In this document: piece by piece, positions 1 through 64,000 of the stretch | Layout of the letters: each line of letters begins with the position of its first letter | Position numbering within the stretch: position 1 is the first letter of the stretch | Translations under genes and position numbers: made by a program | IMG/VR virus record: IMGVR_UViG_3300045988_174698 | Strand: one strand, 5' to 3' | Length of the DNA stretch: 64,000 nucleotides | From: a virus | Notes under the pieces: generated by a model | Told to the model about the DNA's origin: nothing | The model's input: only the letters and a program-made list of their open reading frames with translations | The model's database searches: none

Positions 1-975
1 AATTGAATCAGCTGTGGAATAGGAGTTCTCTATTACTCAGAGAATATAAAAAGTTTTGGAGTAGCTTTATTACAGCTAGTAACTCCAGATAGTGGTAGTG
101 TCGGAAAGGGGAAGTATATAAACGGCGGAGACGTAGATAACTCCAGTTCAACATATACTACTTTAAACACCATTGGAAAAACATGATTTAATAATAATTA
201 TATTGCATCAATATTATTAGCAGTTAGTCTACATATATATTCTCTAAAGAATCTAAAGACTAAAAATGTATATTTGTTAACAGAATCTATATCTAATTTA
301 TCTACTTCTATAAATGATGTTTTTCTAGAATTTAATAGAGAAGATAGAGTTGTTGATATTCAATATAATAGAGTCTCTTTATTAGATGCTAAAATTGATA
401 TTGATTTTGAAGAATCAGGAAAGTACTCTAATGTAAACTTAAAAAATTTAGGAAGAATAACAGACCAAAAAATTGTTAAATCTAATAGTGTAAAAGTTGA
501 AAATATAGAATGATATACTTTAGATAGTATAAACAATATAAACTTTAATTATCAAAGTTTATTTAATTTTATTGACGAGTCAAGAAATAAAATATTAGAA
601 TATAGTAATGTCGACCCAAGTTCATTATTATGTGATTTACCAACCACACGAGATAATCCATTGTATAATTTTGCTCACGCATTAACTGCAATGTTAAAAG
701 TACATAATGCGTCTAGTAACAATAATAATATTTATAATGATATAATTTGCAATAAAGATTTTACTACAGATGATATAGGTGGTGATGTTGCTCCTGCAAT
801 GAGAGATGGAACTATTGGTAACTCTATACTTCCAACTATATCTATAATAAATGAATCGGATAGAATAACTATTTTAGAACCGCCTGAAACAATGGGCAGT
901 AATATTGATTCTTTAATGCAAGTTACTCAGGAATTTAAAGAGACTTACAAGAGTATAACAACAGACATAACATAA
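1..975 (+). CDS. hypothetical virion/structural protein, 5'-partial (open in frame 1 from nt 1; TGA at 511-513 read as Trp; TAA at 973-975)
   Basis: Track ORFs 274..513 and 661..975 share frame 1 and are separated only by TGA. The frame is open back to position 1. Confidence 0.5.
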
Positions 976-3900
976 TGAAATTAAATCTTACGGCAAAAAA
1001 ATTTTATAGTGAGGGAGATATTACTCATGAATATAACCCACTTCATAACAAACTAACAGAAGATGGTAGTCTTCAAGATTTTGTTACTGATGAAATTTCA
1101 TTAGATCTAAATAATCCAGTAAGTATTGAATGCCAACCATCATATGATGGAACTGTTAATCTAATAATTAATGATGATAAAAACCCTCCTAGAATAGTAA
1201 ATACTACTTATACAACAATAGAGGATAATCGCTATAGGAGAATAGTTAGAAATCAAACAGAGCAGACAAATATCTATAGAGAAGGTAAGATAGACACTCA
1301 AACTAGATTATTTAGAAATATAAATAAGATTCCAAAAATAGATCTTGTAAATGTATCTTATTCTGGACAATTAAAAGGAGGTAATTATACTTTTTATATT
1401 AAATTAGCAGATAATGATTACAATAAGACAGATATTGTAGCTGAATCTGGTATGATTTCAATATTTAAAGGATCATTACATGAAATTAACACTATATCAG
1501 GAACATTAGAGGATGAGAGAACAGATAAGTCTATAACTTTGATGTTAACTAACATTGATGTTTCTTTTAATAAGATATTCATTTACTGCAAAAGAGAATA
1601 TTCTGATTTAAATGGAGTAATTAAAGATGAGACATACTTTATTACTAAGCCATGTGAAATTAAAGGCACAAGTCAGACTATAACTATTAATGGGTTCGAG
1701 GAGATTACATCTATAAATGAAGAAGAATTAAACATTAAATATAACATATGTACTGGGGTTAAAACACAAGCTCAGGTTCAAAACATGTTATTTCTAGGAA
1801 ATATACAGCAAACTATATTGGATAATGCAACTCTTCAGAATTTATCATATTATATAAGAGTAAAATTAGTTCAAAGAGAAGATAGTATAGGTTATATTAA
1901 TCCTGGGTCTTATACTAAGATTTCTGAAGATGAAATTACAAAAACAGAGTATTATCATCCTTTAAATATATATTATTATTTAGGATATTGACCATCGGAA
2001 TTATATAGACTTGGAATAGTGTATATTTTTAATGATGACTCATTAAGTCCAGTTTATAACTTGAGAGGATGTGAATTTAGTGATTTGGACACAGTAAATT
2101 ATATAGGTGTATATAATAAGGATGAACATATTTCACAAGATGAATTTTTTATTCCTAATACGGATGGTACAAACTTATCTAATACTAAAGGAGTATTTAA
2201 ACTCCCAGATAAGAGTATCTATAGTAAAGACGGAACAAAAGGAGTACATCCTTTAGGATTTGAATTTACATTCGATTCAGGATTAATTAATGAATTAAGG
2301 AACAATAAAAAACTTAATATAAAAGGATTCTTCTTTGTACGTCAGAAAAGAATTCCAAACATTTTATGTCAAGGATTCTCAATAGGAGTAGACAGAACAT
2401 CTTATATACCATTAATATACGGAGTACAGGATGAAGAGGGGTATACTACAGAATCCTTTATAGATTCTAGCTTAGGTTTAAGTACTGATTATAGTAGTAG
2501 ATTAATTAGTACAGCTAATATACAAAGTAGTGGATTATTAAGTGTTGACACTATAGTAAACTATCAATTACAATCTATGTTTGATAATTCTGAGTTTATT
2601 GTAGAAAAAGCATATGAAACCATGAATAGTGAAGATAAGTTATCAACGTCATTATCTAATAAACGTCATTACTATATAAATACTATTAAAGAATCCGCAG
2701 ATAAAAAGTATGCAACTAAGGCCAAATGTGTATATATAGATACTGATATACCATTAAAATATTATGATAGCTATGGATTTTCAACCAGAGTAGGATCATC
2801 AGAGGACTGTAAAGATGTTAGGTTTTTAGGTTCAAAAAATTATGAACAAAATAATAATAAAATAGTAAGAGGAATCTATTGTCCTTTTATTGGAACTAAT
2901 AAAGTTTTAGATCCAAGTTGTATCTATAATATAAAATCTGGAAATTATTCTTCTACATTTATGAGTGAGTATTTTAAGATCAGAGGTAATGATCTCTCTC
3001 CATTTATGGCAATTAGTCCCAGATACGAATTGAATGATAGTAAGTTACAGTCTCGTTACGATTTATATAAGAGGACACAAGATAAAGTTGAGTTGATTGA
3101 AGAGAATGTACTAACTATTGATAAAAATAAATATGTTAATACATCTACGGAGGAATACTATTTAGAAGAAGTAAAATTCACTCCAACTGTATTTAGAGGG
3201 GATTGTTTTACAAATACAGTAACAGTTAGAATTATAAGGAATTTTATAGATTCTGAAACTCCAACTAATGATATAATAGTTGATCCAGAAACTTGGAAAA
3301 ATGGGTATAAAGGATATAATCAAACTACTACCTCTGATTGAAAAGAGATTAACAGAGCAGATGTGAATACTGTACCTCTTGGAATGTGAGTTACTTATAA
3401 ATGTCTTTCAAATTATAATTTAGGGCTACGATCTGAGGATACATCTTATGTTGATGAAATGGCATTAATGGGAAATCCAAGAGGCTTCTATCCTTTACAT
3501 GGTATAAATACAGCTCCGTCAAGTAAAATACCCGAAAGTACTCTATTAAACGCAGGATATTCTACAACAGTACCTTCTAAAAAATACTTTACATCCCCTG
3601 ATGTACCTTATGTAAAGGATGTATTTGATACTAGAATTATGTTTAGTAATGTACAAGTAGAGGATGACTTTAGAAATGCATATAGAATATTTCAAGGGTT
3701 AGATTATAAAGATATAGAAAGACAATATGGGGCTATTGTAAAACTAATATCTTATGGAACTAACTTATTCTGTGTCTTTGAACATGGATGCGCCTTAATT
3801 CCTATTAATGAAAAAGCACTTATAGCTACTACTACAGGTCAATCTATACACATGTATGGTGCAGGAGTTTTACAAAATCAAGTTACTCCTATTTCTCAAG

Positions 3901-5723
3901 ATTATGGAAGTATTTGACAAGAATCAATTATTAGAACACCAAATGCAATTTATGGGGTTGATACTTACGCTAAAAAAATCTGGAAATACAATGCAGAAGG
4001 ATTTAGGCTAATATCTGATATGGTAGTTCAGAGATTCTTGAATGATAATATAATATTAAATGAAGAGGATAAGTATCCTATAGTAGCATTAAAGAATGTA
4101 AAGACTCACTACAATAACTATAAAGGTGATGTAATGTTTACATTCTATAATGGAAATAAGGTATGAGATTTATGCTATAACGAACGTCTAGAGAAGTGAA
4201 TCACTAAATATAGTTGAACTCCTTTATCTTCAGCCAATGTTAATAACATTTTCTTAACTTTGGATCGTCAGAGAGCTTCATTATATGGAATTATATATGA
4301 TAATATTAACACAAATTCAGGAGCTCATATTGAGGAAAGATTCGAAGAAAACGAGGTTGATAAATTAAATAATGAAAAAGAGAGTTTAGAGAAGGGAAAT
4401 TTACCAGAGAATTCTACTAGAATAGAAGAAATTGATAGAAGGATTGAATATATTGATAAAAACTTTATTTCTGGAAGAACCTGTGGTAATCTATGAGAAT
4501 ATGATAATATCAAGAGAACTATAGTTATTAAAGGCTATGATTTCTTTGAGAAATTTGGAATAAGAATAACATCTATTACATCATCTATTTTAGATACAAA
4601 TGGAGTTGAGCATATAGTTGAGTTCACAGATTCTCCAAAAACAGAATATGATATTAAATGTAAAATTATTAATGGATCTTACAAACCAGATGGTTCAGAA
4701 TCTGAAATAGAATATTCTCAATACTTAGTTGGAGATATAGATCCAGAAAGACTTCAGAAAAAAATTGGTATAATCCAAAATGGAAGGAACTTGGAATTAA
4801 CTATAAATGATTTTGAAGAAGTTTCAAAATTATTATATTTAAAAATTGATTTTGAAGTAACTCCAAAAATAGTTTCTACATATATAGATAATTCTGAGAA
4901 TATTTCAAGTCAAACTAATGAAAATAAAGTATCATCTTCTAGTAATTCATTTAAGGAATCTATAGTATTAATTAGAGACTATAACTATTTAGTTCAGTCT
5001 AAGATGGAGGATAAAGTTAAAGAATATGATCTACTACTTAAGAATGGATTCTATATGCATGGTAGAGCGGGTGTATTTGATGAAATAAATTATTTCGATC
5101 AAAATCCAAATAATGAGATACATCCAACTAAATGATATGACAAACAAGAACCATTTGAGTTTGAGTTTGTAGTAAATAATCCAGCAGGAATTCATAAGGT
5201 ATTTGATAATTTAGTCTTAATATCTAATAATGTAGAGCCAAATAGTTTAGAATTTGAATTAGTTGGTGATGTTTATGATTTTAATAAAGCTGGGATTTAT
5301 CAATCAGAACATGTAGATAAGGAATCTTATTGAAATCCTGATGGATCTTTTGATGAAGATAAATATAACAATGATAAACATTCTAAAGAATTTAGTGGGA
5401 CTGAATATAGCCAAGAATTTAGTGATAATATATCTATTGATAGAGATCCTGTGTTAAATCAATATTTTATCAAGGTAGATCAACCTGTTCTTAATATTAA
5501 GAGAGTAGGAAGGCGTTTAGGAAATATTGAATATAAGGAAGATAGGTGATATAATACTATTACTCCAATTCACTATAAAATTAAACGTAAAGACGGAGTA
5601 AAATCTGACTTAAAGTCTACTAGAATTAGAGACAAGTGATTAAAAATTAGAATTAAGTATACTGGCGATAAACTAGTAGTTATAAATGCAATCCAAACAT
5701 TATTAAGATTAAGTTATGCTTAA
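975..5723 (+). CDS. giant structural protein (~1580 aa), function unknown (tail or receptor-binding candidate)
   Basis: Track ORFs 975..1991, 2019..3341, 3459..3917, 4260..4496 and 4791..5135 are all in frame 0 and separated only by TGA. The first non-TGA stop is TAA at 5721-5723. Confidence 0.6.
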
Positions 5724-7068
5724 ATATAATTTGAATAACTGGGTTTCCCTTTCTAATGCTGCTTTTGGTGGCAACGGAAAGGGAACTGGTAAAATAACTA
5801 TACCAAATGCTATAGGGACTCAAAGTATAGTTAAAAAATCAGATTTAGGTCCTGTTATCAGTGAATCTAAATTAATATCTGCAACTAAATCTCTAAATAA
5901 AGTTGCACCAGTAAAAGAGGATAAAGCTTTAAATAAAAAGATACAAACAGAAGTTAATAATAAACTCTCAAAATCAGCTAACAAACCGTCTTTTGGGCAG
6001 AAATTATCTATGCTTGATGCAGAACATGGAGAAACATTTAATGCAATAGGATCTGCAATTAGTGGGATTAATGCATCATTAATAGGAGATGAAAAAACTG
6101 GTAAGGGGGCTGAGACAGCTCATAGTATAACTAACACCGTTAATTCATTAATTCCTAGTAGTGGTATAGGAAGTATGGCAAATGCTGCTGGAGGAATGAT
6201 TGGAAACCTAATAGGAGGCACTAAAGATAGAGTTCATGGTACTGGATCTGCAGTTGTTGGCACAGTTTCTAAAGTGGCAAGTAATTTTGGTCCAGTTGGT
6301 ATGGCTGTTGGCGCCGCTTTAAATTTATTAAATGGCATTGGAGGTAAGAGAGTAGATTCATTAGCTGACATGACTGACCAATTTGGGTCAGGTTATGGAG
6401 GTTCACAATCAGATGTTTCGGAATCTATTAGTAAGTACTCAGGGAAAAAGGCTGGATTGTTTGATTTTGGATTTGCCAAAAAAGGAAATAAAGCAATACA
6501 AGAAGCTAGAAAAACTCAAAATACAATATTGGGTATTATGGATGAGGCTAAACTAAGAAAATCAAACTCTGCAGCGGATACTTATTTATCTCAAAATCAA
6601 AATAGATATGCAGGATATGAGCCTAAACTATTATTGTCTAAGAGAGGTATGAAATTTCCTGAATTAGATCGTGCTAGAGAAATCATTAGTTCCTGATCAA
6701 CCAAATCTACAGAAAATCAAGATACTCAGAAATTTCAACTTGGAGGTAAAATGAACCTAATTCCAGAGGGAGCTTTACATGCTAGAAAACACAATTTAGA
6801 GGAAGTAAATCCAGAATTAGAAGGGCAAATTACAAAAAAAGGTATTCCAGTAATAACTCATTCAGAAGGAGGAGTTACTCAAACTGCGGAGATTGAAAAG
6901 AATGAATGAACTCTTAGAAAAGAATTTACCGATCAACTAGAATCTTTGTATAGTCAATATCAGGAGGATCCTTCAGATGATATAGTTATAGAAGCAGGTA
7001 AACTAGTTTGTTTTGAGTTGTTAAAGAATACAGATGATAGGAGTGGTTTAATTAAAAGTATAAAGTAA
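5716..7068 (+). CDS. Gly/Ala-rich virion protein (internal-core or tape-measure-like)
   Basis: Frame 1 with TGA at 6694 and 6907; TAA at 7066. Repetitive G/A/S-rich segments (GSAISGINASLIG, GIGSMANAAGGMIGNLIGG). Confidence 0.55.
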
Positions 7069-7069
7069 T

Positions 7070-7963
7070 ATGCCATTGGATATAAGATCACAAGTTGTTA
7101 CAGCTCTGGATAATATTAATAGAAATCCAGAGCTGTATACTCCTACAAAACCAACTATACCTTTAGAAGCAAGAATTAATGATCTAAAAGAAACTAATCC
7201 TAACAAATATAGAGAATATATTTCTACATTAACATCTTCTGCAAATAGTGGAAATGAAGAAGCCAGAGAGTTGTTAGGAAAGATAGGAGAGGATGCTGCT
7301 AGGCAGAGAAGAGGGTATGAAGGATTAAACGAATTTATGGCAGCTTCAACTGGAGGATTACCTGGAATAATTGCAAATTACTTACCTAAAATAATAGGAA
7401 GTGCTTGAAATGGATATAGTATGTTTGATCCAGATAGTCCTGGCCTATTTACTAAAAATTACCAAGAAACACACCCTAAAACTACACTTGGCCTAAATAT
7501 AGCATTAGGGGCCATAGCTGGATATCCATTTATAGTTAAACAAAAGCCTTTAAAAAGTGATATTCCAATCAATGCTACTATAAATACTAATAAGCCAATA
7601 TTTTATCCAAAACTTCATTTTGTAAAAAATAGTCAACATAATAATATCACTTATTTTGATATATTTGCTGGGAAAAATAATAATATTGGTAAAGTTGCTT
7701 TAGAAACTATAGGAAATAATCAGGCACATATTCATCCTGAGTTGAGTCGTAATTTGAGAGGAAAAGGATTTGGAAAAGCTACATATTTAAATATGCAACA
7801 AAAGTATCCAAATTTACAAATTCGCTCATATTTACAGAATGCTGGAGAACAAGGAATCAGTGAAGCTGCTAAACGTGTTTGAAAATCCTTAGTTCAAGAT
7901 GGAGCAGCCTATTCTATTGGGGATAATTATTTATTTAAACCTAATTTATGAAAGAAACAATAA
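7070..7963 (+). CDS. protein with C-terminal GNAT acetyltransferase-like motif
   Basis: ORFs 7070..7408 and 7421..7882 joined through TGA (7406, 7880); TAA at 7961. 'RNLRGKGFGKATYL' fits the R-x-x-G-x-G/A acetyl-CoA-binding motif A of GNAT enzymes. Confidence 0.45.
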
Positions 7964-8565
7964 TTGAAATAGCAGATAAGAAATATAAGGTCTTAGTTGC
8001 AGAAACTGAAGAAGAAAAAACCCAAGGACTTTCTAATGTAGAGTCTATGGAGGATTCAGAGGGTATGTTGTTTAATTACTCTAGTAATCCACAAGGTTCT
8101 CTAGTATTTAATACTAAAGATATGGATTTTCCTATTGATATTATCTTTATAAATGATGATGATGAAGTAGTTGCAGTAGAATATGGGGAACCTAAATCAG
8201 ATGAAGTTATAGAGTGTATTACAGATCCTGATGAAAAATTAGTATATGTTCTTGAAGTTAATGCTAATTCTGGAATTCAAATAGGAGATGAATTAGACTT
8301 TGAGGATGATGATATTTCTGATGAAGAGGTAGAAAAGATGTATATATTAGGATCAGATGGCAAGCCTCAAATGGATCTAGTTGGTGGTGAGCGGATTATA
8401 TCAATTAAAGAAACTAAATCATTAATTAGTAAAGCGAAACGTGCCAATAAATCTAAGAAGGATTCTGACTACAAGAAATTAGGAAAATATATATTCAAAA
8501 TATTAAAAAAACAAGATGAAAGAAAACCAGAATATGTTTTGGGTCCTAATAAAAAAGGAGAGTAG
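7948..8565 (+). CDS. acidic DUF192-like protein
   Basis: Uninterrupted ORF. 'FNTKDMDFPIDIIFINDDDEVV' resembles the DUF192/COG1430 core. Acidic C-terminal half. Confidence 0.45.
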   Translation: MKETIIEIADKKYKVLVAETEEEKTQGLSNVESMEDSEGMLFNYSSNPQGSLVFNTKDMDFPIDIIFINDDDEVVAVEYGEPKSDEVIECITDPDEKLVYVLEVNANSGIQIGDELDFEDDDISDEEVEKMYILGSDGKPQMDLVGGERIISIKETKSLISKAKRANKSKKDSDYKKLGKYIFKILKKQDERKPEYVLGPNKKGE

Positions 8566-8581
8566 AATAATTCTACTCTCC
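8557..8581 (+). terminator. perfect hairpin ggagagtagaa-taa-ttctactctcc overlapping the stop codon of the 7948 gene; no U-tract
   Basis: 11-bp inverted repeat read directly from the sequence. It is followed by a 300-bp AT-rich non-coding stretch. Confidence 0.4.
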
Positions 8582-8878
8582 ATAAGAAGATACTAACTAT
8601 CCTCTTTAACCCTATATTATCTAATGTTTAATCTAGCATCTCCTTAGAGAATGAAATAGACTCTATTTTATATTCTTGGGTTGTGTTACAAAGATAATAA
8701 TATATATTTAATATGTCAAACAATTTATACAAAATTTATCACAGAAGTAATTTTTATAGAATTTATTTGGATATTAAAAACTAAAGTATTATCTTTGAGC
8801 ATTAAATGAATATATGATAATGAAAGAGTTAACTAGAAGAATTTATAAAATTATTAATTAAATAAAGTAAATATTTAT

Positions 8879-9163
8879 ATGAAGGTAATTAAATTTATGC
8901 AGGAAGGTGGTAGTGCTCCTGCACCTGCTGCACAACAGCCAGCAGCAGCACAGCAAGATCCACTTGTAGAAATTGCTAATATGATGGCTCAAGGATTACA
9001 GTCAGGTGACTGTAATATGCTAGCACAGGCTTGTGAGGCATTCCTTTCGTTACTTTCACAGGCACAAGCTCCTGCACAAGAACCAATAGGAGCTCCTGTT
9101 GATTCGGAGCCTGTTTTCAAGAAGGGTGGTAAGCTTGTAAAACGCAAGAAATGTCGTAAGTAG
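8879..9163 (+). CDS. small (94 aa) protein, Ala/Gln-rich with basic C-terminus; isolated between two hairpins
   Basis: Standard-code ORF ending in TAG. Its N-terminus MKVIKFMQEGG resembles the N-termini of the next two genes. Confidence 0.55.
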   Translation: MKVIKFMQEGGSAPAPAAQQPAAAQQDPLVEIANMMAQGLQSGDCNMLAQACEAFLSLLSQAQAPAQEPIGAPVDSEPVFKKGGKLVKRKKCRK

Positions 9164-9176
9164 ATCATTGAAAGAT

Positions 9177-9211
9177 AAAAGGGGGATTGTAGATGATCAA
9201 TTCCCCTTTTT
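9177..9211 (+). terminator. rho-independent terminator (13-bp stem aaaagggggattg/caattcccctttt plus U-run)
   Basis: GC-rich stem, 8-nt loop and a T-run immediately after the 8879 gene. Confidence 0.7.
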
Positions 9212-9234
9212 AAGTATAATATAAGTGTGATAGA

Positions 9235-12200
9235 ATGGCACAGATAATTAAATATCAAAAAGGTGGTTCTACTTCTAATAAAAGATATGGTACTTTTACT
9301 ATTGATGGAAATAAGTTTGAAGTTGATGATAATTTTTTAAATCAATTGACAAACTATGGTAAATCATTAGACGACGAAACAGCCTATCAATTTAGTAAAA
9401 TTACAGATGCTCTAAGGAATGGAGAAAATTTATCCTATGATTCTAATGCTGATAGATTAGATGGAAATGTACAATTTGATGTTACAAATAGTCAAAATAA
9501 TCGATTGGGGAATCGTCGAAGTAGAATAGGAAGGTTTTTTGGTAATTCGTGAAGAGGTAAGGAAAATGCATCTAGAAATGCAATTAATGCTTTAAAGGGA
9601 TTTACTTATACTACTCCTACTCCTGGTAATTCGATATATGATTGATCTAATACTATAAATGTCGAGTATAAAAGAGACAAGGACGGGAACTATGAATTAG
9701 TTAATGGAAATAAAGTTTTTATACAAGGAGCTAATAATTTACAAGTTATAAGAAGACTTCAGGCCCTAAAAGATATTGCTAGTTATACTGATAAAGATAC
9801 ATTTAAGGGTTATGGTAATCTTGATAAACAAGCTTATATAGATCTTTACAATCGTTTAGGGGATGAAGGTATTAAGAGTTTAATAGAACGTGTGGAAAAT
9901 GGGACATGAACCGAAGAGGATAAGCTAGCTCTAGATGATATTGGTATATTTTTAGATAGTAATTCTACTAATAAAAATTCTTCAACTAACCAATCAACTT
10001 CTAGACTTACTGAAAAAGAAGTCAGAGATAACATTGATCCTAATACTCACTCCATTGCTGGTTTAAAAGTTACTACAAATCCAGATGAGTCATATAATTT
10101 AGTAGATGTAGATGGAGATCAAGTTTTTGGTGGTAGTCGAGTATACATAAATGACGAAGTTCTAAGAGATAAGCATCAATTTGATCCCTTAAAAGGATGA
10201 TTTTGGTTTGATGGTAAATTAATCCCAAAGAGTGTTGCAGAAGATGATAACTCAGTATTTTATAGAAACCTAGATCAGTGGATAAATAGCAATAAGAATA
10301 ATATATATGGTACTAATGGAATAGATGTTTGGGGAAATAGTTCTAATCCTTTTACAAGTTATAATGATTCTTTCTTTCTTCCTGGATTAAGAAATAATAA
10401 TAGAGGAATGATGTTTAGAACATTAAAAGATCCCAATGATCCAAATTCAGTAGTATATGAATATTATGATAAAGATTCTGCTAGAGATAGATATGGATTT
10501 GTAACTCCTGAAGCAGTTAAAAGATTAAAGTACAATATTAACACTGGAGAATCTGAGGAGTTAGATCCATTATCAGGAGTTTCTATAAATTACGAGGATA
10601 TTACTAATCCAGTTACTAAATGGTCAGAAAGAGCAAAAGGATACTATGAAATTAATATTCCAGGTTCTAATGGCACCACAGCTGCAACAATCTTTCGAAA
10701 TCCATATGATGTAAATGATGTATGATTTTATAGAGATGGAATGGAACAACCTTATCAAATGACACCAGAAGAAGTTCAATCTTTAATAAACTCAGGAGCT
10801 CTTTCTGCTAATCCTGAAAATCATACATTTACTGGTGCATTATCTCGTAAATGACAGGAAATTCTTTCTCAAAATACTCAGAATTTTAGAGGCAATACAT
10901 TAGGAGGTGTAATTATAGATTCTTCGTTACTTCCAATTTCTACTTTAATTAGAAGTTTATATACTACTAGAACTCCTATGGTTAATGGAGAAAGATGAGA
11001 TAGAGCATCTAGAAACATATTTGATAATAAACCTAAGTTTCAATCAGGAGGTAGAATCAATGCAGCAAAAGTTTCTAATATTGAAAATGATACCACAGCT
11101 AAGACAATAACTGAAAGAACTGACAAAGATGTTGCTAAAACCTCTTTAAAAAATGGAGATTGAAAAGATTTAACTAAAGCGGATAAGATGCAAATAGCTA
11201 GCATTGCTGGCGATTTAGCATCATTAATTGCAGCTATCCCTACTGGTGGTAATCCAGTAGCTGGTGCTTTAGGGTATGGATCAACTCTTGCTCAGTTTGG
11301 AGCTGATGTCAGCCGTGATGGTTTTGATTTAGGAGACCTTGGTAACTTAGCTCTAGGACTGGGATTAGATACAATAAGCTTACTCCCTGGTGTTGGAATT
11401 GGTGGTAAAATGGCTAAAATGAGTAAAACAGTTAAAAAATCTGCTTCATTATTAAAGAATATACTATTAGCCTCAGGAGCTACTAGTGCAGTATCAGCGG
11501 TTAACAATATAGTATCTGGTAAAGGAACTTTAGATGATTGAAAAAGTTTATCTACTGGTCTTTTTGCTGTTAAAGGAATAAAGAATGAAGTCCAAAATAT
11601 AAGATCTACTCAATATAAAGGAAAATCACCTAAATTAGAAGCTAAGACAAAAGAAAGCTTAAAAAGAGAATATATTGATAAAGTAGTTGCTGATAAGGAA
11701 TTAGGATTTGTTGATGGCCAGCCAGCTCGATGGGCTAACTCTGATGGTACTGTTAAGAACTATAAGCAAGCAATTGAAGATTTAACTAAATCAGGCCATC
11801 TAAAAATATCTAAAGCACAAGAGGCTAAATGAACAGCAGAGGCTGCCAAATCTAAAACAAATTCTACTATATCAAATATATTTTCGGGAAGTTGAAATCC
11901 TATGAGTAGAAATTATAGATTTAGAATGTCTAATAGACAACTTCCAGATGATTTTGATATAAGATCTTTAGCAGGCCACACTTCTAAATTAAGAACTTTA
12001 GGAAGAGTTATTAGAAGAAATCCTGAAATTGCTTCTCAATTACAGTCTAATGGATGACTACTTCCATCAACTTTACAGTTTAATTCTAGATATGGAGGAG
12101 ACTGGTTTTATAGAAATCCTGTATTTAAAAGATTTATTAAATTTAAAGCTCCTTCTACGTTAATGTTATCCGAAAGTACTGGAGTACGAGATATACCTGT

Positions 12201-13572
12201 GACTTTAAGTGGCATAAAAAATCCTACTGAGATTCGTAATATTGATCCTTATTTACAACAAGTTGATGACTATATTGGGTTAAGATTTCACAAAAAGGGT
12301 GGTAAGATTATTAAAGCACAAGGAGGTTCTAATAGTAATTGATTTCTTGATAAAAATGGGAAACCAGTAAATGAGCACAGTGAATCAGTTATTGTTACTG
12401 CAAAACCAATAGATGTTTTTTCAAACCCTAGGCTTCCCTCAGATTTCTTAGGAGTTAAGCCTTTAAATGACATTGATCCTAAATTAAGAGAGTCATTAAC
12501 TAAACAGTCTAAAGGAATTAATACAAATAATATTGAGAAGCCATCTTCAAGTATGTTTGGTTCTAGTAGAGATTTAAAATGATCTGGTATTAATCCTGAT
12601 ATGTTACTTGGTATTGGTGATTTTATAGCATCTACAAGAGGTATTAATCGTACTGCTCAAAAGATGAAAGACGCTATTCGTAAGGGAATGATAGGTTCTC
12701 AACAGCAAATGCCAACTGAATTCTACTCTAGATTTAGTGATAATGGTTTGAATAGAATGTATGATGATCGAATCAAGGAAATGCGAAAATATAAAACAGT
12801 CACTAGTGATCCAAATCAAGTAATGGCTGAGAGGTTGATGAGAGATGCAGGAATTGATCAAATAAAGGGAGAAAGAGATACTAAATTTTCACAAATGATA
12901 GATCAGTATAACGATAAACTACTTGCTCAAAAGCAACAGTATGCAAATATAAGAAATCAAATTAGTAATGAAAATAGGAATCGTTGGTATCAAGGATTAG
13001 CACAACTTGATATGGCAGATGCTAATAAGATAGGACAACAAACACAAAATGTTAAAAATCTTATTTATCAATTTAGGCAGGATTATGCTAAAGATTTACA
13101 GAATAGAACTGCTATTGAAGATAAGTTGGATTCTATTAATGCTGAAACTAAATATCAGAATGATTTAAAACAACTTTTTGAAAGCTTTGGTGGTTTTAAC
13201 AGTATGTCTGCAAGTGAAAAAGAGCAATGAGGAAATAATTGGTTAGGATATATAAGTTATAAATATCCTGATCAAGTGTCTAATATACGTAGTAAAGCAT
13301 TTTTTGATATTTATCAAGATCAAGCTAATGATCCTAAGAGAAGACATTCTTGGATTAGATGATTTGATGATTTAAATGTCCCTAGGTATGTTAGTCAAGT
13401 ATCTCCAAAACTATCTGATTCTAAATATTTTAGGTATAAAAGAGGAGGTACAATTCAAAGGTTTAGAGAAACAAATGAACAAGCATTTTTAGATCAGCAA
13501 AAAGCTATTAATAAAGCTGTGAATGACTTAAATAATAATATCATAAGGCTTTTTATAAAAATGATGTCATAA
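9235..13572 (+). CDS. giant virion protein (~1445 aa); contains a DVDGDQ motif resembling the NADFDGD Mg-binding loop of multisubunit RNAP
   Basis: Pieces 9235.., 10408.., 11188.. and 12601.. are all frame 1 and joined only by TGA; TAA at 13570. The motif lies at 10102-10122. Confidence 0.6.
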
Positions 13573-13573
13573 T

Positions 13574-15451
13574 ATGAAGATAAAAAGATATCAAACAGGG
13601 GGTATATACTATACCCCCTTTTCTAGAGATTCAATAGCTCAGCAAGAATCTCAAAACACACCAAGTACAACAACAGATAATAAAAAAGAAGAACTTATAC
13701 AGAAGGAAATTATTAATGTACTGAAGGAAAATGGGCTTCCTAATGATGTTGATTATTTTCTGTCTAGAGCTAACACATTTCTAAGAAAGTCTCAAAATTT
13801 AGGATCGCTGTTTGAAGGAAACCAGGAAACATCTTACGATATGTCAGATTTAATTAGAATACAATCTTTGGCTAATAGAATTAAACATAATAACAGTTTA
13901 TATCAACAGGCTAGCAAACAAATTAATGATGAAGGAGCTGGATCAGAAGTAGCTATTACTAATACTGGTGGCATGTATGTTTTTGATAATGATAATGGCG
14001 TTAAAATAGTATCTTTAGATACATATTATGAAAATCCAGATAAATATAGGATATTAACAAACTCGGAGTTAATCCGACTTAGAGAAGAACAACCAGAGTT
14101 AGCTTACAATAGTGATATTCTAACTGACTTATCAAATACTGTTGGCATGGAGTCAATAGTAGATTATGTGAAATCAACTATTGGTGCTTTTGGTACTAAT
14201 AAATCTTCAAATCAATTTGATAGATATACTTCGAAGCAAAAAGATCAAATTGAAAAAGGATTTGAACAGTTGTTGGGTTTTGATTCTCCTGATGGCATAT
14301 ATAAAGTTACAGAATCTACTAATACTTCTGATCAAGGATATAGTGACGATAAAAGCTTAGAAGCTGCTGTTAATTATCTTTATAGAACATTACCTAGAAA
14401 TATGAAAAATGTCTTAAGAGCCAATGCAACAGCTGAAGGTTTAAATCCAAATGACCCCAAAGATGTTCAAAATTTATTAAAAATAGCAGTTATTGAACAT
14501 ACTGATCATACTAGGGAAATTAAACAACAATTAGATTATGATTCTACAGCTAGTAGTGCTAGTGGAAAAGGGTCATCAAGTAAACAGGTTGAAATGACTC
14601 GTGAGGAAATGATTACTACTGGAAACGGAGGCGTTCAATATACTCCTATAACTATTGCACATTCTAAGTCTAAAGGAGGTATAAAAGCTTTAGCACAGCC
14701 TTATGGCAAACCAATAGATACCACTGGTAAGCAAATTGGTATGGGTACACTTAGAGATGTGTTTGCTAAAGAAGATAGACTGGGATCAAGTTTAGCTTTA
14801 AACTCAATAACATTTGGAAATAGATTACTTACAGAAAGTGAATTAGATAAAGTAGTTTATGATGGAGTAAGTAATATTGAAAGAACATACTTACCGATTG
14901 ATCAAAACATATATGTGACAACAGGTAAGAAAACTCCTGATCTAGATGCACAAAATAGGTTTGAAAAATTCCAAGAATGACTTAATGCTGGATATGGAGT
15001 CACTCCAAATAGTATAACTATGAAGTTGAACGAACTAAATCTTGATATTTATAGAGAACCAGAAACAGGAGAATGAGCATTTAGAGAAGCCCATCCTTTT
15101 ATTATTGTCAATGGGTATGTTAGTGATAAAGCTGTTGACATTGATGACTCTGAATGAGTTGATCATGTAAATAGGGACGAGGGGTCTTATATATTTGATT
15201 TATACTCTAAATATATTAATTATGGGTCAGATACTCCTTCGAAAAGTAAACATAGAAATAACTTTGATGGAGGATTATTTGGTATAGGAGACGCATCCTC
15301 AATGTATAAAAGTGCTATATTTATTCCAATAACAGATAGTGCTATTGCAACAGTAGTATCTAATCATCAATTAACAAGTGCTAGTAATTATACAGATATG
15401 TTAAATCGCAGGAGACTACTACAGGAGTCTCAAATACAGACAAATTTCTAA
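13574..15451 (+). CDS. large virion protein (~625 aa), unknown function
   Basis: Frame 2 with internal TGAs (14978, 15040, 15136...); TAA at 15449. Confidence 0.55.
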
Positions 15452-15453
15452 TT

Positions 15454-18400
15454 ATGATTGAGCAGAAGAAAAATGATTGGTTGGCGACCTTATTCTTTTC
15501 GCCTAATAAAACTCCACAAGACTTAGCTAATTTAGGTATAACAACTGATAATTCCAGCTTATTAGACAAGGAGTATTACAAAAAAGTTCCTCAAATACAA
15601 GAAGCTTTTAAAGACAAGTCTGGTAATTTTGACGATAATAAATTTGATCAGTACTATCAAACAGCTTTAAAGTTATATAATGATGCTGATAATAGTAAAT
15701 TAGTTCAGGATTTACAGGATTTCTATGAATATGATCCTAATGATTACTTTGCTCCTATAGGGGGGAAAGTAACGAATATGAGACCAAAATTAGTTCAATT
15801 TTCTAATCCTGAGAGAAGAAGTAGGGGACTAAGTAATCTTAGAGAATCTTCTGCTCCAACAATGTCTATTAGAGAAGTTGCTCAAACTAATAAGGTATTT
15901 AACTTTGATACCCAGCAATTTGAAGATTGGACTCCTAATGATTGAGGAGGATTATCAGCAGTGACAAGACCTACATTAGTATTAGCTCAATGAGATGAAG
16001 ATGGGGAACATGAGATTAATGGTAGGATTGTTAAGCACAATAAAGGAGACCTAAAATTCAATGAAAGTGGAGATCCTTTTTATGAGACTCTGGGAAATAG
16101 AGATATTGCAAATAAAGATATATTGCATATATCTGACACTTTAACTATCGATGGTAGCAAGTGAGATAAATATAATTTCTTTGATTCAGACGATCTGGAT
16201 AAAAGTGTCGTTGGCACAATGGCTAAAACAGCTTTTAAGGTTGGTATGATGTTTATTCCAGGTGTTGGAAAATATTATGGAGCGATGACTGCTGCTAAGG
16301 AATTAGGAAAATTATTTCCTGTACTTTTTAAAAGTATTGAAGGCATCGCAACTGGAGATATATCAACATCAAGATCAGCTCAGATGGCAACTGATATACA
16401 AGCATGATTTTCTCGGTTCGATAGTAGCGTCTCTGACTATGGAAGACAGAGTTTTTGGAATGTAGAAAATTTAGGTAAATTAATTGAAGATAGCTCTATG
16501 CAATTATTCCAACAAAGAGTTATTGGAAATATTCCAAAGATGTTTATTCCAAAAAATTCTATTCCTAGTGAAAATGCCATTAAATGAGGTAGAGGATTAG
16601 CTTTAGCTTATATGGCTGGAACTTCTTCCACTGAAGCGTATAATGCGTTTAAGGAAGCAGGTGCTTCAGACAGAGTAGCGGGTTTAGGTATGTTATCTAC
16701 TATGGGAGCTATGTATGGTTTGATGAATAATGACTATTTCAAAGACTTTTGGTTTAGAGATACATATTTAGATAAGGCGAAAGTCCGCTCTGTTGTTAAG
16801 GAAGCTGCTGAACAATTATCATCTAAAGAATTTGCATTAGAGACCGCTAAGAAAACATCTACTTCTAAAGGAGCAGCTAAATGGCTTCTAGATATGCAGA
16901 AGAACATAGTAAACCGCATATCTAAGATGAAACCTGGAAATCTAATTCATGATTCTCTAAATGAAGGTGTTGAGGAAACTGTAGAAGAAATAACATCTGA
17001 TGCAATAAAAGCATTATATTCAGGTTTAAATGCACTAGGTATTGCTGATAAAGAAAGGAATTACAACTTTGGAATTACTCCAGAGGATATGATATCTAGA
17101 TATTTTACTTCATTTGTAGGAGGTGGTATTGGTGGCGCTGTATTTAGTTTACATAATAGATTTGATAGGAAAAATAACCCCATACTTAATAGTACACTAA
17201 CTCAAAATGATGATTCTCTAAAAGAGATAATTTATCTTTTAAGAGATGGTAAGGAGAACCAATTAAGAATGGAGTTAGATAGATTACATAAAGCTGGTAA
17301 GTTAGGTAGTACAAATCTTTCAGGCACTGAGTTAGAGTTTGTCAAAGATGGTAATATTACAAAAGCTCAGTATAAAAGTACCAGTTCTGGTGATTCACAA
17401 AATGATCTTTTATATCAACAAATAGGATTTTATATTGATAGAATTAATGAAGTTCTTAAAGAGGAAGGGTTAGATTTAAGTGATGCTGAGTTACAATATA
17501 TTACCCAACAAGCTGATATAGCAGGCAAGTCTATTGAAGAGACTAGGCAAGGGTATCTAAATCTTAAGAAGTTAAGCAAACAACAAACAATAGAGGATAA
17601 GATTATCTCATCTGGTTTGTATAGTCAAATTTTTGAAGATTGGAATAATTTAACTTCTGAAATAATCAAAACCAAAGTAGAACTAGAAAACTTGTTGACT
17701 CCAGCAGATAATGAACCAAAAACTCCAAAAGATATTGAAGCTCGTATTGAGGCTATGAGAAATAATAGTGAATATCAACGTCTTAGACTTAAGATAGACA
17801 CTCTTAGAGCTCAACGAGATGAAATACTTACTGGAAAGAAAAATGATTTCTATACAGGGCAGTTATTATTTGCTGCAAGTCCTCAATTAGTAGACAATTT
17901 TGTATCAGGATTTGGTATACATAATTATACTCGTTGGAAGTATAAGAAAGAATATGATAGTCTTCAGCAAGATGAAAAAGATAAAATTGATGCTGAATAT
18001 CAAGCATATAGTTCTTTAGAAGAAAAACAAAAAGTACTAACTGCTTATAATATTTTCTCTGAGATGCAGGAAAGTATGATTAATACTATGAAATCAGTAG
18101 GAGAAAAGATTAAAGATAGTAGTAAAATATACCTACCAGGAGCTACAGACTACAATGTTATATATGATCAAATTTCTAATAGACTAAAAGAGAGTAGAAC
18201 TGCTCTAGATAAGGCTATTGAAAATCTTCCAGAAGGAATATCATCTAATGAGGAAATAGATAATTTAAAATTAGATATTTCTAGGTTAGAGAACCACTTA
18301 AATCAAATTAAAAGCCTTAAATTTGAAGTCTTAAATCCAGCATTAAGCGAAGAAGGACGTAATATTCTTTATAGACCTGTAAGAATAGCAGATACAAGCT

Positions 18401-21400
18401 TAGCGTTTGATAACTACACTGATTCATATCTTGGCTATTTAGAATATATTAAGAATAATAATCTATATCTTGACTTAGTTGACTCAGATTTATCTAGTAT
18501 ATTATATAATTGAATTCAAATTAATAATTTAGAGAGTAATAATCAAGCTAATTGAATTAATAGAATTCAGTCTATTCTTGACAGTCAAGGAATTGACTTA
18601 GAAGGAATGGATGATGATATAGCAAACTTATCTAGTGAGTTGATTAAGATAGTTGATTATATTAAAAAGAATAATATTTCAGGAGCATTAGATCACTACA
18701 ATTATATTCTTAGAAGCGATCTGTCTGATACATTTAGTAATATATATCAGCTTGATTTAAAGAGTATACTACCAATTTTATTACCTTCTTTTGGAAGTAG
18801 ATCGTTCTATGATTATTTAGGAGAGGTACTAAATATCAAATCACAAATTGATACTAATCCTATATATGAATTAATTGAAGCGGCTTCAAATGTCGCTGGG
18901 TTAGATAATCAAGAGGTAACTAAATTAATTAGAGAGGAACAATTTAACTTTATTAACTCCAAGAAAGTAGAAGACTTTATTATCAGAGATAGACATTCTC
19001 TTGATAAATTAAAAGAAACAGTTAAATTAATTGATGCTATCTCAGCAATACTTGATGCTTCAGTAGATGGGGGCTTTAATAGCAAAATTAATGAATTTAG
19101 AGAATCATTAGAAAAAGAACTGTTACCTATAATAAGTGTTCAAGGGCAAATTAATATTATTTCTGATCTAGCACGAGTTAAGAATCAGTTAATAACCTTA
19201 ATAGATATTTCTGAAAGAAATCAATCTCAGAAACTTAGAGAGCAGAGAGATATAGCTATAAATATGAAGTCTAAATTTATTAGCTTGCTAACTGATGATA
19301 CTTCTATTCTTAAGGATAGGTTTATTAAGATATTCGGTATTGATTTAAAACAATTATCCTCAGATATTGAAATACCTTCTAGTGGAGAAGATATAGACTT
19401 TCCTCAATTAGAGCAAGCTTCTATAGCATTAGAAACTCGTATTTTTGAAGCAGTTAAAGATCTAAATCTTTCTGCTGATGAAGTAGCCGACAAAATAGTT
19501 TCGTTATTTGATAGTAATGAACTAGTAAAGTCAGCTCCAACTACTCTTAGTAAAAATCCTAGCACTGAGATTACTGTATATGATCAAATGGTTTATATTT
19601 CCACAATACTATCAACTCCTTCTCAAAATTTTTATAAAAAATTAAAAGAAGTAATTAGTAGCGAGGAATTTAGAAACGCTCCAATATTTTCTCAAGAATA
19701 CGCAGTAAGAGTAGCTTATTCTCAAATACTAAATAAGGATTTATTTAATAGTATTATAATTAAATTAAAAGATATTTTCCAGGATAATCCTGATACATAT
19801 ATTAAAACTAAAAGTCCTTTATTTAATTTTACAGTAGTATTTGGAGGAGCTGGAGTTGGTAAGACTAAAGGTGTTGCATTCTTATTAAAGAAGATGTTTG
19901 AAGATGCAAATTATATAACCTCAGCTCCAACGAGAAAGCAAACGGATAGACTTACAGATAGTGTTGAAAGTGATGGAAATTCATTTACTAAGAATGAACT
20001 TATAGAAAAAATACTGGGACGACAAATAAAGGATTCTGATATTTCATACATTAAGGATGGTGATAATAATATTAGTATTACTAGTAATGTTAATATAGAA
20101 GTTCTTAAAACTAATCTATTTGGTGATTCTAAGAATAAGATCTTATTTATAGATGAGATTAGTTGATATGATAGAATAGAGCTAGAGTTGATTAGTAAAT
20201 GAGCTAATACTAATAATGTATCAGTAATAGCATTTGGAGATTATAAACAGAATGCAGTTCAAACAGTATTTGGAAAGGAAGTTATTGATAGTGGAATTGA
20301 GGATACTATTAATATTAAAACTCCTGATCTTATTGCTCCACTACGACCTGATAATATAGCTAAATATGATAATTATATATCCTTGTCTCAGAGATTAGAC
20401 GAGATATATAAGCAATATTATAATAACCCTGCTATAGAGCCAAAATATCTTAGTGAATTTGCTGAAAAGTATTTACAATCTAATCCTATTGAGTTTAAAT
20501 ATTTTGAAGATAGTTTTATATTTGGAGGAGAAAAAATTATTAAAGAAGATGAAGTATTTTCACATATAGAAAAGTTAAAACAGTATTCTTCAGATATTGC
20601 AATAATTACGGACAATCCTAAGAAATATAACACTACCAAAGGAGTTAAAATTGTTCCTTTAAATAGTGTCCAGGGTGATGAATTTGATTATATTATTATT
20701 GATAAAAACTTTGGATTAACAAATGAAGGTAAAAGTCGAGGAGAATTCTATAAATTAAAAGATTTATATACTCTAACTCAACGATCAAGAAAAGGATCAA
20801 TTATTGTATCTAGAGGACTAGGAAATACAATATCTTCTAAACAAGATTCGACATCATCTGGAAACATTGAAATGCCAGAATCTCAAATTCAAGATTTTAA
20901 AGAATGAAGAATAAATGCTATTCCAGATATTACTGAATCAATAGAGTTTGAAGAATATCAATCTCAACAGCCTAATAATGAACAAGCTAACGCTCCTGTA
21001 GAGCCTGCTAATAATTCAGTAGCTACAGAAAATAGCACTCCTACTACAAGCCCAATAGAAAGAGATACTGAAGTTGAGTTTACCAATCCTATAAAGCCAG
21101 AGGTACACCAAGTATCTATGGCTCCTGAGCATACAGAACCTGTAAATAACTTACAAAATACTGTTACTTCAGATATCGAGACTAGTAAACCTATAACTAG
21201 ACCAGCTAAACCAGTAGTAGGAGCTAATGAATATGTAAGTACAGCGGAGAGTTGGATTGATTTTATTAATAATGATCTAATTAAATTTTATCAAACTACT
21301 GATAATAATTTGAAGAATATTATTAATACTACTCCTGAAATTACAGTACAAATTTCAAATTTAGTAAGAGCTTTCTTTGTTAATAATAGACATAAAGATA

Positions 21401-23142
21401 ATAAAGAAATATTTGAAGCATCTCTTAAAATATTGTCTAGAGAAATTCAATCGTTTATTCCTGGATCATTAGGTCGTAAGTATTCTAATGAGATTCTAAA
21501 TCTATTAAAAACTACTCCTAAATTTTATATTATACCATATAATAATAGGGGACTATTAGTAGTAAGATTAACATTAGATTCTAAAACTGTTGATTTCCCA
21601 TTGTTAGTTACAGATCCAGTTATTGGAGAGTACTTTGGGGATATTTTAGCAGTATCGCCTCTTCGTAAGGAAAGTGCTATAGATTCAAATACTTCAGTTA
21701 ATTTATCAAATTTTAGACAATCAGCTATTAATCCAAAAGGATACTTTAGAGCATTTAATAAACCTGTTGTATTATCAGTAAATTCTGCGGAGAGAACTAA
21801 ATATAGTGGCGATCAACAAGAATGATTAAATCAAAGAAATAATGGTAATACATTTATGGTTGTGTCAAGTGACCCTTATGTAACTGATGATGATTTTAAA
21901 GAATTCTTAGCAGCCACTACTAATGGTTCTATTAAAACATATAGTACTCAACATGATTACAGATTTGCTCTAATTGGGATGAACTGATTAGTGTCTATAG
22001 ATGATATCATCAAGCAGTCTAATAATAGGAAAAATTATGATATTATTCCAGGATATAGAAGCTCAGTGATTGCTAAGTATGTATATAAAGTAGCTCCAGA
22101 TAGAGTTAGAGAGGCTATTAGAATACATTTAAATACCTCTAAATATCCTAACCAGCGTATTAGAATAAATGGTATAGTGTATAAAGATGCAGAATTAGCT
22201 ATCCAAAATATATCTAATGATTCTAATATAGAGTTTGGTTATGAAATTAATGGAGACTTTAAATATCAGTCTGGAGTAGCTACTATGAATACTATTTTGT
22301 ATAAGATAGTAAATAGAGAATCAGTAATTTCAATTAATGATGGTCAAATTGAACAATTAAAACAGTTATGTTTAGAGGCTCCTGAATTTAAAATGGGTAT
22401 TTATGGAAGAGATGTTATTGATACTCAAGTTAATCCTGCTGGAGATTATTGGTATGCTATTCAAGGTCATGATTATAATACTAATATACCCATGATTATT
22501 GGTAATGACTATAGTATTGATTTGTCAGCAGTTAATAACGAACAAGCAGCAGAAGATAAAAAAGTAGTAGAATCTGTTAACGAACAATTACAAGAGTTAA
22601 AACTTAATGAAGTTATTGTCACTAAAGATAACATAGATACAGCTATTGAATCTATTAATTCTGAAATAGCTTCTAAAGTTCAATCTACAGAATTTGATGT
22701 AGTTAAAGTTGAAGGAAAAGCAATTACAACAGAATCAGTATTTGATCCTAAAGTAATGATATCTAATCAACTAAATACTCCAAAAGAAACTATTCATTTT
22801 TATAGAGATAAGATTTCTGACTTTGAACCATTTTTTGTATCTTTGCAAGACAAGAATTATACATACGTTCTTGAAAAGAAAAATAATGTGTGAAATATTA
22901 GAACATTTAATATAGCAGATGCGTATATTAAATTTAGAGATGCTATGAATAGTATGAGTGATATTATTGTAGCTAATCCTAATTTAAGTAAGTATATAAC
23001 TGCTTTAATATTAAATCAGGAAGTAGATAAATTAACTGCAGAATCTTATTGAAATGAAATTAATAGTAACACTGCATTAATAGGGCTGCAGCAAGAAGTT
23101 GAAGAATATTTAATTAATAAATTAAAGAACAATGAGTGTTAA
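15454..23142 (+). CDS. giant virion protein (~2560 aa) with embedded SF1B (Dda/RecD/Pif1-like) helicase/ATPase domain
   Basis: Nine track ORFs (15454..15945 through 21991..22893) are all frame 1 and separated only by TGA; TAA at 23140. Helicase-like motifs: Walker A GGAGVGKT (~19850), motif III AFGDYKQNAVQ, motif VI VQGDEFDYIIID and LYTLTQRSRKGS. Confidence 0.65.
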
Positions 23143-26100
23143 GTGTGGATACACAATTAAGTATTATCCTCTATTAAGCAGAGTCTTTAATACAAGTACA
23201 GATGAAGAATTTAAATCGTTTTTAGAGGAATATTTTATAGATCCAGATAGTGTATATAGAATGTTCTTGGGTGGGATTTCAACAAATCCTACCCAGACAT
23301 CTATATTTGAACCTAAGAAAATTAGTAGTAGAACTGGATGAGAAGTAAAAACTGATAGTAAATCAGCACAACAGTTTTATATTGGACAGTCTGTTCAATA
23401 TAATAAGATGACAAGTGACTTTGTTAAGAGAATTATATCTTTATCAGTATTTGATCTAGCAAGTGAGCAGTTTATAGATGCTAATAGAAAAGTTGGAGAT
23501 CTAACAGTATTAAATAGAGGTATTTTTGAATACAAAAAGGAGTTGCTATGATATGTATTATCATATTTAGGAAAACCTTCTCCTAATTTGGATAGTATGA
23601 CTGACGTAGATATTGAATCTACTATAGAAAGTACACTATCTGAATTTAGTAGTTATATAAATAATTCTCCTAATCTTGATAATAAATATTATCAAGCTTA
23701 TAATTCATATGTAACTCTTAGAACATTTGACGATCTATTAAAGCAATTAACACCATTTGTCTCTATTAATCCAGAATATAGTAAGTCTTCAATATATTCT
23801 AGAAATAGATATATTTATAATGGTCCTAATGTTACTCACTATACAGGATTTAGTACTAATGAATTTATGTCTCAAGAAGAAAGTGTTAGTGACCTTGCTA
23901 AGATACTCTTAAATTATCTTCCAGAAGTTAATATAAATGGAGATATTATTGATGGGACCTCTATTTCGTTATCTGGGTTTAATTCTGTAATGGGGAAGAT
24001 GAAATTATGAGCTGAAGAAAGTTCTAATCCAGAAGTAAAAGAAGAGCTTAAGAAAGGAACTAAAATGGATGTTAGTAAGCTCATATCTTTATATGAACAA
24101 GAACTATCTAACAGAAAAGTTTCTAATCCTGAGCATATAACTTATTTAAGATCAAAGTTATCAGCTATAAAAAGATTTATATATGACTCTAAAATGCATG
24201 AGGATATTAAAGACATGTTTACACATCTAATGGAAAAAACTGTTCTCTCAAGTTATGTTAGTTATGAGCAGAAAGATGGTAAAAGCATGGAAGTTAGAAA
24301 TCTAACACAACGTCCTATTAAAATGCAAAGAGAAGCAATAGTAGAAACAGTAAAGGCTATTACTCAATATTGAAAGCAAAATAGATCTAGATTTAATGAG
24401 TTACTTAGGAAGTATAATGTTAGAGGTATAGGTTCTGTTATATCTATTGGAGATAGTAGAATTACATTAGAGGGAAATGGAAAAATATCTATTACTGGTC
24501 CTATAAGTAATTTTAATGAAATAGTTGGGGACTTTGTTAATTTATTAATATCAGATGATTTTGATCAGGTAGCTAGTCAAGTATTTCCAAATAGTAACTA
24601 TACTAAGTATGAGTTATATGCTCCTGTATTAGGAACTGTAATTTTTGATGTTATCAACAACAGTAATACTAATCTCAATTTTGGACAGAGTAATGATTTA
24701 GGTAGAGTACTCAGTGTTATTAATGGATCAGATACAGTTAATGTCATTAAAAATGCAGAAGGTAATAACTTACCATTATATCAGATGATTTGTTTAAGTT
24801 ATCAACATAATGGTGTTTTTAATGAAATTAGTAAACAGATTGATGATAAAGATCTATATATGTCACAGTATCATGACAATGCTGTATATAAAAATATACA
24901 ACATGTCAAAAGTCCTAAAATTCGATCAGAAGTAACTATTAATGGAGTTACAAAGCAATCTTCTGCTCTTACAGCAAATGACGTTATGCACTTATCTATT
25001 GTATATGACTTTTATCAAGGCCTAACTATGGATCAATCTCATACTGAAGGATCTAGGTCTAAATCAGGAATTGTTGGTATTCAAAGTCATGTATATTCTG
25101 ATAAGAATAAACACTTTGTAATGCAGTTTGATTTAAATCAAACATGAGATTTTGGCAACGGTAATTCATTTAATATCAAATCTGTCCTAGATCAGTACTT
25201 TAAATCTGGAAATGAAATTGATTTAGAACCTATAAAGAAAGCTTGGTTTGAAAGTAATAAATCTCAGATAGAGAGTGTGATAGAAACTATTCTATCAGAT
25301 TATAGACAAGTATATCCAAATAAAGAATTTAATTCTATACATGATATTAAGGTATTCTTAGCTAAGAATAAAATAAATAAGGTTAGGGAAGATTTTGCTA
25401 GAGCTAATGTTGAATTTATTGATGAAATACATGCATCTAAAACTAAAGCAGGATGAGTGTTTAATGAAACTTTAGAAAATTTTGCTAATATATTTAGTAA
25501 TAGAGATAAGTTTAATGAGTTTTACAAAAGTCAGTTTACTAAATTTTTAGAGGATAGTTCTGGAGCTTGGTCCACTATTTCAGTAGATCAAAATATTGTT
25601 AACTCTTTTAAACAGAATAATCCTAAATTTGTAAAGGATGGTAAACTTCTCAAAGAAGTTAATGGGGTTATTAATCCTTTATTAGGTGCTTATTTTATTA
25701 CCGATTCATTTCTATCAAATGAATATAATAAAATGATGGTCGGAGATGTCTATGCTCACCCTAATAAAGAAAAAGAAAGTCCTACCACAAATGGATATCT
25801 AGATCATAGTCTAGCTTCTAGATGAATATCTCAGGTAAAACGTATGGTTATTTATGGAGCTACATATCATTCTCTCGCACAAGGTTTAAAAAATGGAGTG
25901 CCAGAAAGAGTTAAAATGGCTGTTATGTCTGATATGGGATCAAATGTAAGTAACATATCTGGAATGTCTAGTACTGTAGATTCTATGGATGGTTCAGGTT
26001 ATACTAGTCCATTTATGTCTAGATGAGAGAATGTATCTCTTATAGACGCTGCAGTAGGAGCTAACAAGAAAACTATCTTTCATGATGTTGATGCTAAACA

Positions 26101-28672
26101 CGGACTACCGAAATTACTTAAATGGGCTGAATATGAGATAACTAATGCTATCAGAAGAAATAGTTCTGATACTAGTATGGAAAACATCTTCAAGAAAATG
26201 CACAGTTTGGAATTGCCTTTAGATGTTACCATAGATTATGACAAGCAATTTGATGATCTATTCTTTAGGGATAATGTCAGTGGAAAATATTATAAAATAT
26301 TACATATTAATATCTCAAATAATGTAGCTCATAGAGAATTAGTTGAAGTTACTAAAGAAGGTGTTCCTATTAATCCTGATAATATTATTACTAATGATAA
26401 GCTAATTAAAAGTATATATGATATAGATCAAACATTTGGTGGTGCATGAGCTATGAAAATAGATAATCGTACCAATAATCTTCAGTATTCAGAACATAAT
26501 CTAGATTATACTAATCAAATTATTTGTGATTATGATCTTAAAGATTCTATGATTAGTTGGTTGGTAAATAAGTCAGCTATTAAAGTTGGAGCTTCAAATA
26601 TTAATGATGTAACTTCTTGAAATGATGGTACTCCATTATTATTTACTACAATGTCTACTAAGTTTGGAGGTGTTCAAATGAATGCTGATCATGAACTTGA
26701 TGAAGCAGAGGTAACTGAAATGACTCAAATGATTAGTGGTCTTGAACAAAACGGATATACTCATCATTTAGCAACACGAGTTTATGAAGAAATTGGTAAA
26801 TTCTGTTATGATGCTATTAGTAAAATTCAGGATATTATTTATAATGGAAATAAGGATGATCTTTACAAAATATTTGGAAAAGCTGTTATTAACGCATTTG
26901 CTGGCGGTAGTAAGGATACTCTAGGTTTAGCTCAGTCCTTTGTAAAACTTGCTCAGGAAGGACTAGAAAATAATAATTTAGAATATAGAATACCTTTTAG
27001 TTCTTCATCTATCAATGGCATTTTTAACTCTACAGTCACATCCTCTCTAGTAAGAGATGCGATTAGGCGTCACTACAATGGTGTTGCGGCAGTATTAAAT
27101 CCCTCATATAATGTAGTTCAATATCATACAATTAATGGTAACAATTATCGATATGAAGAATTAATAGATTTAATTGCAGAAGCTACAAGAGGTACAACTT
27201 ATGAGGGAATGACCGTAGATGATGCTGTAAATAAAGTTTTTGTTGTTGATACAAATGGAAATGTGGTTGTAAATCCATTTATTGATGATATTACTCCAGA
27301 TAACCCAGTAGATTTTGAGGATACTATTATCGTATGAGGAGAAAATAATCAAGTAGTAAAAATAGATAAAATAGATAGTTACAATAAATATATATACTAT
27401 CGATTATATGAGCCTGGGCGTATTAGTAGGTGGACAACTAAAGCTAAAAATCTTAAAGGATCAGATACTACTTTTGTAGCTAATGGACGTAAATATAGTA
27501 TGTTTGAAAGTCCTTATACTCAGGTGCTTCATTATTTTATTGAAAGTGATAGTAGTGCTACTAATATAGAGACCCTTAGAGATGAGCTACGTAGTGAAGT
27601 AATAAAATCAATACCTAATGAAAGAGCTGATGAAAATGTTATAGAGAATATAGTAAATAGCAGATTACAACTTATAGTAAATGAAATTACTCCATTTATG
27701 CCAAAAGGATTTACAGAAAAAACTTCATTTACAAAATATATTCCTAATATTAAAAAAGCTTTAATCAAAAAGCAGCAATCTGTTCTTAATAATTTAGCTG
27801 ATGGTAAGCCTATTGATTGAGGAGGATTAATGTTAAATGCTACAGAGTATAAAGTTATCCCAGCACAGATTATTATGGGTAAGCTTTATGCTAAAGAGTT
27901 AGGATTGCTTCCTGGTGATTCTATTGCTAAAATTAAGGAACAAGGTCCAGAGTTCTTTATAAATAGAATTGATGGCTACTACAATTTCTATGATAATGCA
28001 GATGAGTTAACTTATGACTGAACTTTATTTGATGGTGCAGGAAATAAGTTATATGTTAAACTTAGAAATCCTAAGATTAATGAACTGTTTACTAATTCAT
28101 CTTTAGATTCTGATTATAAGATTATTGATGGTTCAGTATACTTTAATGGTAATGAAATCTGCTCTTCTGAAGGAAAACAATTCTTAAAATATACTGATTC
28201 TGATAATGTTCAACATAATGTAGTTATTATTGATTCAATAGATAGACTCAAAGAGTTAGAAAATTCTAAGATGTTTACCTATACTCATAGAAATTATAGA
28301 ATTGATAACTATGTTGACTTAGTAAAAGAAGAGTTTGGAGAAGGAACATCTATTCAATTAACTTACCGACCAACTGGAAGTAGAAAATATACTACTAGTA
28401 ATATTGCTGAATTTAATGATAAACTTGAAATAATTCGAGCATTAGCTGAAAATCAAGATTATAATTGAACTAAACAAATTAGAAAATTAGCAGAAAATAA
28501 GTATAAATCTTTTGAAAAGAGTTTATATTTTGTTGGTACACGTATTCCTTGTCAGTCTATGCAATCGTTTGCTCCTATGGAAATTATTACATTTACTGAT
28601 AGTGAAGTAAATGAGGTATACGTTCCGACACAAATTTTCTACTTGGAAGGATCTGACTTGGATAAACTTTCT
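23132..28672 (+). CDS. exon 1 of an intron-split giant virion gene (~1847 aa of a ~2830-aa product)
   Basis: Eleven track ORFs from 23132 to 28468 are all in frame 2 and joined by TGA. The boundary is placed at U 28672 by frame arithmetic and a UUUCU/GGAAA P1 pairing. Confidence 0.55.
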
Positions 28673-29577
28673 ATGTTCAAGTAAAACTCTTTTAATTGCT
28701 GGAAACCCCTAACGTAAAGACGAGGGCAATCAGCAGCCAAGCCGTAACAAAACGGAAGGTTCAACGACTAATATTAATAACTTAATAATTCGACTTTAAT
28801 AGTATGAAACAGTTAAAAACACATTTAAATAAAATAGGAAGAAATTTAATAATTGCTATGTCTATAGGGGATGGGCATATAGCTAAAAAAGGATATTTAG
28901 ATATAAATCATTGTGAAGCTCAGAAAGAGTATTGTTTATGAAAATGGCAACTTTTAAAAGATAATGGAGTTAAAGTTGGCACGTTTAGAGAATGAAAACA
29001 AATAAATGGATATTCTAAAGGTAAAGAAGTAACTAAATATGGATTTCAAACAACAGTACTTGATTTTTGTAAAGTACTTAGACGAGTTGAATATGAGTAC
29101 GGAAAAACTAAATATAATAAAAAGTTACTTAAGCGACTTGGAGCTCAAGGGTTAGCAATATGAATAATGGATGATGGAGCATTACTTCGTAGATCTAAAA
29201 CAAATAAAGATGGAATACGAACATATTCAGGATTTTATATTACAATATCTACGTATTGTCCATTAGAGCAAGCTAATGATATTATAGAATATTTTAATGA
29301 AGAATGAGATATTTATCCGACTAAGGTTTTTGATAAAAGGCAGCAATCCTATATAATTAATTTTTGTGCCAGAGAAGGTAGAAAATTAATAGAAATTATA
29401 AAACCTTATATGTGTCCCCACATGATGTATAAGGTTCTTCCTGATAAAATAGAATGTGAAAACTACATGAAGTTATTAAAAGAAACAGCTGAAACTGCTG
29501 TTGAAGGTACACTAGAAATAGTGGAAATGGAGAGCGCGAAAGCGAAGATATAGTCTGATCTATATAGAAATATATAG
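28673..29577 (+). mobile_element. group I self-splicing intron 1 (905 nt) with a homing-endonuclease ORF
   Basis: Conserved group I P7 elements GGTTCAACGACTA (28758-28770) and AAGATATAGTC (29545-29555). Frame is restored with omega-G at 29577. It contains a LAGLIDADG ORF. Confidence 0.6.
28804..29553 (+). CDS. LAGLIDADG homing endonuclease (double-motif, ~250 aa), intron-encoded
   Basis: Motif 1 LIIAMSIGDGHI; motif 2 LAI-W(TGA)-IMDDGALL; C-terminal PYMCPHMMYKVL resembles I-SceI PYLIPQMMYKLP. The TAG stop lies inside the P7 3' strand. Confidence 0.85.
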
Positions 29578-30260
29578 TTAACACAATTGATAGATAAACA
29601 ATATATCCTTGGCTATTCATTATCATCTAATGGTCGTATTAATACTGATGAAAACTCAGCACCTTATTTACGAGCTGATGCATTAAGAAATAGAGTTGTA
29701 GATGGTGTATTTAGTATTATTCTTAATCCTAGAAACCAAATTAACTTAACAATGCCAGTAACTACTGATCGAATGCAAAGTCTTGCTAAAAGATCTAAAA
29801 TGGGTGAAGCTGCTAAATATATGAGTCCTTACAATCCAGCAAGTAAGTACTTAATGCAGATTCAAAATATGGTTGGTAAAGCAGTTATTGGTAATGTTGC
29901 TACGGCATTAAAAAGTTTCTTTGCCTTAAGCAACGTATATAATACCAAGTTTAGAGAGATTAATGAAGCAATTCAAACTGGTAATTTTGATATAGCTAGA
30001 ACGATGTTAAAAAGATATACATTTATCCATAATGATAGACTAATAACATTAGCTAATGTTAATATGGAAGTATTTGAGAGTCTACCTGAAAATACTCCTG
30101 AAGATATTAGACAAACTCTAGCTCAAGTAATTAGTTATGAGGATGCCTTAGATGATCAATCTATGGTACTTGGAGAACTTTTAAATAGTGCTACTGATTT
30201 TTTCATCAGAAAATTATTGAATAACTTGCCTATATTAATTTTTATTATTATCTTTGCACT
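29578..30260 (+). CDS. exon 2 of the split giant virion gene (~228 aa); the 3' boundary is uncertain
   Basis: Frame-1 protein-like ORF (track 29587..30264) lying between two complete sets of intron P7 elements. It is not HE-like. Confidence 0.5.
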
Positions 30261-31450
30261 ATAGATAAAAATAATTTAAAACAAATTAATATGGCAAAGA
30301 AATTAACAAATGAAGAAGTTGAAAAACTTCATAAAATGTATTTAGAAGGAATGACTTGTGAAGAAATTGGAAAACTTACAGGTCATAAAACAGAAACAGT
30401 ATCTAAATATCTAAAAGAGAATTATGATATAAAGCCTCAAAGAAAAATTGATTTAGTAATTTTATCAAAACTAGCAAAAGAGGGAAAAACAACTAAAGAA
30501 ATGGCAGAATATTTTAATGTACATCCTTCTGCTATATGCTATTGAAAAAAGTATTTTAATGAAGGAGATCTAAAGATTTCGCACCCTTTTTTGCAAGAAG
30601 ATCATCAATTATCTCATCTACAAGAACAAATGATTCTTGGCAGTTTATTAGGAGATATGAACATAGGAAAACCTAGAAAACATCATCCTACTTGTAGATT
30701 ATCCTTAGTACACTCAATTAAACAAAAAGAATTATTTATGAAGAAAGTAGAAATTCTTGGAGAATTTATGAGTAATTATAGAGAATATAGTTATTTAGAT
30801 AATAGAACAAATAAAATATATTCTACTATAAGAGGAAATAGTAAATCTCATAAAGTATTTAATGATATGTATAATAAACTATATATTAATGATATTAAAA
30901 CAATTACTAAAGAATATTTAGATATGATTAATCATCCAATAGCATTAGCTTACTGATTTATGGATGATGGAACGAATTCTGGACAAATAGCTACAAATTG
31001 TTTTTCTTTTGAAGAGGTTAAATTACTATCGAATTGACTAGAAAACAAATTTGGTATTATTACAACAATGCACAAAAATTTAAGAAATTATACTTTATAT
31101 ATAGTTGCTAGCTCTAGATTTGAATTTGATAATTTAATTTCTCCTTATATTATTCCTTCTATGAAATACAAATTAAAATTTTCTGAAATAGCAGAGTCAG
31201 TTAACTCCGTGAAAACGGGAAAGCCCTTAGAGATTTAAATACTAAACTATTATAGTAATATGATAGTGGCTAAGCTAATCACTTAGATATAGTAATAAGT
31301 TTAAATATTGGGTAATCCGTTACTAAGCTTCCTAATAGGAAGAAAGTTCAACGACTATCGAAATGCAGAAATGACAGAGTAGAGTAGAACTTAAGTAAGT
31401 TCGAAGTGCGGAGATCCTGTATAGGATAAGATATAGTCTGAACTCATAGG
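30261..31450 (+). mobile_element. group I self-splicing intron 2 (~1190 nt) with a homing-endonuclease ORF
   Basis: GTTCAACGACTA at 31346-31357 and AAGATATAGTC at 31428-31438. The putative omega-G at 31450 restores frame 0 of the downstream exon. Confidence 0.55.
30291..31238 (+). CDS. I-SceI-like LAGLIDADG homing endonuclease with N-terminal HTH domain (~315 aa)
   Basis: LGSLLGDMNIG (motif 1); ALAY-W(TGA)-FMDDG (motif 2, identical to I-SceI LAYWFMDDGG); LISPYIIPSMKYKL tail. Two in-frame TGAs (30543, 30954). Confidence 0.9.
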
Positions 31451-33761
31451 AAACTATGAGAGAACTTATGGAAACGATAAGTTCGTAACAAAATTGAATG
31501 CAAAGGAATTAATCCTTAAAAAAATTAATGCAGATACAAACTGGGTAGATATTTATACTATTTCTCTTATGTTAGGTGAATCACTAGATGAAATTGGTAA
31601 TTTAATGATTGATGATGATATAACAGAACTAGTAAATGATTTTACTACTAGTATGTTTAGTGATGAACAGAACTATGATAAAGTTCGTTATGTTGCTGAT
31701 AAAGCATATACCTCTGAAGGAGAGAAAAAAGAGAAATATCTACAATTGCTGGATAAAGTTATATCTGCGGATGAAGTACGTATCTTAGGAAAGATACTTA
31801 AAATTAATCAAGGTCTTCCTACAAACACTTCTGATTTATATAGTTATATTAAATCTATTGAAAAATATATAGAAAGTAGGTTTAATAGACAAATACTAGA
31901 AAAACAAGAAGAATATTTAAGAATTGAAAAGGAGTTAGAAAAAACTTGATTAACTCCTGAAAAGAAGGAAATATTAAAAGAGGAACGAAGATTACAAAAA
32001 ATATATCCAGAATTAGAAGAAGGGTCTTCATTATATAATTTCTATAATAAATACAATTTAATATATGAAGATATAAATGGTAATATTAGACATGGAGATT
32101 TAGAAGCCAAACTTGGTAAACCTAAAGAAGCTATAAAGGCTAGACAAGATTACTTTAAGTCTAGAAAAGAAATGGCTAATATCTGGCAATCTTTTGACTT
32201 AGTTAGATTTATTACCGATCCAATCTACAAACAGGAAAGTATTGAAAAATATGAACAAAATAAGGTTAATTTTAATATTTTGGAAGTAATCAGTGCAGTT
32301 CCTCATTTTAGAGAAATGTTTAATGTTCTTGCAATTAACAAAAGTGTTCTTAATAGTTTATCATCTAGAAATAGGTTAGAAGATATAATTCTAAACCAAC
32401 TTAGTAGGAACTTTGCTGGAGTTCGTATGGATGTAAGCAAACCACTAAATAAACTTGAAATTAGAACTATAAAAGATCAGATAGATAAGTATCTTATTAG
32501 ATCTTGGATTATTAGTAAAGGAATTGAAATAAATGTTCCCGCTAGTCCTAAGAATCCAGCTCCTTATATATTAAGATTGGATAATGAAAATAATATTAAC
32601 AAGTTTAGAAGTTATGTTGAAAACTACGCTATTCCTTTATTAAAGGATAAGTTGAAAAATAATAAGTTTGTTCAGCTATTAACTTTTGGACTAAGACAAG
32701 GAGTTCCATTCTATAAGCTACCACTTAACATGGTTCAAGTTGATAACACTCAGAAGACTAGGGCTTTATACGAAGAAGCATTATATGCTTTTAATAACCT
32801 TAATAAGGTCAAAATAACTGGTATAGATATGAACTTAGTGGATATGTTTTATCTATATAACTTAGTTGTTAATCAAGATAAATTTGGTCCTAATTCTATG
32901 ACTAGGATATTTGAAGACTTAGTATCATCTGGTAATGAAGATCTTCTTATATATGATTTTAATAATTGAATTGATAGTCAAAATATTGAAGACTTAGTTA
33001 ACAGATTTAGAACAGAAGAAAATAGTATTAGGTTTAATTTAGTAGAATCAACTCCTATTGTAGATGACACAAATTCTGATATTGGATTTAAAGAAACTCC
33101 TTTAGAAGAGGATATTGAAGAGGCTCAATATGAAGAATTAGCAGATAATCCTGTTAAAGAAAATAATGAAGTAGCTGAATATTATCAAACTAACCCTTCA
33201 ACTAAATCAAAACTTATAACAATAATTAAAGAATCTAATTTAAAAGGACTTCACATAGTTACAGATTCTGATTTAGTTAATGAAGATTCTACTACTAGAA
33301 ATGCTAGGGGATTTGTGAAGAATGGTGAAATCTATATTAATGTAGATAGAGCCGAAGATGATACAGTAGTCCATGAATTTAGCCATTTATATTTAGCAGA
33401 TGCTAAAGTAAATAGTCCTAATGAATACTATTCAGTACTAAGTAGAGTTAGAAATACAGGTACTTGGAAATATATGAGAGAGATACCTGAATATCAAAAT
33501 AAAAGAGGATCTGATTTTGATGAAGAGGTTCTAGCAACTTTAATTGAGCGAGCATATAATGAGGGATTAGGAGGAGCAGATTATGATGTTGCAATAGATG
33601 CTCTGAATCTTACATCTCCAGAATTTAAATCATTTATAAAATCTGATATTCTACCATCATTAGGAGAGACATTAATAGAGAATTATAAGGTATCTCAAAA
33701 GATAGCTACACTTAAAAATAAGCTCATCAAAGATAATATTATTAAAGAGGATTGTAAATAA
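31451..33761 (+). CDS. exon 3 of the split giant virion gene (~770 aa); contains an HExxH zincin-like motif (VVHEFSHLYL, ~33366-33395)
   Basis: Track ORFs 31494.., 32172.. and 33315.. are all frame 0 and joined by TGA; TAA at 33759-33761. Confidence 0.55.
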
Positions 33762-36700
33762 TGGAATGTACATATGAAACTACAATAAACGGTAAGAAGA
33801 TAAAGTTCAGCTCCGAAATGGAGCTGGACAACTTCTTATCAAGTAAATTAGCAGATTATCAAATAAACGAATCAGATTTAACTTTTCAAATTAATCCTAT
33901 AGATAGTACTATAGAGAAGGTAAATGCTATTACAAGTAAAGTTAAAAATGCTTCTATAGAATCTGTAATTATAAATGATGATGGAGATTCAGAAACTATA
34001 CTTAAGATTCCTGACTCAATAGGTACTACTAGATTTATTACATCTAATGGGGATCCTTCTAATATGCAAAAGGAATTAGTTCCTCCTTTTAACTTAAATG
34101 ATTTCTTAAAAAAAGAAAGAGAAAGATTAAGTGCAGAAGGAATGACTAAATCTCAAATTGATTCATATTTAGAAAAGTTACAAAAGTCTTGAACTCAGTT
34201 AACTGATTATGGTACTGAAATACATTCCTTATTTGAAAGTATTATTAATAATACTACATTCAAACCAACTAATTTGAGTGAAGAACAGGTATTACGTTTA
34301 ACTGAAGAATTTAAATCCTTTATTGAAGATATTAAATCTAAATATGGTAAAAATGCTAAAATCTTAACAGAAGTTCCTATAATATCAGATAAAATTCATG
34401 AAGCATATCAATCAGAAGGAATTAAAAGTATTAATGGTAGAATTGATATGCTAGTTATTGACCAGAGAGGATTTGCTCATATTTATGATTTTAAAGTTTC
34501 TAGAAAAGAAGTAGGAATATGAGAGGATACTAGAAACATACAAGGATCAACTACATGGCACTCTACTAAAAAACGTTCTGTGGGGTATCAGTTAGGAATA
34601 TATAAGAATATTCTAGCACAATATGGCATTACTGTAGGAGAAACAAACGTTGTTCCTATTAAAATAGATCCAGAATATAATGAAGATGGAACTATTAATA
34701 AGCTAAATGATGCTTATATTGATTTTACTAAAATAAAAGTAAATCCTAATGCTCCATATACAGAAACTATAAATACTATTCTTCCAGTAAAAACATTACT
34801 TGATGATATTGATCTTATAAACTCAATTCAGGAACCAATGACTAAATTTGTTCCTAATTATGCAGTAGAAACTCAGGTACAGAGAAATACAGTTACTGTG
34901 GATAAATACATTAATAATCCTAGAATTGTACACTATATTGATGACACTGACCCAGAACGAAAGTTTGGAAAATACTGAATTTGGAATAAATATAAGAAGA
35001 ATCGTAAAGTATATGCTAAAACAGAGGAGGAACTCAGAGAAAAAGTACAAGAATTAGTAAATGAAGAAAATAAACATATTCACTCTGAAATGTCTACCTT
35101 AGCGGATACCATTCAACAAATTATTGAAGGATATGGATCCATTGATGACTTAGCTGCTGATAACCCATTTAAGTCTGATTATTGTAAAAAGATATTTAGA
35201 AAATATTTAGTAAAAAAGAGTGAAACTGACTATGGATGAACTTTTCAAAATAATCCTAAATTTATAGCTGCAGGTATATTTGTATTTACTAAGGATGGTA
35301 AAATGGAAATAATATCTGTTACTCATAATGATATTCATTCAGTTGTTAATTTAGGTCTTGGCAAATCTATTCAAGGAGCAACTAAAAAGGATAGTGATAT
35401 TGATAGTCATGTAATAATGCAAGCATCTAACGGTAATATTGACCTTGTTAAAGTTATGTGTTTATTAAATAATATGCCTGAGGTACTTAAAGGATACAAA
35501 GTTAATAAAATAGAATCACATAATATTTGAATTCAAAAAGGTACTGAGACCTATTTAGAAACTCTTTTAGATAATTTTTCTGAATTATGCAGGATACATG
35601 GTATTACCAATAATCTTACATCTCAAAATTTTGCAACAACATTAGAAGCAGCTGTAAATATAATAAGAGATACTGCTGGTGAAGAATTACTATCTCACAT
35701 GGGTAATTGAGAATTTAATTTTAGTCCTAATGATATTGTAAATGGAGTTCCATTCATCTTGCAGAAAATGGAACAACTAAGAAAATTAAAATCTGCAGAT
35801 GGCCTTCGTACTGCTTTAAGAGAAGGCAAATGAAATTTTGATGATCCTATTCAGCTAGCATATATGTTATTAGGCAGAGCACTAAATAAACTTAACGGAT
35901 ACTCTATTTATATTGAACAAGATCCTAAATTGTGAGTAAATTTTTCTAGGGAAGGATGATACACTGGTTCATATGTGAATAGTGCTAGTAACTCTTCTTC
36001 TAAAAATATTCAAACATTAAGTAAAATATTTTCAGTAGCAGAAGCTCATATTAGAAGGAAAGAATTATCATACAAACCTAGGATTAGTAAAGTAGTTAAG
36101 GCTTTATATGAATACAATCACAGAAATAGACTTATTGGAGGTGAGGTTAAGTTTTTTGATAACTTATTTGTTAAGGATACAAACGGTAATATAGATAAAT
36201 CATTTAGACTAAAAAATCCTTCAGATAGTAGTTTGGCTAAGGAAGAATCTGACTTTATTAAGATGTTTCTAGAGATAGTAAATGATTTTAGATTTGATGG
36301 TAATCAAAGTAAAATAGCTAAAGCCATTGAAGACGGTTCTTACTATGAAGTTCCTGTTTCTATGGGAAGTACATCTACTCAAATCCACAATAAAGGATAT
36401 AAACAAGCCTTTACATCTAAATATAATGAAGCTTTAAACTTTCTAAAACTTCTTCCTGAACAAGAGCAACAATTTAGGGAATCAAAAGGAGAGCCAAAGG
36501 TATATAATAAATATAGATTAAATGGACTTAGTAGATCTGATTTAATTGAAAATTATGGGATAGATGGTCTAGAAACTCAACTTGAAGATTTGCTATTAAA
36601 TGTCATCCATACATACACAATGGAAGAAGTAATGAATGAATATCTTCCCAGACTTCAAGGTATTAAGATTGCCTTACAATATCAAACTGGGATGTTTGGA

Positions 36701-38161
36701 GTAGTTACTGATCATGTTTTAGAATATATAGATAAATTTATTGATGCTAACGTTTATAGTAAGCCTATTATGGCTAAAGAATTGCAAGGTGCATATAAGA
36801 TGTTATCTGTAGTTAAATCAATAACAACAGCTACCGCTCTCGGTTTAAATCTTAGATCAGGTATTCGAGAAATGATGCAGGGAATGTGAATACATCTAAG
36901 TAGAACTATGGCAGAAGCTTATGGAAAGGATCAGTTTACTAAAAAAGATGTTGCTAAAGCATGGGCTATTATATTTAAACAAAGTGTTAAAGATATTAAT
37001 ACTTTAACATTAATTGATGCCTTAAATGTGGATTATGGAATGGCTAACGCCGATCCCCATCAAGTCCAAGAGAGACTAAGTTCATCTAAAGCAGGTATTA
37101 AAAATTTAGATTCTGATTCACTATACTTCTTTAATAGAGTACCTGACTCGTATCATAGAATGGGATTATTAATTGCTAAGATGTTGCATGACGGATGTTA
37201 TGAAGCTCATAGTATTGTCAATGACCAACTTATCTATGATTTCAAAAAGGATAAAAGATTTAGTTTATTGTCTGATTCTAAAGCTGATAAGAATTCTATA
37301 GAGTATAAAAAGCAACATGCTTTATATACTGCTATGAGAGAACAGTTTAATAGAGAAGGATGAAATATCCAAGATGGAGATGATTTACCACGGGCTTATA
37401 CTATTCAAGAAGGAACTAGTATTAAATCGTTTGCGGAATTATGCTTTGGGCACTATGATAAAAGTACGCAAATGCTTATGAAACAAATGTTTCTAGGTGC
37501 TATGATTCTACAATTCAGAACATTCCTATCAGCTAAGTTTGAACAGTGGATATTAAAGCCAGATACTTATAATCAAGGTCAATACACTGAAAAATTTGAT
37601 GAAAATGGAGTAAGATATATTCGTATATTTACATTTGATGAAAAAGGAATTCCATCTGTTAGAATCGGTCTTGAAACAGAATTAAAACCTGATGATATTT
37701 GGGAACCTTACATTGAATGGCAAGGCAGATTTATGGAGGGAATTGCATATTCAATAATTAGTTTTGGAAAAACATTATACAAGTTAGATTTTAATGGTTT
37801 TAAAGAACTATGAAAAAATCCAACTAAAAGAGCTAATTTCTATTTATTCTTACATGATATGATCTGAATGTCTATACTTATGTGAATTGTTAAAGCTCTA
37901 TTTTTATCTGAAGAAGAAGATCTTGGACCTGTGGGTCATTTAGTAGGTACTTCATTATATACATCTTTTTCTGACGGGCCAATTACTAATATTATGGCTT
38001 CAATGTTTGGAGATTTAAATCCACCTATGCATAGCATAGTTGTGAACTTATATAGACAAACTTCTGGAATAATTACAGGAGATGTTAATTTATTTGATGC
38101 TGGTGTCAATTCATTTGGAGCATTAAATAGTTTAAAATATATTGGTGATCAGTTAGAATAA
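33761..38161 (+). CDS. giant virion protein (~1467 aa) with N-proximal PD-(D/E)xK (RecB/Cas4-like) nuclease motif
   Basis: Eight track ORFs 33761..38161 are all frame 2 and joined by TGA. 'GRIDMLVIDQRGFAHIYDFKVSRK' matches D...(D/E)xK nuclease motifs II-III (~34430-34510). Confidence 0.55.
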
Positions 38162-38210
38162 AAAAAGAACCCCTTTGTCGTACGCATAGTACAACAAAGG
38201 GGTATTTTAT
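38162..38210. terminator. bidirectional rho-independent terminator between the convergent arms
   Basis: Stem cccctttgt / acaaagggg flanked by an A-run upstream and a T-run downstream. It lies between the + gene ending at 38161 and the - gene ending at 38229. Confidence 0.65.
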
Positions 38211-38228
38211 AAATTTATAGTTAATAGA

Positions 38229-38735
38229 TTACTTGGGAATTAACACCATGTTCATTCTTTTACCTTCCAACTTTGGTTTAGATTCAACTTTAGCAATATC
38301 TTCAAGATCCGTAGTCAAACGTAACAAAAGAGATTCTCCCTGATCTTTAAACATAATTTCTCTACCTTTAAACATTATGTATGCTTTTACTTTAGCTTTT
38401 GAATTGATAAATTCTCTAGCATGTTTTAGTTTAAATTGATAATCATGTTCGTCTGTCTGTGGACCAAATCTTAGTTCTTTAACTATAACTTTCGCTTGAC
38501 CTGCTTTTAAGACTTTTTCCCGTTTTTTCTGTTGGTATAGAAATTTCTGATAATCTTGAAAAATACATACTGATACTTGGTTTTTATTGTTATCAATATA
38601 TACTGATAGTTCAATTAAATCAGTATTAGTATCTACAGCCTTCCTTAAAGCATCAGAAAGAGAAATTAACTCCCCGCTATCTTTTATTCTGATAATCTGA
38701 GAGTTAATTTCATAATTTATAGAGTAATTTTTCAT
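38229..38735 (-). CDS. infC: translation initiation factor IF-3 homolog (full length, both domains)
   Basis: The 168-aa product aligns along its whole length to bacterial IF3: DYQKFLYQQKKREK...KELRFGPQTDEHDYQFKL...FKGREI...VESKPKLEGKRMNMVLIPK vs E. coli DYGKFLYEKSK...KEIKFRPGTDEGDYQVKL...FRGREM...[20 protein letters not shown]. Confidence 0.9.
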   Translation of the reverse strand: MKNYSINYEINSQIIRIKDSGELISLSDALRKAVDTNTDLIELSVYIDNNKNQVSVCIFQDYQKFLYQQKKREKVLKAGQAKVIVKELRFGPQTDEHDYQFKLKHAREFINSKAKVKAYIMFKGREIMFKDQGESLLLRLTTDLEDIAKVESKPKLEGKRMNMVLIPK

Positions 38736-38903
38736 TTACTTCTTTACTTTCTTATCATTATTACATACTGTACAAGTACCTACTCCAGTTTTTTCATTTA
38801 TATTAAAAACTCTTTTAAATTTACCGTAAGTAGTATCTTGAAACTTGTGAACAATATTATTTTGTGCACAGCTGTTACAGTATTTTATTTCTGTATTTGC
38901 CAT
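38736..38903 (-). CDS. small Zn-ribbon protein (55 aa; CNSC...CTVC) immediately upstream of infC (TAA-ATG junction)
   Basis: Hand translation of the minus strand gives MANTEIKYCNSCAQNN...GTCTVCNNDKKVKK. It is below the track size cutoff. Confidence 0.5.
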   Translation of the reverse strand: MANTEIKYCNSCAQNNIVHKFQDTTYGKFKRVFNINEKTGVGTCTVCNNDKKVKK

Positions 38904-38924
38904 TTTTATATATTTTAAAATTAA

Positions 38925-39620
38925 TTATTTAAGTATTTTAGAAGCTAAATCTGAAACTTTATTAAATAGATTCTCGATACTTCCATCATTATTAATGATA
39001 TAATCAAATTTATTATTTTGAAATAGTTCTATTACTTCACTTTCACTACGATGAGACCCTGGAATTTGATTTCTGTCTATATAAATAACTATTCCATTAT
39101 TATTTTTTACTTGTTCATATTCATTAATAAATCTTAAATCTGATATAATAATATTATCTTTATCTAATAAAGTTCTTAGTACTCAGAAGTTATTTCCAAA
39201 ATATTCTCTTATTATTTCAGTTCCAAATATTTGTAAAAGTTGTCTAATACTAATATAATAGTTTGATATAACATTTAACTTTTTTGATTTTATCATTCTG
39301 CTTAGTTGCTTATCTGTGATCATTAGATTATTATCAGGAAAAGCTGTAATATGGATACTCTGTAGGTTAATATATCAATTCTCCTTGAAATCTCTATCAT
39401 TAAATTTTTCAACTGGAACATTAATTAAAACAGATAAAGCTTCCTTCATTGAAGAGGCGAAACTTGTGATTTCATATTTAGATACAATAAAATCATATAC
39501 TAGGCAATACAACCAATATTGTCTCATTCATTTGGGAACTGAAAGACAATATCTTATCATATGGGCAGTTAAATCCTTACCAGAATTTTTAAGCCCAGAA
39601 ATTGCTATAATAGTCTTCAT
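38925..39620 (-). CDS. deoxynucleoside monophosphate kinase (T5 Dmp / T4 gp1-like)
   Basis: Code-4 translation: Walker A AISGLKNSGKDLTA (T5: SGVKRSGKDTTA). C-terminus IINNDGSIENLFNKV resembles T5 ITNDGSLEELFSKI. Two in-frame TGAs. Confidence 0.65.
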
Positions 39621-39623
39621 TAG

Positions 39624-40838
39624 TTATTCAAGTGTAAATTTAGCAGTAAAGTTCATATTAGGATATGAATCCTTAAGGGACCCATTATACACTGAATATA
39701 ACTTTTTTATAATGCTGTCCTTAATAAAGTTTCTAGATAGTTCTTTGTCTTTGCTGTTAGTACTATTTAAGTACAATTTGTCTATTATATAGTTAATAAA
39801 CCCCTCATAAACTTCTTCTTTTTTTATCTCTAAAATAGATAATATATAGTTAAATGACTTAGAATTATAAATGTTAGATTCTTTAATAATTTTCCAATTG
39901 TGTAAGAGATAAATACTAATTATGCATTGGTACTTTTTTATATTATACGAAGATAGAAGCTTTATACCTAAAGTAATATCATCAAGATTAGTAGATAATA
40001 TCATTTTACCTAAGCTTACAACACTATCTTCTGTTAATTCAAGTTGATTATTAGCAACAATTTCATTTAAATCGGAATCATACATAATATCTGAATATTT
40101 TGTTTGTAAATTTTCGATAAATTCAACTTCTTTAATATTAGATAGTAAAACTACAGAACCATAATATATTTGTTTACAATCGTTTGGTAACACAGATCCA
40201 TTTATTAACATAGAGGCCCATCCATATAGTCCTTCAAGATTTGGATCTTTATATTTGTTAAATACAGAGTTGAAATATGAAGATTTATTAGGGTCTAAAA
40301 TCTTATCTATAATATAGTCTATAAAATAATAGCAGTTTTTACTTGAGGAATACAAAATTAAAACGTCCTTAATCTTTTTAGATGATACTAACGATGATAC
40401 TTCATAGGTCTCAAAAGATATTTTATCGCTTATAACAATAGCATCTGCTTTAGATGGGTCTAAGCAACGTTTAATATTAGTTAAACTATTAAGGTTACGT
40501 CGTGGATATTCACTGGTAGGATCAAAATATATCTTTTTTAAGTTAAGTTGACTACTAATTCTATGCTTAGAATTAATTTTATTATTAATACAAGTACTAT
40601 CTCCAAGATATATACCTTTTGCAGTCACAGGTGTAGTAACTATTTTACCATTCTTATAGTATAGATAAGAAGAACTATAAAAATCAGCATTATACCAAAT
40701 ATAACTGTGTTCAGTGTCTCCAAAGTCGTTTAATCATACCAGATCTGTTAAACTAGCATCCTCAACATTAGTATCAAATCTTGTTTTTTGGTTATATATA
40801 ATATATTTTATATTATTTTTATTAATATGTAATAACAT
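39624..40838 (-). CDS. hypothetical protein (~404 aa) adjacent to the MoxR/VWA pair
   Basis: Track ORF 39624..40628 extended upstream through a TGA to an ATG at 40836-40838. Confidence 0.5.
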
Positions 40839-40839
40839 T

Positions 40840-41922
40840 TTAAATAAGTTTTGCAGCTAATTTTGGGTTAAGTAATAGTTTATTACATTTACCAGGATAG
40901 TGTTTGTTTAGTGTTCTTACTAGGCTAAAGAGTAGATCTTCAGTTAACAATAACTTATCATTATCAACTATCCTAAGAATACGATCTATAATTAGGTCCA
41001 TTTTACACCCAGGTTTACTAAGATATAATAAGCTATAATTTATAAATCTAGTGGTAATTACAGAAGCTATATCGGCACGATACTTACCTTTATCATATAA
41101 TTGATTCTCAAGTATCCTTTTAATATCGTTCCAATCCGTATTAACTAGTTCTTCTGGGGAAGGAAGTTTATCTAATTTATTAGCTATGAATGTAGTAAAT
41201 AATCCCCCAACAATATCATCACTATCAAGAAAACATCCAGAAGCTATTTGCAGAATAAAGGATAAATTCTCAGGTTTAGACCAATCATCAATACTAGAAA
41301 TAGTATTAATAAACATAGTATAATTGCGAGCATTAATTTTAGACTGCCTAGATTTTGAACGGTCCATTAATTCATCACTATAAAGAAGCATAAAGTTAAT
41401 CGCCTGATTATTATACCCTTTTTCCTCGGCATATTTAGCCCAATCATATTTATCAAACTTAATATTAAAGTTTAACATACGGGTTTTTATAGCCTCATCA
41501 ATTTCTGTTACATTAAAATCTCCCCCTTCAGGATTAGCTGTTAAAATAACAGTACTATTAGGAGGTAATTTCCAAGAGAAATATTCTTGTCTTGATATAA
41601 GCTCCATAATAGCAGCCAATACAATTGGAGAGCTACGATTCACATCGTCAAGATTCAAAATTGTAGGTTTACTTAGATCAATACTTTTTATCCATTCTGG
41701 AATTGCATAGCTCATTCTAGTTTCCTCAGATATTTCCCAACCTGCTTTACTATAACTTTCTATAAGTTCTGCAGTTATCCATCTACATTCATCATTTTTA
41801 CATACATAGTGCTCTTTAATTGGCCACCCGCAAATTTCTCCTGGGTCTGAAATTTGACTAAGGTTTTTCTTGATGTAATTAGCACCAATTTCACTAGCTA
41901 TTTGTTCGATTAAACTCGTTTT
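40840..41922 (-). CDS. MoxR-like AAA+ ATPase, exon 2 (from KTSLIEQIA of Walker A onward; 360 aa)
   Basis: Walker B/sensor region ILNLDDVNRSSPIVLAAIMELI...VILTANP matches the MoxR/AAA_5 pattern (ADEINR ... NP). Confidence 0.6.
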   Translation of the reverse strand, partial: KTSLIEQIASEIGANYIKKNLSQISDPGEICGWPIKEHYVCKNDECRWITAELIESYSKAGWEISEETRMSYAIPEWIKSIDLSKPTILNLDDVNRSSPIVLAAIMELISRQEYFSWKLPPNSTVILTANPEGGDFNVTEIDEAIKTRMLNFNIKFDKYDWAKYAEEKGYNNQAINFMLLYSDELMDRSKSRQSKINARNYTMFINTISSIDDWSKPENLSFILQIASGCFLDSDDIVGGLFTTFIANKLDKLPSPEELVNTDWNDIKRILENQLYDKGKYRADIASVITTRFINYSLLYLSKPGCKMDLIIDRILRIVDNDKLLLTEDLLFSLVRTLNKHYPGKCNKLLLNPKLAAKLI

Positions 41923-43338
41923 CAATTTTGTTATCTCTAGAGCTTTTTATCTCTAGATTCTATATCTTCATATTCGATATAGTTCAGCATATCTTTTCAC
42001 CTCTAAAAATAGTAAGGTGGAGCACACTCGTGGGAAAATTATATTCTGTACAACAGGTTCATTTCCTATGCGTTGCACTGTAGCAAATCATTTAAATCTG
42101 CTATTAGCTCAGGATTAGCATCTCAGCCTTCCCTGAATTTGCGCTCTAATAATTTTAAAGATTTCTCTTTAAAACGGCAATCTTTGATTTTATTAAATAT
42201 TTGATATTTTCTATCTAAATAAATTGTTGATTTATAATATAGGTGATATAAGTAGGCAGTTGCCTTTATTCCCGAAAAACTAAATGCAAAAGTAAAATCG
42301 CTATGATTATTAGAAAACAAATGTCTAGGCTCTAAGTAGCTTACCATTTTACTTAAAAATTCTTTTGCACCTAAACAGCTTATTTCTGGTTTATCATATA
42401 ATCCTAATGACCCATCACCATCAAAATATCCTCTAATAAAATGTCTTATTAAATCTTTAGACTTAAAGATATTTTCATTAGGAAATTTTAAAGTCAGTGA
42501 CTTTTTAGGAGTACATCCGTAAGAATTTAATGTTTCTCATAAGTGTTTATTTGTTAGAGCAAATCTACATCTAAAATATTGCTTATTGTTACATATAATA
42601 GATGATATTTTTACTCTATTACCTGTTACTTGAAAAAACTTCTGTAATTTATATAAATGTTCCACATCAGATCCTTTTAAAGAAACTTCAAAATTATAAT
42701 GAGGTTTTCCATTTTTAGGAATTGAAGCAATATATCCATCAGCAAAAATAAAACCCAATCAATAAGCTTTTTCTTCGGTATCTATAATATCAAAAATGTG
42801 TTCATTAAATTTTAGCATATTTTGAGTATTAATAACTGGTATTCCAAGTTTCTTTAATCTAATAGAAAAATTGCTTCGACTAAATTTATATTTATTACTT
42901 ATTTGTGTTAGGCTATAACCATTACTATACATCTGCACTGCCTCTTCAAAGTAAGTATCTAAATTACTCTTTCGTATATTAATGTTATTATTATGAAGAA
43001 TAGTGGAAATAGTATTTCTGGATACATTATATAGTTTAGCTATATCACTACAAGTTTTACCCAAATTATATAGTTTACAAATATTAATTTTTTCAGATAA
43101 TATTAATTTACTACACTCTCTACAAAGAGAATTTCTATTAGCTACACGACTAACTGTAGTAGGATGTACTTTACAAATTTTACTTATATCTTTAATCTTA
43201 TAACCTTGATTATATAAATCAATAATCTTATTTTCTAAATCATTACTAATTTTTTGCATAATATTTAAATTTTAAATAAATTAAATCTATGCAAAAGTAA
43301 TAATATAAAACAATTTAATCAAATATTTTATAATAAAT
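41923..43338 (-). mobile_element. group I intron (~1416 nt) carrying a LAGLIDADG HE, splitting the Walker A codons of the MoxR-like ATPase
   Basis: Exon 1 ends GGU AUA GGU|U and exon 2 starts |AAA ACG AGU after an omega-G, giving LPGIG-KTSLIEQIA. An AAGATATAGAATC P7-3'-like element and a perfect P9-like hairpin tctagagataaaaagctctaga lie just upstream of the 3' splice site. Confidence 0.55.
42123..43259 (-). CDS. LAGLIDADG homing endonuclease (~378 aa) with N-terminal repeated HTH domains
   Basis: Track ORFs 42759..43259, 42537..42758 and 42123..42347 are in frame and joined by TGA. Motifs LGFIFADGYI and IRGYFDGDGSLG. Confidence 0.85.
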
Positions 43339-43461
43339 TACCTATACCAGGAAGTGAAGTAAGTTGAACACTTATTGGAAATTCTCCTCTTTCTTGGAGA
43401 GATCTATTATTGTTTATAATATATTTTAAAATAGGTTTTATTTCTCCTAATGTTAGTTCCA
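43339..43461 (-). CDS. MoxR-like AAA+ ATPase, exon 1 (41 aa, MELTLGEIKP...VQLTSLPGIG, first half of Walker A)
   Basis: Small ORF starting one codon after the VWA gene stop. It ends in GPGIG at a U that fits a group I 5' splice site. Confidence 0.5.
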
Positions 43462-43467
43462 TATTTA

Positions 43468-44619
43468 TTACGGTATTAATACAGTTATTCCTGGAAACTT
43501 CTGAGATTTATTCCCATCAGATGTAATAATCCAGATTAAGTTTTTACAAGTTGAAAATGTAAATTTAGATAAGTAACCATCAGTAAATATCACACAAGAA
43601 CTAAATTCTTTGTGTTCTTTATAGAAGTCTAGAGCTGGGCAAACATCAGTACCTCCACGACCAATAAATTCAAATTTACTTTTTTTATCATATTTACATA
43701 TCTTAGTGATATTAGTATCACACTCTATAATTGTTATATCTACACCTGTTTTATATATATGATTAACTTCAGATATAAAATTAGAAAAGTCATTCATATT
43801 TATAGAACCTGAAGTATCAATAACAACACATATGTTTGGTTTTCTTTTTAAACGAGTTCCTCTAGCATCAGGTAATCTTTTTGAAGGTCTCATCCTAGTT
43901 AATTGTAGATCACTACTAATAGAATCTCCAACTACTCGTCTAAAATAGTTTCTCCAGTTAAAAACTGGAGGATTATTTCTTATTTTTTCAAGTATTTCTT
44001 TTAATTCTCCAGGTATGTGGCCTACTTGTTTATTAACAAGAGCTTCTGTTTCTTTTAACTTAGACTTTACTTGATTTTCATATAATTTACGTTCGGCTTC
44101 CGATATATCTTTAGGCCACATATCATGATTATCTATACTTTTAAAGTCGGCTAATCCTTCAGTACCAGGGATACATTTTTCAGGGTGTTCTTTAACAAAC
44201 TTTTGTATTTCATTATAATAATACCACGCCCCTCTATTGGGCTCTAGGTTCTTTCCAATTAACTTAGAAAGATTCTGTAAAGTAACACACCCATCAGGCA
44301 ATCCTGTAACTATTTGGTTCACAACTACATCTGTTGCTATATTCATATTATCATGATTATCTGCTTTGAAATCATCAGTAAGATGAAATAAACATATGTG
44401 TACTAACTCATGGGTGAGCACAGCAATACATTCAGTATCAGTAAGGTTATTCCAAAATGTTTCATTTACATATAATGTAAAATTGATACCATTAGGACCT
44501 ACAGCAGCTGTTTTTACAGGATGATTATCACTAACAATCTCCTTGCGTAGATTTAGCAAGAAAAGTCCATAAAAAGGTTGCTGAATAAGAAGCTCTTTAC
44601 ATGCTTTAATTAATTGCAT
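43468..44619 (-). CDS. DUF2201-type putative metallopeptidase (HExxH) fused to a VWA domain (MIDAS DxSxS)
   Basis: HELVHICLFH at the N-terminus and ICVVIDTSGSINMNDF...GGTD at the C-terminus. This architecture is the classic partner of MoxR AAA_5 ATPases. Confidence 0.7.
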   Translation of the reverse strand: MQLIKACKELLIQQPFYGLFLLNLRKEIVSDNHPVKTAAVGPNGINFTLYVNETFWNNLTDTECIAVLTHELVHICLFHLTDDFKADNHDNMNIATDVVVNQIVTGLPDGCVTLQNLSKLIGKNLEPNRGAWYYYNEIQKFVKEHPEKCIPGTEGLADFKSIDNHDMWPKDISEAERKLYENQVKSKLKETEALVNKQVGHIPGELKEILEKIRNNPPVFNWRNYFRRVVGDSISSDLQLTRMRPSKRLPDARGTRLKRKPNICVVIDTSGSINMNDFSNFISEVNHIYKTGVDITIIECDTNITKICKYDKKSKFEFIGRGGTDVCPALDFYKEHKEFSSCVIFTDGYLSKFTFSTCKNLIWIITSDGNKSQKFPGITVLIP

Positions 44620-44791
44620 ATTCTATTTCATCTTTATTAAGCCAACGTTTAAATGTTAATCTAACAACGCCTTTTATAGGTGCATCTAACATTTTATAGT
44701 CAGCATTACATTCATAAAAAATCCTAGGATTGTTGGTATCATAAGTCCAACAAATCCCAGGATATTCGTTAGTTAAACAATATTTTCTCAT
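44606..44791 (-). CDS. small hypothetical protein (61 aa)
   Basis: Track ORF; its ATG overlaps the upstream stop (TAATG). Confidence 0.35.
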   Translation of the reverse strand: MRKYCLTNEYPGICWTYDTNNPRIFYECNADYKMLDAPIKGVVRLTFKRWLNKDEIEYAIN

Positions 44792-45375
44792 TAGTGTTGT
44801 TTACAATATATTACGCCTTGATAACGGCTATTAAAGCAAAGATTACATTTTCTGCAATCTCCTTTACATCTTACAGCATTATTTGGTAAATTATTAAATT
44901 GAAACTTATCTACACAGAAAAACCAACGGTGTGCTTTAATATTTGGAGAAGAAGAATTTACTATAAAGTGAACTCCGCTAAAATTTAAGTCCTCTCTACA
45001 GGTATAACAATATGTTTTAATTCCAAAAACTTTATATAACCATCGTCCAATATTAGATCACCTGTCAACAGACTGTTGATCTGGAAAATCACCCGCTTCA
45101 TTAAGTCTAACGTATTTAATCTTAACAGGAGCATTTAATATATAATACATTAGCATGTCCTTAAGATCTTTATCATCCCACAAATACATGTATGACTCAA
45201 TCAATGTGTTTTTGTGCAAGTATGCTTTATATATACGTTCACATTTTTTAGCATAACATACTTTACTACATCTACAGAAGCCTAATCTTTCCGAAGGACA
45301 ATGTACTGCAGATGTAATATTTACTATGAGTGTTTCTTTTGGTAATTTGGCATTCCCATATGAAAATACTTGCAT
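44791..45375 (-). CDS. Cys-rich putative metal-binding protein (~194 aa, 15+ Cys)
   Basis: Track ORF 45058..45375 extended through TGA (45055) to TAA at 44791. Clusters HCPSERLGFCRCSKVCYAKKC and CKGDCRKCNLC. Confidence 0.5.
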
Positions 45376-45403
45376 ATTACCTAAGCCTCATCGCTCTTGA
45401 AAT

Positions 45404-45859
45404 TTAATAATATTCGTATTCATCATAGTTTTCATTATAATAGTCTTCATCTCCAGTATCATCTCCTATAGGATTATTAAACCCATATTTAACGGAAGTT
45501 GCTTTGAAAAGAGGTAATCCATAGTAGGCATAATTATCATTAGACCAATTTTCCAAACCTTCTTCAAGGATCCAGTTCCACATCTGCACCACCTCAAACA
45601 TTAGACTCGAAGAAATGCCTCTTTTATCTAAGGCTTTCTCAAAACCAAAAGCAACATCTTCTTTAAGCTGCTTCAGTACATTCTCTCTGGTAAAAGGAAT
45701 AGTCTTTTTATCCCATTCTTCCTTAGTTACGTTATCTTGAAGAGTTAGACCACAAAAAGGAAACATTTCAAAGGGAATGAATTCTGCAAGTCTATATAAA
45801 TCTCTTCCATCTATCGTAGGACTTTTATATGCTACTTTAATCTGTTCAAGTGTTTTCAT
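45404..45859 (-). CDS. hypothetical protein with acidic Tyr-rich tail
   Basis: Track ORF. Confidence 0.45.
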   Translation of the reverse strand: MKTLEQIKVAYKSPTIDGRDLYRLAEFIPFEMFPFCGLTLQDNVTKEEWDKKTIPFTRENVLKQLKEDVAFGFEKALDKRGISSSLMFEVVQMWNWILEEGLENWSNDNYAYYGLPLFKATSVKYGFNNPIGDDTGDEDYYNENYDEYEYY

Positions 45860-45928
45860 CTTCTATATGTTATATTTTAGCTGTCATCTTTAGATAATTT
45901 GATGTTAGTACTTGATAATATATCTTCT

Positions 45929-46168
45929 TTATCTTTTGTTAAGTTTAAATTTACCACAACGTAAAGAACCACTAAGCCCTAAATCTAAACTACCATAAAC
46001 ATAAGATTTATAGAAACTTCCATATGGGTTAGCCTCAAGACTCCAATCCTCTAAAGCTCCAATCTGATACATAATACTATCTATATTATCAATAGGAATC
46101 ATCGGTAAATCTAATTCTCTATTACTAGAATTGAGAAATTCTTCTATTAGTTGTTTAATCGTTTCCAT
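45929..46168 (-). CDS. hypothetical protein
   Basis: Track ORF overlapping the thyX stop. Confidence 0.4.
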   Translation of the reverse strand: METIKQLIEEFLNSSNRELDLPMIPIDNIDSIMYQIGALEDWSLEANPYGSFYKSYVYGSLDLGLSGSLRCGKFKLNKR

Positions 46169-47069
46169 CTAATAAGTTTCTTTTAATAAACTCTTCTTTT
46201 AAAGGAATAGCTAGTTCCTGAGCCTGAGGATGAGCTGCTTTATCAGTTCTAAGTTTAAAGAATCCTCTCCACTGTTCAATAGTACCAGTCATAATTAATT
46301 CTGTTTTTGTGCACAATGGAAGAATTTCTCTAGCCTCTTGAGCTTTACAACCTCTGTTAATAAGAGCTTTATAATTCACTTCAGCTGATTCACACTGAGA
46401 TAAGAAAATGTCAACAGAGTCTCCTTCAAAATGTTTTAGTATGGTATTGGGAATATTATTTTTATCTGCAGCATCTACCCAATCGTTATCCCAATATTGA
46501 TATCTAGCCTCCTTTAAATCAGTCCAATAAGGAATAATAAACGTAAGTTCGTTATTAAATTTATCGGAATTGTAATTGCAATATCTTGTTGATTGTTCCG
46601 CAAATGATAACACGCGATGGCGACAAAACTCACGACTTATAGAAATTGGAAGAATAAACTTTACTGTAATTCGTTTTTCATGATATTCAGTAGGTTCACA
46701 GAGATGTTTTAAATCGTCAAGCCAGCCATTTTCATATAAAACTCTGTAATTAGTTGTGATATGATAATTACCATAAGAATCTGTATTAATAACTGAGTAA
46801 GAATTAGAAAGGTATTGTTTAATTACCCAATTATCACCTATTATATTGGAAGCATGATCCTTATGAATATAAAGATATACAGTGCCATGTTCAAGCATTG
46901 CGGTATGCTGTCTATCCTTAATCATATTAACAAACTTCTCTGCAGAATCTTCTGTAATACGATCCTCTGACTTATAACATGTTCTTCCTGCTCTTTCAAT
47001 TTGTTTATATATTCCTTGAATACCTGGCTCTTGTTCTAAAATTTCAAAACTACTTTTAATAAGTTTCAT
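46155..47069 (-). CDS. thyX: flavin-dependent thymidylate synthase ThyX
   Basis: ThyX signature RHRxxSxxxxSxR present as CRHRVLSFAEQSTRY. Length 304 aa. Confidence 0.9.
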   Translation of the reverse strand: MKLIKSSFEILEQEPGIQGIYKQIERAGRTCYKSEDRITEDSAEKFVNMIKDRQHTAMLEHGTVYLYIHKDHASNIIGDNWVIKQYLSNSYSVINTDSYGNYHITTNYRVLYENGWLDDLKHLCEPTEYHEKRITVKFILPISISREFCRHRVLSFAEQSTRYCNYNSDKFNNELTFIIPYWTDLKEARYQYWDNDWVDAADKNNIPNTILKHFEGDSVDIFLSQCESAEVNYKALINRGCKAQEAREILPLCTKTELIMTGTIEQWRGFFKLRTDKAAHPQAQELAIPLKEEFIKRNLLDGND

Positions 47070-47077
47070 ATAATTAT

Positions 47078-47374
47078 TTATTCTTTTTGTTTATAAGTTA
47101 TAGTTGGAATTGCAATAAATTCTGAAACAAAACAGGGTTTATCAATATCTTTCCAACTATTCTCCTCACTATATAATTTAGAAGGCCCAGTTATACCAAT
47201 ATATCCGTTCTCACACTCATATACATCTGTTGAGATTTCATACCATCTATGTTCATCTATATACAGATTACTAGCAACCTTTTTAATTCTATTATTGATA
47301 AATTCTTCAGCACTATATAATGAATATAGAGGATAATTATCCCTTATTAAGTTTACTGCTTCATTAACTTTCAT
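47078..47374 (-). CDS. small protein, tandem paralog A (98 aa)
   Basis: Similar to the adjacent gene: VYECENGYIGITG vs IYQCEDGFVAITG, and shared ...IPT(V/I)(M/T)Y..K tails. Confidence 0.5.
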   Translation of the reverse strand: MKVNEAVNLIRDNYPLYSLYSAEEFINNRIKKVASNLYIDEHRWYEISTDVYECENGYIGITGPSKLYSEENSWKDIDKPCFVSEFIAIPTITYKQKE

Positions 47375-47673
47375 TATCGACGATATTTTGGAGCATACAT
47401 TACAGTAGGAATTTCAATATATTCTTCTGCAAATGCTGCTATATTAAATTCCTCATAATCTTTCTTTTTTATATTATTCTTAAGACCTGTAATTGCAACA
47501 AACCCGTCTTCACATTGATAAATATTTGTTACTATATTAAAATATTTATGCTTTGTAATATTATAGTTCTCAACTACAATATCATCCTTATATAAACCTA
47601 CAGCTCTAGTTGCTTCAATTAAGGAATAATAATCAGTATTACTAATTATGGATATAACTTCTTTTACTTTCAT
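47374..47673 (-). CDS. small protein, tandem paralog B (99 aa)
   Basis: See paralog A. Stop and start overlap. Confidence 0.5.
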   Translation of the reverse strand: MKVKEVISIISNTDYYSLIEATRAVGLYKDDIVVENYNITKHKYFNIVTNIYQCEDGFVAITGLKNNIKKKDYEEFNIAAFAEEYIEIPTVMYAPKYRR

Positions 47674-47684
47674 TTTATTATATA

Positions 47685-47870
47685 TTATATTTTAATAATT
47701 TTATCACAACTTTTCAAGTGAACTTTTCCACTAAGATCATATTTTAATTTGATTCTTTCTGCAGTAAATCCTATAACTTCTGCTTTTACAAACCAAGATG
47801 AAGTTCGTGATCGCTCAATACAAATAACTTGATCTCCAATTGCTAATATGTTACCTAACCAATCTTTCAT
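47685..47870 (-). CDS. small hypothetical protein
   Basis: Track ORF. Confidence 0.35.
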   Translation of the reverse strand: MKDWLGNILAIGDQVICIERSRTSSWFVKAEVIGFTAERIKLKYDLSGKVHLKSCDKIIKI

Positions 47871-48328
47871 TATGTATTCATTTTATAAAACATTTGTATC
47901 TTTTCTTTCAAATCATATAGTATTGCTTTTTCCTGAACAGTATTTACAAATAGTTCGTACATATTATACTTTTCATCATTATATATTAACAACATATCAT
48001 TAATACTTACATCAATATAATTACCTCCTATATAATATCGTAATTTAAAATTAATATATGAATTATTACATTCATACTTAATATCTGTATAACATTCTGA
48101 AGCAATATTTAATAAATTATTAATAAAGTTCTTTGTATAAGATACAACCATTCTATTTGTAATTGGAATCCTACTCTTTGTTCGGTCTTCAATATTTCTA
48201 ATAACATCATTTACAACACTATCCCTTGCTATTATTGTAGCTTGATCTGATTCAATTTTACAAGTTCGAGATTGAAGATTAGAAACAAACAGTTGAATTT
48301 CTTTTAAAGTTAAATTTTCATCATTCAT
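47870..48328 (-). CDS. hypothetical protein (152 aa)
   Basis: Track ORF. Confidence 0.45.
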   Translation of the reverse strand: MNDENLTLKEIQLFVSNLQSRTCKIESDQATIIARDSVVNDVIRNIEDRTKSRIPITNRMVVSYTKNFINNLLNIASECYTDIKYECNNSYINFKLRYYIGGNYIDVSINDMLLIYNDEKYNMYELFVNTVQEKAILYDLKEKIQMFYKMNT

Positions 48329-49253
48329 TAAAATAATTTTAATTGTTTATGCTTAAACATACATACGATTTTTTGTGCTGCAGCTATATAAAAAGAATAA
48401 TTAATATTAGATGGTAATTCATCAGATTTATTAATAGTATTCAAAATTGTTACGCCAGAGTCAGTTAATAGTTTAATATAGTTATATCGTCTACCATTAG
48501 AATCTATTTTACATTTATATAGCCATGGACCATCAGTAGATATATAATATCGGTTAATACGTTGAATTAACTGACCATCATATTCTACAGAATAATCTTT
48601 ACTAACTTTTTGATAAGTTATAAACTTATTAATATCCTTACAAGCATAAATAGTATCTGCAACAGGAATTCCATCTGCTAAACATTTATTAATAGCTTCG
48701 GGAATAATAACTGCATCCATACCTTTGCCAAGTTTTACCTTGTCGATAAACATACCTTTTGTCTTTAAAAGACTTGGATCTTTTGTTTCAGAATAACCTT
48801 CCTTAATTGCAAGATAGTCATTAATAGCAAACTGATACATTGCTTCAAATCTATCCTCTTCAAGAGTAAGTTTAGTTAAGATTTCCCAATTCTTGCAAAT
48901 TTCTTGTACATTGGTATATTTGTTTCGTTTTAATAGTACAAATAATCCATCAGTATTAGCTTGAATTATTCTACAACCTGCTTGAACTAATTTCTCCGCT
49001 AACATTAATAACATCAATTGTCCATTAATTCTAATTTGCATAACAGCATATGGAGAATAACAAAAATTATGTTCATTTTGTAGATTACCAGACAAACCGT
49101 TTAAAGCAAGTTTTAGAGTTTCATTCTTAACTTTATTTCCATTATGTTTAGCTTCTAATCGTTCATCTCGAATTTGAGAGTAAACTTCAAGGAATTCTTT
49201 ACCAAGATGTTTTGGATAAAATCCATATTGTATAATAATGCTAGGATATAGTG
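48328..49253 (-). CDS. family B DNA polymerase, exon 2 (from SLYPSIII of motif A to the C-terminus; degenerate motif C ANTDG)
   Basis: Hand translation upstream of track ORF 48328..49095 gives ...ALYPSIIIQYGFYPKHLGKEF... The exon begins after an omega-G. Confidence 0.8.
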
Positions 49254-49638
49254 CATATCCATTTTAATTTTCGACTATATCTTAATTTTTATATCTAATT
49301 TGTTCTGAATTTAATTCAATGTAGTGTCATTTAAAGCCTTTATATGAAGCTTTTGTACCTTGACAACAACAATAAATGGATATAACCAAATTAAATTTAT
49401 AAAAATTCGCGGCGTTTCGAATAAAACCTTATAAAGTTTTATCCTACTCTCTTTCGAGATAGTCTGTGAACCTTGATCCTATAAGGATCCTTGGCTGCGG
49501 ATTATAATACTTATTAAGTTTTTACTTTCTCATAAGCGTTATCTTATGTGCTACACTATGTATTACTACTAGCTGCAGTATTAATAAGTTAAATTAAGTT
49601 CCCGCAATTAACCGCGTTTTACTTGCGCCACTATATTA
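49254..49638 (-). mobile_element. ORF-less group I intron (385 nt) inside motif A of the DNA polymerase
   Basis: Contains AAGGTTCACAGACTA (plus 49452-49475) and AAGATATAGTCG (plus 49272-49283), near-identical to the Tetrahymena P7 strands. P1 pairing UUGCGU/GGCGCAA. Splicing yields DIDVA-S-LYPSIII. Confidence 0.75.
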
Positions 49639-50662
49639 ACGCAACATCTATATCAATAAGCATTTCATCTTTTGTAGGTATAATTTCCTCAGGTTTATTA
49701 ACACTATGAATACCTCCAACTCCAACAGTATATTCTAATTCATCAAATATAAAATGTTTCTCATATCCTTTACGTCCAGGAGAAACTGTTTGCTTTTTCA
49801 TATCAGCTAATACACTTTTAAGTATAGGTGATTCAAACTCAATAAAAGGTAAAATAACCTCATTTAATGGAATTAAATCGCAAGGTGACCTCAAATCTTT
49901 AATTTGATTTCAGGTTTGTCCTGTTTTTTCAAGATACTTTTGAGTAATAATTTTCATTCCAATATTAACTCCATCTTTATTAAGTACCTTTACTCCATAC
50001 TCATCTTCAATAGCTATACGTAAATCAATATCCTTTTTACATCTATTTAATAATTCCTCAGTAGAATCAACATCATTAATATTATATTCTATCATTTTAG
50101 GAATTTCAGATACAGGAAGATAATCTTGGAAATCGCCTTCATATTCTTGAACATTTCGAAACTGCATAGTTACTTGCATCTCCTTTAACCCTACTCTCAA
50201 CTTTTGAGAATAAAGCATAGTTAACAAGTCTAATGTTTCAAAATAAATTTTATATTTCCACTTTGTTCAAGAACTAAAATTAGTATCAGTAGATTGAATT
50301 ATTAAATTACTAAGTTTAAATAAAGATGCGCATATCTCTGAATACGACATCTTTAACATTACTTTATGAAAATCAATAATATAATTAATAATAGGATTAT
50401 CATAATGAATATTATTGTATCCACAAAATATTTTATCTGTTTTAAACTGTAAGTTTGTAGTATAGTTTCTTTCTCAAATACCAATTTGAGATTGATTTCT
50501 AACAGTTCAAAATAAATCTACTAACTCTTGTAAATTATTCTTACGTTCAGATATTTCAAAAAATAAGCGTTCTCCTGTTTCTGTATTTTTTACAACACAG
50601 TGAAACACATTAGGAAATATTTCAATATCATAAACGTATACAGTTTTATTTCTAATTAACAT
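49639..50662 (-). CDS. family B DNA polymerase, exon 1 (3'-5' exonuclease domain and palm up to DIDVA)
   Basis: Code-4 translation gives Exo I YVYDIEIF, Exo II FCGYNNIHYDNPII and a second YNINDVDS block. Start ATG overlaps the upstream stop (TAATG). Three in-frame TGAs. Confidence 0.8.
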
Positions 50663-50925
50663 TATACCTCATCATATGTAATTCTAAATATTTCAGGTTT
50701 GCAAGGATAAAATTCATTCCTAACTCCTCTGATAATATAATCTCCAACTGAAGCTTTCATTATACCTTCAAGAGTTGGAATTCCAAGCGAATAATCATTT
50801 TCTTCTTGTGTATTGTTATAACGCAAAAGTTGATTTCCGACAAACTCTTCAACTTCTTCAACATTATTTCCAATATACTGAATAGCCTCTATTTCTACAG
50901 GTTTTTTTCTATATTTCTTTATCAT
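50662..50925 (-). CDS. hypothetical protein (87 aa)
   Basis: Track ORF. Confidence 0.4.
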   Translation of the reverse strand: MIKKYRKKPVEIEAIQYIGNNVEEVEEFVGNQLLRYNNTQEENDYSLGIPTLEGIMKASVGDYIIRGVRNEFYPCKPEIFRITYDEV

Positions 50926-51115
50926 TTATAACGGTATATATTTTATTAAAATCATCTTCATTAATCCAAAATCTGTATCCGTTCCAGTTGCAATAAAAAC
51001 CATTTACTCTTTTATTCTCAGTATGCTGAACTTGCATTTTTAATATTTGATGATTATAATCAAATTTTGTCATTGGCTGAACTTCAACTTCGAGGTTTTT
51101 AACTTTTGCTTTCAT
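50909..51115 (-). CDS. hypothetical protein (68 aa)
   Basis: Track ORF. Confidence 0.35.
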   Translation of the reverse strand: MKAKVKNLEVEVQPMTKFDYNHQILKMQVQHTENKRVNGFYCNWNGYRFWINEDDFNKIYTVINDKEI

Positions 51116-51390
51116 TAAAACAAACTGCTAATCATCACACTTAAATATAACAAGTTATCTTGTAAAGCTATATTATTAAGCTCACATAGATTGTTATATA
51201 TCTTTATATAAAGTTTACAAATATTTAACATTTTCCTATTAATTTTAACCAATCTTCCTCTACAAAGTAAGACATTCAACCATATTGATCTAATCAACTC
51301 TCTTCATTAATAAGACAGGCATGTTCATTAAAGTCAGGATGTTCCATTAACTCCTGAGTATACGGTCATTCTACAATTACATATTTCACA

Positions 51391-51837
51391 TTATAGCTCA
51401 TCTAATTCTGTTTGTAACATTTCAGGATAATATTTCCGATAAAACATTCGAATTGTATCTTCTCCTACCTGTAAATCCCTATTTTTATCCCTTTTAATAG
51501 CTTCATAGTATGGGATAACTATTTCCTTATATTGAATATTTGCATTGAATTTAGACGCTATTTCTTCCCATTTAGCCTTAGTTTTAGGATTAAGATTAGT
51601 GGCATCAATAACTACATTATATCCATTAGTTAAAGCCTCTTCAATCATTAGTTTTTCATAGATACTAATTAACTTTTCTCTAGAAGGTACCCAATAATCT
51701 CCACACATTAATCTAATATCATCCCGATTTATTCTAATCCAAGTACTCTTATCTTTCACAAATTCTTTTGCAAAATAGGTTTTACCAGATGCTGGAGGTC
51801 CAACAAGTACTAATAATATCTTATTCTCGTCTTTCAT
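51391..51837 (-). CDS. P-loop kinase, polynucleotide-kinase (Pnk kinase domain/AAA_33)-like
   Basis: LVLVGPPASGKTYFAKEF Walker A and a downstream RINRDDIR motif. 148 aa. Confidence 0.55.
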   Translation of the reverse strand: MKDENKILLVLVGPPASGKTYFAKEFVKDKSTWIRINRDDIRLMCGDYWVPSREKLISIYEKLMIEEALTNGYNVVIDATNLNPKTKAKWEEIASKFNANIQYKEIVIPYYEAIKRDKNRDLQVGEDTIRMFYRKYYPEMLQTELDEL

Positions 51838-52330
51838 TACACTCTTTCCACATTTTGTATATAGGCTCAGAAATCGTTATAAAATCTTTAAGAGGATTAA
51901 CAATTTTTCCTTTGAAAACGTCAATTCTATTTACTTTAGATTCTTTGATAATCTGAATTCCCCATAAACATTCTCTGGTAATATCCATATCTATATTAGG
52001 TAAATCCTTATTTATACCTTGTAAATAAGTTACCCTGGCAATAATATATCTTCTAAGTTTAATAATATCAGGTTTTTCATAAATATTTACATATTCTTTA
52101 ATCTTACCTGATTTAGAAAGAATAGAACATACATACGGTAACAAACTACCAGATTTCATTCTTAAAAATCAATCATCTAAGCTAAAGAATGTAACATTAT
52201 CATTTTTAGAAGTTATATTATCTCCAACAACAATATATTCATAACCTTCTTCATAAAAAGAACAAGGAATCTTATATATAAATTTGATATCCTTGTTCTC
52301 TTTTAGTTGCCTTATTTCTTCTTTAGTCAT
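51821..52330 (-). CDS. hypothetical protein (~169 aa)
   Basis: Track ORF 51821..52159 extended upstream through TGA to an ATG at 52328-52330. Confidence 0.4.
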
Positions 52331-52593
52331 TATACTAATGCATCAAATTCTCCAGGAACTGCTAAAATATCTTCAATATTCTTTTTAACATAATCCTCAA
52401 CCTTTATAGTTACTAAACCTACAACTTTTAATTTAATTTCATCTAGGATGAGGTAGGTAAAAATAATAGTATTACGGTTATCTATTCTTTTATATAGTGA
52501 TAAATAAACATTTGGTATATATTCTTTATTTTCATCTAACATAAGAGAAAATTCTATAGAGTAAACTTTATTTTTTCTTAGAATTATACTCAT
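52330..52593 (-). CDS. hypothetical protein (87 aa)
   Basis: Track ORF. Confidence 0.4.
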   Translation of the reverse strand: MSIILRKNKVYSIEFSLMLDENKEYIPNVYLSLYKRIDNRNTIIFTYLILDEIKLKVVGLVTIKVEDYVKKNIEDILAVPGEFDALV

Positions 52594-52777
52594 ATCTCTA
52601 TATCTAATATAACCTTCTTCAACAGTTCAGGTGTTTAAAATAGTAAGTATTTGTTCGTTTGTTAACATATTATTCATATATCTATAGTACTTTATTAAGT
52701 TCTTCGGCTCCATATTAAGAATACTACTAACTTAAGTTTATAAGCTTCAATTTTACCAGGATCCATTAACATCTTTA

Positions 52778-53686
52778 CTAGTACTTGATTTCATTTGATA
52801 CTACATCTTTTGGTACACATTTTTTACAATAAGGGCTAATCCAGCCTCTAGTTATATATTTAGCTTTGGCCCCACAACATATACATGTTCTTTCTGAAAG
52901 TTCTTCGTACGTATTAATGATAGGATATTCACAACCATTTGGAGAACCATTAGAATACCAAGCAAGCATCCCAAACTTCTCCTTAATCTGCATAATCCTA
53001 TACTTATATAGGTAATTATGCTTTTTGAGAACTTTCTTCAGATCCTTACACATCTGTATACCAAAAGCTTTCCTTCACCCAGTAGGCATATCATCTAGTT
53101 CTGTAGATGTAGGGATAAAACAGATTCTGTTTATAATATTATCCCAAATAAAAATAATAGAATTGTACACTTTCTTATAGAACTTATCTACGCAAATTTT
53201 GAGTGTTTTAAAAGCAAATCCATAATTATACTTTGTTATCTTATTTTTATGAACATGATATATAATATATGGATAATTAGTAAATATATTAGTAGAAGTA
53301 GTTATACCAGTAATAGTAAAGCCCTTTCCAACATGTTTCTGAAGATTAAATTCAAGCGGCGAATCAATGTATGTACTTTCAAATTTTAATATACCAGAAG
53401 GGGTTAAGTTAACATTGAAATTATATTTACCAACATCTCTAATGATAGAATTAAATTCAGTGCATTCTTTAGGGTCTTTATAAAATTTATATGATAAATT
53501 AATTTCAGTATAAGCTTTTTTGTAATATTTATTACTTAATTTCACAAGCCAATTAGGACTTACTTGATGTTTGTCTGTAAATCTATTTCTAGGGTATAAA
53601 AAAGGAAATCTAATACACAAGTAGACACACTTAGGAATTCTAAGTATCCTATTTATTTTATATTTTAATCTATGAAGGTATTTCAT
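52778..53686 (-). CDS. hypothetical protein (~303 aa) with C-terminal Cys4 Zn-ribbon (CICCG...CKKC)
   Basis: Track ORFs 53075..53686 and 52778..53053 are in frame and joined by TGA at 53075. Confidence 0.5.
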
Positions 53687-54032
53687 CTACACATTTTTTA
53701 AAATCTAAAAACATCTTATTCTCCGAATGATTTTCAAGTAATTCATCTAATGATGATGCTACATCTGAAACTAATTCAGAATTAGGGTCAGAAAGGTAAT
53801 CATATAGCTCATTAAATGTAGAGAACTTGTTTTTATCTGAACCTATAGCATACAACCATATTAACTCAGAGTTGTATTCTCCAAAGTATAGTTCCAATAA
53901 AATACATACAGTACCACAAGCTAGTTGTTTTATTTCTATTAAATCTTTAGAGCACTTAGAATCTACAAACCGTGTTTTTTGAATGCATACTATTATAGCT
54001 AACAAATCTTCTCTGTTTAATTTATGTTTCAT
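53670..54032 (-). CDS. hypothetical protein (120 aa)
   Basis: Track ORF. Confidence 0.4.
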   Translation of the reverse strand: MKHKLNREDLLAIIVCIQKTRFVDSKCSKDLIEIKQLACGTVCILLELYFGEYNSELIWLYAIGSDKNKFSTFNELYDYLSDPNSELVSDVASSLDELLENHSENKMFLDFKKCVDEIPS

Positions 54033-54192
54033 TATATATCAATTTTATATTTTAAAGTCTTCATAATAAGTAGTTAGGAATAGGCTTATCTGCGGCAGTA
54101 TAATTAAAATATTTAATTATTACTAGCTTTATATCTGATTTCGTCCTTGCAGTATCTCTTAAATAAATTAGTATTAAGTATTATCATCCTTT

Positions 54193-55562
54193 TGATATAT
54201 AATTAAATCACTTGTAGTACGACTACAGGCTACATATTGTAACTGCCGAAGTTCTTCTTTATTTGTACATCTCCAGATATTCTCCATATCTATCATTACA
54301 ATAGAATATTGAGATGACTGTGATTTATGAGTTGATATACAATATCCATAATCTAGTGATTTACGTTTAATTATCCTATTATCGTATCTTATATCAAAAG
54401 TAGTTAAAAATGATTCTGATAAATCATAATATTTACGCCATAAAGCATTAACTCTTTTTTTATATACATTATTCTTATCAGCATTAACCGTAGATAACCT
54501 AAGTCATTCTAACCTATAAGCTAGATTATTAATATTTTTTTCTGAATTATCTTTAGATAATACTATTACTTTAAAAGTAGAATCATCTGATTTTAACCCT
54601 AATTCCCAAGCATTTAATTCTAAATACTTAGTTTTATTTACTGATGTTATAATATAATCACGAGAATTTTCTATTTTTAATCCTAAATAGTTAGTTGTGT
54701 CATAACCTGTTAGAACTTCTCCAACAACAAATTCTTCTTTATATCCTAAATATTCTCTAATTAATTTATTTAATGCTTTAATTCTATTATTAGTATAAGA
54801 AACTAATTTTATTAAATTAGAATCACTAAAATCTTTAGATATTTTAAATAAATAACTATACTTTTTAAGCATTTGTACAATATTGTTACATACTGTAATA
54901 TTAGAATAATCATCAGAAATGCTTTTAAATTTATATAATGGCTTTTCTCTTAAATAATTTAATACTTTAGATAAACAACTTTCTTTTTGTCTATATATCT
55001 TATTTAGATAAATTGTTCTATTACTAAATGCTTTAGAAGGTTTATTTTCTTTTACAGAATAAAGCTGTTTAGGATCTCCTACAAATACTATCTTTGATGA
55101 CTTATATTCTTTTAATAGTAAATCATATAGATCACTATTAATCATACTACACTCATCTACAATAAGAACATCATATTTATACACTTGATGTGATCTTTTG
55201 AAAGAAGTATCTAAAAATTTAAATTCTAATTGTGAAGCATCAAAATTTAATACATTTAAATTAGGTCTAAGATTTAGTAGAGAATGTATTGTTAAAGCTT
55301 CTCTTCCTTTCATTCCTTTTGATTCTAATACTAATTTTGCCTTATTTGTTGGAGCAATAAAAGCAGTCCAGTATCCGTTATCAGCTAATATGTCATATAA
55401 CATACTAGCAATCATACTTTTAGAAGTTCCCGCTGACCCAGTTAAACAAATGCAGTGTTCATCACTAGTTATAAAAGAAGTCAAATCGGATAATGCTTTT
55501 CTTTGAGCATCGTCCAATCTGACTTTGTATTCTTTTTCTAATTTATTTATATCATAATTCAT
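54193..55562 (-). CDS. Dda/RecD-like SF1B DNA helicase (~456 aa)
   Basis: Walker A LTGSAGTSKS, Walker B VLIVDECSM and motif III VFVGDPKQL. After an in-frame TGA at 54504, motif VI CISTHKSQSSQYSIV and YVACSRT. Confidence 0.75.
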
Positions 55563-56077
55563 TACTTACCTGTTGATCCAAATCCACCACGAGAATAGGA
55601 ATCTAAATTATCAACCCATTCAAACTTGATTTTAGAAGTAAATAACCACTTAATTTTTTGCCAAATAGTAGCCTTCTGACTTAGTTGAATTCTAAATTGA
55701 CAAATACGATCTCCCTTTTTAATAACAGTACGTTCTAAAGAAATTGCAGGAAATTTCCATTCATCATCATTTCCAGAGTAAGTATTATCGATAATTCCAA
55801 GGGAATTAGATTGAACTATTTTAAAATTCTTAAATGTACTGCTTCGAGGTACTATATGAGCCTCAAATCCTTTTGGAAGAATCATAGCAAATCCGAGTCG
55901 TATAAGACAACTATCAAACGACACATCTCTAAATCGCTTACCATTTAACTCATATTGTACCCCAGCTTGCGGTGCTACAAGTTCTATATCTTCGGCTGCA
56001 TGGAGATCAATCCAATCTCCTTTTTCAATAATTTCAAATTTACTCCCTTCAATAATTTCTTTAACTTTAATCCTCAT
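55562..56077 (-). CDS. dut: dUTP pyrophosphatase (trimeric dUTPase)
   Basis: All five dUTPase motifs: GDWIDLHAAED, IVPRSS, GIIDNTYSGND, GDRICQF and C-terminal RGGFGSTGK. Confidence 0.85.
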   Translation of the reverse strand: MRIKVKEIIEGSKFEIIEKGDWIDLHAAEDIELVAPQAGVQYELNGKRFRDVSFDSCLIRLGFAMILPKGFEAHIVPRSSTFKNFKIVQSNSLGIIDNTYSGNDDEWKFPAISLERTVIKKGDRICQFRIQLSQKATIWQKIKWLFTSKIKFEWVDNLDSYSRGGFGSTGK

Positions 56078-56438
56078 ATATATGTTTATTTAAATATTTA
56101 TTTACAACGGATAGTATTTCATGTAACGTATCCCACTCATCATCATTCAAATCAAGATATCTATCAGATACAAATTCTGCTATATAATCATCATTATATT
56201 CGTTATATCTGAAAATTAATATAGTATAACAATTTTCCTTTGACTTAAAACAGCTTTTGTGTACTCTGACAGAATGAGTTCCGTCTAAATAAAATTCACC
56301 TTGTTTTTCAAAATTTGACTCAGTGCCATAATAACTATTCGGATAATACTTTACAATTTCAAATGAAATATATTTAGGTAATTCTCCAATATATGTACAT
56401 GGTTTGAATTCTAAATTTTTTATTCTATATGTTTCCAT
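56067..56438 (-). CDS. hypothetical protein (123 aa)
   Basis: Track ORF. Confidence 0.4.
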   Translation of the reverse strand: METYRIKNLEFKPCTYIGELPKYISFEIVKYYPNSYYGTESNFEKQGEFYLDGTHSVRVHKSCFKSKENCYTILIFRYNEYNDDYIAEFVSDRYLDLNDDEWDTLHEILSVVNKYLNKHIYED

Positions 56439-56474
56439 ACTTATATCTTAAATAAAATATTAGTTACAACGACT

Positions 56475-57902
56475 TCAGCCGCAGGACATACAGCTTACAC
56501 ATCCTGAAGTAGCAACCAATGGTTCCCCACATTCTGGACATACGTTTTTATTATCATGATTGGCATTTATTGAAGGTTTTGTATCTGGAACACTAATCTG
56601 CTCTTTTTGAGGAATTTTTACATTATCTTTTATAGCTTCTGTAATTACTCTTGATATAATATCTGGGCATGACAAACCATCAATATTAATTTTTCTAGCC
56701 TTACATGTACTACAAGCAGGACAATTAATTCCTCTTATCTGATCAATTATCTCATCGACTTTAACACCACTTCTAAGATTAAGAGAAATTAATCTTGTTA
56801 CAGCATTCATGTTAGCTTGACAGATACCACCTTTAGATGTATGTGTGAACACTTCTACAAGATTACCCTTATTATCCTTATTGCAAGTTATATATAATGT
56901 TCCACATGCACATTTTTTACAAAAAGTTGCACCATGTGTTGTACCAAGTGTTTTGCGTGAAACTGGTGCAATGGAATCAAATTTGAAAGATTGTTTTTCT
57001 TCTTCAACTTTAATAGATTCCCCCATAATAGCTGGTCTACTATTTTCCCTAAATATCGTTAACCCTTTTAAACCAGCTTTCCATCCAGCTAAATATAATT
57101 TTTCTACATATTCTTGTGATGTATCTTTCTTAAGATTAATTGTAGAACTTATTGCTGTATCAATATACTTTTGTAATGCTGCTTGAAGCTTTATACGATC
57201 ATATGAATCAATATCATATGCTGTTACAAGAATATCATCATCTATAGAAGAATTAGGAACAGAATCAAGATATTCTTTTACAATTTTAGCATAAACATCA
57301 TATACCTTTTCTTCTTTATTAAGAGATACTGTTTTTCTCTGAAATTTCTTCATAAACAGGGGTTCCAAACCGCCCGATACTCCAAGCATAGTTGAAATTG
57401 ACCCAGTTGGTGCTATCGAAAGTAGTGAACAGTTTCTAAGACCAAATTTTTTCATTTTTTCAAGTTCATCGCTTGAAAAGGCTTCTTTCATTATACTAGA
57501 TTCAAATACCTTGTCTGAATAGCCAGGAAATGTTCCAAGTTCTTTAGCAAGATCATATGAGGTAAATACAGAATTTCTGAAAATAAGTCTCATAATATTT
57601 TCTGCAAGTTTTATCGACTCTAGGCTTCCATATTTAATATTCAATTTTATAAACATATCATGAAGTCCCATAATTCCTATGCCAAGGTTTCGGTATTTAG
57701 CAATTTGTTCTTGTTGTTCCTTAAGAGGGTGGTTATGAAGATTTTCATCTATAATCCTATCCATTTCCCTAACAATAATCTTTATATCTGAAACTAGTTC
57801 AGAATAATTAACTGTTGCAAATTTTGTAAAAGGATCTTTTACATATTCAGATAGATTTATTGAGGATAAGTTACAGGACATATTTTTTGGCAAAGGTTGT
57901 TC
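56475..57902 (-). CDS. ribonucleotide reductase catalytic subunit (class II NrdJ-like, monomeric), exon 2 (from EQPL...CNLSSINL to a C-terminal Zn-ribbon)
   Basis: CNLSSINL, SLLSIAPTGSISTMLGVSGGLEP, GLKGLTIFR and C-terminal CPECG...CVSCMSC. No NrdB-like gene nearby. Total length 739 aa. Confidence 0.8.
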   Translation of the reverse strand, partial: EQPLPKNMSCNLSSINLSEYVKDPFTKFATVNYSELVSDIKIIVREMDRIIDENLHNHPLKEQQEQIAKYRNLGIGIMGLHDMFIKLNIKYGSLESIKLAENIMRLIFRNSVFTSYDLAKELGTFPGYSDKVFESSIMKEAFSSDELEKMKKFGLRNCSLLSIAPTGSISTMLGVSGGLEPLFMKKFQRKTVSLNKEEKVYDVYAKIVKEYLDSVPNSSIDDDILVTAYDIDSYDRIKLQAALQKYIDTAISSTINLKKDTSQEYVEKLYLAGWKAGLKGLTIFRENSRPAIMGESIKVEEEKQSFKFDSIAPVSRKTLGTTHGATFCKKCACGTLYITCNKDNKGNLVEVFTHTSKGGICQANMNAVTRLISLNLRSGVKVDEIIDQIRGINCPACSTCKARKINIDGLSCPDIISRVITEAIKDNVKIPQKEQISVPDTKPSINANHDNKNVCPECGEPLVATSGCVSCMSCG

Positions 57903-58208
57903 CTATATATTACCTATTTAGCTTTTTATCTAGATATTCTGGAAGTTTCCTTCATACTCTTTATTGCCATTAGAGATACGTCTGTCAATTCAGACCAGTT
58001 TAGCATATATTTTCACTATAAAGTGTTGGGCACTCTTGGTGGAATTATATTTATTCATCCACTATGCGTTACAATGTTTCATAGCCTATTCGTAATCTAT
58101 GAAATTATCTCGGTATTATCATGCAATAATTTGTTTAGACTTCACCGATTTTACCCAATTTTTTACATGAGGCAAACAATACAACTAACTGATAACCAGC
58201 CATTTACT
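57903..58208 (-). mobile_element. intervening sequence (306 nt, probable ORF-less self-splicing intron) within the RNR active-site loop
   Basis: Exon 1 ends ...NPCG at a U (GGU|). Exon 2 starts after a G with GAA CAA CCU UUG = EQPL, rebuilding the universal NPCGEQPL...CNL motif. The insert contains stop codons in all frames. Confidence 0.65.
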
Positions 58209-59000
58209 ACCACATGGATTACTAGTATCTATTTGATACTCAGTAATATACTCCATCAAATTATAATTTCTGAATCTATTCATAAACATGACTCCAGGCT
58301 CTGCATGTTCATATGCATTTTTCATCATAAGTTTATAAATTTCAATTGGAGTTATATCATAATCAGGATATCCCTTAAACTTAGATTTAATATGAAGGGT
58401 TATAACTTCTCCTGTCTCATAAAACTTATCTACGGCATTCATAAAGTTATCATCAACTTCCACAGAAAGGTTTGCATTATTGATCTTTCCAAGATTGCTT
58501 TTAATAGTTATGAAATCTTTTATTTGTGGATGATCTGCTGAAAGAGACATCATTAATGCGCCTTTACGTGATCCACCCTGAGAAACAGAAGCAGTTACAG
58601 TATTAAATATCTCCATAAATGGAACAATACCATCTGTTTCATATCCTGAAGAAAGTTTTGATCCTTTTGGACGAATATCAGATAAAGATAATCCTTGACC
58701 TCCCTGAGCTTTGAACGTTAATCCTATATTTTTTGCCGTTTGAAGAATATCATCAAGATTATCTGCAATTTTACCAGACGAGTAGCAATTTGAGTACGAA
58801 GCCTGTCTGTCTGTTTGTCTGTTTGATAGAGTTCTTCCTCCAAATAAGAACTTTTTAGCAACAATTAACTTTCTTAGTTCTTCATTTCCACCACTAACTC
58901 TATCAAACCACTCGTCTAAAGACTCATTATTATATCTATACTTTTTATTTCAAATATCAATTCCTAATTGATCATTATTAAGCCATTCTTCAACAGTCAT
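58209..59000 (-). CDS. ribonucleotide reductase, exon 1 (264 aa; GGSRKGALM and NPCG motifs)
   Basis: Track ORF 58185..58616 extended in frame upstream to ATG 58998-59000. Sequence ...YETDGIVPFMEIFNTVTASVSQGGSRKGA... matches the RNR consensus. Confidence 0.8.
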
Positions 59001-59023
59001 ATATTATATACTTAATTAATAAT

Positions 59024-59596
59024 TTATTCAAACTCTCTATTTTTTCTTTTACTTATTCTCACATCTGCTTCATCTACTCCAAACACAATATACTGACCTA
59101 ATTGAGTTCGTACTGAAGGAGTATATTCCATCTCAAAATCAATATCACTAGAATAGTACACTGTTTTCCCATATATATTCTCTTGACACTTCTTTATTAG
59201 TTCTTTTGATAACTCTATTGCTTCTGTTTTATTACTAGCAGTTCCTAAGAGTTGATTATCTTTTTGAGTTCGAATTTCTATAACCCGCTTAAGTTTACAA
59301 CGACCTTTTCTACGGACACTGTTAATTTTAAAAGGATTTTTTCTAGTATCTTCAACTCCAGAAGTAACGGTAATAATTATACCTGCTCCTTTAAAATCAA
59401 ACATACCCTTTTCCTCTAAAAAATCTGCGGCGTATATATTTAAGTCTTTCGTAAGTATAGGAGAGCCTGCTTTCTTCCAATTTTTTGTAGCATCTTGTAC
59501 TACGGTAATACCTGCTTGAAAAGCTATAAGTTTTGCCTCCTCTAAGGAGTGAGCTTGAATTTCTATCTTCTGCATACTAAACAAATATAATATCAT
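59024..59596 (-). CDS. hypothetical protein (190 aa)
   Basis: Track ORF. Confidence 0.45.
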   Translation of the reverse strand: MILYLFSMQKIEIQAHSLEEAKLIAFQAGITVVQDATKNWKKAGSPILTKDLNIYAADFLEEKGMFDFKGAGIIITVTSGVEDTRKNPFKINSVRRKGRCKLKRVIEIRTQKDNQLLGTASNKTEAIELSKELIKKCQENIYGKTVYYSSDIDFEMEYTPSVRTQLGQYIVFGVDEADVRISKRKNREFE

Positions 59597-60617
59597 CGGA
59601 ATAATAATTCATCTCACAATATGCAACCATCTTAAGAAGTTTACAAAATTCTTTACGCCCTTGTTCTAGTACCTCCTTGTTAATTGGGTATACTCCAACA
59701 CTATTAGTAGATGTAGTTTCAACAACAATAACATTACATTTTACAGTTCATTCTTCTGAATTGTATCCATACTTTTTTTCACAATATCTAAGTAGAACTC
59801 AAATATAATATGCGAATTGTCTTGAATAAGAAAATATTTCAAATGATCCACCAGGTTCCATAAATTGATATAATAAATGACCTGTTGTTTTTAAATCATT
59901 TAAGGTGATAATTTTATTTTCAAGATCAATTGTTCAATTATCAGCTTTCATTTTAAGCTTAAGAGTATGTTGATTACCATTATAAGATGCGTTTATATCA
60001 ATAAAGAATGCTTCCTCATTATATGTTTCAATAGCATCTCCAAAGATATCAGTAGGATATAATAGATTATTTACTTGTCTATTAGAATTAAGATTATTAA
60101 TACACTTTTCTACTGTATCTCGATCCTTAGATGATAGAATAATAGTATTATTATCTGTTATAAGTTTAAGATTATAGTAATATCTAAACCCATCTTTAAT
60201 AATACTTTTTATTCTAGAAGGGGTTAAGCTTAATTCATAATAATGTATCTTTCCACAAGCTTCTACTATGGCACTATATATAGGTAGATTCTTTTTTCGT
60301 AGCTTAAATATTTCATCAATTACCAGTCCTAACTTAGCTGAGGGTTTACCTATGTCTGGGCCTAAAGTAAAGACATCTTTCTGGAGTAGTAGTTCATGGA
60401 TTGCACTGCCAATACTTAATGATATTGTGGTTTCTCCAGTAAATCCTTCTTTATATTTGCTTGGAGACCCATTTTGATTAGGATTAATCAACTTTAAACG
60501 AGAATTTGATATATAGTTGGTATATTTACTTGAAAAATATTCCTCATCAGACATTTTCTCACGACGGACACTTTCTAAATTAGGAGATAGTTTTATATCA
60601 TTTAAATTAACTGTCAT
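59577..60617 (-). CDS. putative PD-(D/E)xK-family nuclease/exonuclease (~346 aa)
   Basis: Track ORF 59934..60617 continued through three TGAs to TAG ~59577. Candidate motifs GSAIHELLLQ ... IDINASY ... LNDLKTTG (D/E-x-K). Confidence 0.4.
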
Positions 60618-60706
60618 AATGTTTTATAAAGTGGTACTTATTATTAGAAATACCCATAAGAACTTTGTTAGCTTCTTCTACTTTATATTGTGAAACTAAA
60701 TTATAT

Positions 60707-60952
60707 TTAACTTTCAAGTTTCCTTTTTGGTCTATCATCTTCTATCTTTGTATCTCCTGTTTTATTCATATTAACTAAAGCAGTTAAAAATAGCTCGCAT
60801 AGTCTCGCAGAAAGACCTAAATTTGCTTTTAAATCTGTGATTTTTGGTTCAAAGGAAGGTTTATAGTCCAAGTTTCCTTTATCGTCTAGACTAAAATCTA
60901 GAACGATTTTCTGTCCTGTGCTGTGAATAAATTCTACTTTACAAGTTTCCAT
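60707..60952 (-). CDS. hypothetical protein (81 aa)
   Basis: Track ORF. Confidence 0.4.
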   Translation of the reverse strand: METCKVEFIHSTGQKIVLDFSLDDKGNLDYKPSFEPKITDLKANLGLSARLCELFLTALVNMNKTGDTKIEDDRPKRKLES

Positions 60953-61358
60953 ATTTCTTAATTAATTCATAAAAAAAATCTTTCGGTATCATAACCACTT
61001 CTCCAACTGACCTAAATGTAGACTCTGTTGGTTTAATTTTTTTTCAAAAGATAACAAATGGTTTATCTTTAAAAGGACATGAGTTTAAAATTCCAAAATA
61101 ATCTGGAGTATTAATAGTTGCTTTTAACTGAGGATTAAAAAATAGTTTATTTTCAACATCAACTAAATCAACCTTTCTATCATCCATACTTTTACTTTCT
61201 GATCTAGAGGTAACAACACCTGTAAAACCAAGGTCTCGTAACTCTTTTGCTATCTGTACCTCATAAGCATTTCCTCTAGCTCTATTCCTCTTTAAATTTC
61301 TTGATTTCTTCTCTTTCCCCCTCTGATTTTCCTTTAATATATTCTTTTGCGCTTTCAA
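60939..61358 (-). CDS. Hjc-like Holliday-junction resolvase (PD-(D/E)xK), ~139 aa
   Basis: RGNAYEVQIAKELRDLGFTGVVTSRSESKSMDDRKVDLVDVEN resembles the archaeal Hjc core KGSxxERELVxxLxxxGFAVVRAxxSG...D(I/L)(I/V)A. Extended through TGA at 61044. Confidence 0.5.
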
Positions 61359-62319
61359 TTAGACTAACAGTTTTATCATGTTTATATTTGGCATAAAAGT
61401 CAGATATATCTTTAGCTTTATATTCTCAAGGTATTCATATTGGAATAACTTCAGGGAATTTCTTTTTAATAGATATCATTGCTCTCAATCCTGGACGATC
61501 ATTATCATATAATAAGATTATATGTTTAAATCTTTCTTTAAGACGATGATATTGAGCCTCAGATAAGAAACAATTTTCTGATATTGGGGCTATTGCGGGA
61601 ATTCCTAAATTATACAATGTCATTACATCTTTTAATGACTTAGTAACAACAAGATATTCTCCCATTTTTGGTAACATGTGAGATCCTTGTAGTCTTAGTG
61701 ATTTTCAATTAGATATAAATTTATATTTTCTATTATTAGGGAAATAAATCCGTCAACGTTCAATATCTTCTCTTATACCTCCATAATATCCAAATACTAA
61801 TTGTTTATCTTTAAACAAATGAAACAAATTATTATTAAGGAATACATTTTTACAAGAAAATACCTTGAACTTGTTTAGTGTTCGCAAATCAATACCAAAC
61901 TTAGCCCATCAATCTAACTCATATTGTTCGAAATCTTTTATTTCAACTTGAATAATAGCATCAGTAGTATCTTCAAGTTTTGTATTAGAATACTTAATCT
62001 CCTGCGGTATATTATTTTGTCTGGGAATTAAACCTATATCACTTGCAACTATGTTTAATGCCTTATAATACCCACAGCCATATTTATTCATAACCACATA
62101 TACTCAATCTCCGCAATAATTACTTCCAAAGTCTTTTATAATAATCCTACCCATGCGATTTTTATAATATGCTACAGTAGGTTTTGAATCGTTTCTTACT
62201 TTAGACCTAAAAAGACCCTTTTTTACAGGTTGCCCATAATAAGTATACATTAATGTTTCTTGAGAAACCTTAGATTCAATTAAATCTCTAGTTATAACAG
62301 CAGGAAACTTGTATTCCAT
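61276..62319 (-). CDS. DnaG-like DNA primase with TOPRIM domain (~347 aa)
   Basis: Track ORFs 62104..62319, 61909..62097 and 61435..61677 plus intervening pieces are in frame and joined by TGA. TOPRIM motif HIILLYDNDRPG. The Zn-finger region is degenerate. Confidence 0.7.
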
Positions 62320-62438
62320 ATCTTACCTCTTTATACATAAGTTTACGATTATTTATAATATAATGTACAAGCATACTTCTTTCAGTAACGAAGAAGATAT
62401 GCTTGTACATGCGTCATATAACTATAACTTATTTATTA

Positions 62439-63101
62439 TTAGAAAGGCAGATCACTGTCGTCATTGTTCATACTATCTTCTTGAGGAGAAAAGTCTTCAC
62501 GCAGATCATCAAGTTCATTATTACGTTGGCGCATATCAGTAGGCTTTGCATTTGCTGCACTGTCAATAGCTGTTTTTTCTTTTGCGGTTAATACAAGATC
62601 ATGACCAATTATTTTTGTAGTCATATAAATTGCGTTATCCTTACTGAGACGTGCTACAAACCCAGGAAAACCTACAAAGTTCCCAGTAGTTGGCACAAGC
62701 TTAATTTGTGTCTGAGTTCCAACTTTCTTATCAAGATATTTCTTAAGAAGAGCAATGAAGGAGTCAAAATCTGGAGCAGCAAACTTATCTCCATCTGCTT
62801 CAATCTTATGTGCAAGTTCAGGATCAAGAGCATCAATTACTTGCTTGATTTTACACATAAACTGCTCAGATTCAGATGGATTTGTACCATATTGACTTTG
62901 GGTTCTTTCTTCTGAGCGGGGTTCGAAAATTCGTTCATTGTGAATACCACTACCATCTACTGCCTCAAAACGAAGTTCAATTGCATTAAATCCATCCGCT
63001 TTATCAATTCCTTTAAAGATTACATTGTGAATTCCAGCACGAAGGAAATTATTAGATACTACCTTAGCGTCCTTGACGCCACCCATATTAAACATACTCA
63101 T
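62439..63101 (-). CDS. putative single-stranded DNA-binding protein (acidic C-terminal tail ...DDSDLPF)
   Basis: The C-terminal D-rich tail ending DLPF resembles the SSB C-terminal peptide (DDDIPF). Confidence 0.5.
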   Translation of the reverse strand: MSMFNMGGVKDAKVVSNNFLRAGIHNVIFKGIDKADGFNAIELRFEAVDGSGIHNERIFEPRSEERTQSQYGTNPSESEQFMCKIKQVIDALDPELAHKIEADGDKFAAPDFDSFIALLKKYLDKKVGTQTQIKLVPTTGNFVGFPGFVARLSKDNAIYMTTKIIGHDLVLTAKEKTAIDSAANAKPTDMRQRNNELDDLREDFSPQEDSMNNDDSDLPF

Positions 63102-63108
63102 ATTATTA

Positions 63109-63564
63109 TTAAATTAAAGTTAATTCATTATTTTCAGTAATTAAACTAAGATCAGCGGGGATGAGGTCTGCCTCGTTAATTGGATCCATTCTAAACATCC
63201 CAGGTTTATACTCCTTAATTTTAAACAACTGACCATATTTAGTTAAGATTGTTTTCTGTGTTCCCTTAAAAGACACAGTATTGTTCTTGCTTACTTTATT
63301 ACCAGCATTTGGATCAGCAAAAGCTTCCGCTTTACCAATTACAGGAATTGTAATTTCATTATTTTTTTGAATATAATTCACAGCAATTCTATCTCCATAT
63401 TTGACTGACATAAGTTCTATTGCTTTAGGGGAGATAATTAGTCTACTATCTTCAACTTCAACAACTGGTAAGTTTATGTTATCATACTTAGGAGGTACAT
63501 CTACTACCTTAACGTTAGTAACAGCCCGTGATTCTATATCAAAATCAAAAGATATTTTTAACAT
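63109..63564 (-). CDS. hypothetical protein (151 aa)
   Basis: Track ORF. Confidence 0.4.
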   Translation of the reverse strand: MLKISFDFDIESRAVTNVKVVDVPPKYDNINLPVVEVEDSRLIISPKAIELMSVKYGDRIAVNYIQKNNEITIPVIGKAEAFADPNAGNKVSKNNTVSFKGTQKTILTKYGQLFKIKEYKPGMFRMDPINEADLIPADLSLITENNELTLI

Positions 63565-63571
63565 AAAATTT

Positions 63572-64000
63572 CTATTTTACAAGAGATGGGTAAATACGTT
63601 CCCAATGTGGTACAAATGTTCCATCTTCTTTACGTTCAGCAATAATAATATCTTTACCAGCTAAATGTTTGCATCGAGACCCAGTTAAGATTTCACCATT
63701 GTTTCCAAAATTAACACATAAATTACCATCTAGATCTCTATGACAGAACCCAATACCATCTGACTTAGCGGAAAGAATTCGTTTTGTTTTTCCAACAAGA
63801 TCAAGATCTTTTACACTACCTTCAAGTCCCTCGTTCAATGATATACCTTTTACATGGCCACATAAGATGATATTTGGAGCACATTTTGATACCATATCAA
63901 TAATCTTTTCTAAGGCTAAGCGCGTCCACATATATCCCTGACCAGAAGGGAGATGAGTTACATCCGTAACATCGGCGTATTTATCACTATACACAGGAGA
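63572..64000 (-). CDS. calcineurin-like metallophosphoesterase (SbcD/Mre11-like nuclease?), C-terminal part; N-terminus lies beyond the window
   Basis: IILCGHVKG fits the GHxH motif of metallophosphoesterases. The frame is still open at 64000. Confidence 0.55.
   Translation of the reverse strand, partial: SPVYSDKYADVTDVTHLPSGQGYMWTRLALEKIIDMVSKCAPNIILCGHVKGISLNEGLEGSVKDLDLVGKTKRILSAKSDGIGFCHRDLDGNLCVNFGNNGEILTGSRCKHLAGKDIIIAERKEDGTFVPHWERIYPSLVK

Follow-up and report, generated by a model that had tools for sequence, protein, structure and literature searches.

The window, i.e. the whole 64,000-nucleotide stretch analyzed here (29.4% GC), is divided into two oppositely oriented blocks, a late-type block of virion and transcription genes and a block dedicated to replication and nucleotide metabolism (Table 1). 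In the late-type block, the product of 975-5723 matches a PHROG virion structural protein, and the gene starting at 23132 is probably RNA polymerase-like, a function suggested by the work of Yutin et al. (2021) rather than by an HMM match. The group I-like core in the first intron of this gene shares 81-87% identity with introns of Twort and Bacillus phages, and its putative splice boundaries were placed by the DLD/ID motif, whereas those of exon 2 were drawn from reading-frame continuity and motifs. Pfam matches in the replication block include IF3, DNMK, DUF2201, Thy1, an AAA_30 helicase, and a Toprim primase, whereas RNR was identified via PDB matches; the nearest annotated DNA is that of crAss-like PolB. 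The polB gene is itself split by an intron (49254-49638), the junction GCG T/CA CTA restoring the sequence DIDVASLYPS.

Table 1. Blocks, genes, and intron-associated features of the window, with their in-frame TGA and TGG codons
Feature	Positions	Strand	TGA and TGG codons	Remarks
Virion and transcription (late-type) block	1..38161	+	90 TGA, 37 TGG in 12,372 codons	
Gene for 2562-aa protein	15454..23142	+	14 TGA	No TAA or TAG in frame
RNA polymerase-like gene, putative exon 1	23132..28663	+	14 TGA	Ends ...EGSDLD, first half of DxDxD motif
RNA polymerase-like gene, putative intron 1	28664..29589	+	4 TGA in ORF	Group I-like core ~28680-28775; LAGLIDADG ORF 28804-29553
RNA polymerase-like gene, putative exon 2	29590..30198	+	No TGA	Starts IDKQYILG..., ends ...NSATD
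I-SceI-type LAGLIDADG homing endonuclease ORF, inside intron 2	30291..31238	+	3 TGA	
RNA polymerase-like gene, putative exon 3	31497..33761	+	2 TGA	Starts NAKELILKK (predicted start)
Gene for 1466-aa protein, transcription block	33761..38161	+	14 TGA	Homologues with PF12705 PD-(D/E)XK domain
Replication and nucleotide-metabolism block	38229..64000	-	29 TGA, 60 TGG	No TGA in 17/30 genes
IF3 homologue, full-length	38229..38735	-	No TGA, no TGG	IF3_C 112 bits, IF3_N 37 bits
Family B DNA polymerase (PolB)	48328..50662	-	4 TGA	Exons 50662-49639 and 49253-48328
Toprim (DnaG-type) primase	61282..62319	-	6 TGA, 1 TGG	Richest in TGA among replication genes

TGA is a sense codon in this window and means Trp. 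The original prediction had proposed translation table 4, with TAA and TAG as the remaining terminators, and each test proposed beforehand (ORF statistics, TGA columns, and a suppressor tRNA) supported it. When codes were compared, coding density and ORF length rose only if TGA was freed: ORFs running from ATG to stop and spanning 100 aa or more together cover 53% of the window under code 11 and 89% with TGA as sense, as opposed to 55% with TAG and 62% with TAA as sense (1.6% in mononucleotide shuffles), and the longest ORF reaches 2562 aa but remains at 633 aa under all other schemes. The only in-frame stops in the long genes are TGA, whereas TAA (33) or TAG (11) closes every one of the 44 gene models. 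At least one TGA occurs in 27 of the 44 models (119 TGA codons in all), with TGA-carrying models accounting for 12/14 on the plus strand but 13/30 on the minus strand, so that the view of nearly every gene being shattered under the standard code was overstated. The two largest examples are indeed same-frame pieces separated by TGA, although each comprises 15 pieces rather than the nine and eleven first counted, and the frame opening at 23132, also interrupted by 14 TGA and by neither TAA nor TAG, runs to 28684 and not 28672. A standard-code gene call would report exactly such pieces, and the TGA codons would then be real stops, the genes being pseudogenes, products of misassembly, or a series of short genes. 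However, at the observed TAA plus TAG frequency (0.062 per position), a frame of 2562 codons devoid of both has a chance of ~1e-71, homology continues through the TGA sites uninterrupted, and there are TGA sites that are kept in independent assemblies and exchange only with TGG. The ORF statistics, the late-protein columns, and the codon exchange among relatives thus refute real stops, whose probability is effectively nil.

The assignment to Trp is based on the residues found opposite TGA in homologues, a check in which Trp dominated both in PolB and in the 1466-aa late protein. In PolB, Trp occupies three TGA sites in 120/120, 120/120, and 78/120 homologues, the fourth being W/Y/H, and the two invariant sites are encoded by TGG in the standard-code RefSeq crAss phages cr4_1 and cr125_1. 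In the TGA columns of the 1466-aa protein (59 full-length homologues, 826 cells), we counted W 450, Y 74, F 57, and L 57, and a standard-code homologue from a PGAP-annotated MAG (P0135) carries W at 10 of the 14 sites, the remaining four being Y or F. Against relatives of at least 90% identity, window TGA stands opposite TGA 288 times, TGG 42, GGA 5, CGA 1, and TAA or TAG never, whereas window TGG stands opposite TGA 34 times. For example, TGA is kept at aa 2200, 2502, and 2555 of the 2562-aa protein and at both sites of exon 3 (in eight relatives); six TGA sites of exon 1 are mostly TGG, one being GGA; and four of the six primase sites have TGA, TGG, or Phe codons, the other two being TGA/ACA (aa 206) and AGA, TGA, AAA, CGT, or TTA (aa 299). 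The two LAGLIDADG motifs cited early on as diagnostic are real, but lie ~2 nt away from the positions first given: LAY-TGA-FMDDG occupies 30945-30971 (TGA 30954-30956), where LAYxFMDDG aligns to LAYWFMDDG of I-SceI chains (E=4e-15), and the TGA of AI-TGA-IMDDG is at 29161-29163. Moreover, Trp content is normal (1.0-1.2%) only when TGA is included. A glycine reading (code 25), known from phages that infect Absconditabacteria and Gracilibacteria, could draw on the aa 142 TGA in the gene that opens at 23132, which is GGA in 5/5 relatives, and on one LAGLIDADG TGA opposite a Gly of I-SceI, in a single alignment with no conserved motif at that point. It is nevertheless very unlikely, as Gly fills 3/826 cells in the late protein and 0/480 in PolB, the main exchange among relatives is between TGA and TGG, and the tRNA(UCA) described below is Trp-like, with G73 and A1-U72.

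The use of TGA is uneven along the window. On the plus strand, it makes up 0.71 of Trp codons; in five other A/G codon pairs, codons ending in A make up 0.78, and the two fractions do not differ (p=0.07). Trp content on this strand reaches 1.03% only with TGA counted; as expected of an ordinary Trp codon, TGA behaves there as a neutral synonym. On the minus strand, on the other hand, the fraction falls to 0.33 against 0.78 expected (p=1e-19), a 2.4-fold depletion. A strict switch of code between early and late genes does not hold, since TGA still occurs in replication genes (six in the primase and four in PolB).

The window itself contains no detectable tRNA gene and no gene for a release factor or TrpRS. 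However, a Trp-like suppressor, which the original prediction had suggested looking for elsewhere in the genome, is present in near-identical genomes. In contig 3300045988_175444 (L018; 95-99% identical to the window), aragorn -i identified a tRNA(UCA) gene at 5841-6543 in which a 609-nt intron holding a homing endonuclease ORF splits the sequence after U34; a terminator lies directly 3' of the gene. Its location is ~14 kb past the right end of the window, within the early-oriented replication region, and by extrapolation from this contig the window's own genome presumably carries it too. Such a split gene, which default ARAGORN overlooks, is found in at least 28 IMG/VR contigs (the 95-99% identical contig and at least 27 others). 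Over the anticodon arm and the splice junction, the intron-less allele of another relative (L033) is identical to the predicted spliced product, and the cloverleaf is well supported, with 97.3% of cells paired and eight compensatory pairs. The folded tRNA has a long variable arm together with A1-U72, G2-C71, G3-C70, and G73, the identity elements of bacterial tRNA-Trp. ARAGORN labels it SeC owing to the UCA anticodon and long extra arm, and Cys occurs in 29/120 homologues at one PolB TGA column, both of which would fit a selenocysteine codon. tRNA-Sec has an 8/5 architecture with a 6-bp D stem, whereas here the acceptor is 7 bp and the D stem 4 bp long, some relatives have 72-nt versions lacking the extra arm, no SelB/SelA gene was seen, and the 119 TGA are spread over 27 genes at Trp/aromatic positions rather than at redox Cys sites, making selenocysteine extremely improbable.

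The tRNA intron appears to be of group I type and would be self-splicing. It is preceded by U and ends in G, its 5' splice site bears a U.G pair, and it gives weak full-length matches to Rfam group I models (best 15.5-15.6 bits against a gathering threshold of 50); no match reached the gathering score, and the intron core of the closest relative alone gave no match. Its ORF matches PF11645 (I-Ssp6803I family) above cut-off, and at least three intron forms (ORF-less, PD-(D/E)XK, and HNH-like) occupy the same tRNA site. This arrangement resembles bacterial tRNA group I introns, where U precedes the intron, G is its last nucleotide, and the exons are able to pair as an anticodon stem. In particular, the intron follows position 34 within the anticodon loop, the site also occupied in cyanobacterial tRNA-Leu(UAA), and its endonuclease belongs to the same PF11645 family as I-Ssp6803I of the tRNA-fMet intron. 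Unlike these bacterial introns, it resides in a phage-encoded nonsense suppressor, has at least three forms at one site, and is assigned to group I on sub-threshold Rfam scores. Phage group I introns known by 2014 were all in protein-coding genes, according to a review of that year.

Taken together, we consider, with a probability of about 0.85, that the window represents ~64 kb of a ~165-170 kb genome (relatives' contigs are ~164-171 kb) of a Zeta group crAss-like phage that reads UGA as Trp and whose host most likely uses the standard code and probably belongs to the Bacteroidota. The original prediction had left open either a recoded phage or a phage of a code-4 host. The latter, e.g. one of the Mycoplasmatales or Entomoplasmatales whose code the phage would merely share, is unlikely, although TGA=Trp matches code-4 Mollicutes, GC is low, the window itself has no tRNA, and a published table gives Firmicutes genera as predicted hosts of some opal-recoded Zeta phages. 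A recoded phage is favored because TGA is depleted in the replication block to an extent not expected from uniform host decoding, near-identical genomes have their own tRNA(UCA), Shine-Dalgarno motifs are missing from the starts, a trait of Bacteroidota (SD-like motifs at 3/37 starts against a 10.6% background), and the lineage is crAss-like, an order that infects Bacteroidota. This is also in agreement with sister Zeta lineages using TAG=Gln or the standard code and with a 52% identical homologue in a Bacteroidales MAG. In a standard-code host, the phage would supply its own tRNA, derived from tRNA-Trp with anticodon UCA, which host TrpRS would probably charge and which would compete with host RF2 at UGA. 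Replication genes may avoid TGA owing to their need for translation before much suppressor accumulates, leaving virion and transcription genes free to use it; the skew between blocks would thus reflect expression timing. In this lineage, a mobile intron, apparently of group I type and with its own homing endonuclease, separates the two parts of the tRNA gene after U34, and the suppressor would therefore become available only once the intron is spliced. This bears on the suggestion that IF3 and splicing elements may serve recoded expression: although the window does encode IF3, this factor works in initiation and has no tie to decoding in the data, whereas splicing is relevant through the suppressor tRNA intron, which lies outside the window and could not be seen from it.

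The same reassignment, with a tRNA-Trp of anticodon UCA, is known from Mycoplasma and Spiroplasma; there, however, the code is cellular and genome-wide and RF2 is lost, whereas here the tRNA is virus-borne, the cell presumably keeps RF2, and TGA use is uneven along the genome. Similarities also exist with the TGA-recoded phages Agate and Jade (Borges et al., bioRxiv 10.1101/2021.08.26.457843), low-GC code-4 phages of standard-code hosts that use TGA mainly in structural and lysis genes, spare it in replication genes, and have recoded intron homing-endonuclease ORFs; only 35% of their genomes yielded a suppressor tRNA(UCA). They are nonetheless separate lineages, the TrpRS and RF1 carried by Jade phages are not seen in the window, and the replication genes here are depleted of TGA rather than free of it. 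The window agrees with the Zeta group, for which the reading of TGA as Trp, a high density of introns, and the splitting of the DxDxD motif have been published, and the recoding reported here is therefore real but not new. As in opal-recoded Zeta phages (Yutin et al. 2021, PMC7886860; Lera, ct1yV3, and c815351 in PMC12386605), TGA is used chiefly in virion/late genes, PolB is intron-split and TGA-carrying, the RNA polymerase gene is broken in DxDxD, homing endonucleases are numerous, samples are from the human gut, and relatives' contigs fall within the group's size range. This lineage differs from known Zeta phages in combining 29% GC with PolB, and its 1466-aa protein shares only ~24-26% identity with any INPHARED entry. 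A published table gives several opal-recoded Zeta genomes as having no suppressor tRNA, and neither PMC7886860 nor PMC12386605, which both relied on tRNAscan-SE, mentions a tRNA intron. Unlike in those tabulated genomes, a suppressor does exist in near-identical relatives of this phage, with an extra arm and in a gene that standard tRNA searches miss because a self-splicing-type intron splits it, which is the new lead.

The window (GC 29.4%) becomes densely coding only when TGA is read as sense. The union of ATG-to-stop ORFs of at least 100 aa, compared across codes, covers 53% of it under code 11, 55% with TAG sense, and 62% with TAA sense, the longest ORF being 633 aa in each case; with TGA sense, the ORFs reach 2562 aa, overlap one another only slightly, and cover 89% of the window, against 1.6% in a shuffled-sequence control. 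Similarly, the stop-to-stop maximum rises from 641 aa with TGA as a stop to 2584 aa with TGA sense and stays at 641 aa if TAG or TAA is freed instead, and the chance of both TAA and TAG being absent over 2562 codons is ~1e-71. Several conserved genes carry in-frame TGA, and their homology runs on across it. The original prediction that TGA is sense throughout the window, so that re-calling would lengthen ORFs and raise coding density, is thus borne out, as is its claim that TAA and TAG terminate genes: of the 44 gene models, 33 terminate at TAA and 11 at TAG, with no other terminator. It was too strong in stating that nearly every gene is broken, because TGA occurs in 27 of the 44 models, 12 of 14 on the + strand and 13 of 30 on the - strand. 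The two long genes offered as examples indeed contain no TAA or TAG but hold 14 TGA each, giving 15 pieces and not nine or eleven, and the two LAGLIDADG motifs interrupted by TGA are both present, about 2 nt from where they had been placed. The recoding itself matters mainly for annotation: code 11 loses or fragments ~40% of the coding sequence of the window, and any pipeline applied to this phage therefore needs table 4.

Our alignments also confirm tryptophan as the encoded residue, as had been proposed. With TGA marked X in the queries to keep alignments unbiased, the spliced family B DNA polymerase (PolB) retrieved 120 full-length homologues, in which two of the four TGA columns are W in 120/120, the third is W in 78/120 (the remainder mostly C and Y), and the fourth is a W/Y/H mixture. 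The protein database evidently includes code-4 translations of close relatives, which carries a risk of circularity; the Trp assignment was therefore rested on RefSeq DNA and on a PGAP-annotated MAG protein. In the RefSeq crAss-like phages cr4_1 and cr125_1, annotated with the standard code, both invariant PolB sites are TGG, and the NCBI-annotated Bacteroidales MAG homologue of the 1466-aa late protein (P0135) carries W at 10 TGA sites, the remaining 4 of the 14 being Y or F. Across 59 homologues of this late protein, the 14 TGA columns hold W 450, Y 74, F 57, L 57, I 39, and G 3 among 826 cells, the same residue profile as its TGG columns, and LAY-TGA-FMDDG aligns to LAYWFMDDG of I-SceI. A PDB search with the second LAGLIDADG ORF gave no match, and one with the ribonucleotide reductase (RNR) gave an alignment that missed its two TGA sites. 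At the codon level, 93 TGA sites, four of them upstream of the chosen start codons, were set against relatives from IMG/VR; where the alignment is 90% identical or more, TGA meets TGA 288 times, TGG 42 times, GGA 5 times (a single site), and CGA once, and TGG of the window meets TGA 34 times. The GGA (Gly) site, at 23555-23557 (aa 142 of the RNAP-like gene that starts at 23132), is found in 5/5 aligned relatives and is the sole such site of the 93. Trp content reaches 1.03% (+ block) and 1.22% (- block) only with TGA counted. The alternative of code 25, in which TGA would be Gly, is contradicted by the near absence of Gly from the TGA columns (0/480 cells in PolB, 3/826 in the late protein); selenocysteine is contradicted by columns that are aromatic and not Cys/redox and by a tRNA with a 7-bp acceptor and a 4-bp D stem, which is not tRNA-Sec architecture; and a real stop, with the genes as pseudogenes, by TGA never meeting TAA or TAG in relatives. 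The alignment, codon, and Trp-content data therefore exclude all three for practical purposes.

A suppressor tRNA-Trp(UCA), which the original prediction suggested seeking elsewhere in the genome, was found outside the window. ARAGORN reported no tRNA in the window, with or without introns allowed, and with default settings none within ~10-20 kb beyond either end in relatives. Further right, a tRNA with anticodon UCA is present in more distant relatives (57-69% protein identity), and none was visible in close ones; when that tRNA was used as a BLAST query, the close relatives matched in two pieces ~640 nt apart. Intron-aware ARAGORN resolved these pieces into a tRNA(UCA) with a 609-nt intron after gene position 33 (= U34) in L018, a locus of the contig IMGVR_UViG_3300045988_175444 (95-99% identical across its overlaps with the window), at a place ~14 kb beyond window coordinate 64000 and on the - strand relative to the window. 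The same split tRNA was recovered in 13 other loci, with introns of about 530-630 nt in close relatives, and we infer its presence in the exact genome of the window. The predicted spliced exons join GCGGUCUU to CAAAACCGU, and the anticodon arm that results, GCGGUCUUCAAAACCGU, has exactly the sequence found in an intron-less allele of a relative (L033). Ten distinct spliced sequences fit the cloverleaf: 97.3% of the cells are paired, and compensatory changes occur at 8 of the pairs. The body of the tRNA has A1-U72, G2-C71, G3-C70, and discriminator G73, which we take to be Trp-like identity elements, and a strong 10-bp terminator hairpin lies directly 3' of the gene. In addition, a TAccTTTG sequence, similar to the -7 promoter element of Bacteroidetes, is found 24 nt upstream of the tRNA, and two more distant relatives (L046 and L062) carry a ~20-tRNA cluster in which a normal tRNA-Trp(CCA) accompanies the split tRNA(UCA).

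Together, these data suggest, with a probability of about 0.6, that the opal suppressor tRNA-Trp(UCA) of this lineage is a split gene, its anticodon interrupted after U34 by a mobile group I-type intron that occupies this site in three or more forms, two of them with different TGA-containing homing endonucleases. All of the forms end in ...GUGGUAAG: one is ORF-less (194-360 nt), one, which includes the 609-nt intron of L018, carries a PD-(D/E)XK ORF (PF11645, the I-Ssp6803I family, 30.4 bits vs a cut-off of 26.1), and one carries an HNH-like ORF, and TGA is present within these ORFs. A minimal form of 207 nt, with no ORF, is found in L046 and L062. The insertion lies in the anticodon loop, the exons can form the anticodon stem, the U before the 5' splice site pairs with G (U.G), the last intron base is G, and several intron helices covary. 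Rfam RF00028 aligns over its full length with 15.5 and 15.6 bits vs a threshold of 50, and the Rfam group I model had no match to the L018 core alone; we therefore name the intron group I-type and do not consider it proven group I. An exact-pattern scan of IMG/VR for the intron/3'-exon junction returned 45 contigs, of which 28 yield the split tRNA to an intron-aware scan and none to the default one.

Most copies of the tRNA(UCA) have a long variable arm, which occupies positions 46-66 of the spliced L018 tRNA and is also present in L024, L033, and L046 of the relatives; some other relatives have 72-nt versions that lack it. Its stem of 5-6 bp includes three covarying pairs (GGAG/CUCC, CUGG/CCAG, and CGGGG/CCCCG), and its loop, C-U-C-C-A-A-A or a close variant, resembles the anticodon loop of tRNA-Trp(CCA). 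This conserved extra arm could be a relic of the origin of the suppressor or a surrogate recognition element for TrpRS.

Within its 64 kb, the window itself has five introns, of which the RNAP-like gene contains two and the genes for PolB, RNR, and an AAA ATPase one apiece; three LAGLIDADG ORFs are also present (see the table). The group I introns were recognizable only through BLAST to Twort-type introns and by eye, and an Rfam search of the window gave nothing, whether at the gathering threshold or with a cut-off of E<=0.1, not even for the PolB intron, in which group I core strings of textbook form are present (AAUUGCGGGAA, GCAGCCAAG, UUCACAGACUA, and AAGAUAUAGUC). The joined class II RNR aligns unbroken to Thermotoga NrdJ. 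In-frame TGA is present in every homing-endonuclease ORF, both the three of the window and those of the tRNA introns in L018 and L019, so these endonucleases would be producible only once the suppressor is active; they include those inside the suppressor tRNA's own intron.

Features of the window and of the tRNA locus in the relative L018 (a slash marks an intron position within a motif)
Feature	Coordinates	Strand	Remarks
+ block	1-38161	+	tail and virion genes, giant transcription-block proteins
RNAP-like gene, first intron	28663/29590	+	splits DLD/ID; core resembles Twort-type introns (BLAST)
LAGLIDADG ORF	28804-29553		in-frame TGA
RNAP-like gene, second intron		+	holds LAGLIDADG ORF 30291-31238 with in-frame TGA
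1466-aa late protein	33761-38161	+	14 TGA
block	38229-64000	-	the - block: IF3, dNMP kinase, AAA ATPase, DUF2201, ThyX, PolB, helicase, dUTPase, class II RNR, PD-(D/E)XK nuclease, primase
IF3 homologue	38229-38735	-	at end of replication block
AAA ATPase gene	40840-43462	-	apparently split in P-loop, ...SLPGIG / KTSLIEQ...
AAA ATPase intron	roughly 41923-43339	-	~1.4 kb; ORF 42066-43259, HTH + LAGLIDADG endonuclease with 3 TGA
PolB intron	49254-49638	-	junction GCG T/CA CTA restores DIDVASLYPS
RNR (class II) intron	~57903-58208	-	~300 nt, no ORF; splits NPCG/EQPL
TAccTTTG	L018 5810-5817		upstream of tRNA
Split tRNA(UCA)	L018 5841-6543		
Terminator hairpin	L018 6559-6582		3' of tRNA

The use of TGA is uneven between the two blocks of the window, with TGA 90 and TGG 37 in the + block vs TGA 29 and TGG 60 in the - block (Fisher p=4e-8). 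Measured against five other A/G-ending codon pairs, for which the A-ending fraction is 0.78 in both blocks, the TGA fraction of 0.71 in the + block is neutral (p=0.07), whereas that of 0.33 in the - block is strongly depleted (p=1e-19); replication genes nonetheless contain TGA (primase 6, PolB 4). TGA is thus used as a normal codon for Trp in the virion and transcription genes; in the replication genes, selection acts against it without excluding it. No preferred base of the kind that weakens RF2 follows TGA (p=0.26), and no release factor or TrpRS gene was found in the window. The original prediction left two explanations for table 4, a recoded phage or a phage of a host already using code 4. 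The second would place the altered code in the host, and the lines of evidence that speak against it are the same that lead us to favor a recoded phage in a presumed standard-code host: the depletion of TGA is block-specific, near-identical relatives and presumably this phage encode a suppressor tRNA of their own, TAG=Gln or an unaltered code is found in sister lineages, and starts lack Shine-Dalgarno motifs (SD-like motifs at 3 of 37 starts vs a background of 10.6%). Membership in a crAss-like lineage was also counted toward a standard-code host, and the Bacteroidetes promoter motif TAnnTTTG was too common in this AT-rich DNA to inform. The suggestion that IF3 takes part in expressing the recoded genome found no support: the gene is genuine and full-length, with IF3_N and IF3_C both matched, but nothing links it to decoding, and it contains neither TGA nor TGG. 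IF3 is unmentioned in the two crAss papers (PMC7886860 and PMC12386605).

In published surveys, only ~35-40% of recoded phages were found to have a suppressor tRNA, and the gap was ascribed to undetectable or host tRNAs (PMC7886860; bioRxiv 10.1101/2021.08.26.457843); for code-4 phages, TGA suppressors were reported in only 35% (Borges et al., bioRxiv 10.1101/2021.08.26.457843). Both crAss papers used tRNAscan-SE, described some recoded genomes with no detectable suppressor, and did not mention tRNA introns (PMC7886860; PMC12386605). If the tRNA is split as proposed, this would explain, at least for this clade, recoded phages that appear to lack a suppressor, and the recovery by the intron-aware scan offers a concrete answer that can be tested in this one clade, along with an inexpensive re-analysis of all others. 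According to a 2014 review, the phage group I introns known at that time all lay in protein-coding genes, although tRNA genes are numerous in phages, and a full-text literature search of limited coverage returned no report of a split phage suppressor tRNA, which is absence of evidence and not proof of novelty; if true, ours would be the first group I intron found reported in a phage tRNA gene within the literature searched. Splicing could delay or control the genetic-code switch during infection, and if the suppressor must be spliced, the activity of the intron would be tied to the timing of that switch.

With respect to identity, the only annotated DNA matches to the window are PolB genes of crAss-like phages, at ~74% identity. 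A tblastn search of INPHARED with the 1466-aa protein gave three distant matches (24-26% identity), so no annotated close relative is present there; PHROGs gave one weak annotation among six tail-region proteins, and TerL, MCP, and portal genes are absent from the window. The window is a 64-kb fragment, the complete-looking contigs of close relatives are 164-171 kb, and two contigs combined span ~166 kb. Two independent partial contigs, 3300045988_175444 and 3300045988_180998, end at about the same genomic point, which on a ~166-kb circle is ~59 kb to the left and 107 kb to the right of where the window starts, a possible sign of a repeat, a genome terminus, or a region hard to assemble. The RNAP-like gene had no HMM or structure match to RNAP. 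The features of the window are in keeping with what has been published on the Zeta group of crAss-like phages, and its lineage lies outside the annotated genomes searched. Zeta genomes (PMC7886860) are 145-192 kb and contain as many as 14 introns, with recoding (TGA=Trp or TAG=Gln) found mostly in late genes, a fragmented PolB with TGA, and a transcription block of giant proteins, one of which has an often disrupted DxDxD motif. Given this agreement, the reading of TGA as Trp is a correct rediscovery of a known phenomenon; recoding is already described for this phage group, and what merits pursuit is the split suppressor tRNA. A high density of introns and homing endonucleases is common to the Zeta group and the window, and the break of the Zeta RNAP within DxDxD may have its counterpart here in the DLD/ID motif split by an intron.

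Follow-up and report, generated by a model that had tools for sequence, protein, structure and literature searches.

Among human gut viruses, crAss-like phages are some of the most abundant. Their signature enzyme, the virion RNA polymerase, could not be annotated as one gene in certain lineages, and for the Zeta group 'frameshifts within DxDxD' were described, for which unknown mechanisms have been suggested (PMC7886860, 2021; PMC10136315, 2023 review). The window analysed here, i.e. the whole 64,000-nucleotide stretch of IMG/VR record IMGVR_UViG_3300045988_174698, raises a question of this kind, as a giant reading frame breaks off twice and resumes each time in another frame. Is this one gene, and if so, how would its pieces be joined? 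A preliminary description had proposed a single gene for a virion protein, in which two group I introns are inserted, each encoding a LAGLIDADG homing endonuclease. Coordinates of the features discussed below are reported in Table 1.

Table 1. Predicted features of the interrupted polymerase locus (window coordinates).
Feature	Position	Strand	Details
Code-4 ORFs	23126-28684, 28789-29553, 29578-30264, 30225-31238, 31437-33761	+	
Whole polymerase gene, 3 exons	23132-33761	+	spliced product 2801 aa
RNA polymerase exon 1	23132..28663	+	code-4 ORF; 1844 codons, 14 TGA=Trp; MSVKCGY to ...YLEGSDLD
Group I intron 1	28664..29589	+	926 nt; RF00028 42.3 bits on 28694-28772
Intron 1 internal guide sequence GUUCAAGU	28675..28682	+	P1 with exon bases 28656-28663 (ACUUGGAU)
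Intron 1 core, 5' part	28687..28770	+	P3 5' strand 28687-92; P4 28696-701 with 28731-36; P5/P5a; P6/P6a; R; P7 5' strand GACUA 28766-70
HE1, double-motif LAGLIDADG homing endonuclease	28804..29553	+	249 aa, 4 TGA=Trp
Intron 1 core, 3' part	29529..29589	+	P3 3' strand 29529-34; P8 29535-44; S and P7 3' strand 29545-55; P9 29560-77
RNA polymerase exon 2	29590..30198	+	203 codons; IDKQYILGYS ... LLNSATD
Group I intron 2	30199..31496	+	1298 nt; RF00028 48.5 bits on 31190-31460
HE2, I-SceI-like LAGLIDADG endonuclease	30291..31238	+	315 aa, 3 TGA=Trp; two N-terminal HTH domains
Intron 2 internal guide sequence GUCAGU	31196..31201	+	P1 with exon bases ACUGAU (30193-30198)
Intron 2 ribozyme core	31205..31496	+	P3 31205-09 with 31409-13; P4; P5/P5a-c; P6; R and P7 5' strand 31345-57; P7.2
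Intron 2 ribozyme core, continued		+	P8 31414-27; S and P7 3' strand 31428-38; P9 31443-60; P9.1 31462-84
RNA polymerase exon 3	31497..33761	+	754 codons and stop; NAKELILKKINAD ... HEFSH (zincin-like motif) ... IIKEDCK

Layout and identity of the interrupted gene

The window reads TGA as tryptophan. Under translation table 11 no giant ORF was present, and the summed length of ORFs of at least 200 aa doubled when TGA was read as Trp. No suppressor tRNA was found in the window by a tRNA scan. Exon 1 begins with the same MSVKCGY start as homologs P0003 and P0017.

Uninterrupted homologs place both junctions to the nucleotide, at …GSDLD/IDKQY… and …SATD/NAKELIL… (the slash marks a junction here and below). 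In relatives without breaks, tblastn and protein alignments showed ...GSD(L, Y or F)DIDK... and ...ATDNAKELIL... to be continuous over both sites, and homologs of 743 to 2865 aa, including the one-piece P0028 of 2865 aa, ran on through both junctions, which bears out the proposal of a single interrupted gene. The last base of exon 1 is T28663, and its 3' end encodes the first and second Asp of DxDxD; exon 2 spans the third Asp, the bridge-helix motif and the first half of the probable trigger-loop motif, and exon 3 starts with A31497. An alignment of 40 sequences showed no variation in the G or in any of the three Asp of GSDxDID, nor in the D, N and K of TDNAK, and every invariant residue was present in the window exons. 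The predicted ligated DNA junctions are GACTTGGAT/ATAGATAAA at site 1 and GCTACTGAT/AATGCAAAG at site 2 (in longer form, ...GGATCTGACTTGGAT/ATAGATAAACAATAT... and ...AATAGTGCTACTGAT/AATGCAAAGGAATTA...), and the predicted junction-spanning peptides are ...EGSDLDIDKQY... and ...NSATDNAKELIL..., respectively. The gaps of the preliminary description are thus real, but their edges (~28672, 29578, ~30260 and 31451) lay 9 to 62 nt from the true positions; its exon 2 also exists, with 203 aa instead of 228.

Gene callers give separate proteins for the fragments in all related contigs, and split polymerase subunits are known in other phages. One might hence propose three independent genes for separate subunits, produced with no RNA splicing, the endonuclease genes being free-standing insertions. 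We consider this highly improbable: one break interrupts the DxDxD triad (D-L-D/I-D) and the other TD/NAK, neither exon 2 nor exon 3 has a start codon at the conserved boundary, the read-through tails of the exons are not conserved, one-piece uninterrupted homologs are common, and the guide sequences described below covary with exon codons. Promoter and terminator scans of the region gave no match above chance. A search of the region for the fixed-spacing pattern TAnnTTTG was uninformative.

The preliminary description had guessed that the interrupted gene encodes a virion RNA polymerase, and profile comparison points the same way. A 12-sequence profile (A4), built from diverse relatives found in a search of 1.84 billion proteins and from the cr114_1 protein, matched 6VR4_A, the DNA-dependent RNA polymerase gp66 of phage phi14:2, with E=9.3e-21 and 77.5 bits over 239 residues. 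This strong alignment covers RIPxQ, GSDFDIDK and the bridge-helix motif, with the spliced motif GSDLDIDK aligned to gp66 1361-DFDID-1365. A second stretch, weak at 13.5 bits, covers the trigger-loop motif VDNAKD; it lies colinear with the first and contains the invariant DNAK (gp66 residue ranges and motif functions are from bioRxiv 10.1101/2020.03.07.982082). The spliced 2801 aa sequence used singly found no match in PDB by phmmer, an 8-sequence profile found nothing relevant in PDB, and a PHROGs search gave no family for the polymerase. The alignments support the assignment of the host gene to the crAss-like, gp66-type virion RNA polymerases. By the same alignments, the site of intron 1 is the catalytic Mg-binding DxDxD motif, and that of intron 2 is probably the trigger loop. 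By analogy with gp66, the polymerase would be packaged in virions and injected for transcription of early genes.

Group I anatomy of the two introns

The preliminary description had reported a pair of P7 elements in each gap, and both pairs were recovered. The R element GGTTCAACGACTA lies at 28758, with a one-mismatch copy at 31345, and the S element AAGATATAGTC occurs exactly at 29545 and 31428. With up to two mismatches allowed, 0.49 occurrences of R would be expected in the window and 3 were counted; 0 of 100 shuffles had that many. A third R/S pair, on the minus strand (49472..49460 and 49283..49273), marks a third group I intron, which was absent from the preliminary description.

The covariance-model scan suggested at that stage failed in its plain form: Rfam returned no group I match in the whole window at the gathering threshold, in 28500-31700 by E-value scan, or in three related loci at the gathering threshold. 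The whole-window result is due to endonuclease ORFs that split the model and to cores scoring below threshold. Matches to RF00028 were obtained only with short sub-ranges free of ORFs: 48.5 bits (E=1.4e-11) for the intron 2 core, 42.3 bits (E=4.5e-10) for the 5' half of intron 1 and 37.8 bits for intron 3, the short-range E-values over the three introns being 1e-8 to 1e-11. All three scores are below the RF00028 gathering threshold of 50 bits, which is an operational cut-off and no biological criterion. Together with P1-P9 helix tables for both introns and the strong covariation in the intron 2 family, these matches uphold the proposal of two group I introns. Run at its default threshold, the Rfam model overlooks these introns.

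In intron 1, P, Q, R and S were found in the right order (AAUUGCUGGAAAC, AAUCAGCAGCC, GGUUCAACGACUA and AAGAUAUAGUC). Its P1 has 8 bp, with a U28663·G28675 wobble at the 5' splice site, and the 3' end carries the tail UUAACACAAUUG, which closes with the terminal G29589. An unbiased search returned the guide as the best exon complement. In relatives, the site-1 guide covaries with the exon codon (UACGAU with GUCGUA, and AUUAUGAU with GUCAUAAU). Five introns from the site-1 region gave consistent P1-P9 tables, in which P1, P3, P5, P6a, P8 and P9 differ in sequence; these helices were checked by script in explicit tables. The tables took the place of an ORF-free MAFFT alignment of the site-1 introns, in which P3' and P8 were misaligned.

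Intron 2 likewise has the P, Q, R and S elements in canonical order (AACGGGAAAG, AAUCCGUUAC, AGUUCAACGACUA and AAGAUAUAGUC), a P1 of 6 bp with a U30198·G31196 wobble at the 5' splice site, and a terminal G31496. Its guide lies 997 nt 3' of the 5' splice site and is the top-scoring complement across the 1298-nt intron. Depending on the relative, exon position -4 and its guide partner form a U-A, a G-C or an A-U pair. As an alternative P1, a local hairpin at the 5' splice site, ACUGAU/UUUUUCAUCAG, was rejected, because it offers a U-A instead of U·G and is missing in relatives, while the distal GUCAGU covaries.

Covariation was quantified over the family of intron 2 (four homologs, 73 pairs), where 98.3% of cells were paired. 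Both sides had changed in 28 of the 73 pairs. Shuffles gave 10.9±2.3 such pairs, with 0 of 500 as high as the real alignment, and slid controls gave 0 to 3. P7 was invariant in this family. For P4, MAFFT had moved the 5' strand by one column, and the score includes only 2 of the 5 pairs of this helix; by eye, AACGG with CCGUU versus UCAGG with CCUGA represents three further compensatory pairs, which stand outside the score.

A U at position -1 and a terminal G are common to both window introns and 10 related introns, with compensatory changes between exon and guide; in each intron compared, the best exon complement sits at the homologous guide position. The only sensible reading of this covariation between guide and exon codon is that P1 forms and that splicing is under selection. 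Both introns look subgroup-IA-like, the subgroup being assigned by anatomy alone, and related to each other.

Could these be decayed, non-splicing relics, in a polymerase pseudogene or an assembled defective phage? Rfam scores below threshold, and the distance of 1 kb between the intron 2 guide and its 5' splice site, would fit such decay. All helices are intact, on the other hand, with 98% of cells paired in relatives and compensatory changes among them; both endonuclease ORFs are intact, every invariant exon residue is kept, and the arrangement recurs in several independent assemblies, some of the exon 1 clusters being very large (the exon 1 protein clusters P0017 and P0023, from intron-bearing relatives, have 5494 and 1630 members). 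Decay is therefore a very unlikely reading, and we retain introns that would splice.

Endonucleases, mobility and proposed mechanism

The claim of one LAGLIDADG endonuclease per intron was confirmed by Pfam and I-SceI matches. HE1, with motifs AMSIGDGH and AIWIMDDG, matched LAGLIDADG_2 (PF03161; E=8.7e-19, 68.5 bits against a cut-off of 25) and PHROG 11023, and I-SceI weakly (E=0.002). HE2, with motifs GSLLGDMN and AYWFMDDG, matched the same family with E=7e-35 and 120.9 bits (cut-off again 25), as well as HTH_38 and HTH_23; its match to I-SceI was clear (E=4e-16), so that its description as an I-SceI-like enzyme with an N-terminal HTH held. Both ORFs are intact and both depend on TGA=Trp.

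The two ORFs are lodged differently in their ribozymes. The HE1 ORF lies between the P7 5' strand and the P3 3' strand of intron 1 (P7.1/P7.2 position); its final codons are also the sequence of P3', P8 and J8/7, and its TAG stop is inside the P7 3' strand. HE2 had been placed upstream of P7, which is correct; more exactly, its ORF lies within the P1 loop of intron 2, its last 14 codons supplying the guide sequence and the 5' strands of P3, P4 and P5, with a TAA stop in P5a.

Inteins were ruled out, as there is no in-frame insertion: HE1 and HE2 lie in other frames than the exons do, each behind stop codons and with an ATG of its own. Other means of restoring the frame would be programmed frameshifting, bypassing or the 'unknown mechanism' that Yutin et al. 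2021 (PMC7886860) and the 2023 review (PMC10136315) invoked for the DxDxD breaks of Zeta-group polymerases. Frameshifting and bypassing are excluded because gaps of 926 and 1298 nt are far too long, and both gaps hold a complete group I anatomy. We give such mechanisms practically no weight against group I splicing.

Relatives form an allele series in which both sites are empty, or carry ORF-less introns, or endonuclease-bearing introns. ORF-less homologs of intron 2, of 337 nt, were found in L006 and L012; such copies are invisible to endonuclease-domain searches. At least three distinct insertion points lie within 6 nt of DxDxD (after GSD, GSDY and GSDxD), and one more is in TD/NAK. Introns are 82-89% identical between genomes, the flanking exons just 52-72%; some of this difference could stem from constraint on the ribozyme, not from transfer. 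The polymorphism at identical sites and the greater conservation of introns than of flanks are indirect evidence for homing. A blastn search of 8 kb against phages gave, among the matches listed, intron cores only and no close genome.

The source is metagenomic and the sequence known at assembly level, so that an artefact or a chimera of fragments from different phages could be envisaged. Two IMG/VR contigs share the intron 1 region at 98-99%, however, over the boundary of exon 1 and intron 1, one of them, L013, covering all of intron 1 and its 3' boundary and the other reaching 600 nt into the intron; the same exon-intron-exon order was found in L004, L005, L010 and L012, from different samples. 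The probability that the arrangement is an assembly product appears negligible.

We conclude with high confidence that the locus is one gp66-type virion RNA polymerase gene (2801 aa, TGA=Trp), split by two related group I introns. Splicing, and likewise the activity and specificity of the endonucleases, we infer from sequence. The whole gene would be transcribed into a single precursor, in which the last 6 to 8 exon bases would pair with each internal guide sequence to form P1, and the P3-P9 core would fold with its P3/P7 pseudoknot. Each intron would then excise itself by the standard two-step, guanosine-initiated transesterification, joining GAU/AUA and GAU/AAU; this would rebuild the Mg-binding DLD/ID and the probable trigger-loop TD/NAK. 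Presumably, HE1 and HE2 target polymerase genes that lack the introns, in relatives infecting the same cell, and cut them there; repair would then copy the intron into the cut allele (homing). Homing could also handicap rival phages. The exact junctions, the guide covariation and the allele series provide precise splice predictions and natural substrates for tests of homing and competition.

Comparison with known systems

A close precedent is PhiPA3 gp210, where a group I intron with an endonuclease sits in a virion RNA polymerase subunit gene, and where gp210 cleaves the corresponding allele without intron in a related phage, which confers a competitive advantage (Birkholz et al. 2024, PMC11620839). 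As in our locus, the intron and its endonuclease are in a virion polymerase gene, beside conserved Asp residues. In contrast, gp210 is an HNH nickase and its target a multisubunit jumbo-phage polymerase, whereas two LAGLIDADG enzymes are predicted here in a single-chain, gp66-type polymerase.

At the RNA level, the intron 2 core showed 69-76% nucleotide similarity over 100-170 nt to phage introns, including that of the AR9 'RNA polymerase beta subunit'. Introns of AR9, SPO1-like and Staphylococcus K-like phages have in common with ours P, Q, R, S and extra helices between P7 and P3', but reside in other host genes and at other insertion sites. Concerning the enzymes, I-SceI, encoded by a mitochondrial intron (PDB 1R7M), is like HE1 and HE2 a single chain with two LAGLIDADG motifs; HE2 differs from it by two additional N-terminal HTH domains, and HE1 and HE2 are both phage-borne and use TGA=Trp. 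As for the host protein, phi14:2 gp66 (PDB 6VR4) has 2180 aa and is uninterrupted, against 2801 aa and a C-terminal HExxH for the window protein, and the two are very divergent apart from the RIPxQ, GSDFDIDK, bridge-helix and trigger-loop motifs.

Finally, core genes of Delta and Zeta crAss-like phages have been described as carrying group I introns that encode endonucleases (Yutin et al. 2021, PMC7886860). These phages and ours belong to the same assemblage, the spliced PolB of our phage being 61-65% identical to Crassvirales polymerases, with TGA recoding in the host gene and in the intron ORFs and a high intron density, and in both LAGLIDADG ORFs are found in the transcription gene block (PMC7886860, Fig. 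3 legend). Introns were found there via endonuclease domains; our analysis adds nucleotide-level mapping, RNA structure and covariation, together with ORF-less versions at the same site in relatives, which a search by protein domain does not see. A broader extension is possible but doubtful: group I introns would have landed repeatedly in the DxDxD motif and the trigger loop of crAss-like virion RNA polymerases, and these introns, many of them ORF-less, would with stop-codon recoding explain the Zeta 'frameshifts' fully. The endonucleases would then be weapons between co-infecting gut phages, as for PhiPA3 gp210, and, as their translation depends on TGA=Trp, their synthesis would have to await an active suppressor tRNA. 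Homing group I introns are well-known selfish elements. In this lineage, TGA=Trp and canonical group I introns, some of them ORF-less, would give a single 2801-aa polymerase, and this offers an ordinary explanation for the polymerase breaks that the literature had left unexplained.

Genetic code and layout of the polymerase gene

With the standard bacterial code, the region reads as a run of short ORFs only. When TGA was taken as sense, long ORFs (≥200 aa) in the window totalled 19,414 aa, compared to 9,585 aa with the standard code, and a block of giant ORFs, all in the same direction, appeared on the + strand. TGA positions in the translations sit in Trp-like contexts, and TGA outnumbers TGG both in the polymerase exons (16 versus 9) and in the combined ORFs of HE1 and HE2, the endonucleases of introns 1 and 2 (7 versus 1). 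TGA is Trp across the whole window. A tRNA scan of the 64-kb window found no suppressor tRNA, and no tRNA gene of any kind. As both endonuclease ORFs depend on this reassignment, they would be made only where recoded translation operates.

An R element, GGTTCAACGACTA, is found at 28758, with a one-mismatch copy at 31345. Allowing two mismatches, it matches 3 times in 64 kb versus 0.49 expected, and no shuffle reached 3. The S element, AAGATATAGTC, has exact copies at 29545 and 31428. These are the R and S consensus sequences of group I introns, as classically defined; R is the P7 5′ strand, and S comprises J8/7 and the P7 3′ strand. The preliminary description had reported P7 pairs and LAGLIDADG ORFs in both gaps; both are real, given the R/S matches and the LAGLIDADG_2 domain on each intervening ORF.

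When the conceptually spliced protein was compared by tblastn with three phage loci, single alignments crossed both junctions. Uninterrupted readings were ...GADYDIDKAYVMGF... and ...LLNSATDNAKELILNKINAG... in locus L003; the same tblastn gave ...TGSDFDIDKLYV... in L002 (crAssphage cr114_1) and ...LLSAATDNAKELILSKINAG... in L001. A search of 5.8 billion proteins yielded 27 relatives. Both insertion points (site 1 in DxDxD, site 2 in TD|NAK) are uninterrupted in five proteins (second table, first row), site 1 in P0012, and site 2 in P0001. Among 1.84 billion cluster representatives, a profile search detected 2121 relatives, which include one-piece giants of 2700-4500 aa; P0028 (2865 aa) matches the whole polymerase profile in one stretch.

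Splice points were chosen so as to restore the conserved protein, with U last in the exon and G last in the intron. A single choice satisfies all three jointly, and gives a product of 2801 aa. The last 12 nt of the two introns are near-identical (UUAACACAAUUG, 29578-29589, and GUAACAAAAUUG, 31485-31496). Exact junctions, a covarying fold and Pfam matches bear out the proposal that two group I introns with LAGLIDADG endonucleases split one gene.

Coordinates of the polymerase gene, its introns and endonucleases, and other group I introns
Feature	Position	Strand	Remarks
Exon 1	23132-28663	+	
Intron 1	28664-29589	+	
HE1	28804-29553		between P7 5′ strand and P3 3′ strand
Exon 2	29590-30198	+	
Intron 2	30199-31496	+	
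HE2	30291-31238		within P1 loop
Exon 3	31497-33761	+	
Third group I intron	49254-49638	minus	385 nt, ORF-less; family-B DNA polymerase gene
L009 group I intron	11665-12590		after GSD; LAGLIDADG ORF
L011 group I intron	11710-12059		after GSDY; ORF-less, 350 nt
L001 group I intron	~7506 onward		after GSDY

Group I identity and RNA fold

Rfam model RF00028 gave no match in whole-window or 3-kb scans, and matches were obtained only from stretches without the endonuclease ORFs. The intron 2 core (31190-31460) then scored 48.5 bits (E=1.4e-11, model positions 41-253), and the 5′ half of intron 1 (28694-28772) 42.3 bits (E=4.5e-10, model positions 57-150), both slightly below the gathering score of 50. 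P1 was searched in 13 introns, 3 in the window and 10 in relatives, as the longest exon-tail complement starting with G opposite the U at -1. The top complement fell at a homologous position just 5′ of P3 in 10 of the 13, including intron 2 (1298 nt), where it is G31196; the homologous site ranked second in 2 others, and was missed in L009 because P1 there has one mismatch.

The intron 2 structure (P1, P3, P4, P5, P5a-c, P6, the P7 pseudoknot, P7.2, P8, P9 and P9.1) was scored on the four homologs available, from different phages, and 98.3% of 292 cells were paired. Both-side changes were found in 28 of 73 pairs, versus 10.9±2.3 after shuffling (0 of 500 shuffles reached the observed value) and 0-3 in slid-register controls; kinship inflates the shuffle control, a weakness from which the slid controls are free. 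P7 is invariant across these homologs, and thus uninformative for covariation. In the intron 1 family (five introns), helices P1 to P9 come in consistent order, and their sequences vary while pairing is always kept, as in P3 (CUCUUU/GGAGAG, UUCUUU/GGAGAA, CCUCUU/AAGAGG, UUUCCU/AGGAAA) and P6a (CCGU/ACGG, CCAU/AUGG, UUCU/AGAA, CUC/GAG).

Guide sequences, the intron strands of P1, change in step with the exon where its codons differ synonymously or conservatively. For intron 2, ACU, ACG or ACA (Thr) followed by GAU is paired with GUCAGU, GUCCGU or GUCUGU, respectively; for intron 1, UUGGAU is found with GUUCAA, UACGAU with GUCGUA, and UAUGAU with GUCAUA. This is the strongest single point, as such tracking would not be expected unless P1 forms and selection acts on splicing. 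The RNA fold is demonstrated by covariation, and the sequences indicate that the polymerase introns are most likely spliced. Introns 1 and 2 have P, Q, R and S elements in common, and may be paralogs, one derived from the other through a move to a different position within this gene.

A probable virion RNA polymerase and its surroundings

Single-sequence and small-profile searches gave no identity for the polymerase. A profile of 12 sequences around both junctions, in which diverse relatives were combined with the cr114_1 protein, matched PDB 6VR4 chain A ‘DNA-dependent RNA polymerase’ (phi14:2 gp66) with E=9.3e-21, from RIPNQ through TGSDFDIDKMYV to GGKSGVGITAN, so that the earlier guess of a virion RNA polymerase was right. 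A second stretch, weak (13.5 bits) but colinear, aligns ISAFLNAFVDNAKDPYIN with LSALLSAATDNAKELILAKLNA. In gp66, 1361-DFDID-1365 is the catalytic Mg site, every Asp of which is essential, the bridge helix spans 1529-1559 and the trigger loop 1598-1636 (bioRxiv 10.1101/2020.03.07.982082). With the PDB chain numbering offset of +14 from gp66, checked on the DFDID position, the alignment and these ranges place intron 1 within the triad (D-L-D | I-D), leaving the third Asp in exon 2 together with the bridge helix. As judged from the weak 13.5-bit stretch, intron 2 would lie at gp66 D1612|N1613, inside the trigger loop. Residues flanking both sites (G, D, D, D and D, N, K) are invariant in 40 aligned full-length relatives. 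The polymerase is presumably packaged in the virion.

The C-terminal part, in exon 3 (33400-33450), contains a zincin-like HExxH motif, ...VVHEFSHLYL..., kept in relatives as HEFSHL, HEFAHL or HELAHI; the protein end, ...EDCK, is conserved. In cr114_1 (NC_055897.1, 1-12222), the annotated 4272-aa ‘hypothetical protein’, with 64 TAG codons in frame, includes a GSDFDIDK motif. It is a TAG-recoded polymerase homolog, uninterrupted at site 1.

The polymerase is flanked by giant ORFs at 15388-23142 (2584 aa, P-loop GGAGVGKT) and 33758-38161 (1467 aa), whose counterparts in relatives have helicase-like domains (AAA_19/AAA_30) and a faint PDDEXK_1 match. This arrangement fits the ‘transcription gene block’ of crAss-like phages, as described earlier (Yutin et al. 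2021, PMC7886860). At ~38.2 kb, GC and AT skew change sign where gene orientation goes from + to −, marking the border between the structural/transcription and replication blocks. The third intron interrupts motif A of the DNA polymerase (LIDIDVA|SLYPSIII), with U49639 as last exon base, G49254 as last intron base, R at 49472..49460 and S at 49283..49273; it matches RF00028 over the full model (37.8 bits, E=3.4e-8). Once spliced, the protein matches annotated Crassvirales DNA polymerases full-length and in one piece (61-65% identity). Two IMG/VR contigs, one of 100.9 kb, are 98-99% identical to the window, and related contigs span 146-176 kb. Membership in the Zeta group is plausible from the relatives’ size, TGA recoding and intron density.

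Endonucleases, mobility and comparison with known systems

HE1 matches Pfam LAGLIDADG_2 (E=8.7e-19), as does HE2 (E=7e-35), which also carries HTH_38 and HTH_23; I-SceI is matched by HE2 (E=4e-16) and weakly by HE1 (E=0.002). P3′, P8 and J8/7 encode the final codons of HE1, and the UAG in the P7 3′ strand serves as its TAG stop; extra hairpins fill the position of HE1 in L008, an ORF-less relative. The placement of HE2 puts the guide sequence 997 nt from the 5′ splice site, and a short hairpin replaces HE2 in the ORF-less homologs of L006 and L012 (337 nt). The guide sequence, with the 5′ strands of P3, P4 and P5, encodes the final 14 codons of HE2, whose stop, a TAA within P5a, is conserved in ORF-less copies. 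Directly 5′ of its start (30249-30293) lies a weak S15-Flavobacteria leader match (29 bits, E=0.48), driven by UAUCUUUGCAC, which we take to resemble the Bacteroidetes -7 promoter motif TAnnTTTG. This sequence might act as an internal promoter of HE2, and might hint at the host; a fixed-spacing search for TAnnTTTG was uninformative.

Occupancy of the two polymerase sites among relatives
Source	Site 1	Site 2
P0004, P0008, P0011, P0014, P0015 (proteins)	empty	empty
L008	ORF-less intron (309 nt)	empty
L006, L007	ORF-less intron	ORF-less intron
L004, L005	intron with endonuclease	empty
L012	intron with endonuclease	ORF-less intron
L010 and window	intron with endonuclease	intron with endonuclease

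Intron 1 identity from genome to genome is 82-89%, versus 52-72% in 600 nt of flanking exon. For the intron 2 core, identity is 85-92% with the ORF-less L006 and L012 homologs (flanks 55-64%), and 68% with the endonuclease-bearing L010 (flanks 54-56%). Such an excess is consistent with lateral spread, to which ribozyme constraint may contribute, and homing of the polymerase introns appears probable. The catalytic motif has at least three insertion points within 6 nt, and the L009, L011 and L001 introns each have a guide sequence complementary to their own exon tail.

Group I introns and inteins are dense in Delta and Zeta crAss-like phages; introns were detected there via endonuclease domains, LAGLIDADG was marked in the transcription block, and for Zeta-group polymerase breaks within DxDxD, described as frameshifts, further expression mechanisms of an unknown sort were deemed likely (Yutin et al. 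2021, PMC7886860), a view repeated in a 2023 review (PMC10136315). Our literature search found no paper mapping a group I intron into the DxDxD or trigger loop of a crAss-like polymerase, and what is added here is an exact junction map and an RNA fold demonstrated by covariation. Recoding and ordinary introns, ORF-less ones included, explain polymerase gene breaks of the kind once deemed enigmatic. The system is of a well-known kind, in which a phage group I intron that carries a LAGLIDADG homing endonuclease occupies a conserved position in an essential gene. Introns in phage RNA polymerase genes have precedents in PhiPA3, with the HNH enzyme gp210, whose role in competition has been demonstrated (PMC11620839), and in AR9, to whose ‘RNA polymerase beta subunit’ region the intron 2 core has nucleotide similarity.

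Follow-up and report, generated by a model that had tools for sequence, protein, structure and literature searches.

A full-length homologue of bacterial initiation factor IF3 resident in a large recoded gut phage

Genes for translation initiation factors were described as rare in phages in the sequence-only reading of this DNA, and rightly so: an IF3 match is present in 60 out of 50,697 phage records. Finding one in the window (the whole 64-kb stretch of DNA analysed here) raises the question of whether the gene truly belongs to the phage, where it came from and what it might do to translation in the infected cell. It had been proposed that the product could retune host ribosomes towards phage mRNAs or take part in the mechanism that lets a recoded phage be translated. 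The relevant features are as follows.

33761..38161, plus strand: convergent 1466-aa gene with 14 in-frame TGA codons, ending the plus arm (code-4 gene map)
38160..38203, minus strand: intrinsic terminator closing the minus arm, with a 15-bp stem (7 GC pairs), a 5-nt loop and then UUCUUUUUUU (terminator scan)
38229..38735, minus strand: phage infC homologue coding for IF3, 168 aa, ATG start, TAA stop; N-domain at about residues 1–74, Lys-rich linker at 75–84, C-domain at 85–168
38736..38903, minus strand: Zn-ribbon ORF, 55 aa, CxxC...CxxC; the IF3 ATG follows immediately on its TAA (AAGAAGTAAATGAAA)
38925..39620, minus strand: deoxynucleotide monophosphate (dNMP) kinase with 3 in-frame TGA codons read as Trp (Pfam PF21448 DNMK, 60.6 bits, code-4 translation)

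The IF3 gene and its genome

The claim of a full-length IF3 is borne out by profile and structure comparisons. Both Pfam domains are matched above their gathering cut-offs: IF3_N (PF05198) at residues 6–74 (profile positions 1–68 of 70, 37.3 bits against a cut-off of 26.9) and IF3_C (PF00707) at residues 85–168 (profile positions 3–86 of 86, 112.2 bits against 34.8). The NCBIfam equivalog TIGR00168 (infC) covers residues 3–168 (profile positions 4–168 of 170) with 131.4 bits, the cut-off being 60. IF3 chains of solved 30S initiation complexes (5me0_Y, 8jsg_A, 5lmn_X) align with the product end to end (E = 2e-28 to 3e-27). Between the two domains, YQQKKREKVLKAGQAKVIVKE forms a linker of normal length, which can be aligned gap-free with those of IF3 from Bacteroidales, E. 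coli, Geobacillus and Thermus. Judging by these matches, the gene codes for a genuine, full-length homologue of bacterial IF3.

The minus arm, devoted to replication and nucleotide metabolism, is an array of genes running from at least position 63931 down to 38229. Transcription of the minus strand proceeds from high to low coordinates, so IF3 is the last, 3'-terminal gene of this arm and not, as had been thought, the first gene at the head of an early arm. The bidirectional terminator between the convergent arms was recognised correctly. It lies, with its hairpin at 38203-38169, 25 nt downstream of the IF3 stop codon, forms a strong hairpin on both strands (-24.4 kcal/mol on the minus and -23.3 kcal/mol on the plus strand, z about -6.5, none of 200 shuffles as good) and on the plus strand comes after the convergent 1466-aa gene. 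Upstream of IF3, the abutting 55-aa CxxC...CxxC gene is exactly where it had been described, and the dNMP kinase gene lies 21 nt further upstream. The minus-arm transcript most likely has IF3 as its last cistron, and in this subclade translation of IF3 is probably coupled to that of the Zn-ribbon ORF via the TAA-ATG junction.

A different genetic code had been suggested for this phage, and TGA is indeed a sense codon here. When it is read as such, ORFs of 100 codons or more add up to 82 kb instead of 51 kb (all six frames, overlapping ORFs included), the longest ORF grows from 1.9 kb to 7.8 kb, and the DNMK match is obtained only if the three in-frame TGA codons of the kinase gene are translated as Trp. 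The IF3 ORF itself contains no TGA, which is uninformative because it contains no Trp codon at all. Neither suppressor nor initiator tRNA genes were found in the window.

The lack of Shine-Dalgarno (SD) sequences was also noted correctly: the SD core precedes 4 of 48 genes, while the background is 10.7%, so there is no enrichment. Bacteroidota and their phages normally lack SD sequences. The TTG starts reported for several genes are weakly supported: an in-frame upstream extension from TTG is available in about 3–4 of the 48 genes, and almost every gene has an ATG where one is expected. IF3 favours AUG, GUG and UUG as start codons (Singh, 2022). Neither the SD deficit nor an occasional UUG therefore calls for a special IF3.

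The contigs concerned are 160–193 kb long. Within the window, three LAGLIDADG ORFs split large genes, five ORFs code for proteins of 1445–2562 aa, and PolB has about 75% nucleotide identity over about 600 nt to Crassvirales cr125_1 and cr114_1. Introns are suspected around the LAGLIDADG ORFs; no Rfam family was found in the window at gathering score. The Zeta group of crAss-like phages was described as human gut phages of 145–192 kb that use a non-standard code and are rich in introns, inteins and homing endonucleases, with giant ORFs in the transcription block and a complex module for replication and dNTPs (Yutin et al., 2021). Our genome is that of a crAss-like gut phage of about 165 kb with TGA read as Trp; in its size, its code, the genes it contains and their density of homing endonucleases, it most resembles the Zeta group. 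No close relatives were found among deposited phage genomes. The TerL and MCP genes are located outside the 64-kb window.

Phage residence, origin and insertion of IF3

A search of a 5.8-billion-protein collection has found the exact IF3 protein on 251 contigs, the longest of 193 kb, which makes this IF3 of a crAss-like lineage abundant in human-gut data. The gene order, dNMP kinase and Zn-ribbon, then IF3, then the convergent 1466-aa gene, is conserved in eight IMG/VR genomes (100–171 kb) and three further contigs. At least 11 independent contigs thus have synteny around IF3 with phage genes on both sides. The base composition of the gene is that of the phage (GC 29.2%, GC3 21%; GC3 of the arm genes is 18.8 ± 3.3%), as against GC 50% and GC3 61% in Bacteroidales infC. 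Overall dN/dS (omega) is 0.12–0.15 for pairs ranging from a dS of 0.22 to saturation, with 0.14 for an unsaturated pair (dS 0.22); the N-domain gives 0.12–0.23 and the C-domain 0.07–0.15. The phage IF3 is clearly under purifying selection and is maintained within the lineage. Host contamination or a recent transfer was rejected on synteny, GC and GC3 values and dN/dS, and the gene does not lie in a host-derived flank, which had been named as a possible objection to it.

The nearest cellular proteins are IF3 of Alistipes, Tidjanibacter and Prevotella, with 52–57% identity. A neighbour-joining tree with 100 bootstraps, built with Mollicutes sequences left out, shows the phage proteins as a monophyletic clade (100/100), which is placed within Bacteroidales in 86 replicates and as a sister to the outgroups in none; this bootstrapping did not single out a sister group inside Bacteroidales. 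The tree groups the clade with Bacteroidales IF3. A Mollicutes source, an idea that comes from genetic code 4, was rejected, as the cellular proteins closest to it in the 5.8-billion-protein collection all belong to Bacteroidales. IF3 is truly phage-resident, has a single origin and was captured from Bacteroidales long ago.

Sister phages show where the gene was inserted. There, the arm runs from dNMP kinase to Zn-ribbon to terminator, the Zn-ribbon being the last gene, and orthologues of the 1466-aa gene (26–98% identity) face it from the other side. The gap between the Zn-ribbon and the convergent gene is 44–63 nt at junctions without IF3 and 574–575 nt at those with it. Scanning the viral collection has found no IF3 in the sister-lineage contigs that lack it at the junction. 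Since the sister phages have the uninterrupted arrangement, IF3 was inserted at this junction in one sublineage. Accessory genes other than IF3 accumulate at this spot too, and further small ORFs have been inserted there. Overall, IF3 would have been captured once from a Bacteroidales bacterium, by a phage ancestral to one sublineage of the large (about 160–190 kb), TGA-recoded crAss-like gut phages, and would have been placed at the very 3' end of the replication and nucleotide-metabolism arm, between an older Zn-ribbon gene and the terminator. As many sister phages do without IF3, its benefit is accessory rather than essential. Sister phages with and without IF3 at one shared junction constitute a natural experiment.

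The same comparison bears on the idea that IF3 is a part of the machinery for translating a phage with TGA read as Trp in a standard-code host. What speaks for this idea is the co-occurrence of IF3 and recoding in this genome and the presence of IF3 in some of the other recoded phages, Lak included. However, the sister lineages without the junction IF3 carry 5–24 in-frame TGA codons in the orthologue of the 1466-aa gene; since they are recoded too, IF3 is not needed for recoding. Besides, IF3 acts at initiation and not in stop-codon decoding. Suppressor tRNAs, release factors and TrpRS are named in surveys of recoded phages, but IF3 is not (bioRxiv 2021.08.26.457843). We give the recoding explanation hardly any credence.

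A second tempting link, that of IF3 to its Zn-ribbon neighbour, was dropped together with the link to stop-codon recoding. The Zn-ribbon ORF has the signature C-x2-C ... H-x-F-Q-D-x2-Y-G-x3-R-V-F-N ... C-T-V-C and belongs to a phage family with the signature H-x-[FY]-Q-D-x2-Y-G-x3-R-V-x-N ... C-T-V-C, which includes a protein of Pseudomonas phage PA5oct and A0A8S5RTP4 of “Siphoviridae sp. gcode 4”. Both the profile (E = 1e-31 to 1e-3 for 137 representatives) and the fold (BFVD TM 0.63–0.83) make it a clear member; the AlphaFold2 model was usable with an alignment of 139 sequences, a shallow one of 15 giving a pLDDT of only 47.6. Most members share C-x-C-x-H, in place of which the crAss-like subgroup has C-x2-C-x6-H. 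Neither sequence nor fold showed any similarity to ribosomal proteins, and the suggested resemblance to bL31 or bL33 did not materialise.

Could the two proteins nevertheless act jointly, for example with the Zn-ribbon as a translationally coupled cofactor that binds the ribosome or IF3? The abutting stop and start codons of this subclade are consistent with such a module, and the adjacency is kept in seven of the syntenic genomes and contigs (L001-L006, L212). However, a transmembrane ORF separates the genes in the other four (L007, L008, L211, L213), while the constant upstream neighbour of the Zn-ribbon is dNMP kinase, both in all 11 (L001-L008, L211-L213) and in IF3-less relatives. Among the 80 viral loci with a Zn-ribbon, which were located through a degenerate DNA pattern, 74 have no IF3 nearby, those of sister phages among them; neighbours elsewhere are DNA ligase, clamp loader, phosphoribosyltransferase and dNMP kinase. 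Judged by its members, this is a widespread, uncharacterised phage family without a general link to IF3. Comparative genomics thus speaks against the Zn-ribbon as a dedicated partner of IF3; it is probably just a neighbour, and we consider a two-component module very improbable.

Domain evolution and possible function of the phage IF3

Seven members of the phage clade were compared with 80 Bacteroidales IF3 sequences and the E. coli, Geobacillus and Thermus references, using E. coli numbering. In the C-domain, D106, Y107, K110, R133, R147 and R/K168 are kept in 7/7 members, except for K168 replaced by N in one. Mutagenesis studies implicate these residues in IF3 function and 30S binding, and their loss, which would have spoken against the gene, is not seen. 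Out of 76 columns at least 95% conserved in the Bacteroidales proteins, 46 are identical in all seven phage sequences, and most of the others have conservative changes. G121, invariant in the 80 Bacteroidales and three reference proteins, is an exception: it is Lys in every clade member. C-domain identity between phage and host is 67–70%, close to the 69–79% between host families, whereas for the N-domain these figures are 38–47% and 61–74%.

The divergence of the N-domain affects specific sites. The hairpin loop that bears Gln33 is about four residues shorter, so that the Gln33-bearing part is lost, and 3–5 residues are inserted ahead of the “PPVCR” motif, which itself reads “VSVCI”. The clade lacks P62 and P63 (invariant in 80/80 Bacteroidales) and A60 (79/80). 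The Arg66 position is occupied by I, T or V in 7/7 members; it is R or K in all 80 Bacteroidales proteins, E. coli, Geobacillus and Thermus, and basic in 41 of 42 other viral IF3. The equivalent of Arg25 is retained in 7/7. Singh et al. (2022) describe R25 as invariant, R66 as well conserved and Q33 as variable among the N-domain residues that contact the elbow of the initiator tRNA; of the two conserved contacts, the phage IF3 has therefore lost one and kept the other. Since its N-domain is divergent and lacks P62, P63, A60 and R/K66, the protein may not act as a normal IF3. As this domain is still under purifying selection, its changes appear to be maintained and do not represent decay.

These changes invite the speculation that the N-domain has been selected to proofread differently, as a relaxed or kinetically altered factor that shifts the discrimination of start codons and of initiator tRNA in the infected cell, and thereby favours phage over host mRNAs. 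In E. coli, R66A increases initiation at AUA 1.5–2-fold, and the R25A/Q33A/R66A triple mutant increases initiation at AUU about 5-fold and slows the eviction of IF3 from 30S (PMC9723500). The loss of the basic residue at position 66, the shortened loop and the selection acting on the N-domain fit this idea. However, the invariant Arg25 is still present, the PP to [VI]S change is shared with many other viral IF3 proteins, there is no sign of unusual start codons in the phage, whose few candidates are IF3-favoured TTG, and E. coli phenotypes may not hold on Bacteroidales ribosomes. We therefore see a change of fidelity as possible, although rather unlikely. If true, it would make this protein a natural IF3 “fidelity mutant” serving as a viral takeover tool, which reprogrammes start-site choice or kinetics on SD-less Bacteroidales ribosomes.

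An intact C-domain combined with partly lost tRNA contacts could also mean that the protein binds 30S and, being uncoupled from the initiator tRNA, is released poorly, throttling or biasing host translation. Indeed, E. coli mutants in the N-domain contacts keep IF3 on ribosomes and grow poorly (PMC9723500). Such a general inhibitor would hit phage mRNAs too, however, and no phage-specific bypass was found. Moreover, the gene comes last in a long operon, in the company of replication genes and not of typical early shut-off genes, while the linker length and all the checked C-domain residues are those of a working IF3. Host shut-off is thus quite improbable.

We favour, with reasonable though not full confidence, the view that the phage maintains a working copy of bacterial IF3. 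Its conserved C-domain would bind the host 30S at the platform and P-site region as cellular IF3 does, keep the subunits apart and support the formation of 30S initiation complexes. Extra IF3 during infection may then enlarge the pool of initiation-competent 30S available to phage mRNAs. In E. coli, infC starts with AUU and its autorepression acts through this non-canonical start codon; with its ATG start, the phage copy can be expected to escape such control. The remodelled N-domain, with Arg25 kept and Arg66 and the Gln33 loop lost, may in addition alter the stringency or speed of start-site checking. It lends some indirect support to the earlier suggestion that a phage IF3 retunes ribosomes. 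As the altered residues are those that set start-codon fidelity in E. coli while the C-domain is kept, this protein could help to show how initiation proceeds on Bacteroidales ribosomes, where there is no Shine-Dalgarno pairing, and how a phage may bias it.

Relation to known IF3 proteins

The phage IF3 shares its two-domain architecture and linker length with IF3 of Bacteroidales such as Alistipes, Tidjanibacter and Prevotella, along with R25, D106, Y107, K110, R133 and R147. It differs from them in the shorter hairpin loop, the 3–5 residue insertion, the absence of R/K66 and the G121K replacement. It also lacks the basic N-terminal extension of 35–50 aa found in Rikenellaceae IF3 and the C-terminal GKK tail. 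While the phage gene starts with ATG, 27 of 80 Bacteroidales infC genes have no in-frame ATG, and in 13 of these 27 the candidate start is ATC, ATA or ATT.

No mention of IF3 in crAss-like phages was found in the literature searched, nor was any experimental characterisation of a phage initiation factor found in the searchable literature. Phage-borne homologues exist in huge and jumbo phages: Lak megaphages (LR7565xx), Agrobacterium phage Atu_ph07, Yersinia phage fHe-Yen9-04 and Xanthomonas phage XbC2. They are regarded as auxiliary translation genes with a putative function (Al-Shayeb et al., 2020; Iyer et al., 2021) and were interpreted as redirecting or supporting translation (PMC7162821; PMC7824862). 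These genes are independent acquisitions, their products being only 31–45% identical to the IF3 described here, and the Lak and MT837394 copies are located elsewhere in the tree. Their carriers exceed 200 kb, whereas ours is a crAss-like phage of about 165 kb, and the basic residue at the Arg66 position, nearly universal in other viral IF3, is lost in this clade. Overall, phage-encoded IF3 is uncommon and already known in other large phages.

The IF3 gene and its genomic setting

The 168-aa product of the infC homologue, named IF-3 in the JGI automatic annotation, matches Pfam IF3_N (37.3 bits, cut-off 26.9), IF3_C (112.2 bits, cut-off 34.8) and, over its whole length, the NCBIfam infC equivalog TIGR00168 (131.4 bits, cut-off 60). 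It can also be aligned over its full length with IF3 chains from 30S initiation complexes of known structure (E = 2e-28 to 3e-27). These matches make its sequence-based identification as a full-length IF3 homologue secure, as the sequence-only reading had proposed. Contigs of up to 193 kb, 251 in all, carry the exact protein, and relatives of it are encoded on IMG/VR contigs 100-171 kb long.

If TGA is taken as a sense codon, ORFs of 100 codons or more add up to 82 kb instead of 51 kb (six frames, overlaps counted), and the longest grows from 1.9 to 7.8 kb; no such gain was seen in the window with TAG as sense. With TGA read as Trp, the window consists of two convergent arms; they meet near 38.2 kb, at a switch in GC skew.

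Features of the window
1-38161, plus strand: plus arm with giant ORFs (1445-2562 aa)
63931 down to 38229, minus strand: minus arm with replication and nucleotide-metabolism genes
39624-40838, minus arm: g404, a 404-aa ORF
Upstream neighbour of the Zn-ribbon ORF, minus strand: dNMP kinase, matching Pfam DNMK only with three in-frame TGA codons read as Trp
38736-38903, minus strand: 55-aa Zn-ribbon ORF, its TAA directly preceding the IF3 ATG
38229-38735, minus strand: phage infC homologue (IF3), ATG to TAA, 168 aa
28804-29553 (plus), 30291-31238 (plus), 42066-43259 (minus): LAGLIDADG ORFs (Pfam LAGLIDADG_2/3 with HTH domains)
23132-28684, 29752-30264, 31569-33761, plus strand: apparent gene fragments around LAGLIDADG ORFs
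49631-50662, 48328-49041, minus strand: apparent gene fragments around LAGLIDADG ORFs

PolB fragments share about 75% nucleotide identity with the Crassvirales phages cr125_1 and cr114_1; none of the deposited phage genomes is otherwise close to the window. From genome size, code, gut origin and endonuclease density we infer that the phage belongs to the 'Zeta' group that Yutin et al., 2021 (PMC7886860) described among crAss-like phages. The three LAGLIDADG homing-endonuclease ORFs lie between apparent fragments of large genes, the split PolB included, an arrangement that points to introns or inteins such as those reported from Zeta-group phages; no Rfam group I/II intron match reached the gathering score in the window. 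The AAA_5-type ATPase gene (40840-41925, minus strand) has its first ATG 70 codons past a TTG. The intervening stretch resembles real protein and the orthologues are 400 aa long, so either the gene starts with TTG or its 5' end is interrupted.

Transcription of the minus strand proceeds towards lower coordinates, which places IF3 at the 3' end of the minus arm, as its last cistron, and not, as had been claimed, first after the terminator at the head of an early arm. The bidirectional terminator proposed in the same reading is plausible: 25 nt past the IF3 stop begins a 15 bp hairpin, 7 of its pairs GC and UUCUUUUUUU after it, that is predicted to fold strongly on both strands, with z about -6.5 and energies of -24.4 kcal/mol (minus) and -23.3 kcal/mol (plus). 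As no terminator-like sites were found among the dNMP kinase, Zn-ribbon and IF3 genes, and the gaps between them are 21 and 0 nt, respectively, the three are likely co-transcribed.

The order g404, dNMP kinase, Zn-ribbon, IF3 and the convergent 1466-aa gene that ends the plus arm was found in eight IMG/VR genomes, with IF3 identities of 94-95% and 76%. A shorter order, from dNMP kinase to the convergent gene, is present on three more divergent contigs (IF3 identity 67-70%). GC and GC3 of the IF3 gene (29.2% and 21%) are close to those of the window (29.4% GC) and the arm genes (GC3 18.8 +/- 3.3%); Bacteroidales infC genes average 50% GC and 61% GC3 (n=80). Nei-Gojobori dN/dS for IF3 is 0.12-0.15 overall (0.14 at an unsaturated pair, dS 0.22), 0.12-0.23 in the N-domain (one pair 0.43) and 0.07-0.15 in the C-domain, indicating that both domains are maintained by selection. 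Synteny, base composition and dN/dS thus identify the gene as the phage's own and not as part of a host-derived flank.

Insertion history and the Zn-ribbon neighbour

Among 5.8 billion proteins, the closest cellular ones are the IF3 of Alistipes and Tidjanibacter (56-58% identity); a scan of GTDB species genomes returned IF3 of Rikenellaceae, Prevotellaceae and other Bacteroidales at 52-57%. In neighbour-joining trees the phage clade is monophyletic (100/100 bootstraps) on a long branch and is nested among Bacteroidales in 86/100 bootstraps. It is sister to the E. coli/Geobacillus/Thermus outgroups in 0/100, and the bootstraps settle on no single sister group. Since the IF3 of MT837394 branches with Prevotella and that of a Lak megaphage at the base of Bacteroidales, the tree marks these two as independent captures.

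Among large crAss-like phages, several sister lineages have g404, dNMP kinase, Zn-ribbon and convergent gene in this order. In most of them the Zn-ribbon stop lies 44-63 nt from the end of the convergent gene, leaving no room for IF3, compared to 574-575 nt where IF3 is present; in one further lineage the gap is about 412 nt and gave no IF3 match. The sister contigs were also not among the matches when the same viral collection was scanned with a Bacteroidales-like IF3 pattern. Most simply, these data are explained by a single insertion of IF3, an accessory gene, at the end of the replication arm next to the terminator. In related phages this end is an insertion hot spot, where other ORFs are found.

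ORFs next to IF3 in related viral loci
L007 ~5843-5995, L211 3835-3999, L213 3844-4020: single-pass membrane ORF of 50-58 aa, between Zn-ribbon and IF3
L211 4539-4967: 142-aa ORF, after IF3
L001 ~6510-7280: lipoprotein-like ORF of ~200 aa (MKKFYLFLLCVLACSC...), after IF3

In L213 the IF3 orthologue (4001-4498) has a TTG start (translated LKERL..., MKERL... in the deposited version) and shares 20 nt with the 58-aa ORF before it.

The Zn-ribbon ORF does lie directly upstream of infC, as had been noted, and the abutting stop and start codons in the window subclade may allow translational coupling. A ribosomal protein such as bL31 or bL33 was rejected: neither Pfam, NCBIfam and PHROG families nor a PDB profile search provided a relative. 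In an exhaustive search by profile, 137 cluster representatives came up, nearly all shorter than 100 aa and most of 43-75 aa, with the signature C-x(1-2)-C ... H-x-[FY]-Q-D-x2-Y-G-x3-R-[VL]-x-N ... C-T-[VI]-C. Members of the family are widespread: viral contigs from 5 to 211 kb and Pseudomonas phage PA5oct carry them, usually beside DNA-replication or nucleotide-metabolism genes. A degenerate DNA pattern of the signature matched at least 116 stretches of the viral collection, and 80 of these loci were examined (IMG/VR, L093-L172). Among the matches listed, IF3 adjoins the Zn-ribbon in only 6 of the 80, all from the window's own clade; elsewhere the neighbours are DNA ligase, clamp-loader ATPase, phosphoribosyltransferase and dNMP kinase. 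A functional Zn-ribbon/IF3 module, to which the abutting codons would point, is therefore very improbable, the more so as the membrane ORF separates the two genes in L007, L211 and L213. Judging by these neighbours, the Zn-ribbon is an uncharacterised small phage protein of DNA/nucleotide-metabolism modules, and across the loci compared it is not generally linked to IF3.

Genetic code, leaders and start codons

Nothing can be read from the absence of TGA in the IF3 gene, which has no Trp codon at all. Orthologues of the 1466-aa gene in the sister lineages without IF3 at the junction carry 5-24 in-frame TGA codons. Therefore, recoding does not depend on IF3, and the suggestion that IF3 is part of the recoding mechanism is barely credible. 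In a survey of recoded phages (bioRxiv 2021.08.26.457843) code change was associated with suppressor tRNAs, release factors and TrpRS, with IF3 unmentioned. Trp is encoded by TGA in 71% of cases in the plus arm (87 TGA, 36 TGG) and 33% in the minus arm (30 TGA, 60 TGG); recoding is graded between the arms rather than confined to one.

SD sequences are indeed scarce, with cores upstream of 4 of 48 window genes against a background of 10.7%. The leaders of these 48 genes (-25 to -1) are A/T-rich, the strongest single-position signal being A at -3 (56%), which resembles the Kozak-like context described in Bacteroidota. As A/T-rich leaders without SD are the usual Bacteroidota pattern, they do not call for a special factor. 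The TTG starts that had been ascribed to several genes come down to some three or four candidates, the only non-ATG ones in the window, and TTG is a start codon accepted by IF3 (PMC9723500).

Within Bacteroidales, 27 of 80 infC genes (L010-L089), from Rikenellaceae and several uncultured families, lack an in-frame ATG upstream of the conserved core, and 13 of these 27 have a candidate ATC, ATA or ATT start (the match lies at ~1501 in the loci); that of Prevotella has an ATG start (MKNDK...). Start-codon autoregulation of infC may therefore be lineage-specific within the order. E. coli infC is autoregulated through its poor start codon. The phage gene starts with ATG (TTG in one orthologue) and, if the host controls infC in the same way, the phage copy would escape.

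Predicted function and relation to known phage IF3

With 67-70% identity to host IF3, the C-domain differs from it about as much as host families differ among themselves (69-79%). The residues D106, Y107, K110, R133, R147 and K/R168 (E. coli numbering) are kept, so the C-domain residues compared, implicated in 30S binding, are not lost; the conspicuous clade-specific change is at G121, invariant in 80 Bacteroidales and three reference IF3s but Lys in the phage clade. The N-domain is far more remodelled (38-47% identity to host, 61-74% between host families). It retains the invariant Arg25, but the Gln33-bearing hairpin loop is about 4 residues shorter, and 3-5 residues are inserted ahead of the A-x-P-P-V-C-R motif; this motif is close to universal but is N-Q-V-S-V-C-I in the protein of the window. 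In 7/7 clade members I, T or V stands at the Arg66 position, compared to R or K in 80/80 Bacteroidales and 41/42 other viral IF3.

We consider it probable that the phage benefits from the action of the gene product as an IF3 on host ribosomes. A working IF3 would be made from the end of the replication arm, its conserved C-domain would bind host 30S subunits, and the subunits would be kept free and the 30S initiation complex formed faster, sustaining phage translation; the remodelled N-domain might shift proofreading. A more specific version of this role, reprogramming of initiation fidelity, is a tentative and rather unlikely option. In E. coli, R25, Q33 and R66 touch the elbow of the initiator tRNA; initiation at AUA is 1.5-2 fold higher with R66A, and initiation at AUU about 5 fold higher with the R25/Q33/R66 triple mutant, in which IF3 is retained on ribosomes (PMC9723500). 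Purifying selection acts on the phage N-domain; its changes thus look maintained and could possibly alter fidelity on Bacteroidales ribosomes. On the other hand, Arg25 is kept and the PP to [VI]S change is common to many other viral IF3. A dominant-negative shut-off of host translation by the phage IF3 seems improbable beside action as a working IF3.

The identification of IF3 is sound and its category known, while the more exciting links drawn earlier, to recoding and the Zn-ribbon, are without support. The natural comparison of sister phages with and without IF3 is useful. IF3 homologues are present in 47 IMG/VR viral contigs of 12-501 kb (L223-L261 among them; some short ones are perhaps host contamination) and so are not restricted to huge phages; many of these viral IF3 carry [IV]S[IV]CK instead of the canonical PPVCR. 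Searches of the available literature, Yutin et al., 2021 (text and supplements) among it, turned up no crAss-like phage for which IF3 is mentioned. For huge and jumbo phages, IF3 genes were read as redirecting or supporting translation (PMC7162821, PMC7824862); annotated examples are those of Atu_ph07, fHe-Yen9-04, XbC2 and others. Phage-borne IF3 is therefore already known. What distinguishes the window gene is its location in a crAss-like genome below 'huge phage' size, its clear insertion history and, compared to other viral IF3, the clade-wide loss of the Arg66-equivalent tRNA contact.

Follow-up and report, generated by a model that had tools for sequence, protein, structure and literature searches.

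Phage introns of subgroup IA include those in T4's td, nrdB, and nrdD and in orf142 of Twort. GIY-YIG and HNH enzymes have been reported to be the most frequent endonucleases in phage introns (PMC3984707). CrAss-like phages of 145–192 kb from the human gut have been reported in which group I introns and LAGLIDADG ORFs are present at very high density and TGA is recoded as Trp or TAG as Gln; the introns are typically located in the genes for MCP, PolB, primase, and an AAA ATPase designated ATP_43b (Yutin et al., 2021, PMC7886860). In that study, introns were found via protein domains, and splice junctions and RNA structure were not given for the ATPase described here. In the TGA-recoded 'Agate' phages, the endonuclease of a group I intron in an early gene prefers TGA over TGG for Trp, and Borges et al. 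proposed that in-frame stops delay the endonuclease until late infection (10.1101/2021.08.26.457843). Finally, in both NorQ-NorD and CbbQ-CbbO, a VWA protein partners a MoxR-class AAA+ ATPase (PMC13036017, PMC9976466; PDB 9qh4–9qhg, 6l1q).

The window analyzed here is a 64-kb stretch of viral DNA (64,000 nucleotides; IMG/VR record IMGVR_UViG_3300045988_174698). The source phage is crAss-like. The N-terminal exon of its DNA polymerase gene shares 62–69% identity with cr109_1, cr113_1, and further crAss-like phages, and the contigs of relatives reach 166–172 kb. No crAss-like record was found by tblastn with the ATPase against the GenBank phage set. The window contains at least four introns. Endonuclease-bearing introns in this group of gut phages are already published, and the intron described below adds one member; the phenomenon is less novel than an earlier, sequence-only reading of the window had implied (PMC7886860; 10.1101/2021.08.26.457843).

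The explanation that best accounts for the data as a whole, and which we hold to be very probable, is that a mobile group I intron interrupts the ATPase gene inside Walker A, where it parts GIG from KT (Table 1).

Table 1. Genes, exons, and RNA elements of the ATPase locus (slash, splice site).
Feature	Position	Strand	Remarks
404-aa protein	39624..40838	-	One in-frame TGA (40736)
ATPase exon 2	40840..41922	-	KTSLIEQIA... to stop
Group I intron	41923..43339	-	1417 nt; starts AAUUU after exon U; ends ...GAUAACAAAAUUG; omega-G, 41923
Ribozyme core	41923..42174	-	P2 to P9.1 and 3' tail
Intron 3' tail	41935-41923	-	
P9.1	41957-41936	-	
P9	41982-41960	-	
P8	42019-41998	-	
P7.1/7.1a	42066-42033	-	
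P7	42071-42067 with 41991-41987	-	
P6/P6a	42103-42081	-	
P5	inside 42128-42117	-	
P4	about 42135-42131 with 42113-42109	-	
P3	42146-42141 with 42025-42020	-	
P2	42174-42153	-	
Internal guide sequence AAGAUUGCC	42176..42184	-	P1 3' strand; immediately 5' of P2
LAGLIDADG homing endonuclease ORF	42066..43259	-	397 aa with TGA = Trp; double-motif
P1 5' strand GGU/AAUUU	43335..43342	-	Across 5' splice site; U43340, U-G wobble partner
ATPase exon 1	43340..43462	-	ATG 43462..43460 to T43340; 41 codons; ends ...LTSLPGIG, first half of Walker A
Partner gene	43468..44619	-	DUF2201_N metallopeptidase domain fused to DUF2201 VWA domain
61-aa ORF	44606-44791	-	Upstream neighbor, conserved in relatives
Cys-rich GP88-like ORF	44791-45462	-	2 TGA; upstream neighbor, conserved in relatives

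The ORF at 40840..41925 encodes the LDDVNR and TANP motifs and lacks a P-loop. In addition to the Walker B LDD and the sensor-1 N, exon 2 encodes a helical C-terminal half. The ORF at 43328..43462 encodes ...LTSLPGIG followed by NLL and a stop codon, T43340 being the final exon base, and G41923 is the base preceding AAA ACG AGT (KTS). The sequence-only reading had located these elements correctly and had proposed an LPGIG/KTS junction, which was found in an intron-less allele. Locus L001, 99.2–99.8% identical to the window at the DNA level, lacks exactly positions 43339 to 41923. Its uninterrupted gene, in which exons 1 and 2 are contiguous, joins GGT/AAA just as predicted and encodes a 401-aa ATPase (P0001) whose Walker A is the expected LPGIGKTS. 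The boundaries of the insert are set by this allele, with an 'AA' ambiguity of 2 nt. Removal of the insert restores a continuous frame, with just one mismatch between P0001 and the product predicted for splicing. The uninterrupted relatives examined carry exactly the same junction; G39, G41, and K42 of Walker A are invariant in 18 uninterrupted homologues, and matches to Pfam AAA_5/AAA and to midasin span the exon junction.

A gene divided in this manner could also result from a free-standing endonuclease cassette, the 44-aa and 361-aa polypeptides reassembling as in T-even-like phages. In many assemblies (P0018–P0020), gene callers do start the 361-aa product at TTG 41925, and the 44-aa ORF has an ATG and a stop codon of its own. 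However, it is the P-loop itself that is interrupted, with G on one side and K on the other, and the 'TTG start' (41925-41923) is made up of the three final intron bases, in the conserved tail end GAUAACAAAAUUG. About 260 nt of non-endonuclease sequence are kept and display extensive base-pair covariation. Moreover, locus L002, with an ATPase of only about 59% identity, harbors an ORF-less 291-nt copy of the insert that interrupts the gene at the identical base, an arrangement that is sensible only with removal at the RNA level. Reassembly of two polypeptides is thus very improbable.

By its sequence and predicted fold, the insert belongs to the group I introns. It carries P/Q/R/S-like elements and a P3/P7 pseudoknot. 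Judged by inspection against the canonical introns of the window, the elements are AAUUCAGGGAAGG for P, AAUCCUGAGC for Q, GUGCAACGCAUA for R (canonical GUUCAACGACUA), and AAGAUAUGCUGAAC for S (canonical AAGAUAUAGUCUGAAC). The J8/7-P7 segment is AAAAGAUAUGCUG at 41997..41985. The motif AAGATATAGAATC (41968..41956), previously taken for the 3' strand of P7, in reality belongs to the P9 hairpin, as its 3' strand, and the P9-like hairpin reported at the same time (41957..41936) is real and corresponds to P9.1. The last base of the 5' exon, U43340, faces the G of the guide AAGAUUGCC, giving the U-G pair of the 5' splice site, and P1 is formed in the minimum free energy (MFE) folds both of a mini-intron derived from the window and of the ORF-less L002 intron. 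The exon end CGGU of locus L017 pairs with the equivalent guide GCUG, and a DNA polymerase gene hosts a member of the same intron family whose exon ends with GGU opposite the guide G. There is no covariation at the U-G wobble pair because every exon examined ends with GGU. P1 takes just three exon bases, and P10 comprises about 2 bp. At the 3' end, the terminal G (G41923) occupies the last alignment column, which is invariant in the intron family (9/9 members).

The RNA structure emerged from covariation. RNAalifold found P3 to P9.1 on a plain MAFFT alignment of the nine family members that had not been fitted to a structure. Upon addition of P2 and P7, 90.7% of the cells were paired, versus 33–46% with slid partners. 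Compensatory changes were present in 37 of the 64 base pairs, and none of 500 shuffles reached the observed values. P3, P6, P7.1, P8, P9, and P9.1 each contained four to six compensated pairs. P4 and P7 did not vary in the nine sequences, partly since the search pattern demanded them, and covariation is therefore uninformative on these two helices. MFE folds of single sequences gave P1, P2, P3, P6, P8, P9, and P9.1.

The Rfam group I model RF00028 did not recognize the intron in the window, whether with its gathering threshold or with a limit of E ≤ 10, nor the ORF-less copies of L002 and L012 at E ≤ 1. The same model did match other introns, in related loci and in one case elsewhere in the window (38–79 bits). 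This lack of recognition could be taken to mean that the inserted mobile element no longer splices and that the ATPase gene is a pseudogene. Such decay is nevertheless highly unlikely, as both exons are intact, in frame, and nearly identical to the uninterrupted allele, with a predicted product one residue removed from P0001. Contigs with the intron-bearing allele number at least 31 (P0018), and several diverged lineages carry it as well, with exons intact every time, and the compensatory changes in the ribozyme helices reflect continued selection on the RNA fold. The absence of an Rfam match is also the only reason to consider that the insert might be an element of another type, nothing specific pointing in this direction. 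An intein is excluded by the stop codon located three codons past exon 1. The lack of a reverse transcriptase and of a domain V/VI speaks against a group II intron, and the presence of the insert at the identical base in many independent assemblies (ENA, Logan, IMG/VR, and NCBI) against an assembly chimera. Group I introns are characterized by the P/Q/R/S-like elements and the P3/P7 topology seen here, and the likelihood of another type of element is negligible.

As in the T4 and Twort introns, the group I intron of the window is located in a conserved catalytic motif and its homing endonuclease ORF loops out from the core; P7 and P3' are separated by an additional stem-loop, P7.1/7.1a, and P9 and P9.1 precede the terminal G. 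In contrast to classical subgroup IA introns, the ORF is located in the P1 loop and its last ~40–59 codons overlap the guide sequence through P5/P7, AAGAUUGCC itself falling within the 3' end of the ORF. P7 is formed by GCAUA and UAUGC instead of the usual GACUA and UAGUC, and the intron, unlike classical ones, is not scored by RF00028.

The insert encodes a LAGLIDADG homing endonuclease, as the sequence-only reading had recognized, although its TGA recoding had gone unmentioned. The protein matched LAGLIDADG_3 (29.6 bits, cut-off 22.5) and PHROG 4645 (1.9e-53), and remained under the cut-off of LAGLIDADG_1 (19 bits versus 23.1). Three HTH domains are present at its N terminus, and the two motifs with their acidic residues, LGFIFADGYI (42758-42735) and RGYFDGDGSL (42431-42411), are in one chain. 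The family of this enzyme distinguishes the intron from the phage introns with the more frequently reported GIY-YIG and HNH enzymes.

TGA is a sense codon (Trp) genome-wide. Only with TGA as Trp does the endonuclease ORF stay open, since it contains three in-frame TGA codons (42761-42759, 42539-42537, and 42125-42123). It is 64% identical to its orthologue in locus L004, with TGA at matching positions of conserved Trp residues. The TGA:TGG ratio is 3:0 in the endonuclease and 5:0 in the L004 orthologue, versus 0:13 in the ATPase and VWA genes together and 0:8 in the ATPase alone. The bias of the endonuclease, set against its host gene, resembles that of the Agate phages. In contrast to the Agate pattern, TGA also occurs in some of the 'early' minus-strand genes of the window (26 TGA versus 49 TGG), and the early/late split is therefore not clean. 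No tRNA gene was found in the 64-kb window, and hence no suppressor tRNA there.

Homologous introns occupy the identical site in loci L002, L004–L009, L011–L013, and L015. The intron core is 81–86% identical between phages in which exon 2 is just 64–67% identical. On this comparison, the intron has spread horizontally.

The spliced product, a protein of 401 aa, matched AAA_5 (25.5 bits, cut-off 22) and fell under the cut-off for AAA_3, the MoxR-proper family (19.8 bits versus 27). A PDB profile search retrieved the AAA modules of midasin at 5.8e-15. Among 67 homologues, no variation occurs at G39, K42, D133, D134, N171, R189, or R240, and G41 is almost without variation; these residues cover Walker A, Walker B, sensor-1, and the arginine residues. 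The predicted model (pLDDT 91.4) had NorQ, NorQ-NorD, and CbbQ2 as its top 16 PDB matches (Foldseek E-values of 3e-9 to 2e-8, target-normalised TM of 0.6–0.68), and 2r44 was also matched. The modeled fold is thus closest to that of NorQ/CbbQ, in the AAA_5 subclass of the MoxR class. The earlier 'MoxR' label holds for the class and is better replaced by NorQ/CbbQ-like AAA_5 for the subclass. Sequence identity to NorQ is only 11–14%, and the phage ATPase contains about 200 additional residues, a helical C-terminal half that NorQ lacks.

As in NorQ-NorD and CbbQ-CbbO, the ATPase gene adjoins a gene encoding a MIDAS VWA domain. The pairing with a VWA/metallopeptidase gene, which the sequence-only reading had put forward, was borne out by the Pfam matches, the NorQ/CbbQ fold matches, and the invariant MIDAS and HExxH residues. 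The TGA-free partner gene encodes HELVHxxxxH (peptidase) and DTSGS (MIDAS of the VWA domain), and its product matched DUF2201_N (45.2 bits, cut-off 23.2) and DUF2201 (54.8 bits, cut-off 26.4). HELVH and DTSGS are invariant in 57 homologues, as are H70, E71, H74, and H79 of the zinc motif HExxHxxxxH and D268, S270, G271, S272, T346, and D347 of the MIDAS DxSGS...TDG. The C-terminal domain matched VWA/I-domain folds weakly (E of 5e-3 to 2e-2), and no solved relative was found for the N-terminal domain, which is an HExxH metallopeptidase (DUF2201_N), unlike that of NorD and CbbO. The ATPase-VWA gene pair recurs in the unrelated phages vB_Ecl_SABI and EJP2. Of the two flanking genes reported earlier, the 404-aa ORF is present provided that one TGA is read through; it is always downstream of the ATPase gene in relatives and is fast-evolving. 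The 'Cys-rich' description does not fit the 61-aa neighbor, which contains only 3 Cys, and applies to the GP88-like ORF.

We propose that the pre-mRNA folds as a group I ribozyme, with P1 formed by GGU/AAUUU and the guide, and with a P2–P9.1 core in which a P7.1/P7.1a insertion resembling that of subgroup IA separates P7 from P3'. Self-splicing, as deduced from these elements, would start with the attack of an external guanosine after U43340; the freed exon would then attack after the terminal G41923, joining the exons for synthesis of the 401-aa ATPase. Intron-less alleles are presumably the substrate of the endonuclease, which would cut them at the conserved sequence coding for the P-loop, and repair would then copy the intron in. 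The polymorphism between 99%-identical genomes and an intron core better conserved than the exons are indirect evidence of such cleavage. Mobility driven by the endonuclease would explain both the presence/absence polymorphism in near-identical genomes and the spread between divergent phages. Since Trp is specified only by TGA in the endonuclease and only by TGG in the host gene, the full-length endonuclease would be produced only under active TGA suppression. Like NorQ with NorD, the spliced ATPase most likely assembles into a hexamer that engages its DUF2201 neighbor through the VWA/MIDAS domain of the latter. A bound target would then be remodeled, or else activated or presented to the fused HExxH peptidase.

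The counter-defence or assembly role suggested for the module in the sequence-only reading is speculative. A broader reading, which we regard as rather unlikely, unites the AAA_5 ATPase with its VWA/HExxH-peptidase neighbor and the downstream 404-aa protein in a single phage-specific machine. If this were true, the machine would be a MoxR-driven remodelling and proteolysis complex directed against a host protein, for takeover or counter-defence, with the fast-evolving 404-aa protein as its specificity subunit, and the intron with its TGA-gated endonuclease would add an extra layer of timing to its production.

Features of the locus, namely the VWA gene, the ATPase exons and the endonuclease, all lie on the minus strand. 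The description given by the sequence-only reading was accurate, since the short ORF, the ATPase ORF devoid of a P-loop and the LAGLIDADG ORF were all found. The exon 2 ORF encodes a Walker B motif (LDDVNR) and a sensor 1 motif (TANP), the P-loop being absent. Searching with the conceptually spliced 401-aa protein identified P0001, an uninterrupted protein of 401 aa that differs by one residue and reads ...SLPGIGKTSLIEQIA... across the junction. P0001 is encoded by L001, a 166-kb contig displaying 99.2-99.8% DNA identity to the window, from which exactly nucleotides 43339..41923 are missing, a stretch of 1417 nt whose position is ambiguous by 2 nt (AA). The intron-less insertion site in L001 is CTTCCTGGTATAGGTAAAACGAGTTTAATC, and the exon junction expected after splicing is ...GGTATAGGT|AAAACGAGT.... 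The AA ambiguity was placed so that exon 1 ends with U and the insert with G because this is required by the group I rule. The LPGIG|KTS junction proposed from the sequence was right, the uninterrupted gene of L001 and its product P0001 being joined as predicted.

In the Walker A motif, G39, G41, and K42 do not vary among 18 uninterrupted homologues; in 67 homologues, G39 and K42 are invariant and G41 nearly so. Matches to Pfam AAA_5/AAA and to PDB midasin span the junction without a break. Once spliced, the gene would encode a 401-aa ATPase whose P-loop is intact. N-terminally truncated gene calls (337-368 aa) represent about 10 of the 120 homologue clusters listed, and one of them, P0018, which corresponds to the intron-bearing allele, is present in at least 31 contigs. 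For annotation, it matters that many public gene calls (P0018-P0020 and others) consist of a 361-aa protein without Walker A and an orphan 44-aa peptide.

Features of the ATPase locus, of its intron and of related regions (window coordinates unless stated)
Feature	Coordinates	Strand	Description
VWA gene	44619..43468	-	short ORF comes next
Short ORF (exon 1)	ATG 43462	-	MELTLGEIKPILKYIINNNRSLQERGEFPISVQLTSLPGIG, then NLL-stop
Endonuclease ORF	43259..42066, between short ORF and exon 2 ORF	-	two LAGLIDADG motifs, N-terminal HTH domains
Exon 2 ORF	TTG 41925 to 40840	-	(M)KTSLIEQIA...; about 1.4 kb 3' of short ORF
P element			AAUUCAGGGAAGG
Q element			AAUCCUGAGC
R element			GUGCAACGCAUA
S element			AAGAUAUGCUGAAC
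P7 pseudoknot	GCAUA 42071-42067 with UAUGC 41991-41987	-	added to consensus structure
Family member in L017	1070-1347 of L017	minus strand of locus	ORF-less, 277 nt, inside DNA polymerase gene (...KLILNG|TSGLL...)
ORFs with TGA read through, examples	975-5723, 9235-13572, 15454-23142, 23132-28684, 33761-38161	+	
Endonuclease ORFs of two LAGLIDADG_2 introns	28804-29553, 30291-31238	+	
Pieces of apparently split giant gene	23132-28684, 29587-30264, 31494-33761	+	
DNA polymerase ORFs flanking intron 49259-49647	49631-50662, 48328-49095	-	

Comparison with canonical introns elsewhere in the window allows P, Q, R, and S elements to be recognized in the insert, which is a group I intron. Rfam scans of the whole window, of a 1.9-kb region and of ORF-less relatives returned no group I match for the insert family, and RF00028 did not match the insert even at E ≤ 10. 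Because RF00028 gave no match, the structure was built from comparative data. RNAalifold, supplied with an ordinary MAFFT alignment of nine intron cores fitted to no structure, recovered P3, P4, P5, P6/P6a, a P7.1 stem, P8, P9, and P9.1; P2 and the P7 pseudoknot were then added, and pairs were counted on the completed structure. Paired cells amounted to 90.7% in the nine cores, versus 33-46% when the partners were slid by 1-3 columns, and compensatory changes were present in 37 of the 64 pairs. None of 500 shuffles reached the observed values. P4 and P7 are invariant in the nine cores, partly since both were fixed by the search pattern, and are uninformative for covariation. The predicted structure is settled by these covariation counts.

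Single-sequence folding of the intron of L002, a related phage locus, and of the window intron with a shortened P1 loop reproduced P1, P2, P3, P6, P8, P9, and P9.1. In the folded P1, AAGAUUGCC pairs with GGU|AAUUU, and the G of the internal guide sequence is opposite U43340. A first P1 pairing, drawn by eye between the exon end and GUUUUAUAUU near 43313, was dropped because the ORF-less L002 intron positions the guide directly upstream of P2. The stem-loop located between P7 and P3' is a P7.1-type insertion, of the kind associated with subgroup IA. The element AAGATATAGAATC, initially read as P7-3'-like, actually forms the 3' side of P9 (hairpin CUAUAUC...GAUAUAG), P7 being formed by GCAUA/UAUGC; the P9 hairpin covaries in relatives (CUAUAAC/GUUAUAG, CUAUAAA/UUUAUAG). 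The hairpin proposed to be P9-like is real, but corresponds to P9.1.

In L002, a 291-nt ORF-less element interrupts an ATPase gene about 59% identical to that of the window at the same base. The same element was also detected in L004, L011, L012, five IMG/VR contigs, and two more metagenome contigs; the copies present in ATPase genes include some with and some without an endonuclease. A pattern scan identified diverged members in other genes, in environmental metagenomes (L016-L019). The L016/L019, L017, and L018 members share GUGCAACGCAUA, AGAUAUGCUGAAC, a AUAAAAAG loop, and a GAUAACAAAAUUG tail. The DNA polymerase exon of L017 ends with GGU, as does the ATPase exon, and the L016/L019 member adjoins an HNH-like ORF.

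A motif search within the window detected no further copies of the ATPase-intron family, and the three other introns of the window belong to more canonical families than the ATPase intron. Two LAGLIDADG_2 introns (28685-29586 and about 30265-31497) appear to split a single giant plus-strand gene. Canonical P/Q/R elements are present at 28690-28775, and R/S elements with a ...GUAACAAAAUUG end at 31340-31497; neither of the two introns reached the Rfam threshold. The fourth group I intron, which is ORF-less (49259-49647, minus strand), interrupts the DNA polymerase gene within ...IDIDV|...LYPSII.... It was missed by the whole-window Rfam scan, and its match to RF00028, at 37.8 bits (E 5e-8), does not reach the gathering score. 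The window also encodes a homologue of translation initiation factor IF-3 (38229-38735, minus strand; IF3_C 1.1e-32, IF3_N 3e-9), which is conserved in L001.

The intron core displays 81-86% identity between phages whose exon 2 sequences are only 64-67% identical. The window combines the ATPase intron with a thyX gene that is not interrupted (46155-47069), and L001 lacks the ATPase intron and contains two RF00028 matches in thyX (1939-2156 and 2515-2847, versus 46307-46653 in the window). Two near-identical genomes therefore differ reciprocally in the introns they carry. In the more distant relative L010, Walker A of the ATPase is intact, but the gene is interrupted after ...EPGD by another intron, which contains a GIY-YIG ORF (about 1890-2990), and the VWA/DUF2201 gene contains two canonical group I introns (150-439 and 1201-1484; 68 and 73 bits).

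The endonuclease ORF contains three in-frame TGA codons and no TGG, the former occupying typical Trp positions (AYW-LGF, HLW-ETL, and EGW). In its L004 orthologue (64% identity), TGA occurs five times and TGG is absent, the Trp residues falling at the same positions. When TGA was read as sense, the window's longest ORF grew from 641 codons to about 2580, indicating that the whole phage uses TGA as a Trp codon; ORFs of 1445-2562 aa were obtained with TGA read through, the standard code giving at most 641 aa. TGA and TGG numbered 80 and 36 in the plus-strand giant (late) genes, 26 and 49 in minus-strand genes, 0 and 8 in the ATPase, and 0 and 5 in the VWA gene (endonuclease versus ATPase plus VWA gene, Fisher p = 0.0018). 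No tRNA gene is encoded within the 64-kb window, and the suppressor must therefore be encoded elsewhere in the genome. The endonuclease ORF is placed in the P1 loop, and its 3' end overlaps the guide, P2, P3, and P4. Its stop codon is the UGA of the P5 loop (42125-42123) or, if this is read through, a UAG within P7 (42068-42066). Megablast of a 5.2-kb query against GenBank phages returned a sole match of 426 nt, inside the endonuclease, and a PDB sequence search with the endonuclease revealed no convincing solved relative.

The spliced ATPase matched AAA_5 above the cut-off and AAA_3 (MoxR proper) below it. The AlphaFold model generated from 67 homologues (pLDDT 91.4) had NorQ, NorQ-NorD complexes, and CbbQ2 as best PDB matches (E 3e-9 to 2e-8; target-normalised TM 0.6-0.68). 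NorQ and CbbQ2 are MoxR-class ATPases that function with VWA partners (PMC13036017, PMC9976466); the helical C-terminal half of the phage ATPase model has no equivalent in NorQ. The VWA gene product matched DUF2201_N and DUF2201, and its HExxHxxxxH motif and MIDAS residues (D268, S270, G271, S272, T346, and D347) do not vary among 57 homologues. Its C-terminal domain weakly matched VWA/integrin I-domains, with NorD at rank 33, and a PDB sequence search with the protein gave no convincing solved relative. The same gene pair is present in Enterobacter phage vB_Ecl_SABI and E. coli jumbo phage EJP2; a literature search on DUF2201 in phages returned nothing useful. The gene encoding the 404-aa protein (39624-40838, minus strand) is always located 3' of the ATPase gene in relatives and diverges much faster than its neighbours, the protein being 58% identical at an ATPase identity of 90% and 21-24% identical at an ATPase identity of about 59%. 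It matched neither Pfam nor PHROG. We can only infer a role for the ATPase module beyond that of a MoxR-type remodeller with a VWA/peptidase partner.

The N-terminal exon of the DNA polymerase is 62-69% identical to crAss-like phages. Tblastn with the ATPase against the GenBank phage set returned only remote matches (22-30% identity), none of them in a crAss-like record, and did not establish equivalence with ATP_43b of crAssphage. Genomes of crAss-like phages (145-192 kb) in which TGA or TAG is recoded have been reported to carry as many as 14 introns each, among them group I introns that interrupt the AAA ATPase ATP_43b (Yutin et al., 2021; PMC7886860). In TGA-recoded phages, an endonuclease encoded by a group I intron within an early gene has been described to prefer TGA, which has been proposed to delay production of the endonuclease (Borges et al., 10.1101/2021.08.26.457843). 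The finding of the ATPase intron is correct and well resolved, but, since introns of the same sort appear in both studies, of a kind already known. Modestly new are the exact junction inside Walker A, the covariation-supported structure for an intron family missed by RF00028, and the occurrence of this family in other genes and environments.

The locus clearly illustrates how translation of an endonuclease can depend on the recoding of a stop codon, as earlier publications have suggested, and provides a clean natural case of intron presence/absence polymorphism between 99%-identical phage genomes. The intron family is missed by RF00028 yet widespread: its members come from gut phages and environmental metagenomes, and the genes they interrupt encode ATPases and DNA polymerases. 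The nine-sequence alignment with its structure could seed an RNA family model.

Follow-up and report, generated by a model that had tools for sequence, protein, structure and literature searches.

Why does the DNA polymerase gene of this phage break off within its catalytic motif A, and what lies in the gap? The locus is on the minus strand of a 64,000-nt stretch of viral DNA (IMG/VR record IMGVR_UViG_3300045988_174698), which was analysed whole and is referred to here as the window. The reading frame that starts at the ATG at 50662 runs as far as ...PTKDEMLIDIDVA-L-I and then meets a TAG at 49633..49631, and coding resumes at 49253 with CA CUA UAU CCU AGC AUU AUU AUA CAA. The insert between the two coding parts begins with UAAUAUAG and ends with GGAUAUG (49638..49254), with U49639 as its 5' flanking base and G49254 as its final base. 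The first-pass annotation had proposed an intron of 385 nt at this position, with a U on the 5' side and a G at the 3' end. The insert, its coordinates and both splice-site bases proved correct, and the two strings that the annotation had quoted from it, AAGGUUCACAGACUA and AAGAUAUAGUCG, are both present. The TAG had been placed directly after DIDVA; the in-frame TAG exists, two codons further in, after L-I. The parts of the interrupted gene are as follows.

49639..50662, minus strand: PolB exon 1, from Met1 through base 1 of codon Ser342 (aligns with the cr114_1 polymerase from residue 1)
49254..49638, minus strand: group I intron of 385 nt (full-length RF00028 alignment, covariation, z-score of the minimum free energy (MFE) fold, ORF restored on removal)
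49631..49633, minus strand: UAG that closes the exon-1 frame at intron nt 6-8, inside the P1 loop
49254, minus strand: terminal G (omega-G) at the 3' splice site (read from the sequence; homologues fix the junction)
48328..49253, minus strand: PolB exon 2, from bases 2 and 3 of codon 342 to the stop codon

The evidence set out below makes it very probable that the insert is a group I intron that self-splices to give one 649-aa polymerase, and that it is a deletion derivative of a mobile GIY-YIG intron. Precise removal of the insert restores the conserved polymerase frame seen in homologues. Joining 50662..49639 to 49253..48328 produces a 1950-nt ORF encoding 649 aa. Over residues 1-649, the product shares 63% identity with the polymerase of cr114_1, which is 665 aa long and has no interruption. 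At the junction, where the intron splits codon Ser342 as U|CA, ...GAUGUUGCGU| joined to |CACUAUAU encodes DIDVASLYPS; the predicted ligated sequence is ...GAUGUUGCGU-CACUAUAUCC and the peptide that spans it is ...DIDVASLYPSIII. The intronless cr114_1 protein reads ...NEMLIDIDVASLYPSMLIEYGFYPKHLG across the same position, with IDIDVASLYPS read through, and D[IV]DV[AQE]SLYPS is unbroken in all 81 intronless relatives examined, which bears out the motif A restoration foreseen in the first-pass annotation. The best 80 polymerase relatives in IMG/VR are all intronless, the closest at 80% amino acid identity. These 80 provided no intron homologues and served as empty-site references.

The host gene is a crAss-like (Suoliviridae-type) DNA polymerase, with the region showing 71-74% DNA identity to 'DNA polymerase' genes of uncultured crAss-like phages (Suoliviridae; cr114_1, cr53_1, and cr125_1). 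Exon 1 contains four in-frame TGA codons (first bases 50509, 50476, 50269, and 49912), two of which align exactly with Trp in cr114_1, and stop-to-stop ORFs cover 74% of the window when TGA counts as a stop and 95% when it counts as sense. Many phages of the Delta group of crAss-like phages read TGA as Trp (PMC7886860). A correct reading of the gene requires intron removal and TGA as Trp together, and the polymerase should be annotated as one 649-aa protein, not two fragments.

The first-pass annotation assigned the polymerase to family B. In the spliced protein, motifs A, B, and C occur in order as DIDVASLYPS, KLALNGLSGNL, and QANTDGLFV, downstream of the Exo I-III motifs DIE, GYNNIHYDNP, and YNINDVDST. 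This arrangement agrees with the PolB pattern used here (A as DxxSLYPS, B resembling KxxxNSxYG, and C resembling DTD, ordered after Exo I-III). PHROG 1252 'DNA polymerase' matches the spliced protein at 6.8e-147. Among PDB entries, E. coli Pol II gave a marginal match (E 0.03), with an alignment over motifs B and C that pairs KLALNGLSGNL and QANTDGLFV with KIIMNAFYGVL and YGDTDSTFV. A Pfam search of the spliced polymerase found no family at E <= 0.01. The assignment therefore holds in its motifs, PHROG match, and weak Pol II match and lacks a Pfam family, and the protein is best called a putative family-B polymerase on these grounds and on the literature, where the polymerase of this phage group is termed PolB (PMC7886860).

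Could the insert be crossed during translation instead? Between 7 and 15 TAA/TAG stops occur in each of its frames, and the longest ORF within it is at most 36 codons, even with TGA as Trp. Stop-codon readthrough, ribosomal bypassing, or frameshifting might be entertained because the genome reads TGA as a sense codon, so that recoding does occur, but the first in-frame stop is TAG rather than TGA, every frame is stopped many times over, and the RNA shows all group I features. We regard the probability of such crossing as negligible. We know of no precedent for a 385-nt ribosomal bypass; the bypass in T4 gene 60 is 50 nt. The UAG at intron nt 6-8 would instead halt, within the P1 loop, any ribosome that ran into the intron. 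Two other classes of intervening element were considered and rejected: an intein is ruled out by the stops in all frames, and a group II intron by a core that is group I with no group II features in the insert.

The ribozyme consists of the following elements, listed in the 5' to 3' order of the RNA.

49639..49644, minus strand: P1 exon strand UUGCGU, whose last base, U49639, supplies the U of the wobble pair at the 5' splice site (sequence, Rfam alignment, MFE fold)
49623..49636, minus strand: internal guide sequence, intron nt 3-16, AUAUAGUG followed by GCGCAA (direct complementarity)
49408..49616, minus strand: P3, CGCGG (49616..49612) with CCGCG (49412..49408) (MFE fold, complement search)
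49496..49606, minus strand: P4, UGCGGG (49606..49601) with UCCGCA (49501..49496) (Rfam, covariation, MFE fold)
49470..49495, minus strand: P6 (GCC/GGU) and P6a (GAUCCU/AGGAUC) (covariation, MFE fold)
49460..49466, minus strand: P7 5' strand, C-A(bulge)-GACUA, within the R element GUUCACAGACUA (Rfam, covariation)
49419..49459, minus strand: P7.1 (UCUC-GAAA-GAGA) and P7.2 (GGAUAAAAC.../...GUUUUAUUC) (unconstrained MFE fold)
49284..49407, minus strand: P8 of 10 bp, AAUUUUUAUA (49407..49398) with UAUAAAAAUU (49293..49284) (MFE fold)
49272..49277, minus strand: P7 3' strand, UAGUCG, within the S element AAGAUAUAGUC (Rfam, covariation)

In P1, the exon sequence UUGCGU (49644..49639) is complementary to GGCGCAA (49629..49623), forming 6 bp with GCGCAA and placing U49639•G11 at the splice site. 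This pairing had been proposed in the first-pass annotation and is upheld by the sequence, the Rfam alignment, and the MFE fold. P10 had been missed: intron nt 3-10, AUAUAGUG, are fully complementary over 8 bp to CACUAUAU, with which exon 2 opens (49253..49246). In the RNA, the P10 segment comes immediately before the P1 guide segment, and a single 14-nt internal guide thus holds both exons. P4 encloses P5 and a three-way P5a/P5b/P5c extension, in a region that includes the P element AAUUGCGGGAA and the Q element AAUCCGCAGCC. P7 is pseudoknotted and is built from the R and S elements as C173-A174(bulge)-G175ACUA with UAGUC366-G367; by analogy, G49464 (intron G175) and C49273 (C366) would form the guanosine-binding pair. 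P3 encloses the P4-P6 domain, the 5' strand of P7, P7.1, and P7.2. P7.1, a hairpin with a GAAA tetraloop, and P7.2, a hairpin of 9-11 bp, both lie between P7 and the 3' strand of P3, and this peripheral pattern suggests that the intron is subgroup IA-like, by the criteria (P7.1/P7.2; the usual kind in phages) summarised in PMC3984707. The P8 loop is ~104 nt long, P2 is absent, and P9 is vestigial, with 18 nt from P7 to the terminal G.

Folded without constraints together with 10 nt from either exon, the intron gives an MFE structure that recovers all of the non-pseudoknot helices (P1, P3, P4, P5, P5a-c, P6, P6a, P7.1, P7.2, and P8), with a z-score of -4.37 and none of 100 shuffled sequences as stable. 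Covariance-model searches depended on how they were run. Neither the default gathering scan with Rfam, run on the whole window, nor an E-value Rfam scan of 3 kb gave a group I match. In a 431-nt search with laxer filters, RF00028 (Intron_gpI) aligned over model positions 1-253 with 49259..49647, including the P, Q, R, and S elements, at 37.8 bits (E 3.1e-8), short of the gathering cut-off of 50 bits, which is an operational threshold of one model and not a structural definition. The negative scans thus stem from filters and cut-off and not from true absence. An Rfam scan had been suggested in the first-pass annotation as a check, with the lack of a covariance-model hit among the grounds for rejection; the default scan came back blank and the narrowed one gave a full-length alignment below the cut-off, so that rejection on the default scan would have been wrong. 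The group I assignment and both splice sites are supported by the narrowed alignment, by covariation in the core helices, and by the intronless homologues. Two other introns in the window also scored just short of 50 bits (48.1 and 42.3+26.4), and the standard Rfam gathering scan overlooked all three group I introns that the window holds.

From this anatomy we infer catalysis and splicing in vivo, which would follow the group I pathway. The pre-mRNA would adopt the core of P3-P8 and P4-P6 domains, and the 5' exon sequence UUGCGU would pair with the guide GCGCAA to form P1, with the splice-site U in the U•G wobble. Free guanosine bound at the P7 pair G175-C366 would then attack after U49639. 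The terminal G49254 would next take the guanosine site while the 3' exon CACUAUAU is held in P10 by the guide segment AUAUAGUG, and the freed 5' exon would attack after G49254. The ligated mRNA would encode the continuous 649-aa polymerase with motif A as DIDVASLYPS.

The same interruption could be read as a true split gene, with two polypeptides translated apart and then assembled, and with the 385 nt as an intergenic spacer. GenBank annotates the interrupted polymerases of the relatives cr53_1 and cr118_1 in just this way, as two 'DNA polymerase' CDS. We consider a split gene highly improbable, since the break falls in mid-codon in the middle of motif A, and exon 2 is without an in-frame ATG, GTG, or TTG for 53 codons, the first being a TTG at 49095. 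Moreover, the supposed spacer contains the whole of a group I core, and its P1 and P10 fit precisely these exon ends, and the relatives' own interruptions hold homing-endonuclease genes (HNH in cr53_1), with a homologous group I core in the insertion of the IMG/VR stretch L004.

Covariation among related introns supports the group I structure. The Q-R core pattern AATCCGCAGCCAAG...AAGGTTCA occurs in >119 IMG/VR contigs, and nhmmer with the intron as query found 43 related copies. ORF-bearing relatives could not be aligned across their 700-nt P8 inserts, and therefore 22 distinct trimmed cores were aligned, with MAFFT alone, and scored on the structure of the window intron (P4, P5, P5a-c, P6, P6a, and P7). 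Across the 22 introns, 84.1% of cells are paired, compared with 35-51% when the 3' partners are slid by 1-3 columns, and both sides have changed in 31 of 47 pairs. The covariation score of 0.408 compares with 0.129 for shuffled alignments and was reached in none of 500 shuffles. By helix, pairing is kept in 98% (P4), 98-98.5% (P5), 92% (P5a), 98% (P6), 97% (P6a), and 97% (P7) of cases, with all three pairs of P5 covarying, eight of nine pairs of P5a changed on both sides, and four of five pairs of P6a covarying. The outer pair of P7 covaries among GC, AU, CG, and UA, and G175-C366 is invariant in all 22 sequences. P5b and P5c are just 43-65% paired in the MAFFT alignment, probably through misalignment; the alignment of P5b, P5c, the 3' strand of P3, and P8 is unreliable for distant members.

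Because MAFFT could not align P3, P7.1 and P7.2 being variable, P3 was assessed by a complement search, in which the aligned 5' 5-mer was required to have a perfect complement among the 110 nt that follow P7 and 5-mers taken across sequences served as the control. A perfect complement was found in all 22 sequences, compared with 28% in the control, and its sequence varies, with CGCGG/CCGCG in the window, CCUCG/CGAGG in L004, and CAGGG/CCCUG in L105. P8 likewise has counterparts at the same place, AAUUUGGCA/UGCCAAAUU in L004 and UUCUUGC/GCAAGAA in L090. In the family closest to the window intron, most paired-site substitutions turn A-U into G•U, and differences fall mainly in loops or in the endonuclease-coding part. 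In P7.2, a U•G pair of the window is C-G in L210.

The closest relatives also reveal where the intron came from. Introns of 1044 nt that bear a GIY-YIG gene lie at the same codon in other IMG/VR contigs (L210, L211, L118/L207, L209, L205, L206, L172, and L208), with an insertion site (GUUGCGU|...G|CACUAUA) and guide identical to those of the window and a ribozyme that is 96-100% identical. The same 3' junction occurs in eight IMG/VR stretches. Where the 5' part lies within the locus (L205, L206, L209, L210, and L211), the introns are all ~1040-1044 nt long. The siblings carry a 239-aa GIY-YIG endonuclease in P8, and the window copy is without 659 nt of this endonuclease gene. Compared with L210 and L211, intron nt 1-268 are 99.3-99.6% identical and the last 117 nt are 100% identical, with 659 extra nt between them in the siblings; this extra DNA and the retained 3' part together encode the 239-aa protein, which has a GIY-YIG domain (Pfam 1.1e-10). 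What the window keeps of the gene is one feature.

49282..49370, minus strand: endonuclease remnant, the last 29 codons (...CCQGTKASYKGFKWHYIELNSEQIRYKN) and TAA stop (alignment with L210, L211, and L172)

The stop codon of the remnant (49284..49282) falls partly in the end of P8 and partly in J8/7, which adjoins it. The description of the insert as ORF-less in the first-pass annotation is functionally correct, but has to be qualified by the 29 terminal codons and stop that a deleted GIY-YIG gene has left in the P8 loop. An intact homing-endonuclease ORF is present in L210 and L211 and not in the window copy, and with just those 29 codons left, the window copy is a non-autonomous derivative rather than an autonomous mobile intron. 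The deletion junction, 49371|49370, shows no microhomology, and searches of IMG/VR and JGI metagenome contigs returned no exact match to it. The exons that flank the L210 and L211 introns are just 76-83% identical to those of the window, whereas the introns are 99-100% identical, indicating that the intron moved recently and horizontally between diverged polymerase lineages. These comparisons indicate that a mobile intron has recently been shortened here, by a clean 659-nt deletion that removed its homing-endonuclease gene. The ancestor would have been the 1044-nt mobile intron with a GIY-YIG homing endonuclease in the P8 loop, which would have spread horizontally into the polymerase lineage of the window in recent times, and a single deletion of 659 nt of the endonuclease gene would have ended autonomous homing. 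The 1044-nt intron and its 385-nt derivative offer a snapshot of the homing cycle, of invasion followed by endonuclease loss.

Endonuclease gene deletion is a step of the intron degeneration cycle, and this, together with the minimal P9, raises the question of whether the intron is a splicing-dead relic in a polymerase pseudogene, inactivated by the P8 deletion, by missing P2 and P9, or by loss of a maturase-like function of the endonuclease. The deletion, however, is confined to the P8 loop, with neither strand of P8 touched, and a single change from C-G to U•G is all that separates the core helices and junctions from those of the ORF-bearing siblings. The P9 of these siblings is just as minimal. 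Both exons remain open over their full length and retain every catalytic motif. Splicing does not, as a rule, depend on the endonucleases of GIY-YIG introns. A dead intron is thus improbable, and we favour a splicing-competent deletion derivative.

The junction reads GCG-U|CA-CUA-UA in all intron-bearing alleles with a readable 5' exon and in none of the intronless ones (GATGTTGCTTCACTATATCC is an example of an intronless allele). Co-conversion could explain this sharing of junction sequence, as could selection for P1 and P10. One speculative reading, which we think unlikely, is that the endonuclease-free intron persists through a benefit to the phage. It would keep the motif A homing site occupied and so make the polymerase allele immune to cleavage by the GIY-YIG enzymes of co-infecting relatives with the 99-100% identical full-length intron, and it might also make polymerase expression dependent on splicing. 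If this were true, the intron would be more than a decaying parasite and would act as a passive anti-competitor or marker-exclusion shield without the cost of an endonuclease. The deletion is too recent for any selection on the shortened form to show.

Group I introns in the PolB of this phage group are already known (Yutin et al, 2021; PMC7886860), as are phage polymerase introns and endonuclease-defective phage introns. In the Delta-group (Suoliviridae) crAss-like phages, they are typical of PolB and also occur in the MCP and primase genes (Yutin et al, 2021; PMC7886860). The window intron shares with these the phage group, host gene, and class of element. They were detected through endonuclease domains (PMC7886860), so that ORF-less copies such as the window intron would be missed. 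Since crAss-like phage introns have so far been found by way of endonuclease genes, ORF-less introns in these phages are probably under-counted. What is new for the window copy is that its exact splice sites, structure, and deletion history have been worked out. It leaves knowledge of group I introns unchanged, being a well-resolved and unsurprising example that is useful for annotation.

The T4 nrdB intron, which encodes a truncated, defunct I-TevIII that is full length in phage RB3 (PMC1865063, PMC2790892), provides a close parallel. Like the window intron, it is a phage group I intron in a gene of nucleotide or DNA metabolism, with a partly deleted endonuclease and a full-length sibling in a relative, and like the window copy it is mobile only with the endonuclease supplied in trans. 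It differs in host gene, in phage lineage, and in the HNH type of I-TevIII, and the likeness drawn here is one of features. IA2 introns are found in the DNA polymerase genes of SPO1/SP82, Bastille, and cyanophage Pf-WMP3 (PMC3428280, PMC3984707). These resemble the window intron in their self-splicing class, in interrupting conserved catalytic regions of the polymerase, and, often, in P7.1/P7.2, but they lie in family A polymerases and are associated with HNH nicking endonucleases, in contrast to the divergent family-B-like polymerase and ancestral GIY-YIG enzyme of the window.

A blastn search of the intron against GenBank phage records gave four weak partial matches (MT839577.1, cr271_1 in two accessions, and Campylobacter phage C11), none with >40% coverage and none annotated at the match. 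The intron of the MT839577.1 type (that of L004, found also in L191, L175, and L148) lies 5 nt upstream in the same motif A (GAUGU|UGCAUCU). Its core is homologous to that of the window intron (nhmmer E 2e-22), with compensatory differences in P3, P5c, P6a, and P8, and it carries a GIY-YIG ORF in P8. Its guide differs from that of the window, with its own GCAUCG pairing with its own exon UGAUGU. Interrupted polymerases occur in the relatives cr53_1, cr118_1, MT839577, and MT835588, with insertions at residue 415/416 in cr53_1 (where there is an HNH ORF), cr118_1, and MT835588. Motif C is also interrupted, with insertions at QANT|DG in L172, L205, and L206.

At the intron site of the polymerase gene, all intron-bearing alleles in which the 5′ exon could be read have GCG as the Ala codon followed by U|CA CUA UA, at these positions in the window:

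49642..49640, minus strand, Ala codon GCG of the exon signature
49253..49246, minus strand, exon signature in the 3′ exon

None of the 81 intronless alleles from related phages has GCG at the Ala position, which is occupied by GCA or GCT instead. The combination of GCG and U|CA CUA UA is an exon signature, reflecting either constraint from the P1/P10 guide-sequence pairings with the exons or co-conversion during homing.

A homologous group I intron bearing a GIY-YIG ORF also lies in polymerase motif A of other phages:

L004 (MT839577.1) 2494..3449, GIY-YIG-bearing group I intron; also in L191, L175, and L148

Its insertion site (GAUGU|UGCAUCU) is 5 nt upstream of that of the window intron, its guide (GCAUCG) is unlike the internal guide sequence of the window intron, and compensatory changes distinguish the two in P3, P5c, P6a, and P8. 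Two related intron lineages thus insert at neighbouring sites within a single catalytic motif. The polymerase gene of relatives carries further insertions:

L172, ~715 onward
L205, 11671 onward
L206, 6538 onward
L002, 2721..3555
L003, 2679..3066
L005, 2721..3556

One such insertion is in motif C (QANT|DG) and contains another GIY-YIG ORF, and another falls at residue 415/416, with an HNH ORF inside it in cr53_1. In GenBank, the interrupted polymerases of relatives are annotated as two separate CDS.

The window itself contains two more group I introns:

31155..31460, plus strand, second group I intron core, found by full-length RF00028 alignment and the family profile
28682..29577 (approximate ends), plus strand, third group I intron, matching RF00028 in two pieces

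The 31155..31460 core aligns to the full length of RF00028 (Intron_gpI) with 48.1 bits (E 2e-11), slightly below the cut-off, and matches the profile for related introns with E 7e-38. It is flanked by stop-to-stop ORFs at 30225..31238 upstream and 31437..33761 downstream. The product of the former is an endonuclease of the LAGLIDADG_2 family that also has HTH domains (Pfam 7e-35); this ORF overlaps the 5′ part of the core and may lie in the P1/P2 loop. In the third intron, the RF00028 pieces (28694..28772, 42.3 bits; 29544..29575, 26.4 bits) are separated by an ORF, 28789..29553, for a 249-aa LAGLIDADG_2 endonuclease (Pfam 9e-19). This intron breaks a giant plus-strand gene, whose 1853-aa ORF (23126..28684) resumes at 29578.

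TGA is a sense codon, very probably for Trp, across the whole window. Reading it as sense raises stop-to-stop ORF coverage of the window from 74% to 95% and yields five ORFs of 1451-2585 aa with 12-16 internal TGAs each:

939..5723, plus strand, giant ORF (stop-to-stop)
9220..13572, plus strand, giant ORF (stop-to-stop)
15388..23142, plus strand, giant ORF (stop-to-stop)
23126..28684, plus strand, giant ORF (stop-to-stop)
33758..38161, plus strand, giant ORF (stop-to-stop)

In-frame TGA extends beyond late genes to the replication gene PolB, and also occurs inside the GIY-YIG ORFs of the ~1044-nt sibling introns. ARAGORN detected no tRNA genes in window 1..64000, so this 64-kb stretch lacks a UGA-suppressor tRNA even though TGA is translated as sense; a suppressor may be encoded elsewhere in the genome or otherwise supplied.

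Slightly downstream of the polymerase gene is one further ORF:

46155..47069, minus strand, 304-aa ORF

Its product contains an RHR...S motif and is, judged by eye, a putative flavin-dependent thymidylate synthase (ThyX).
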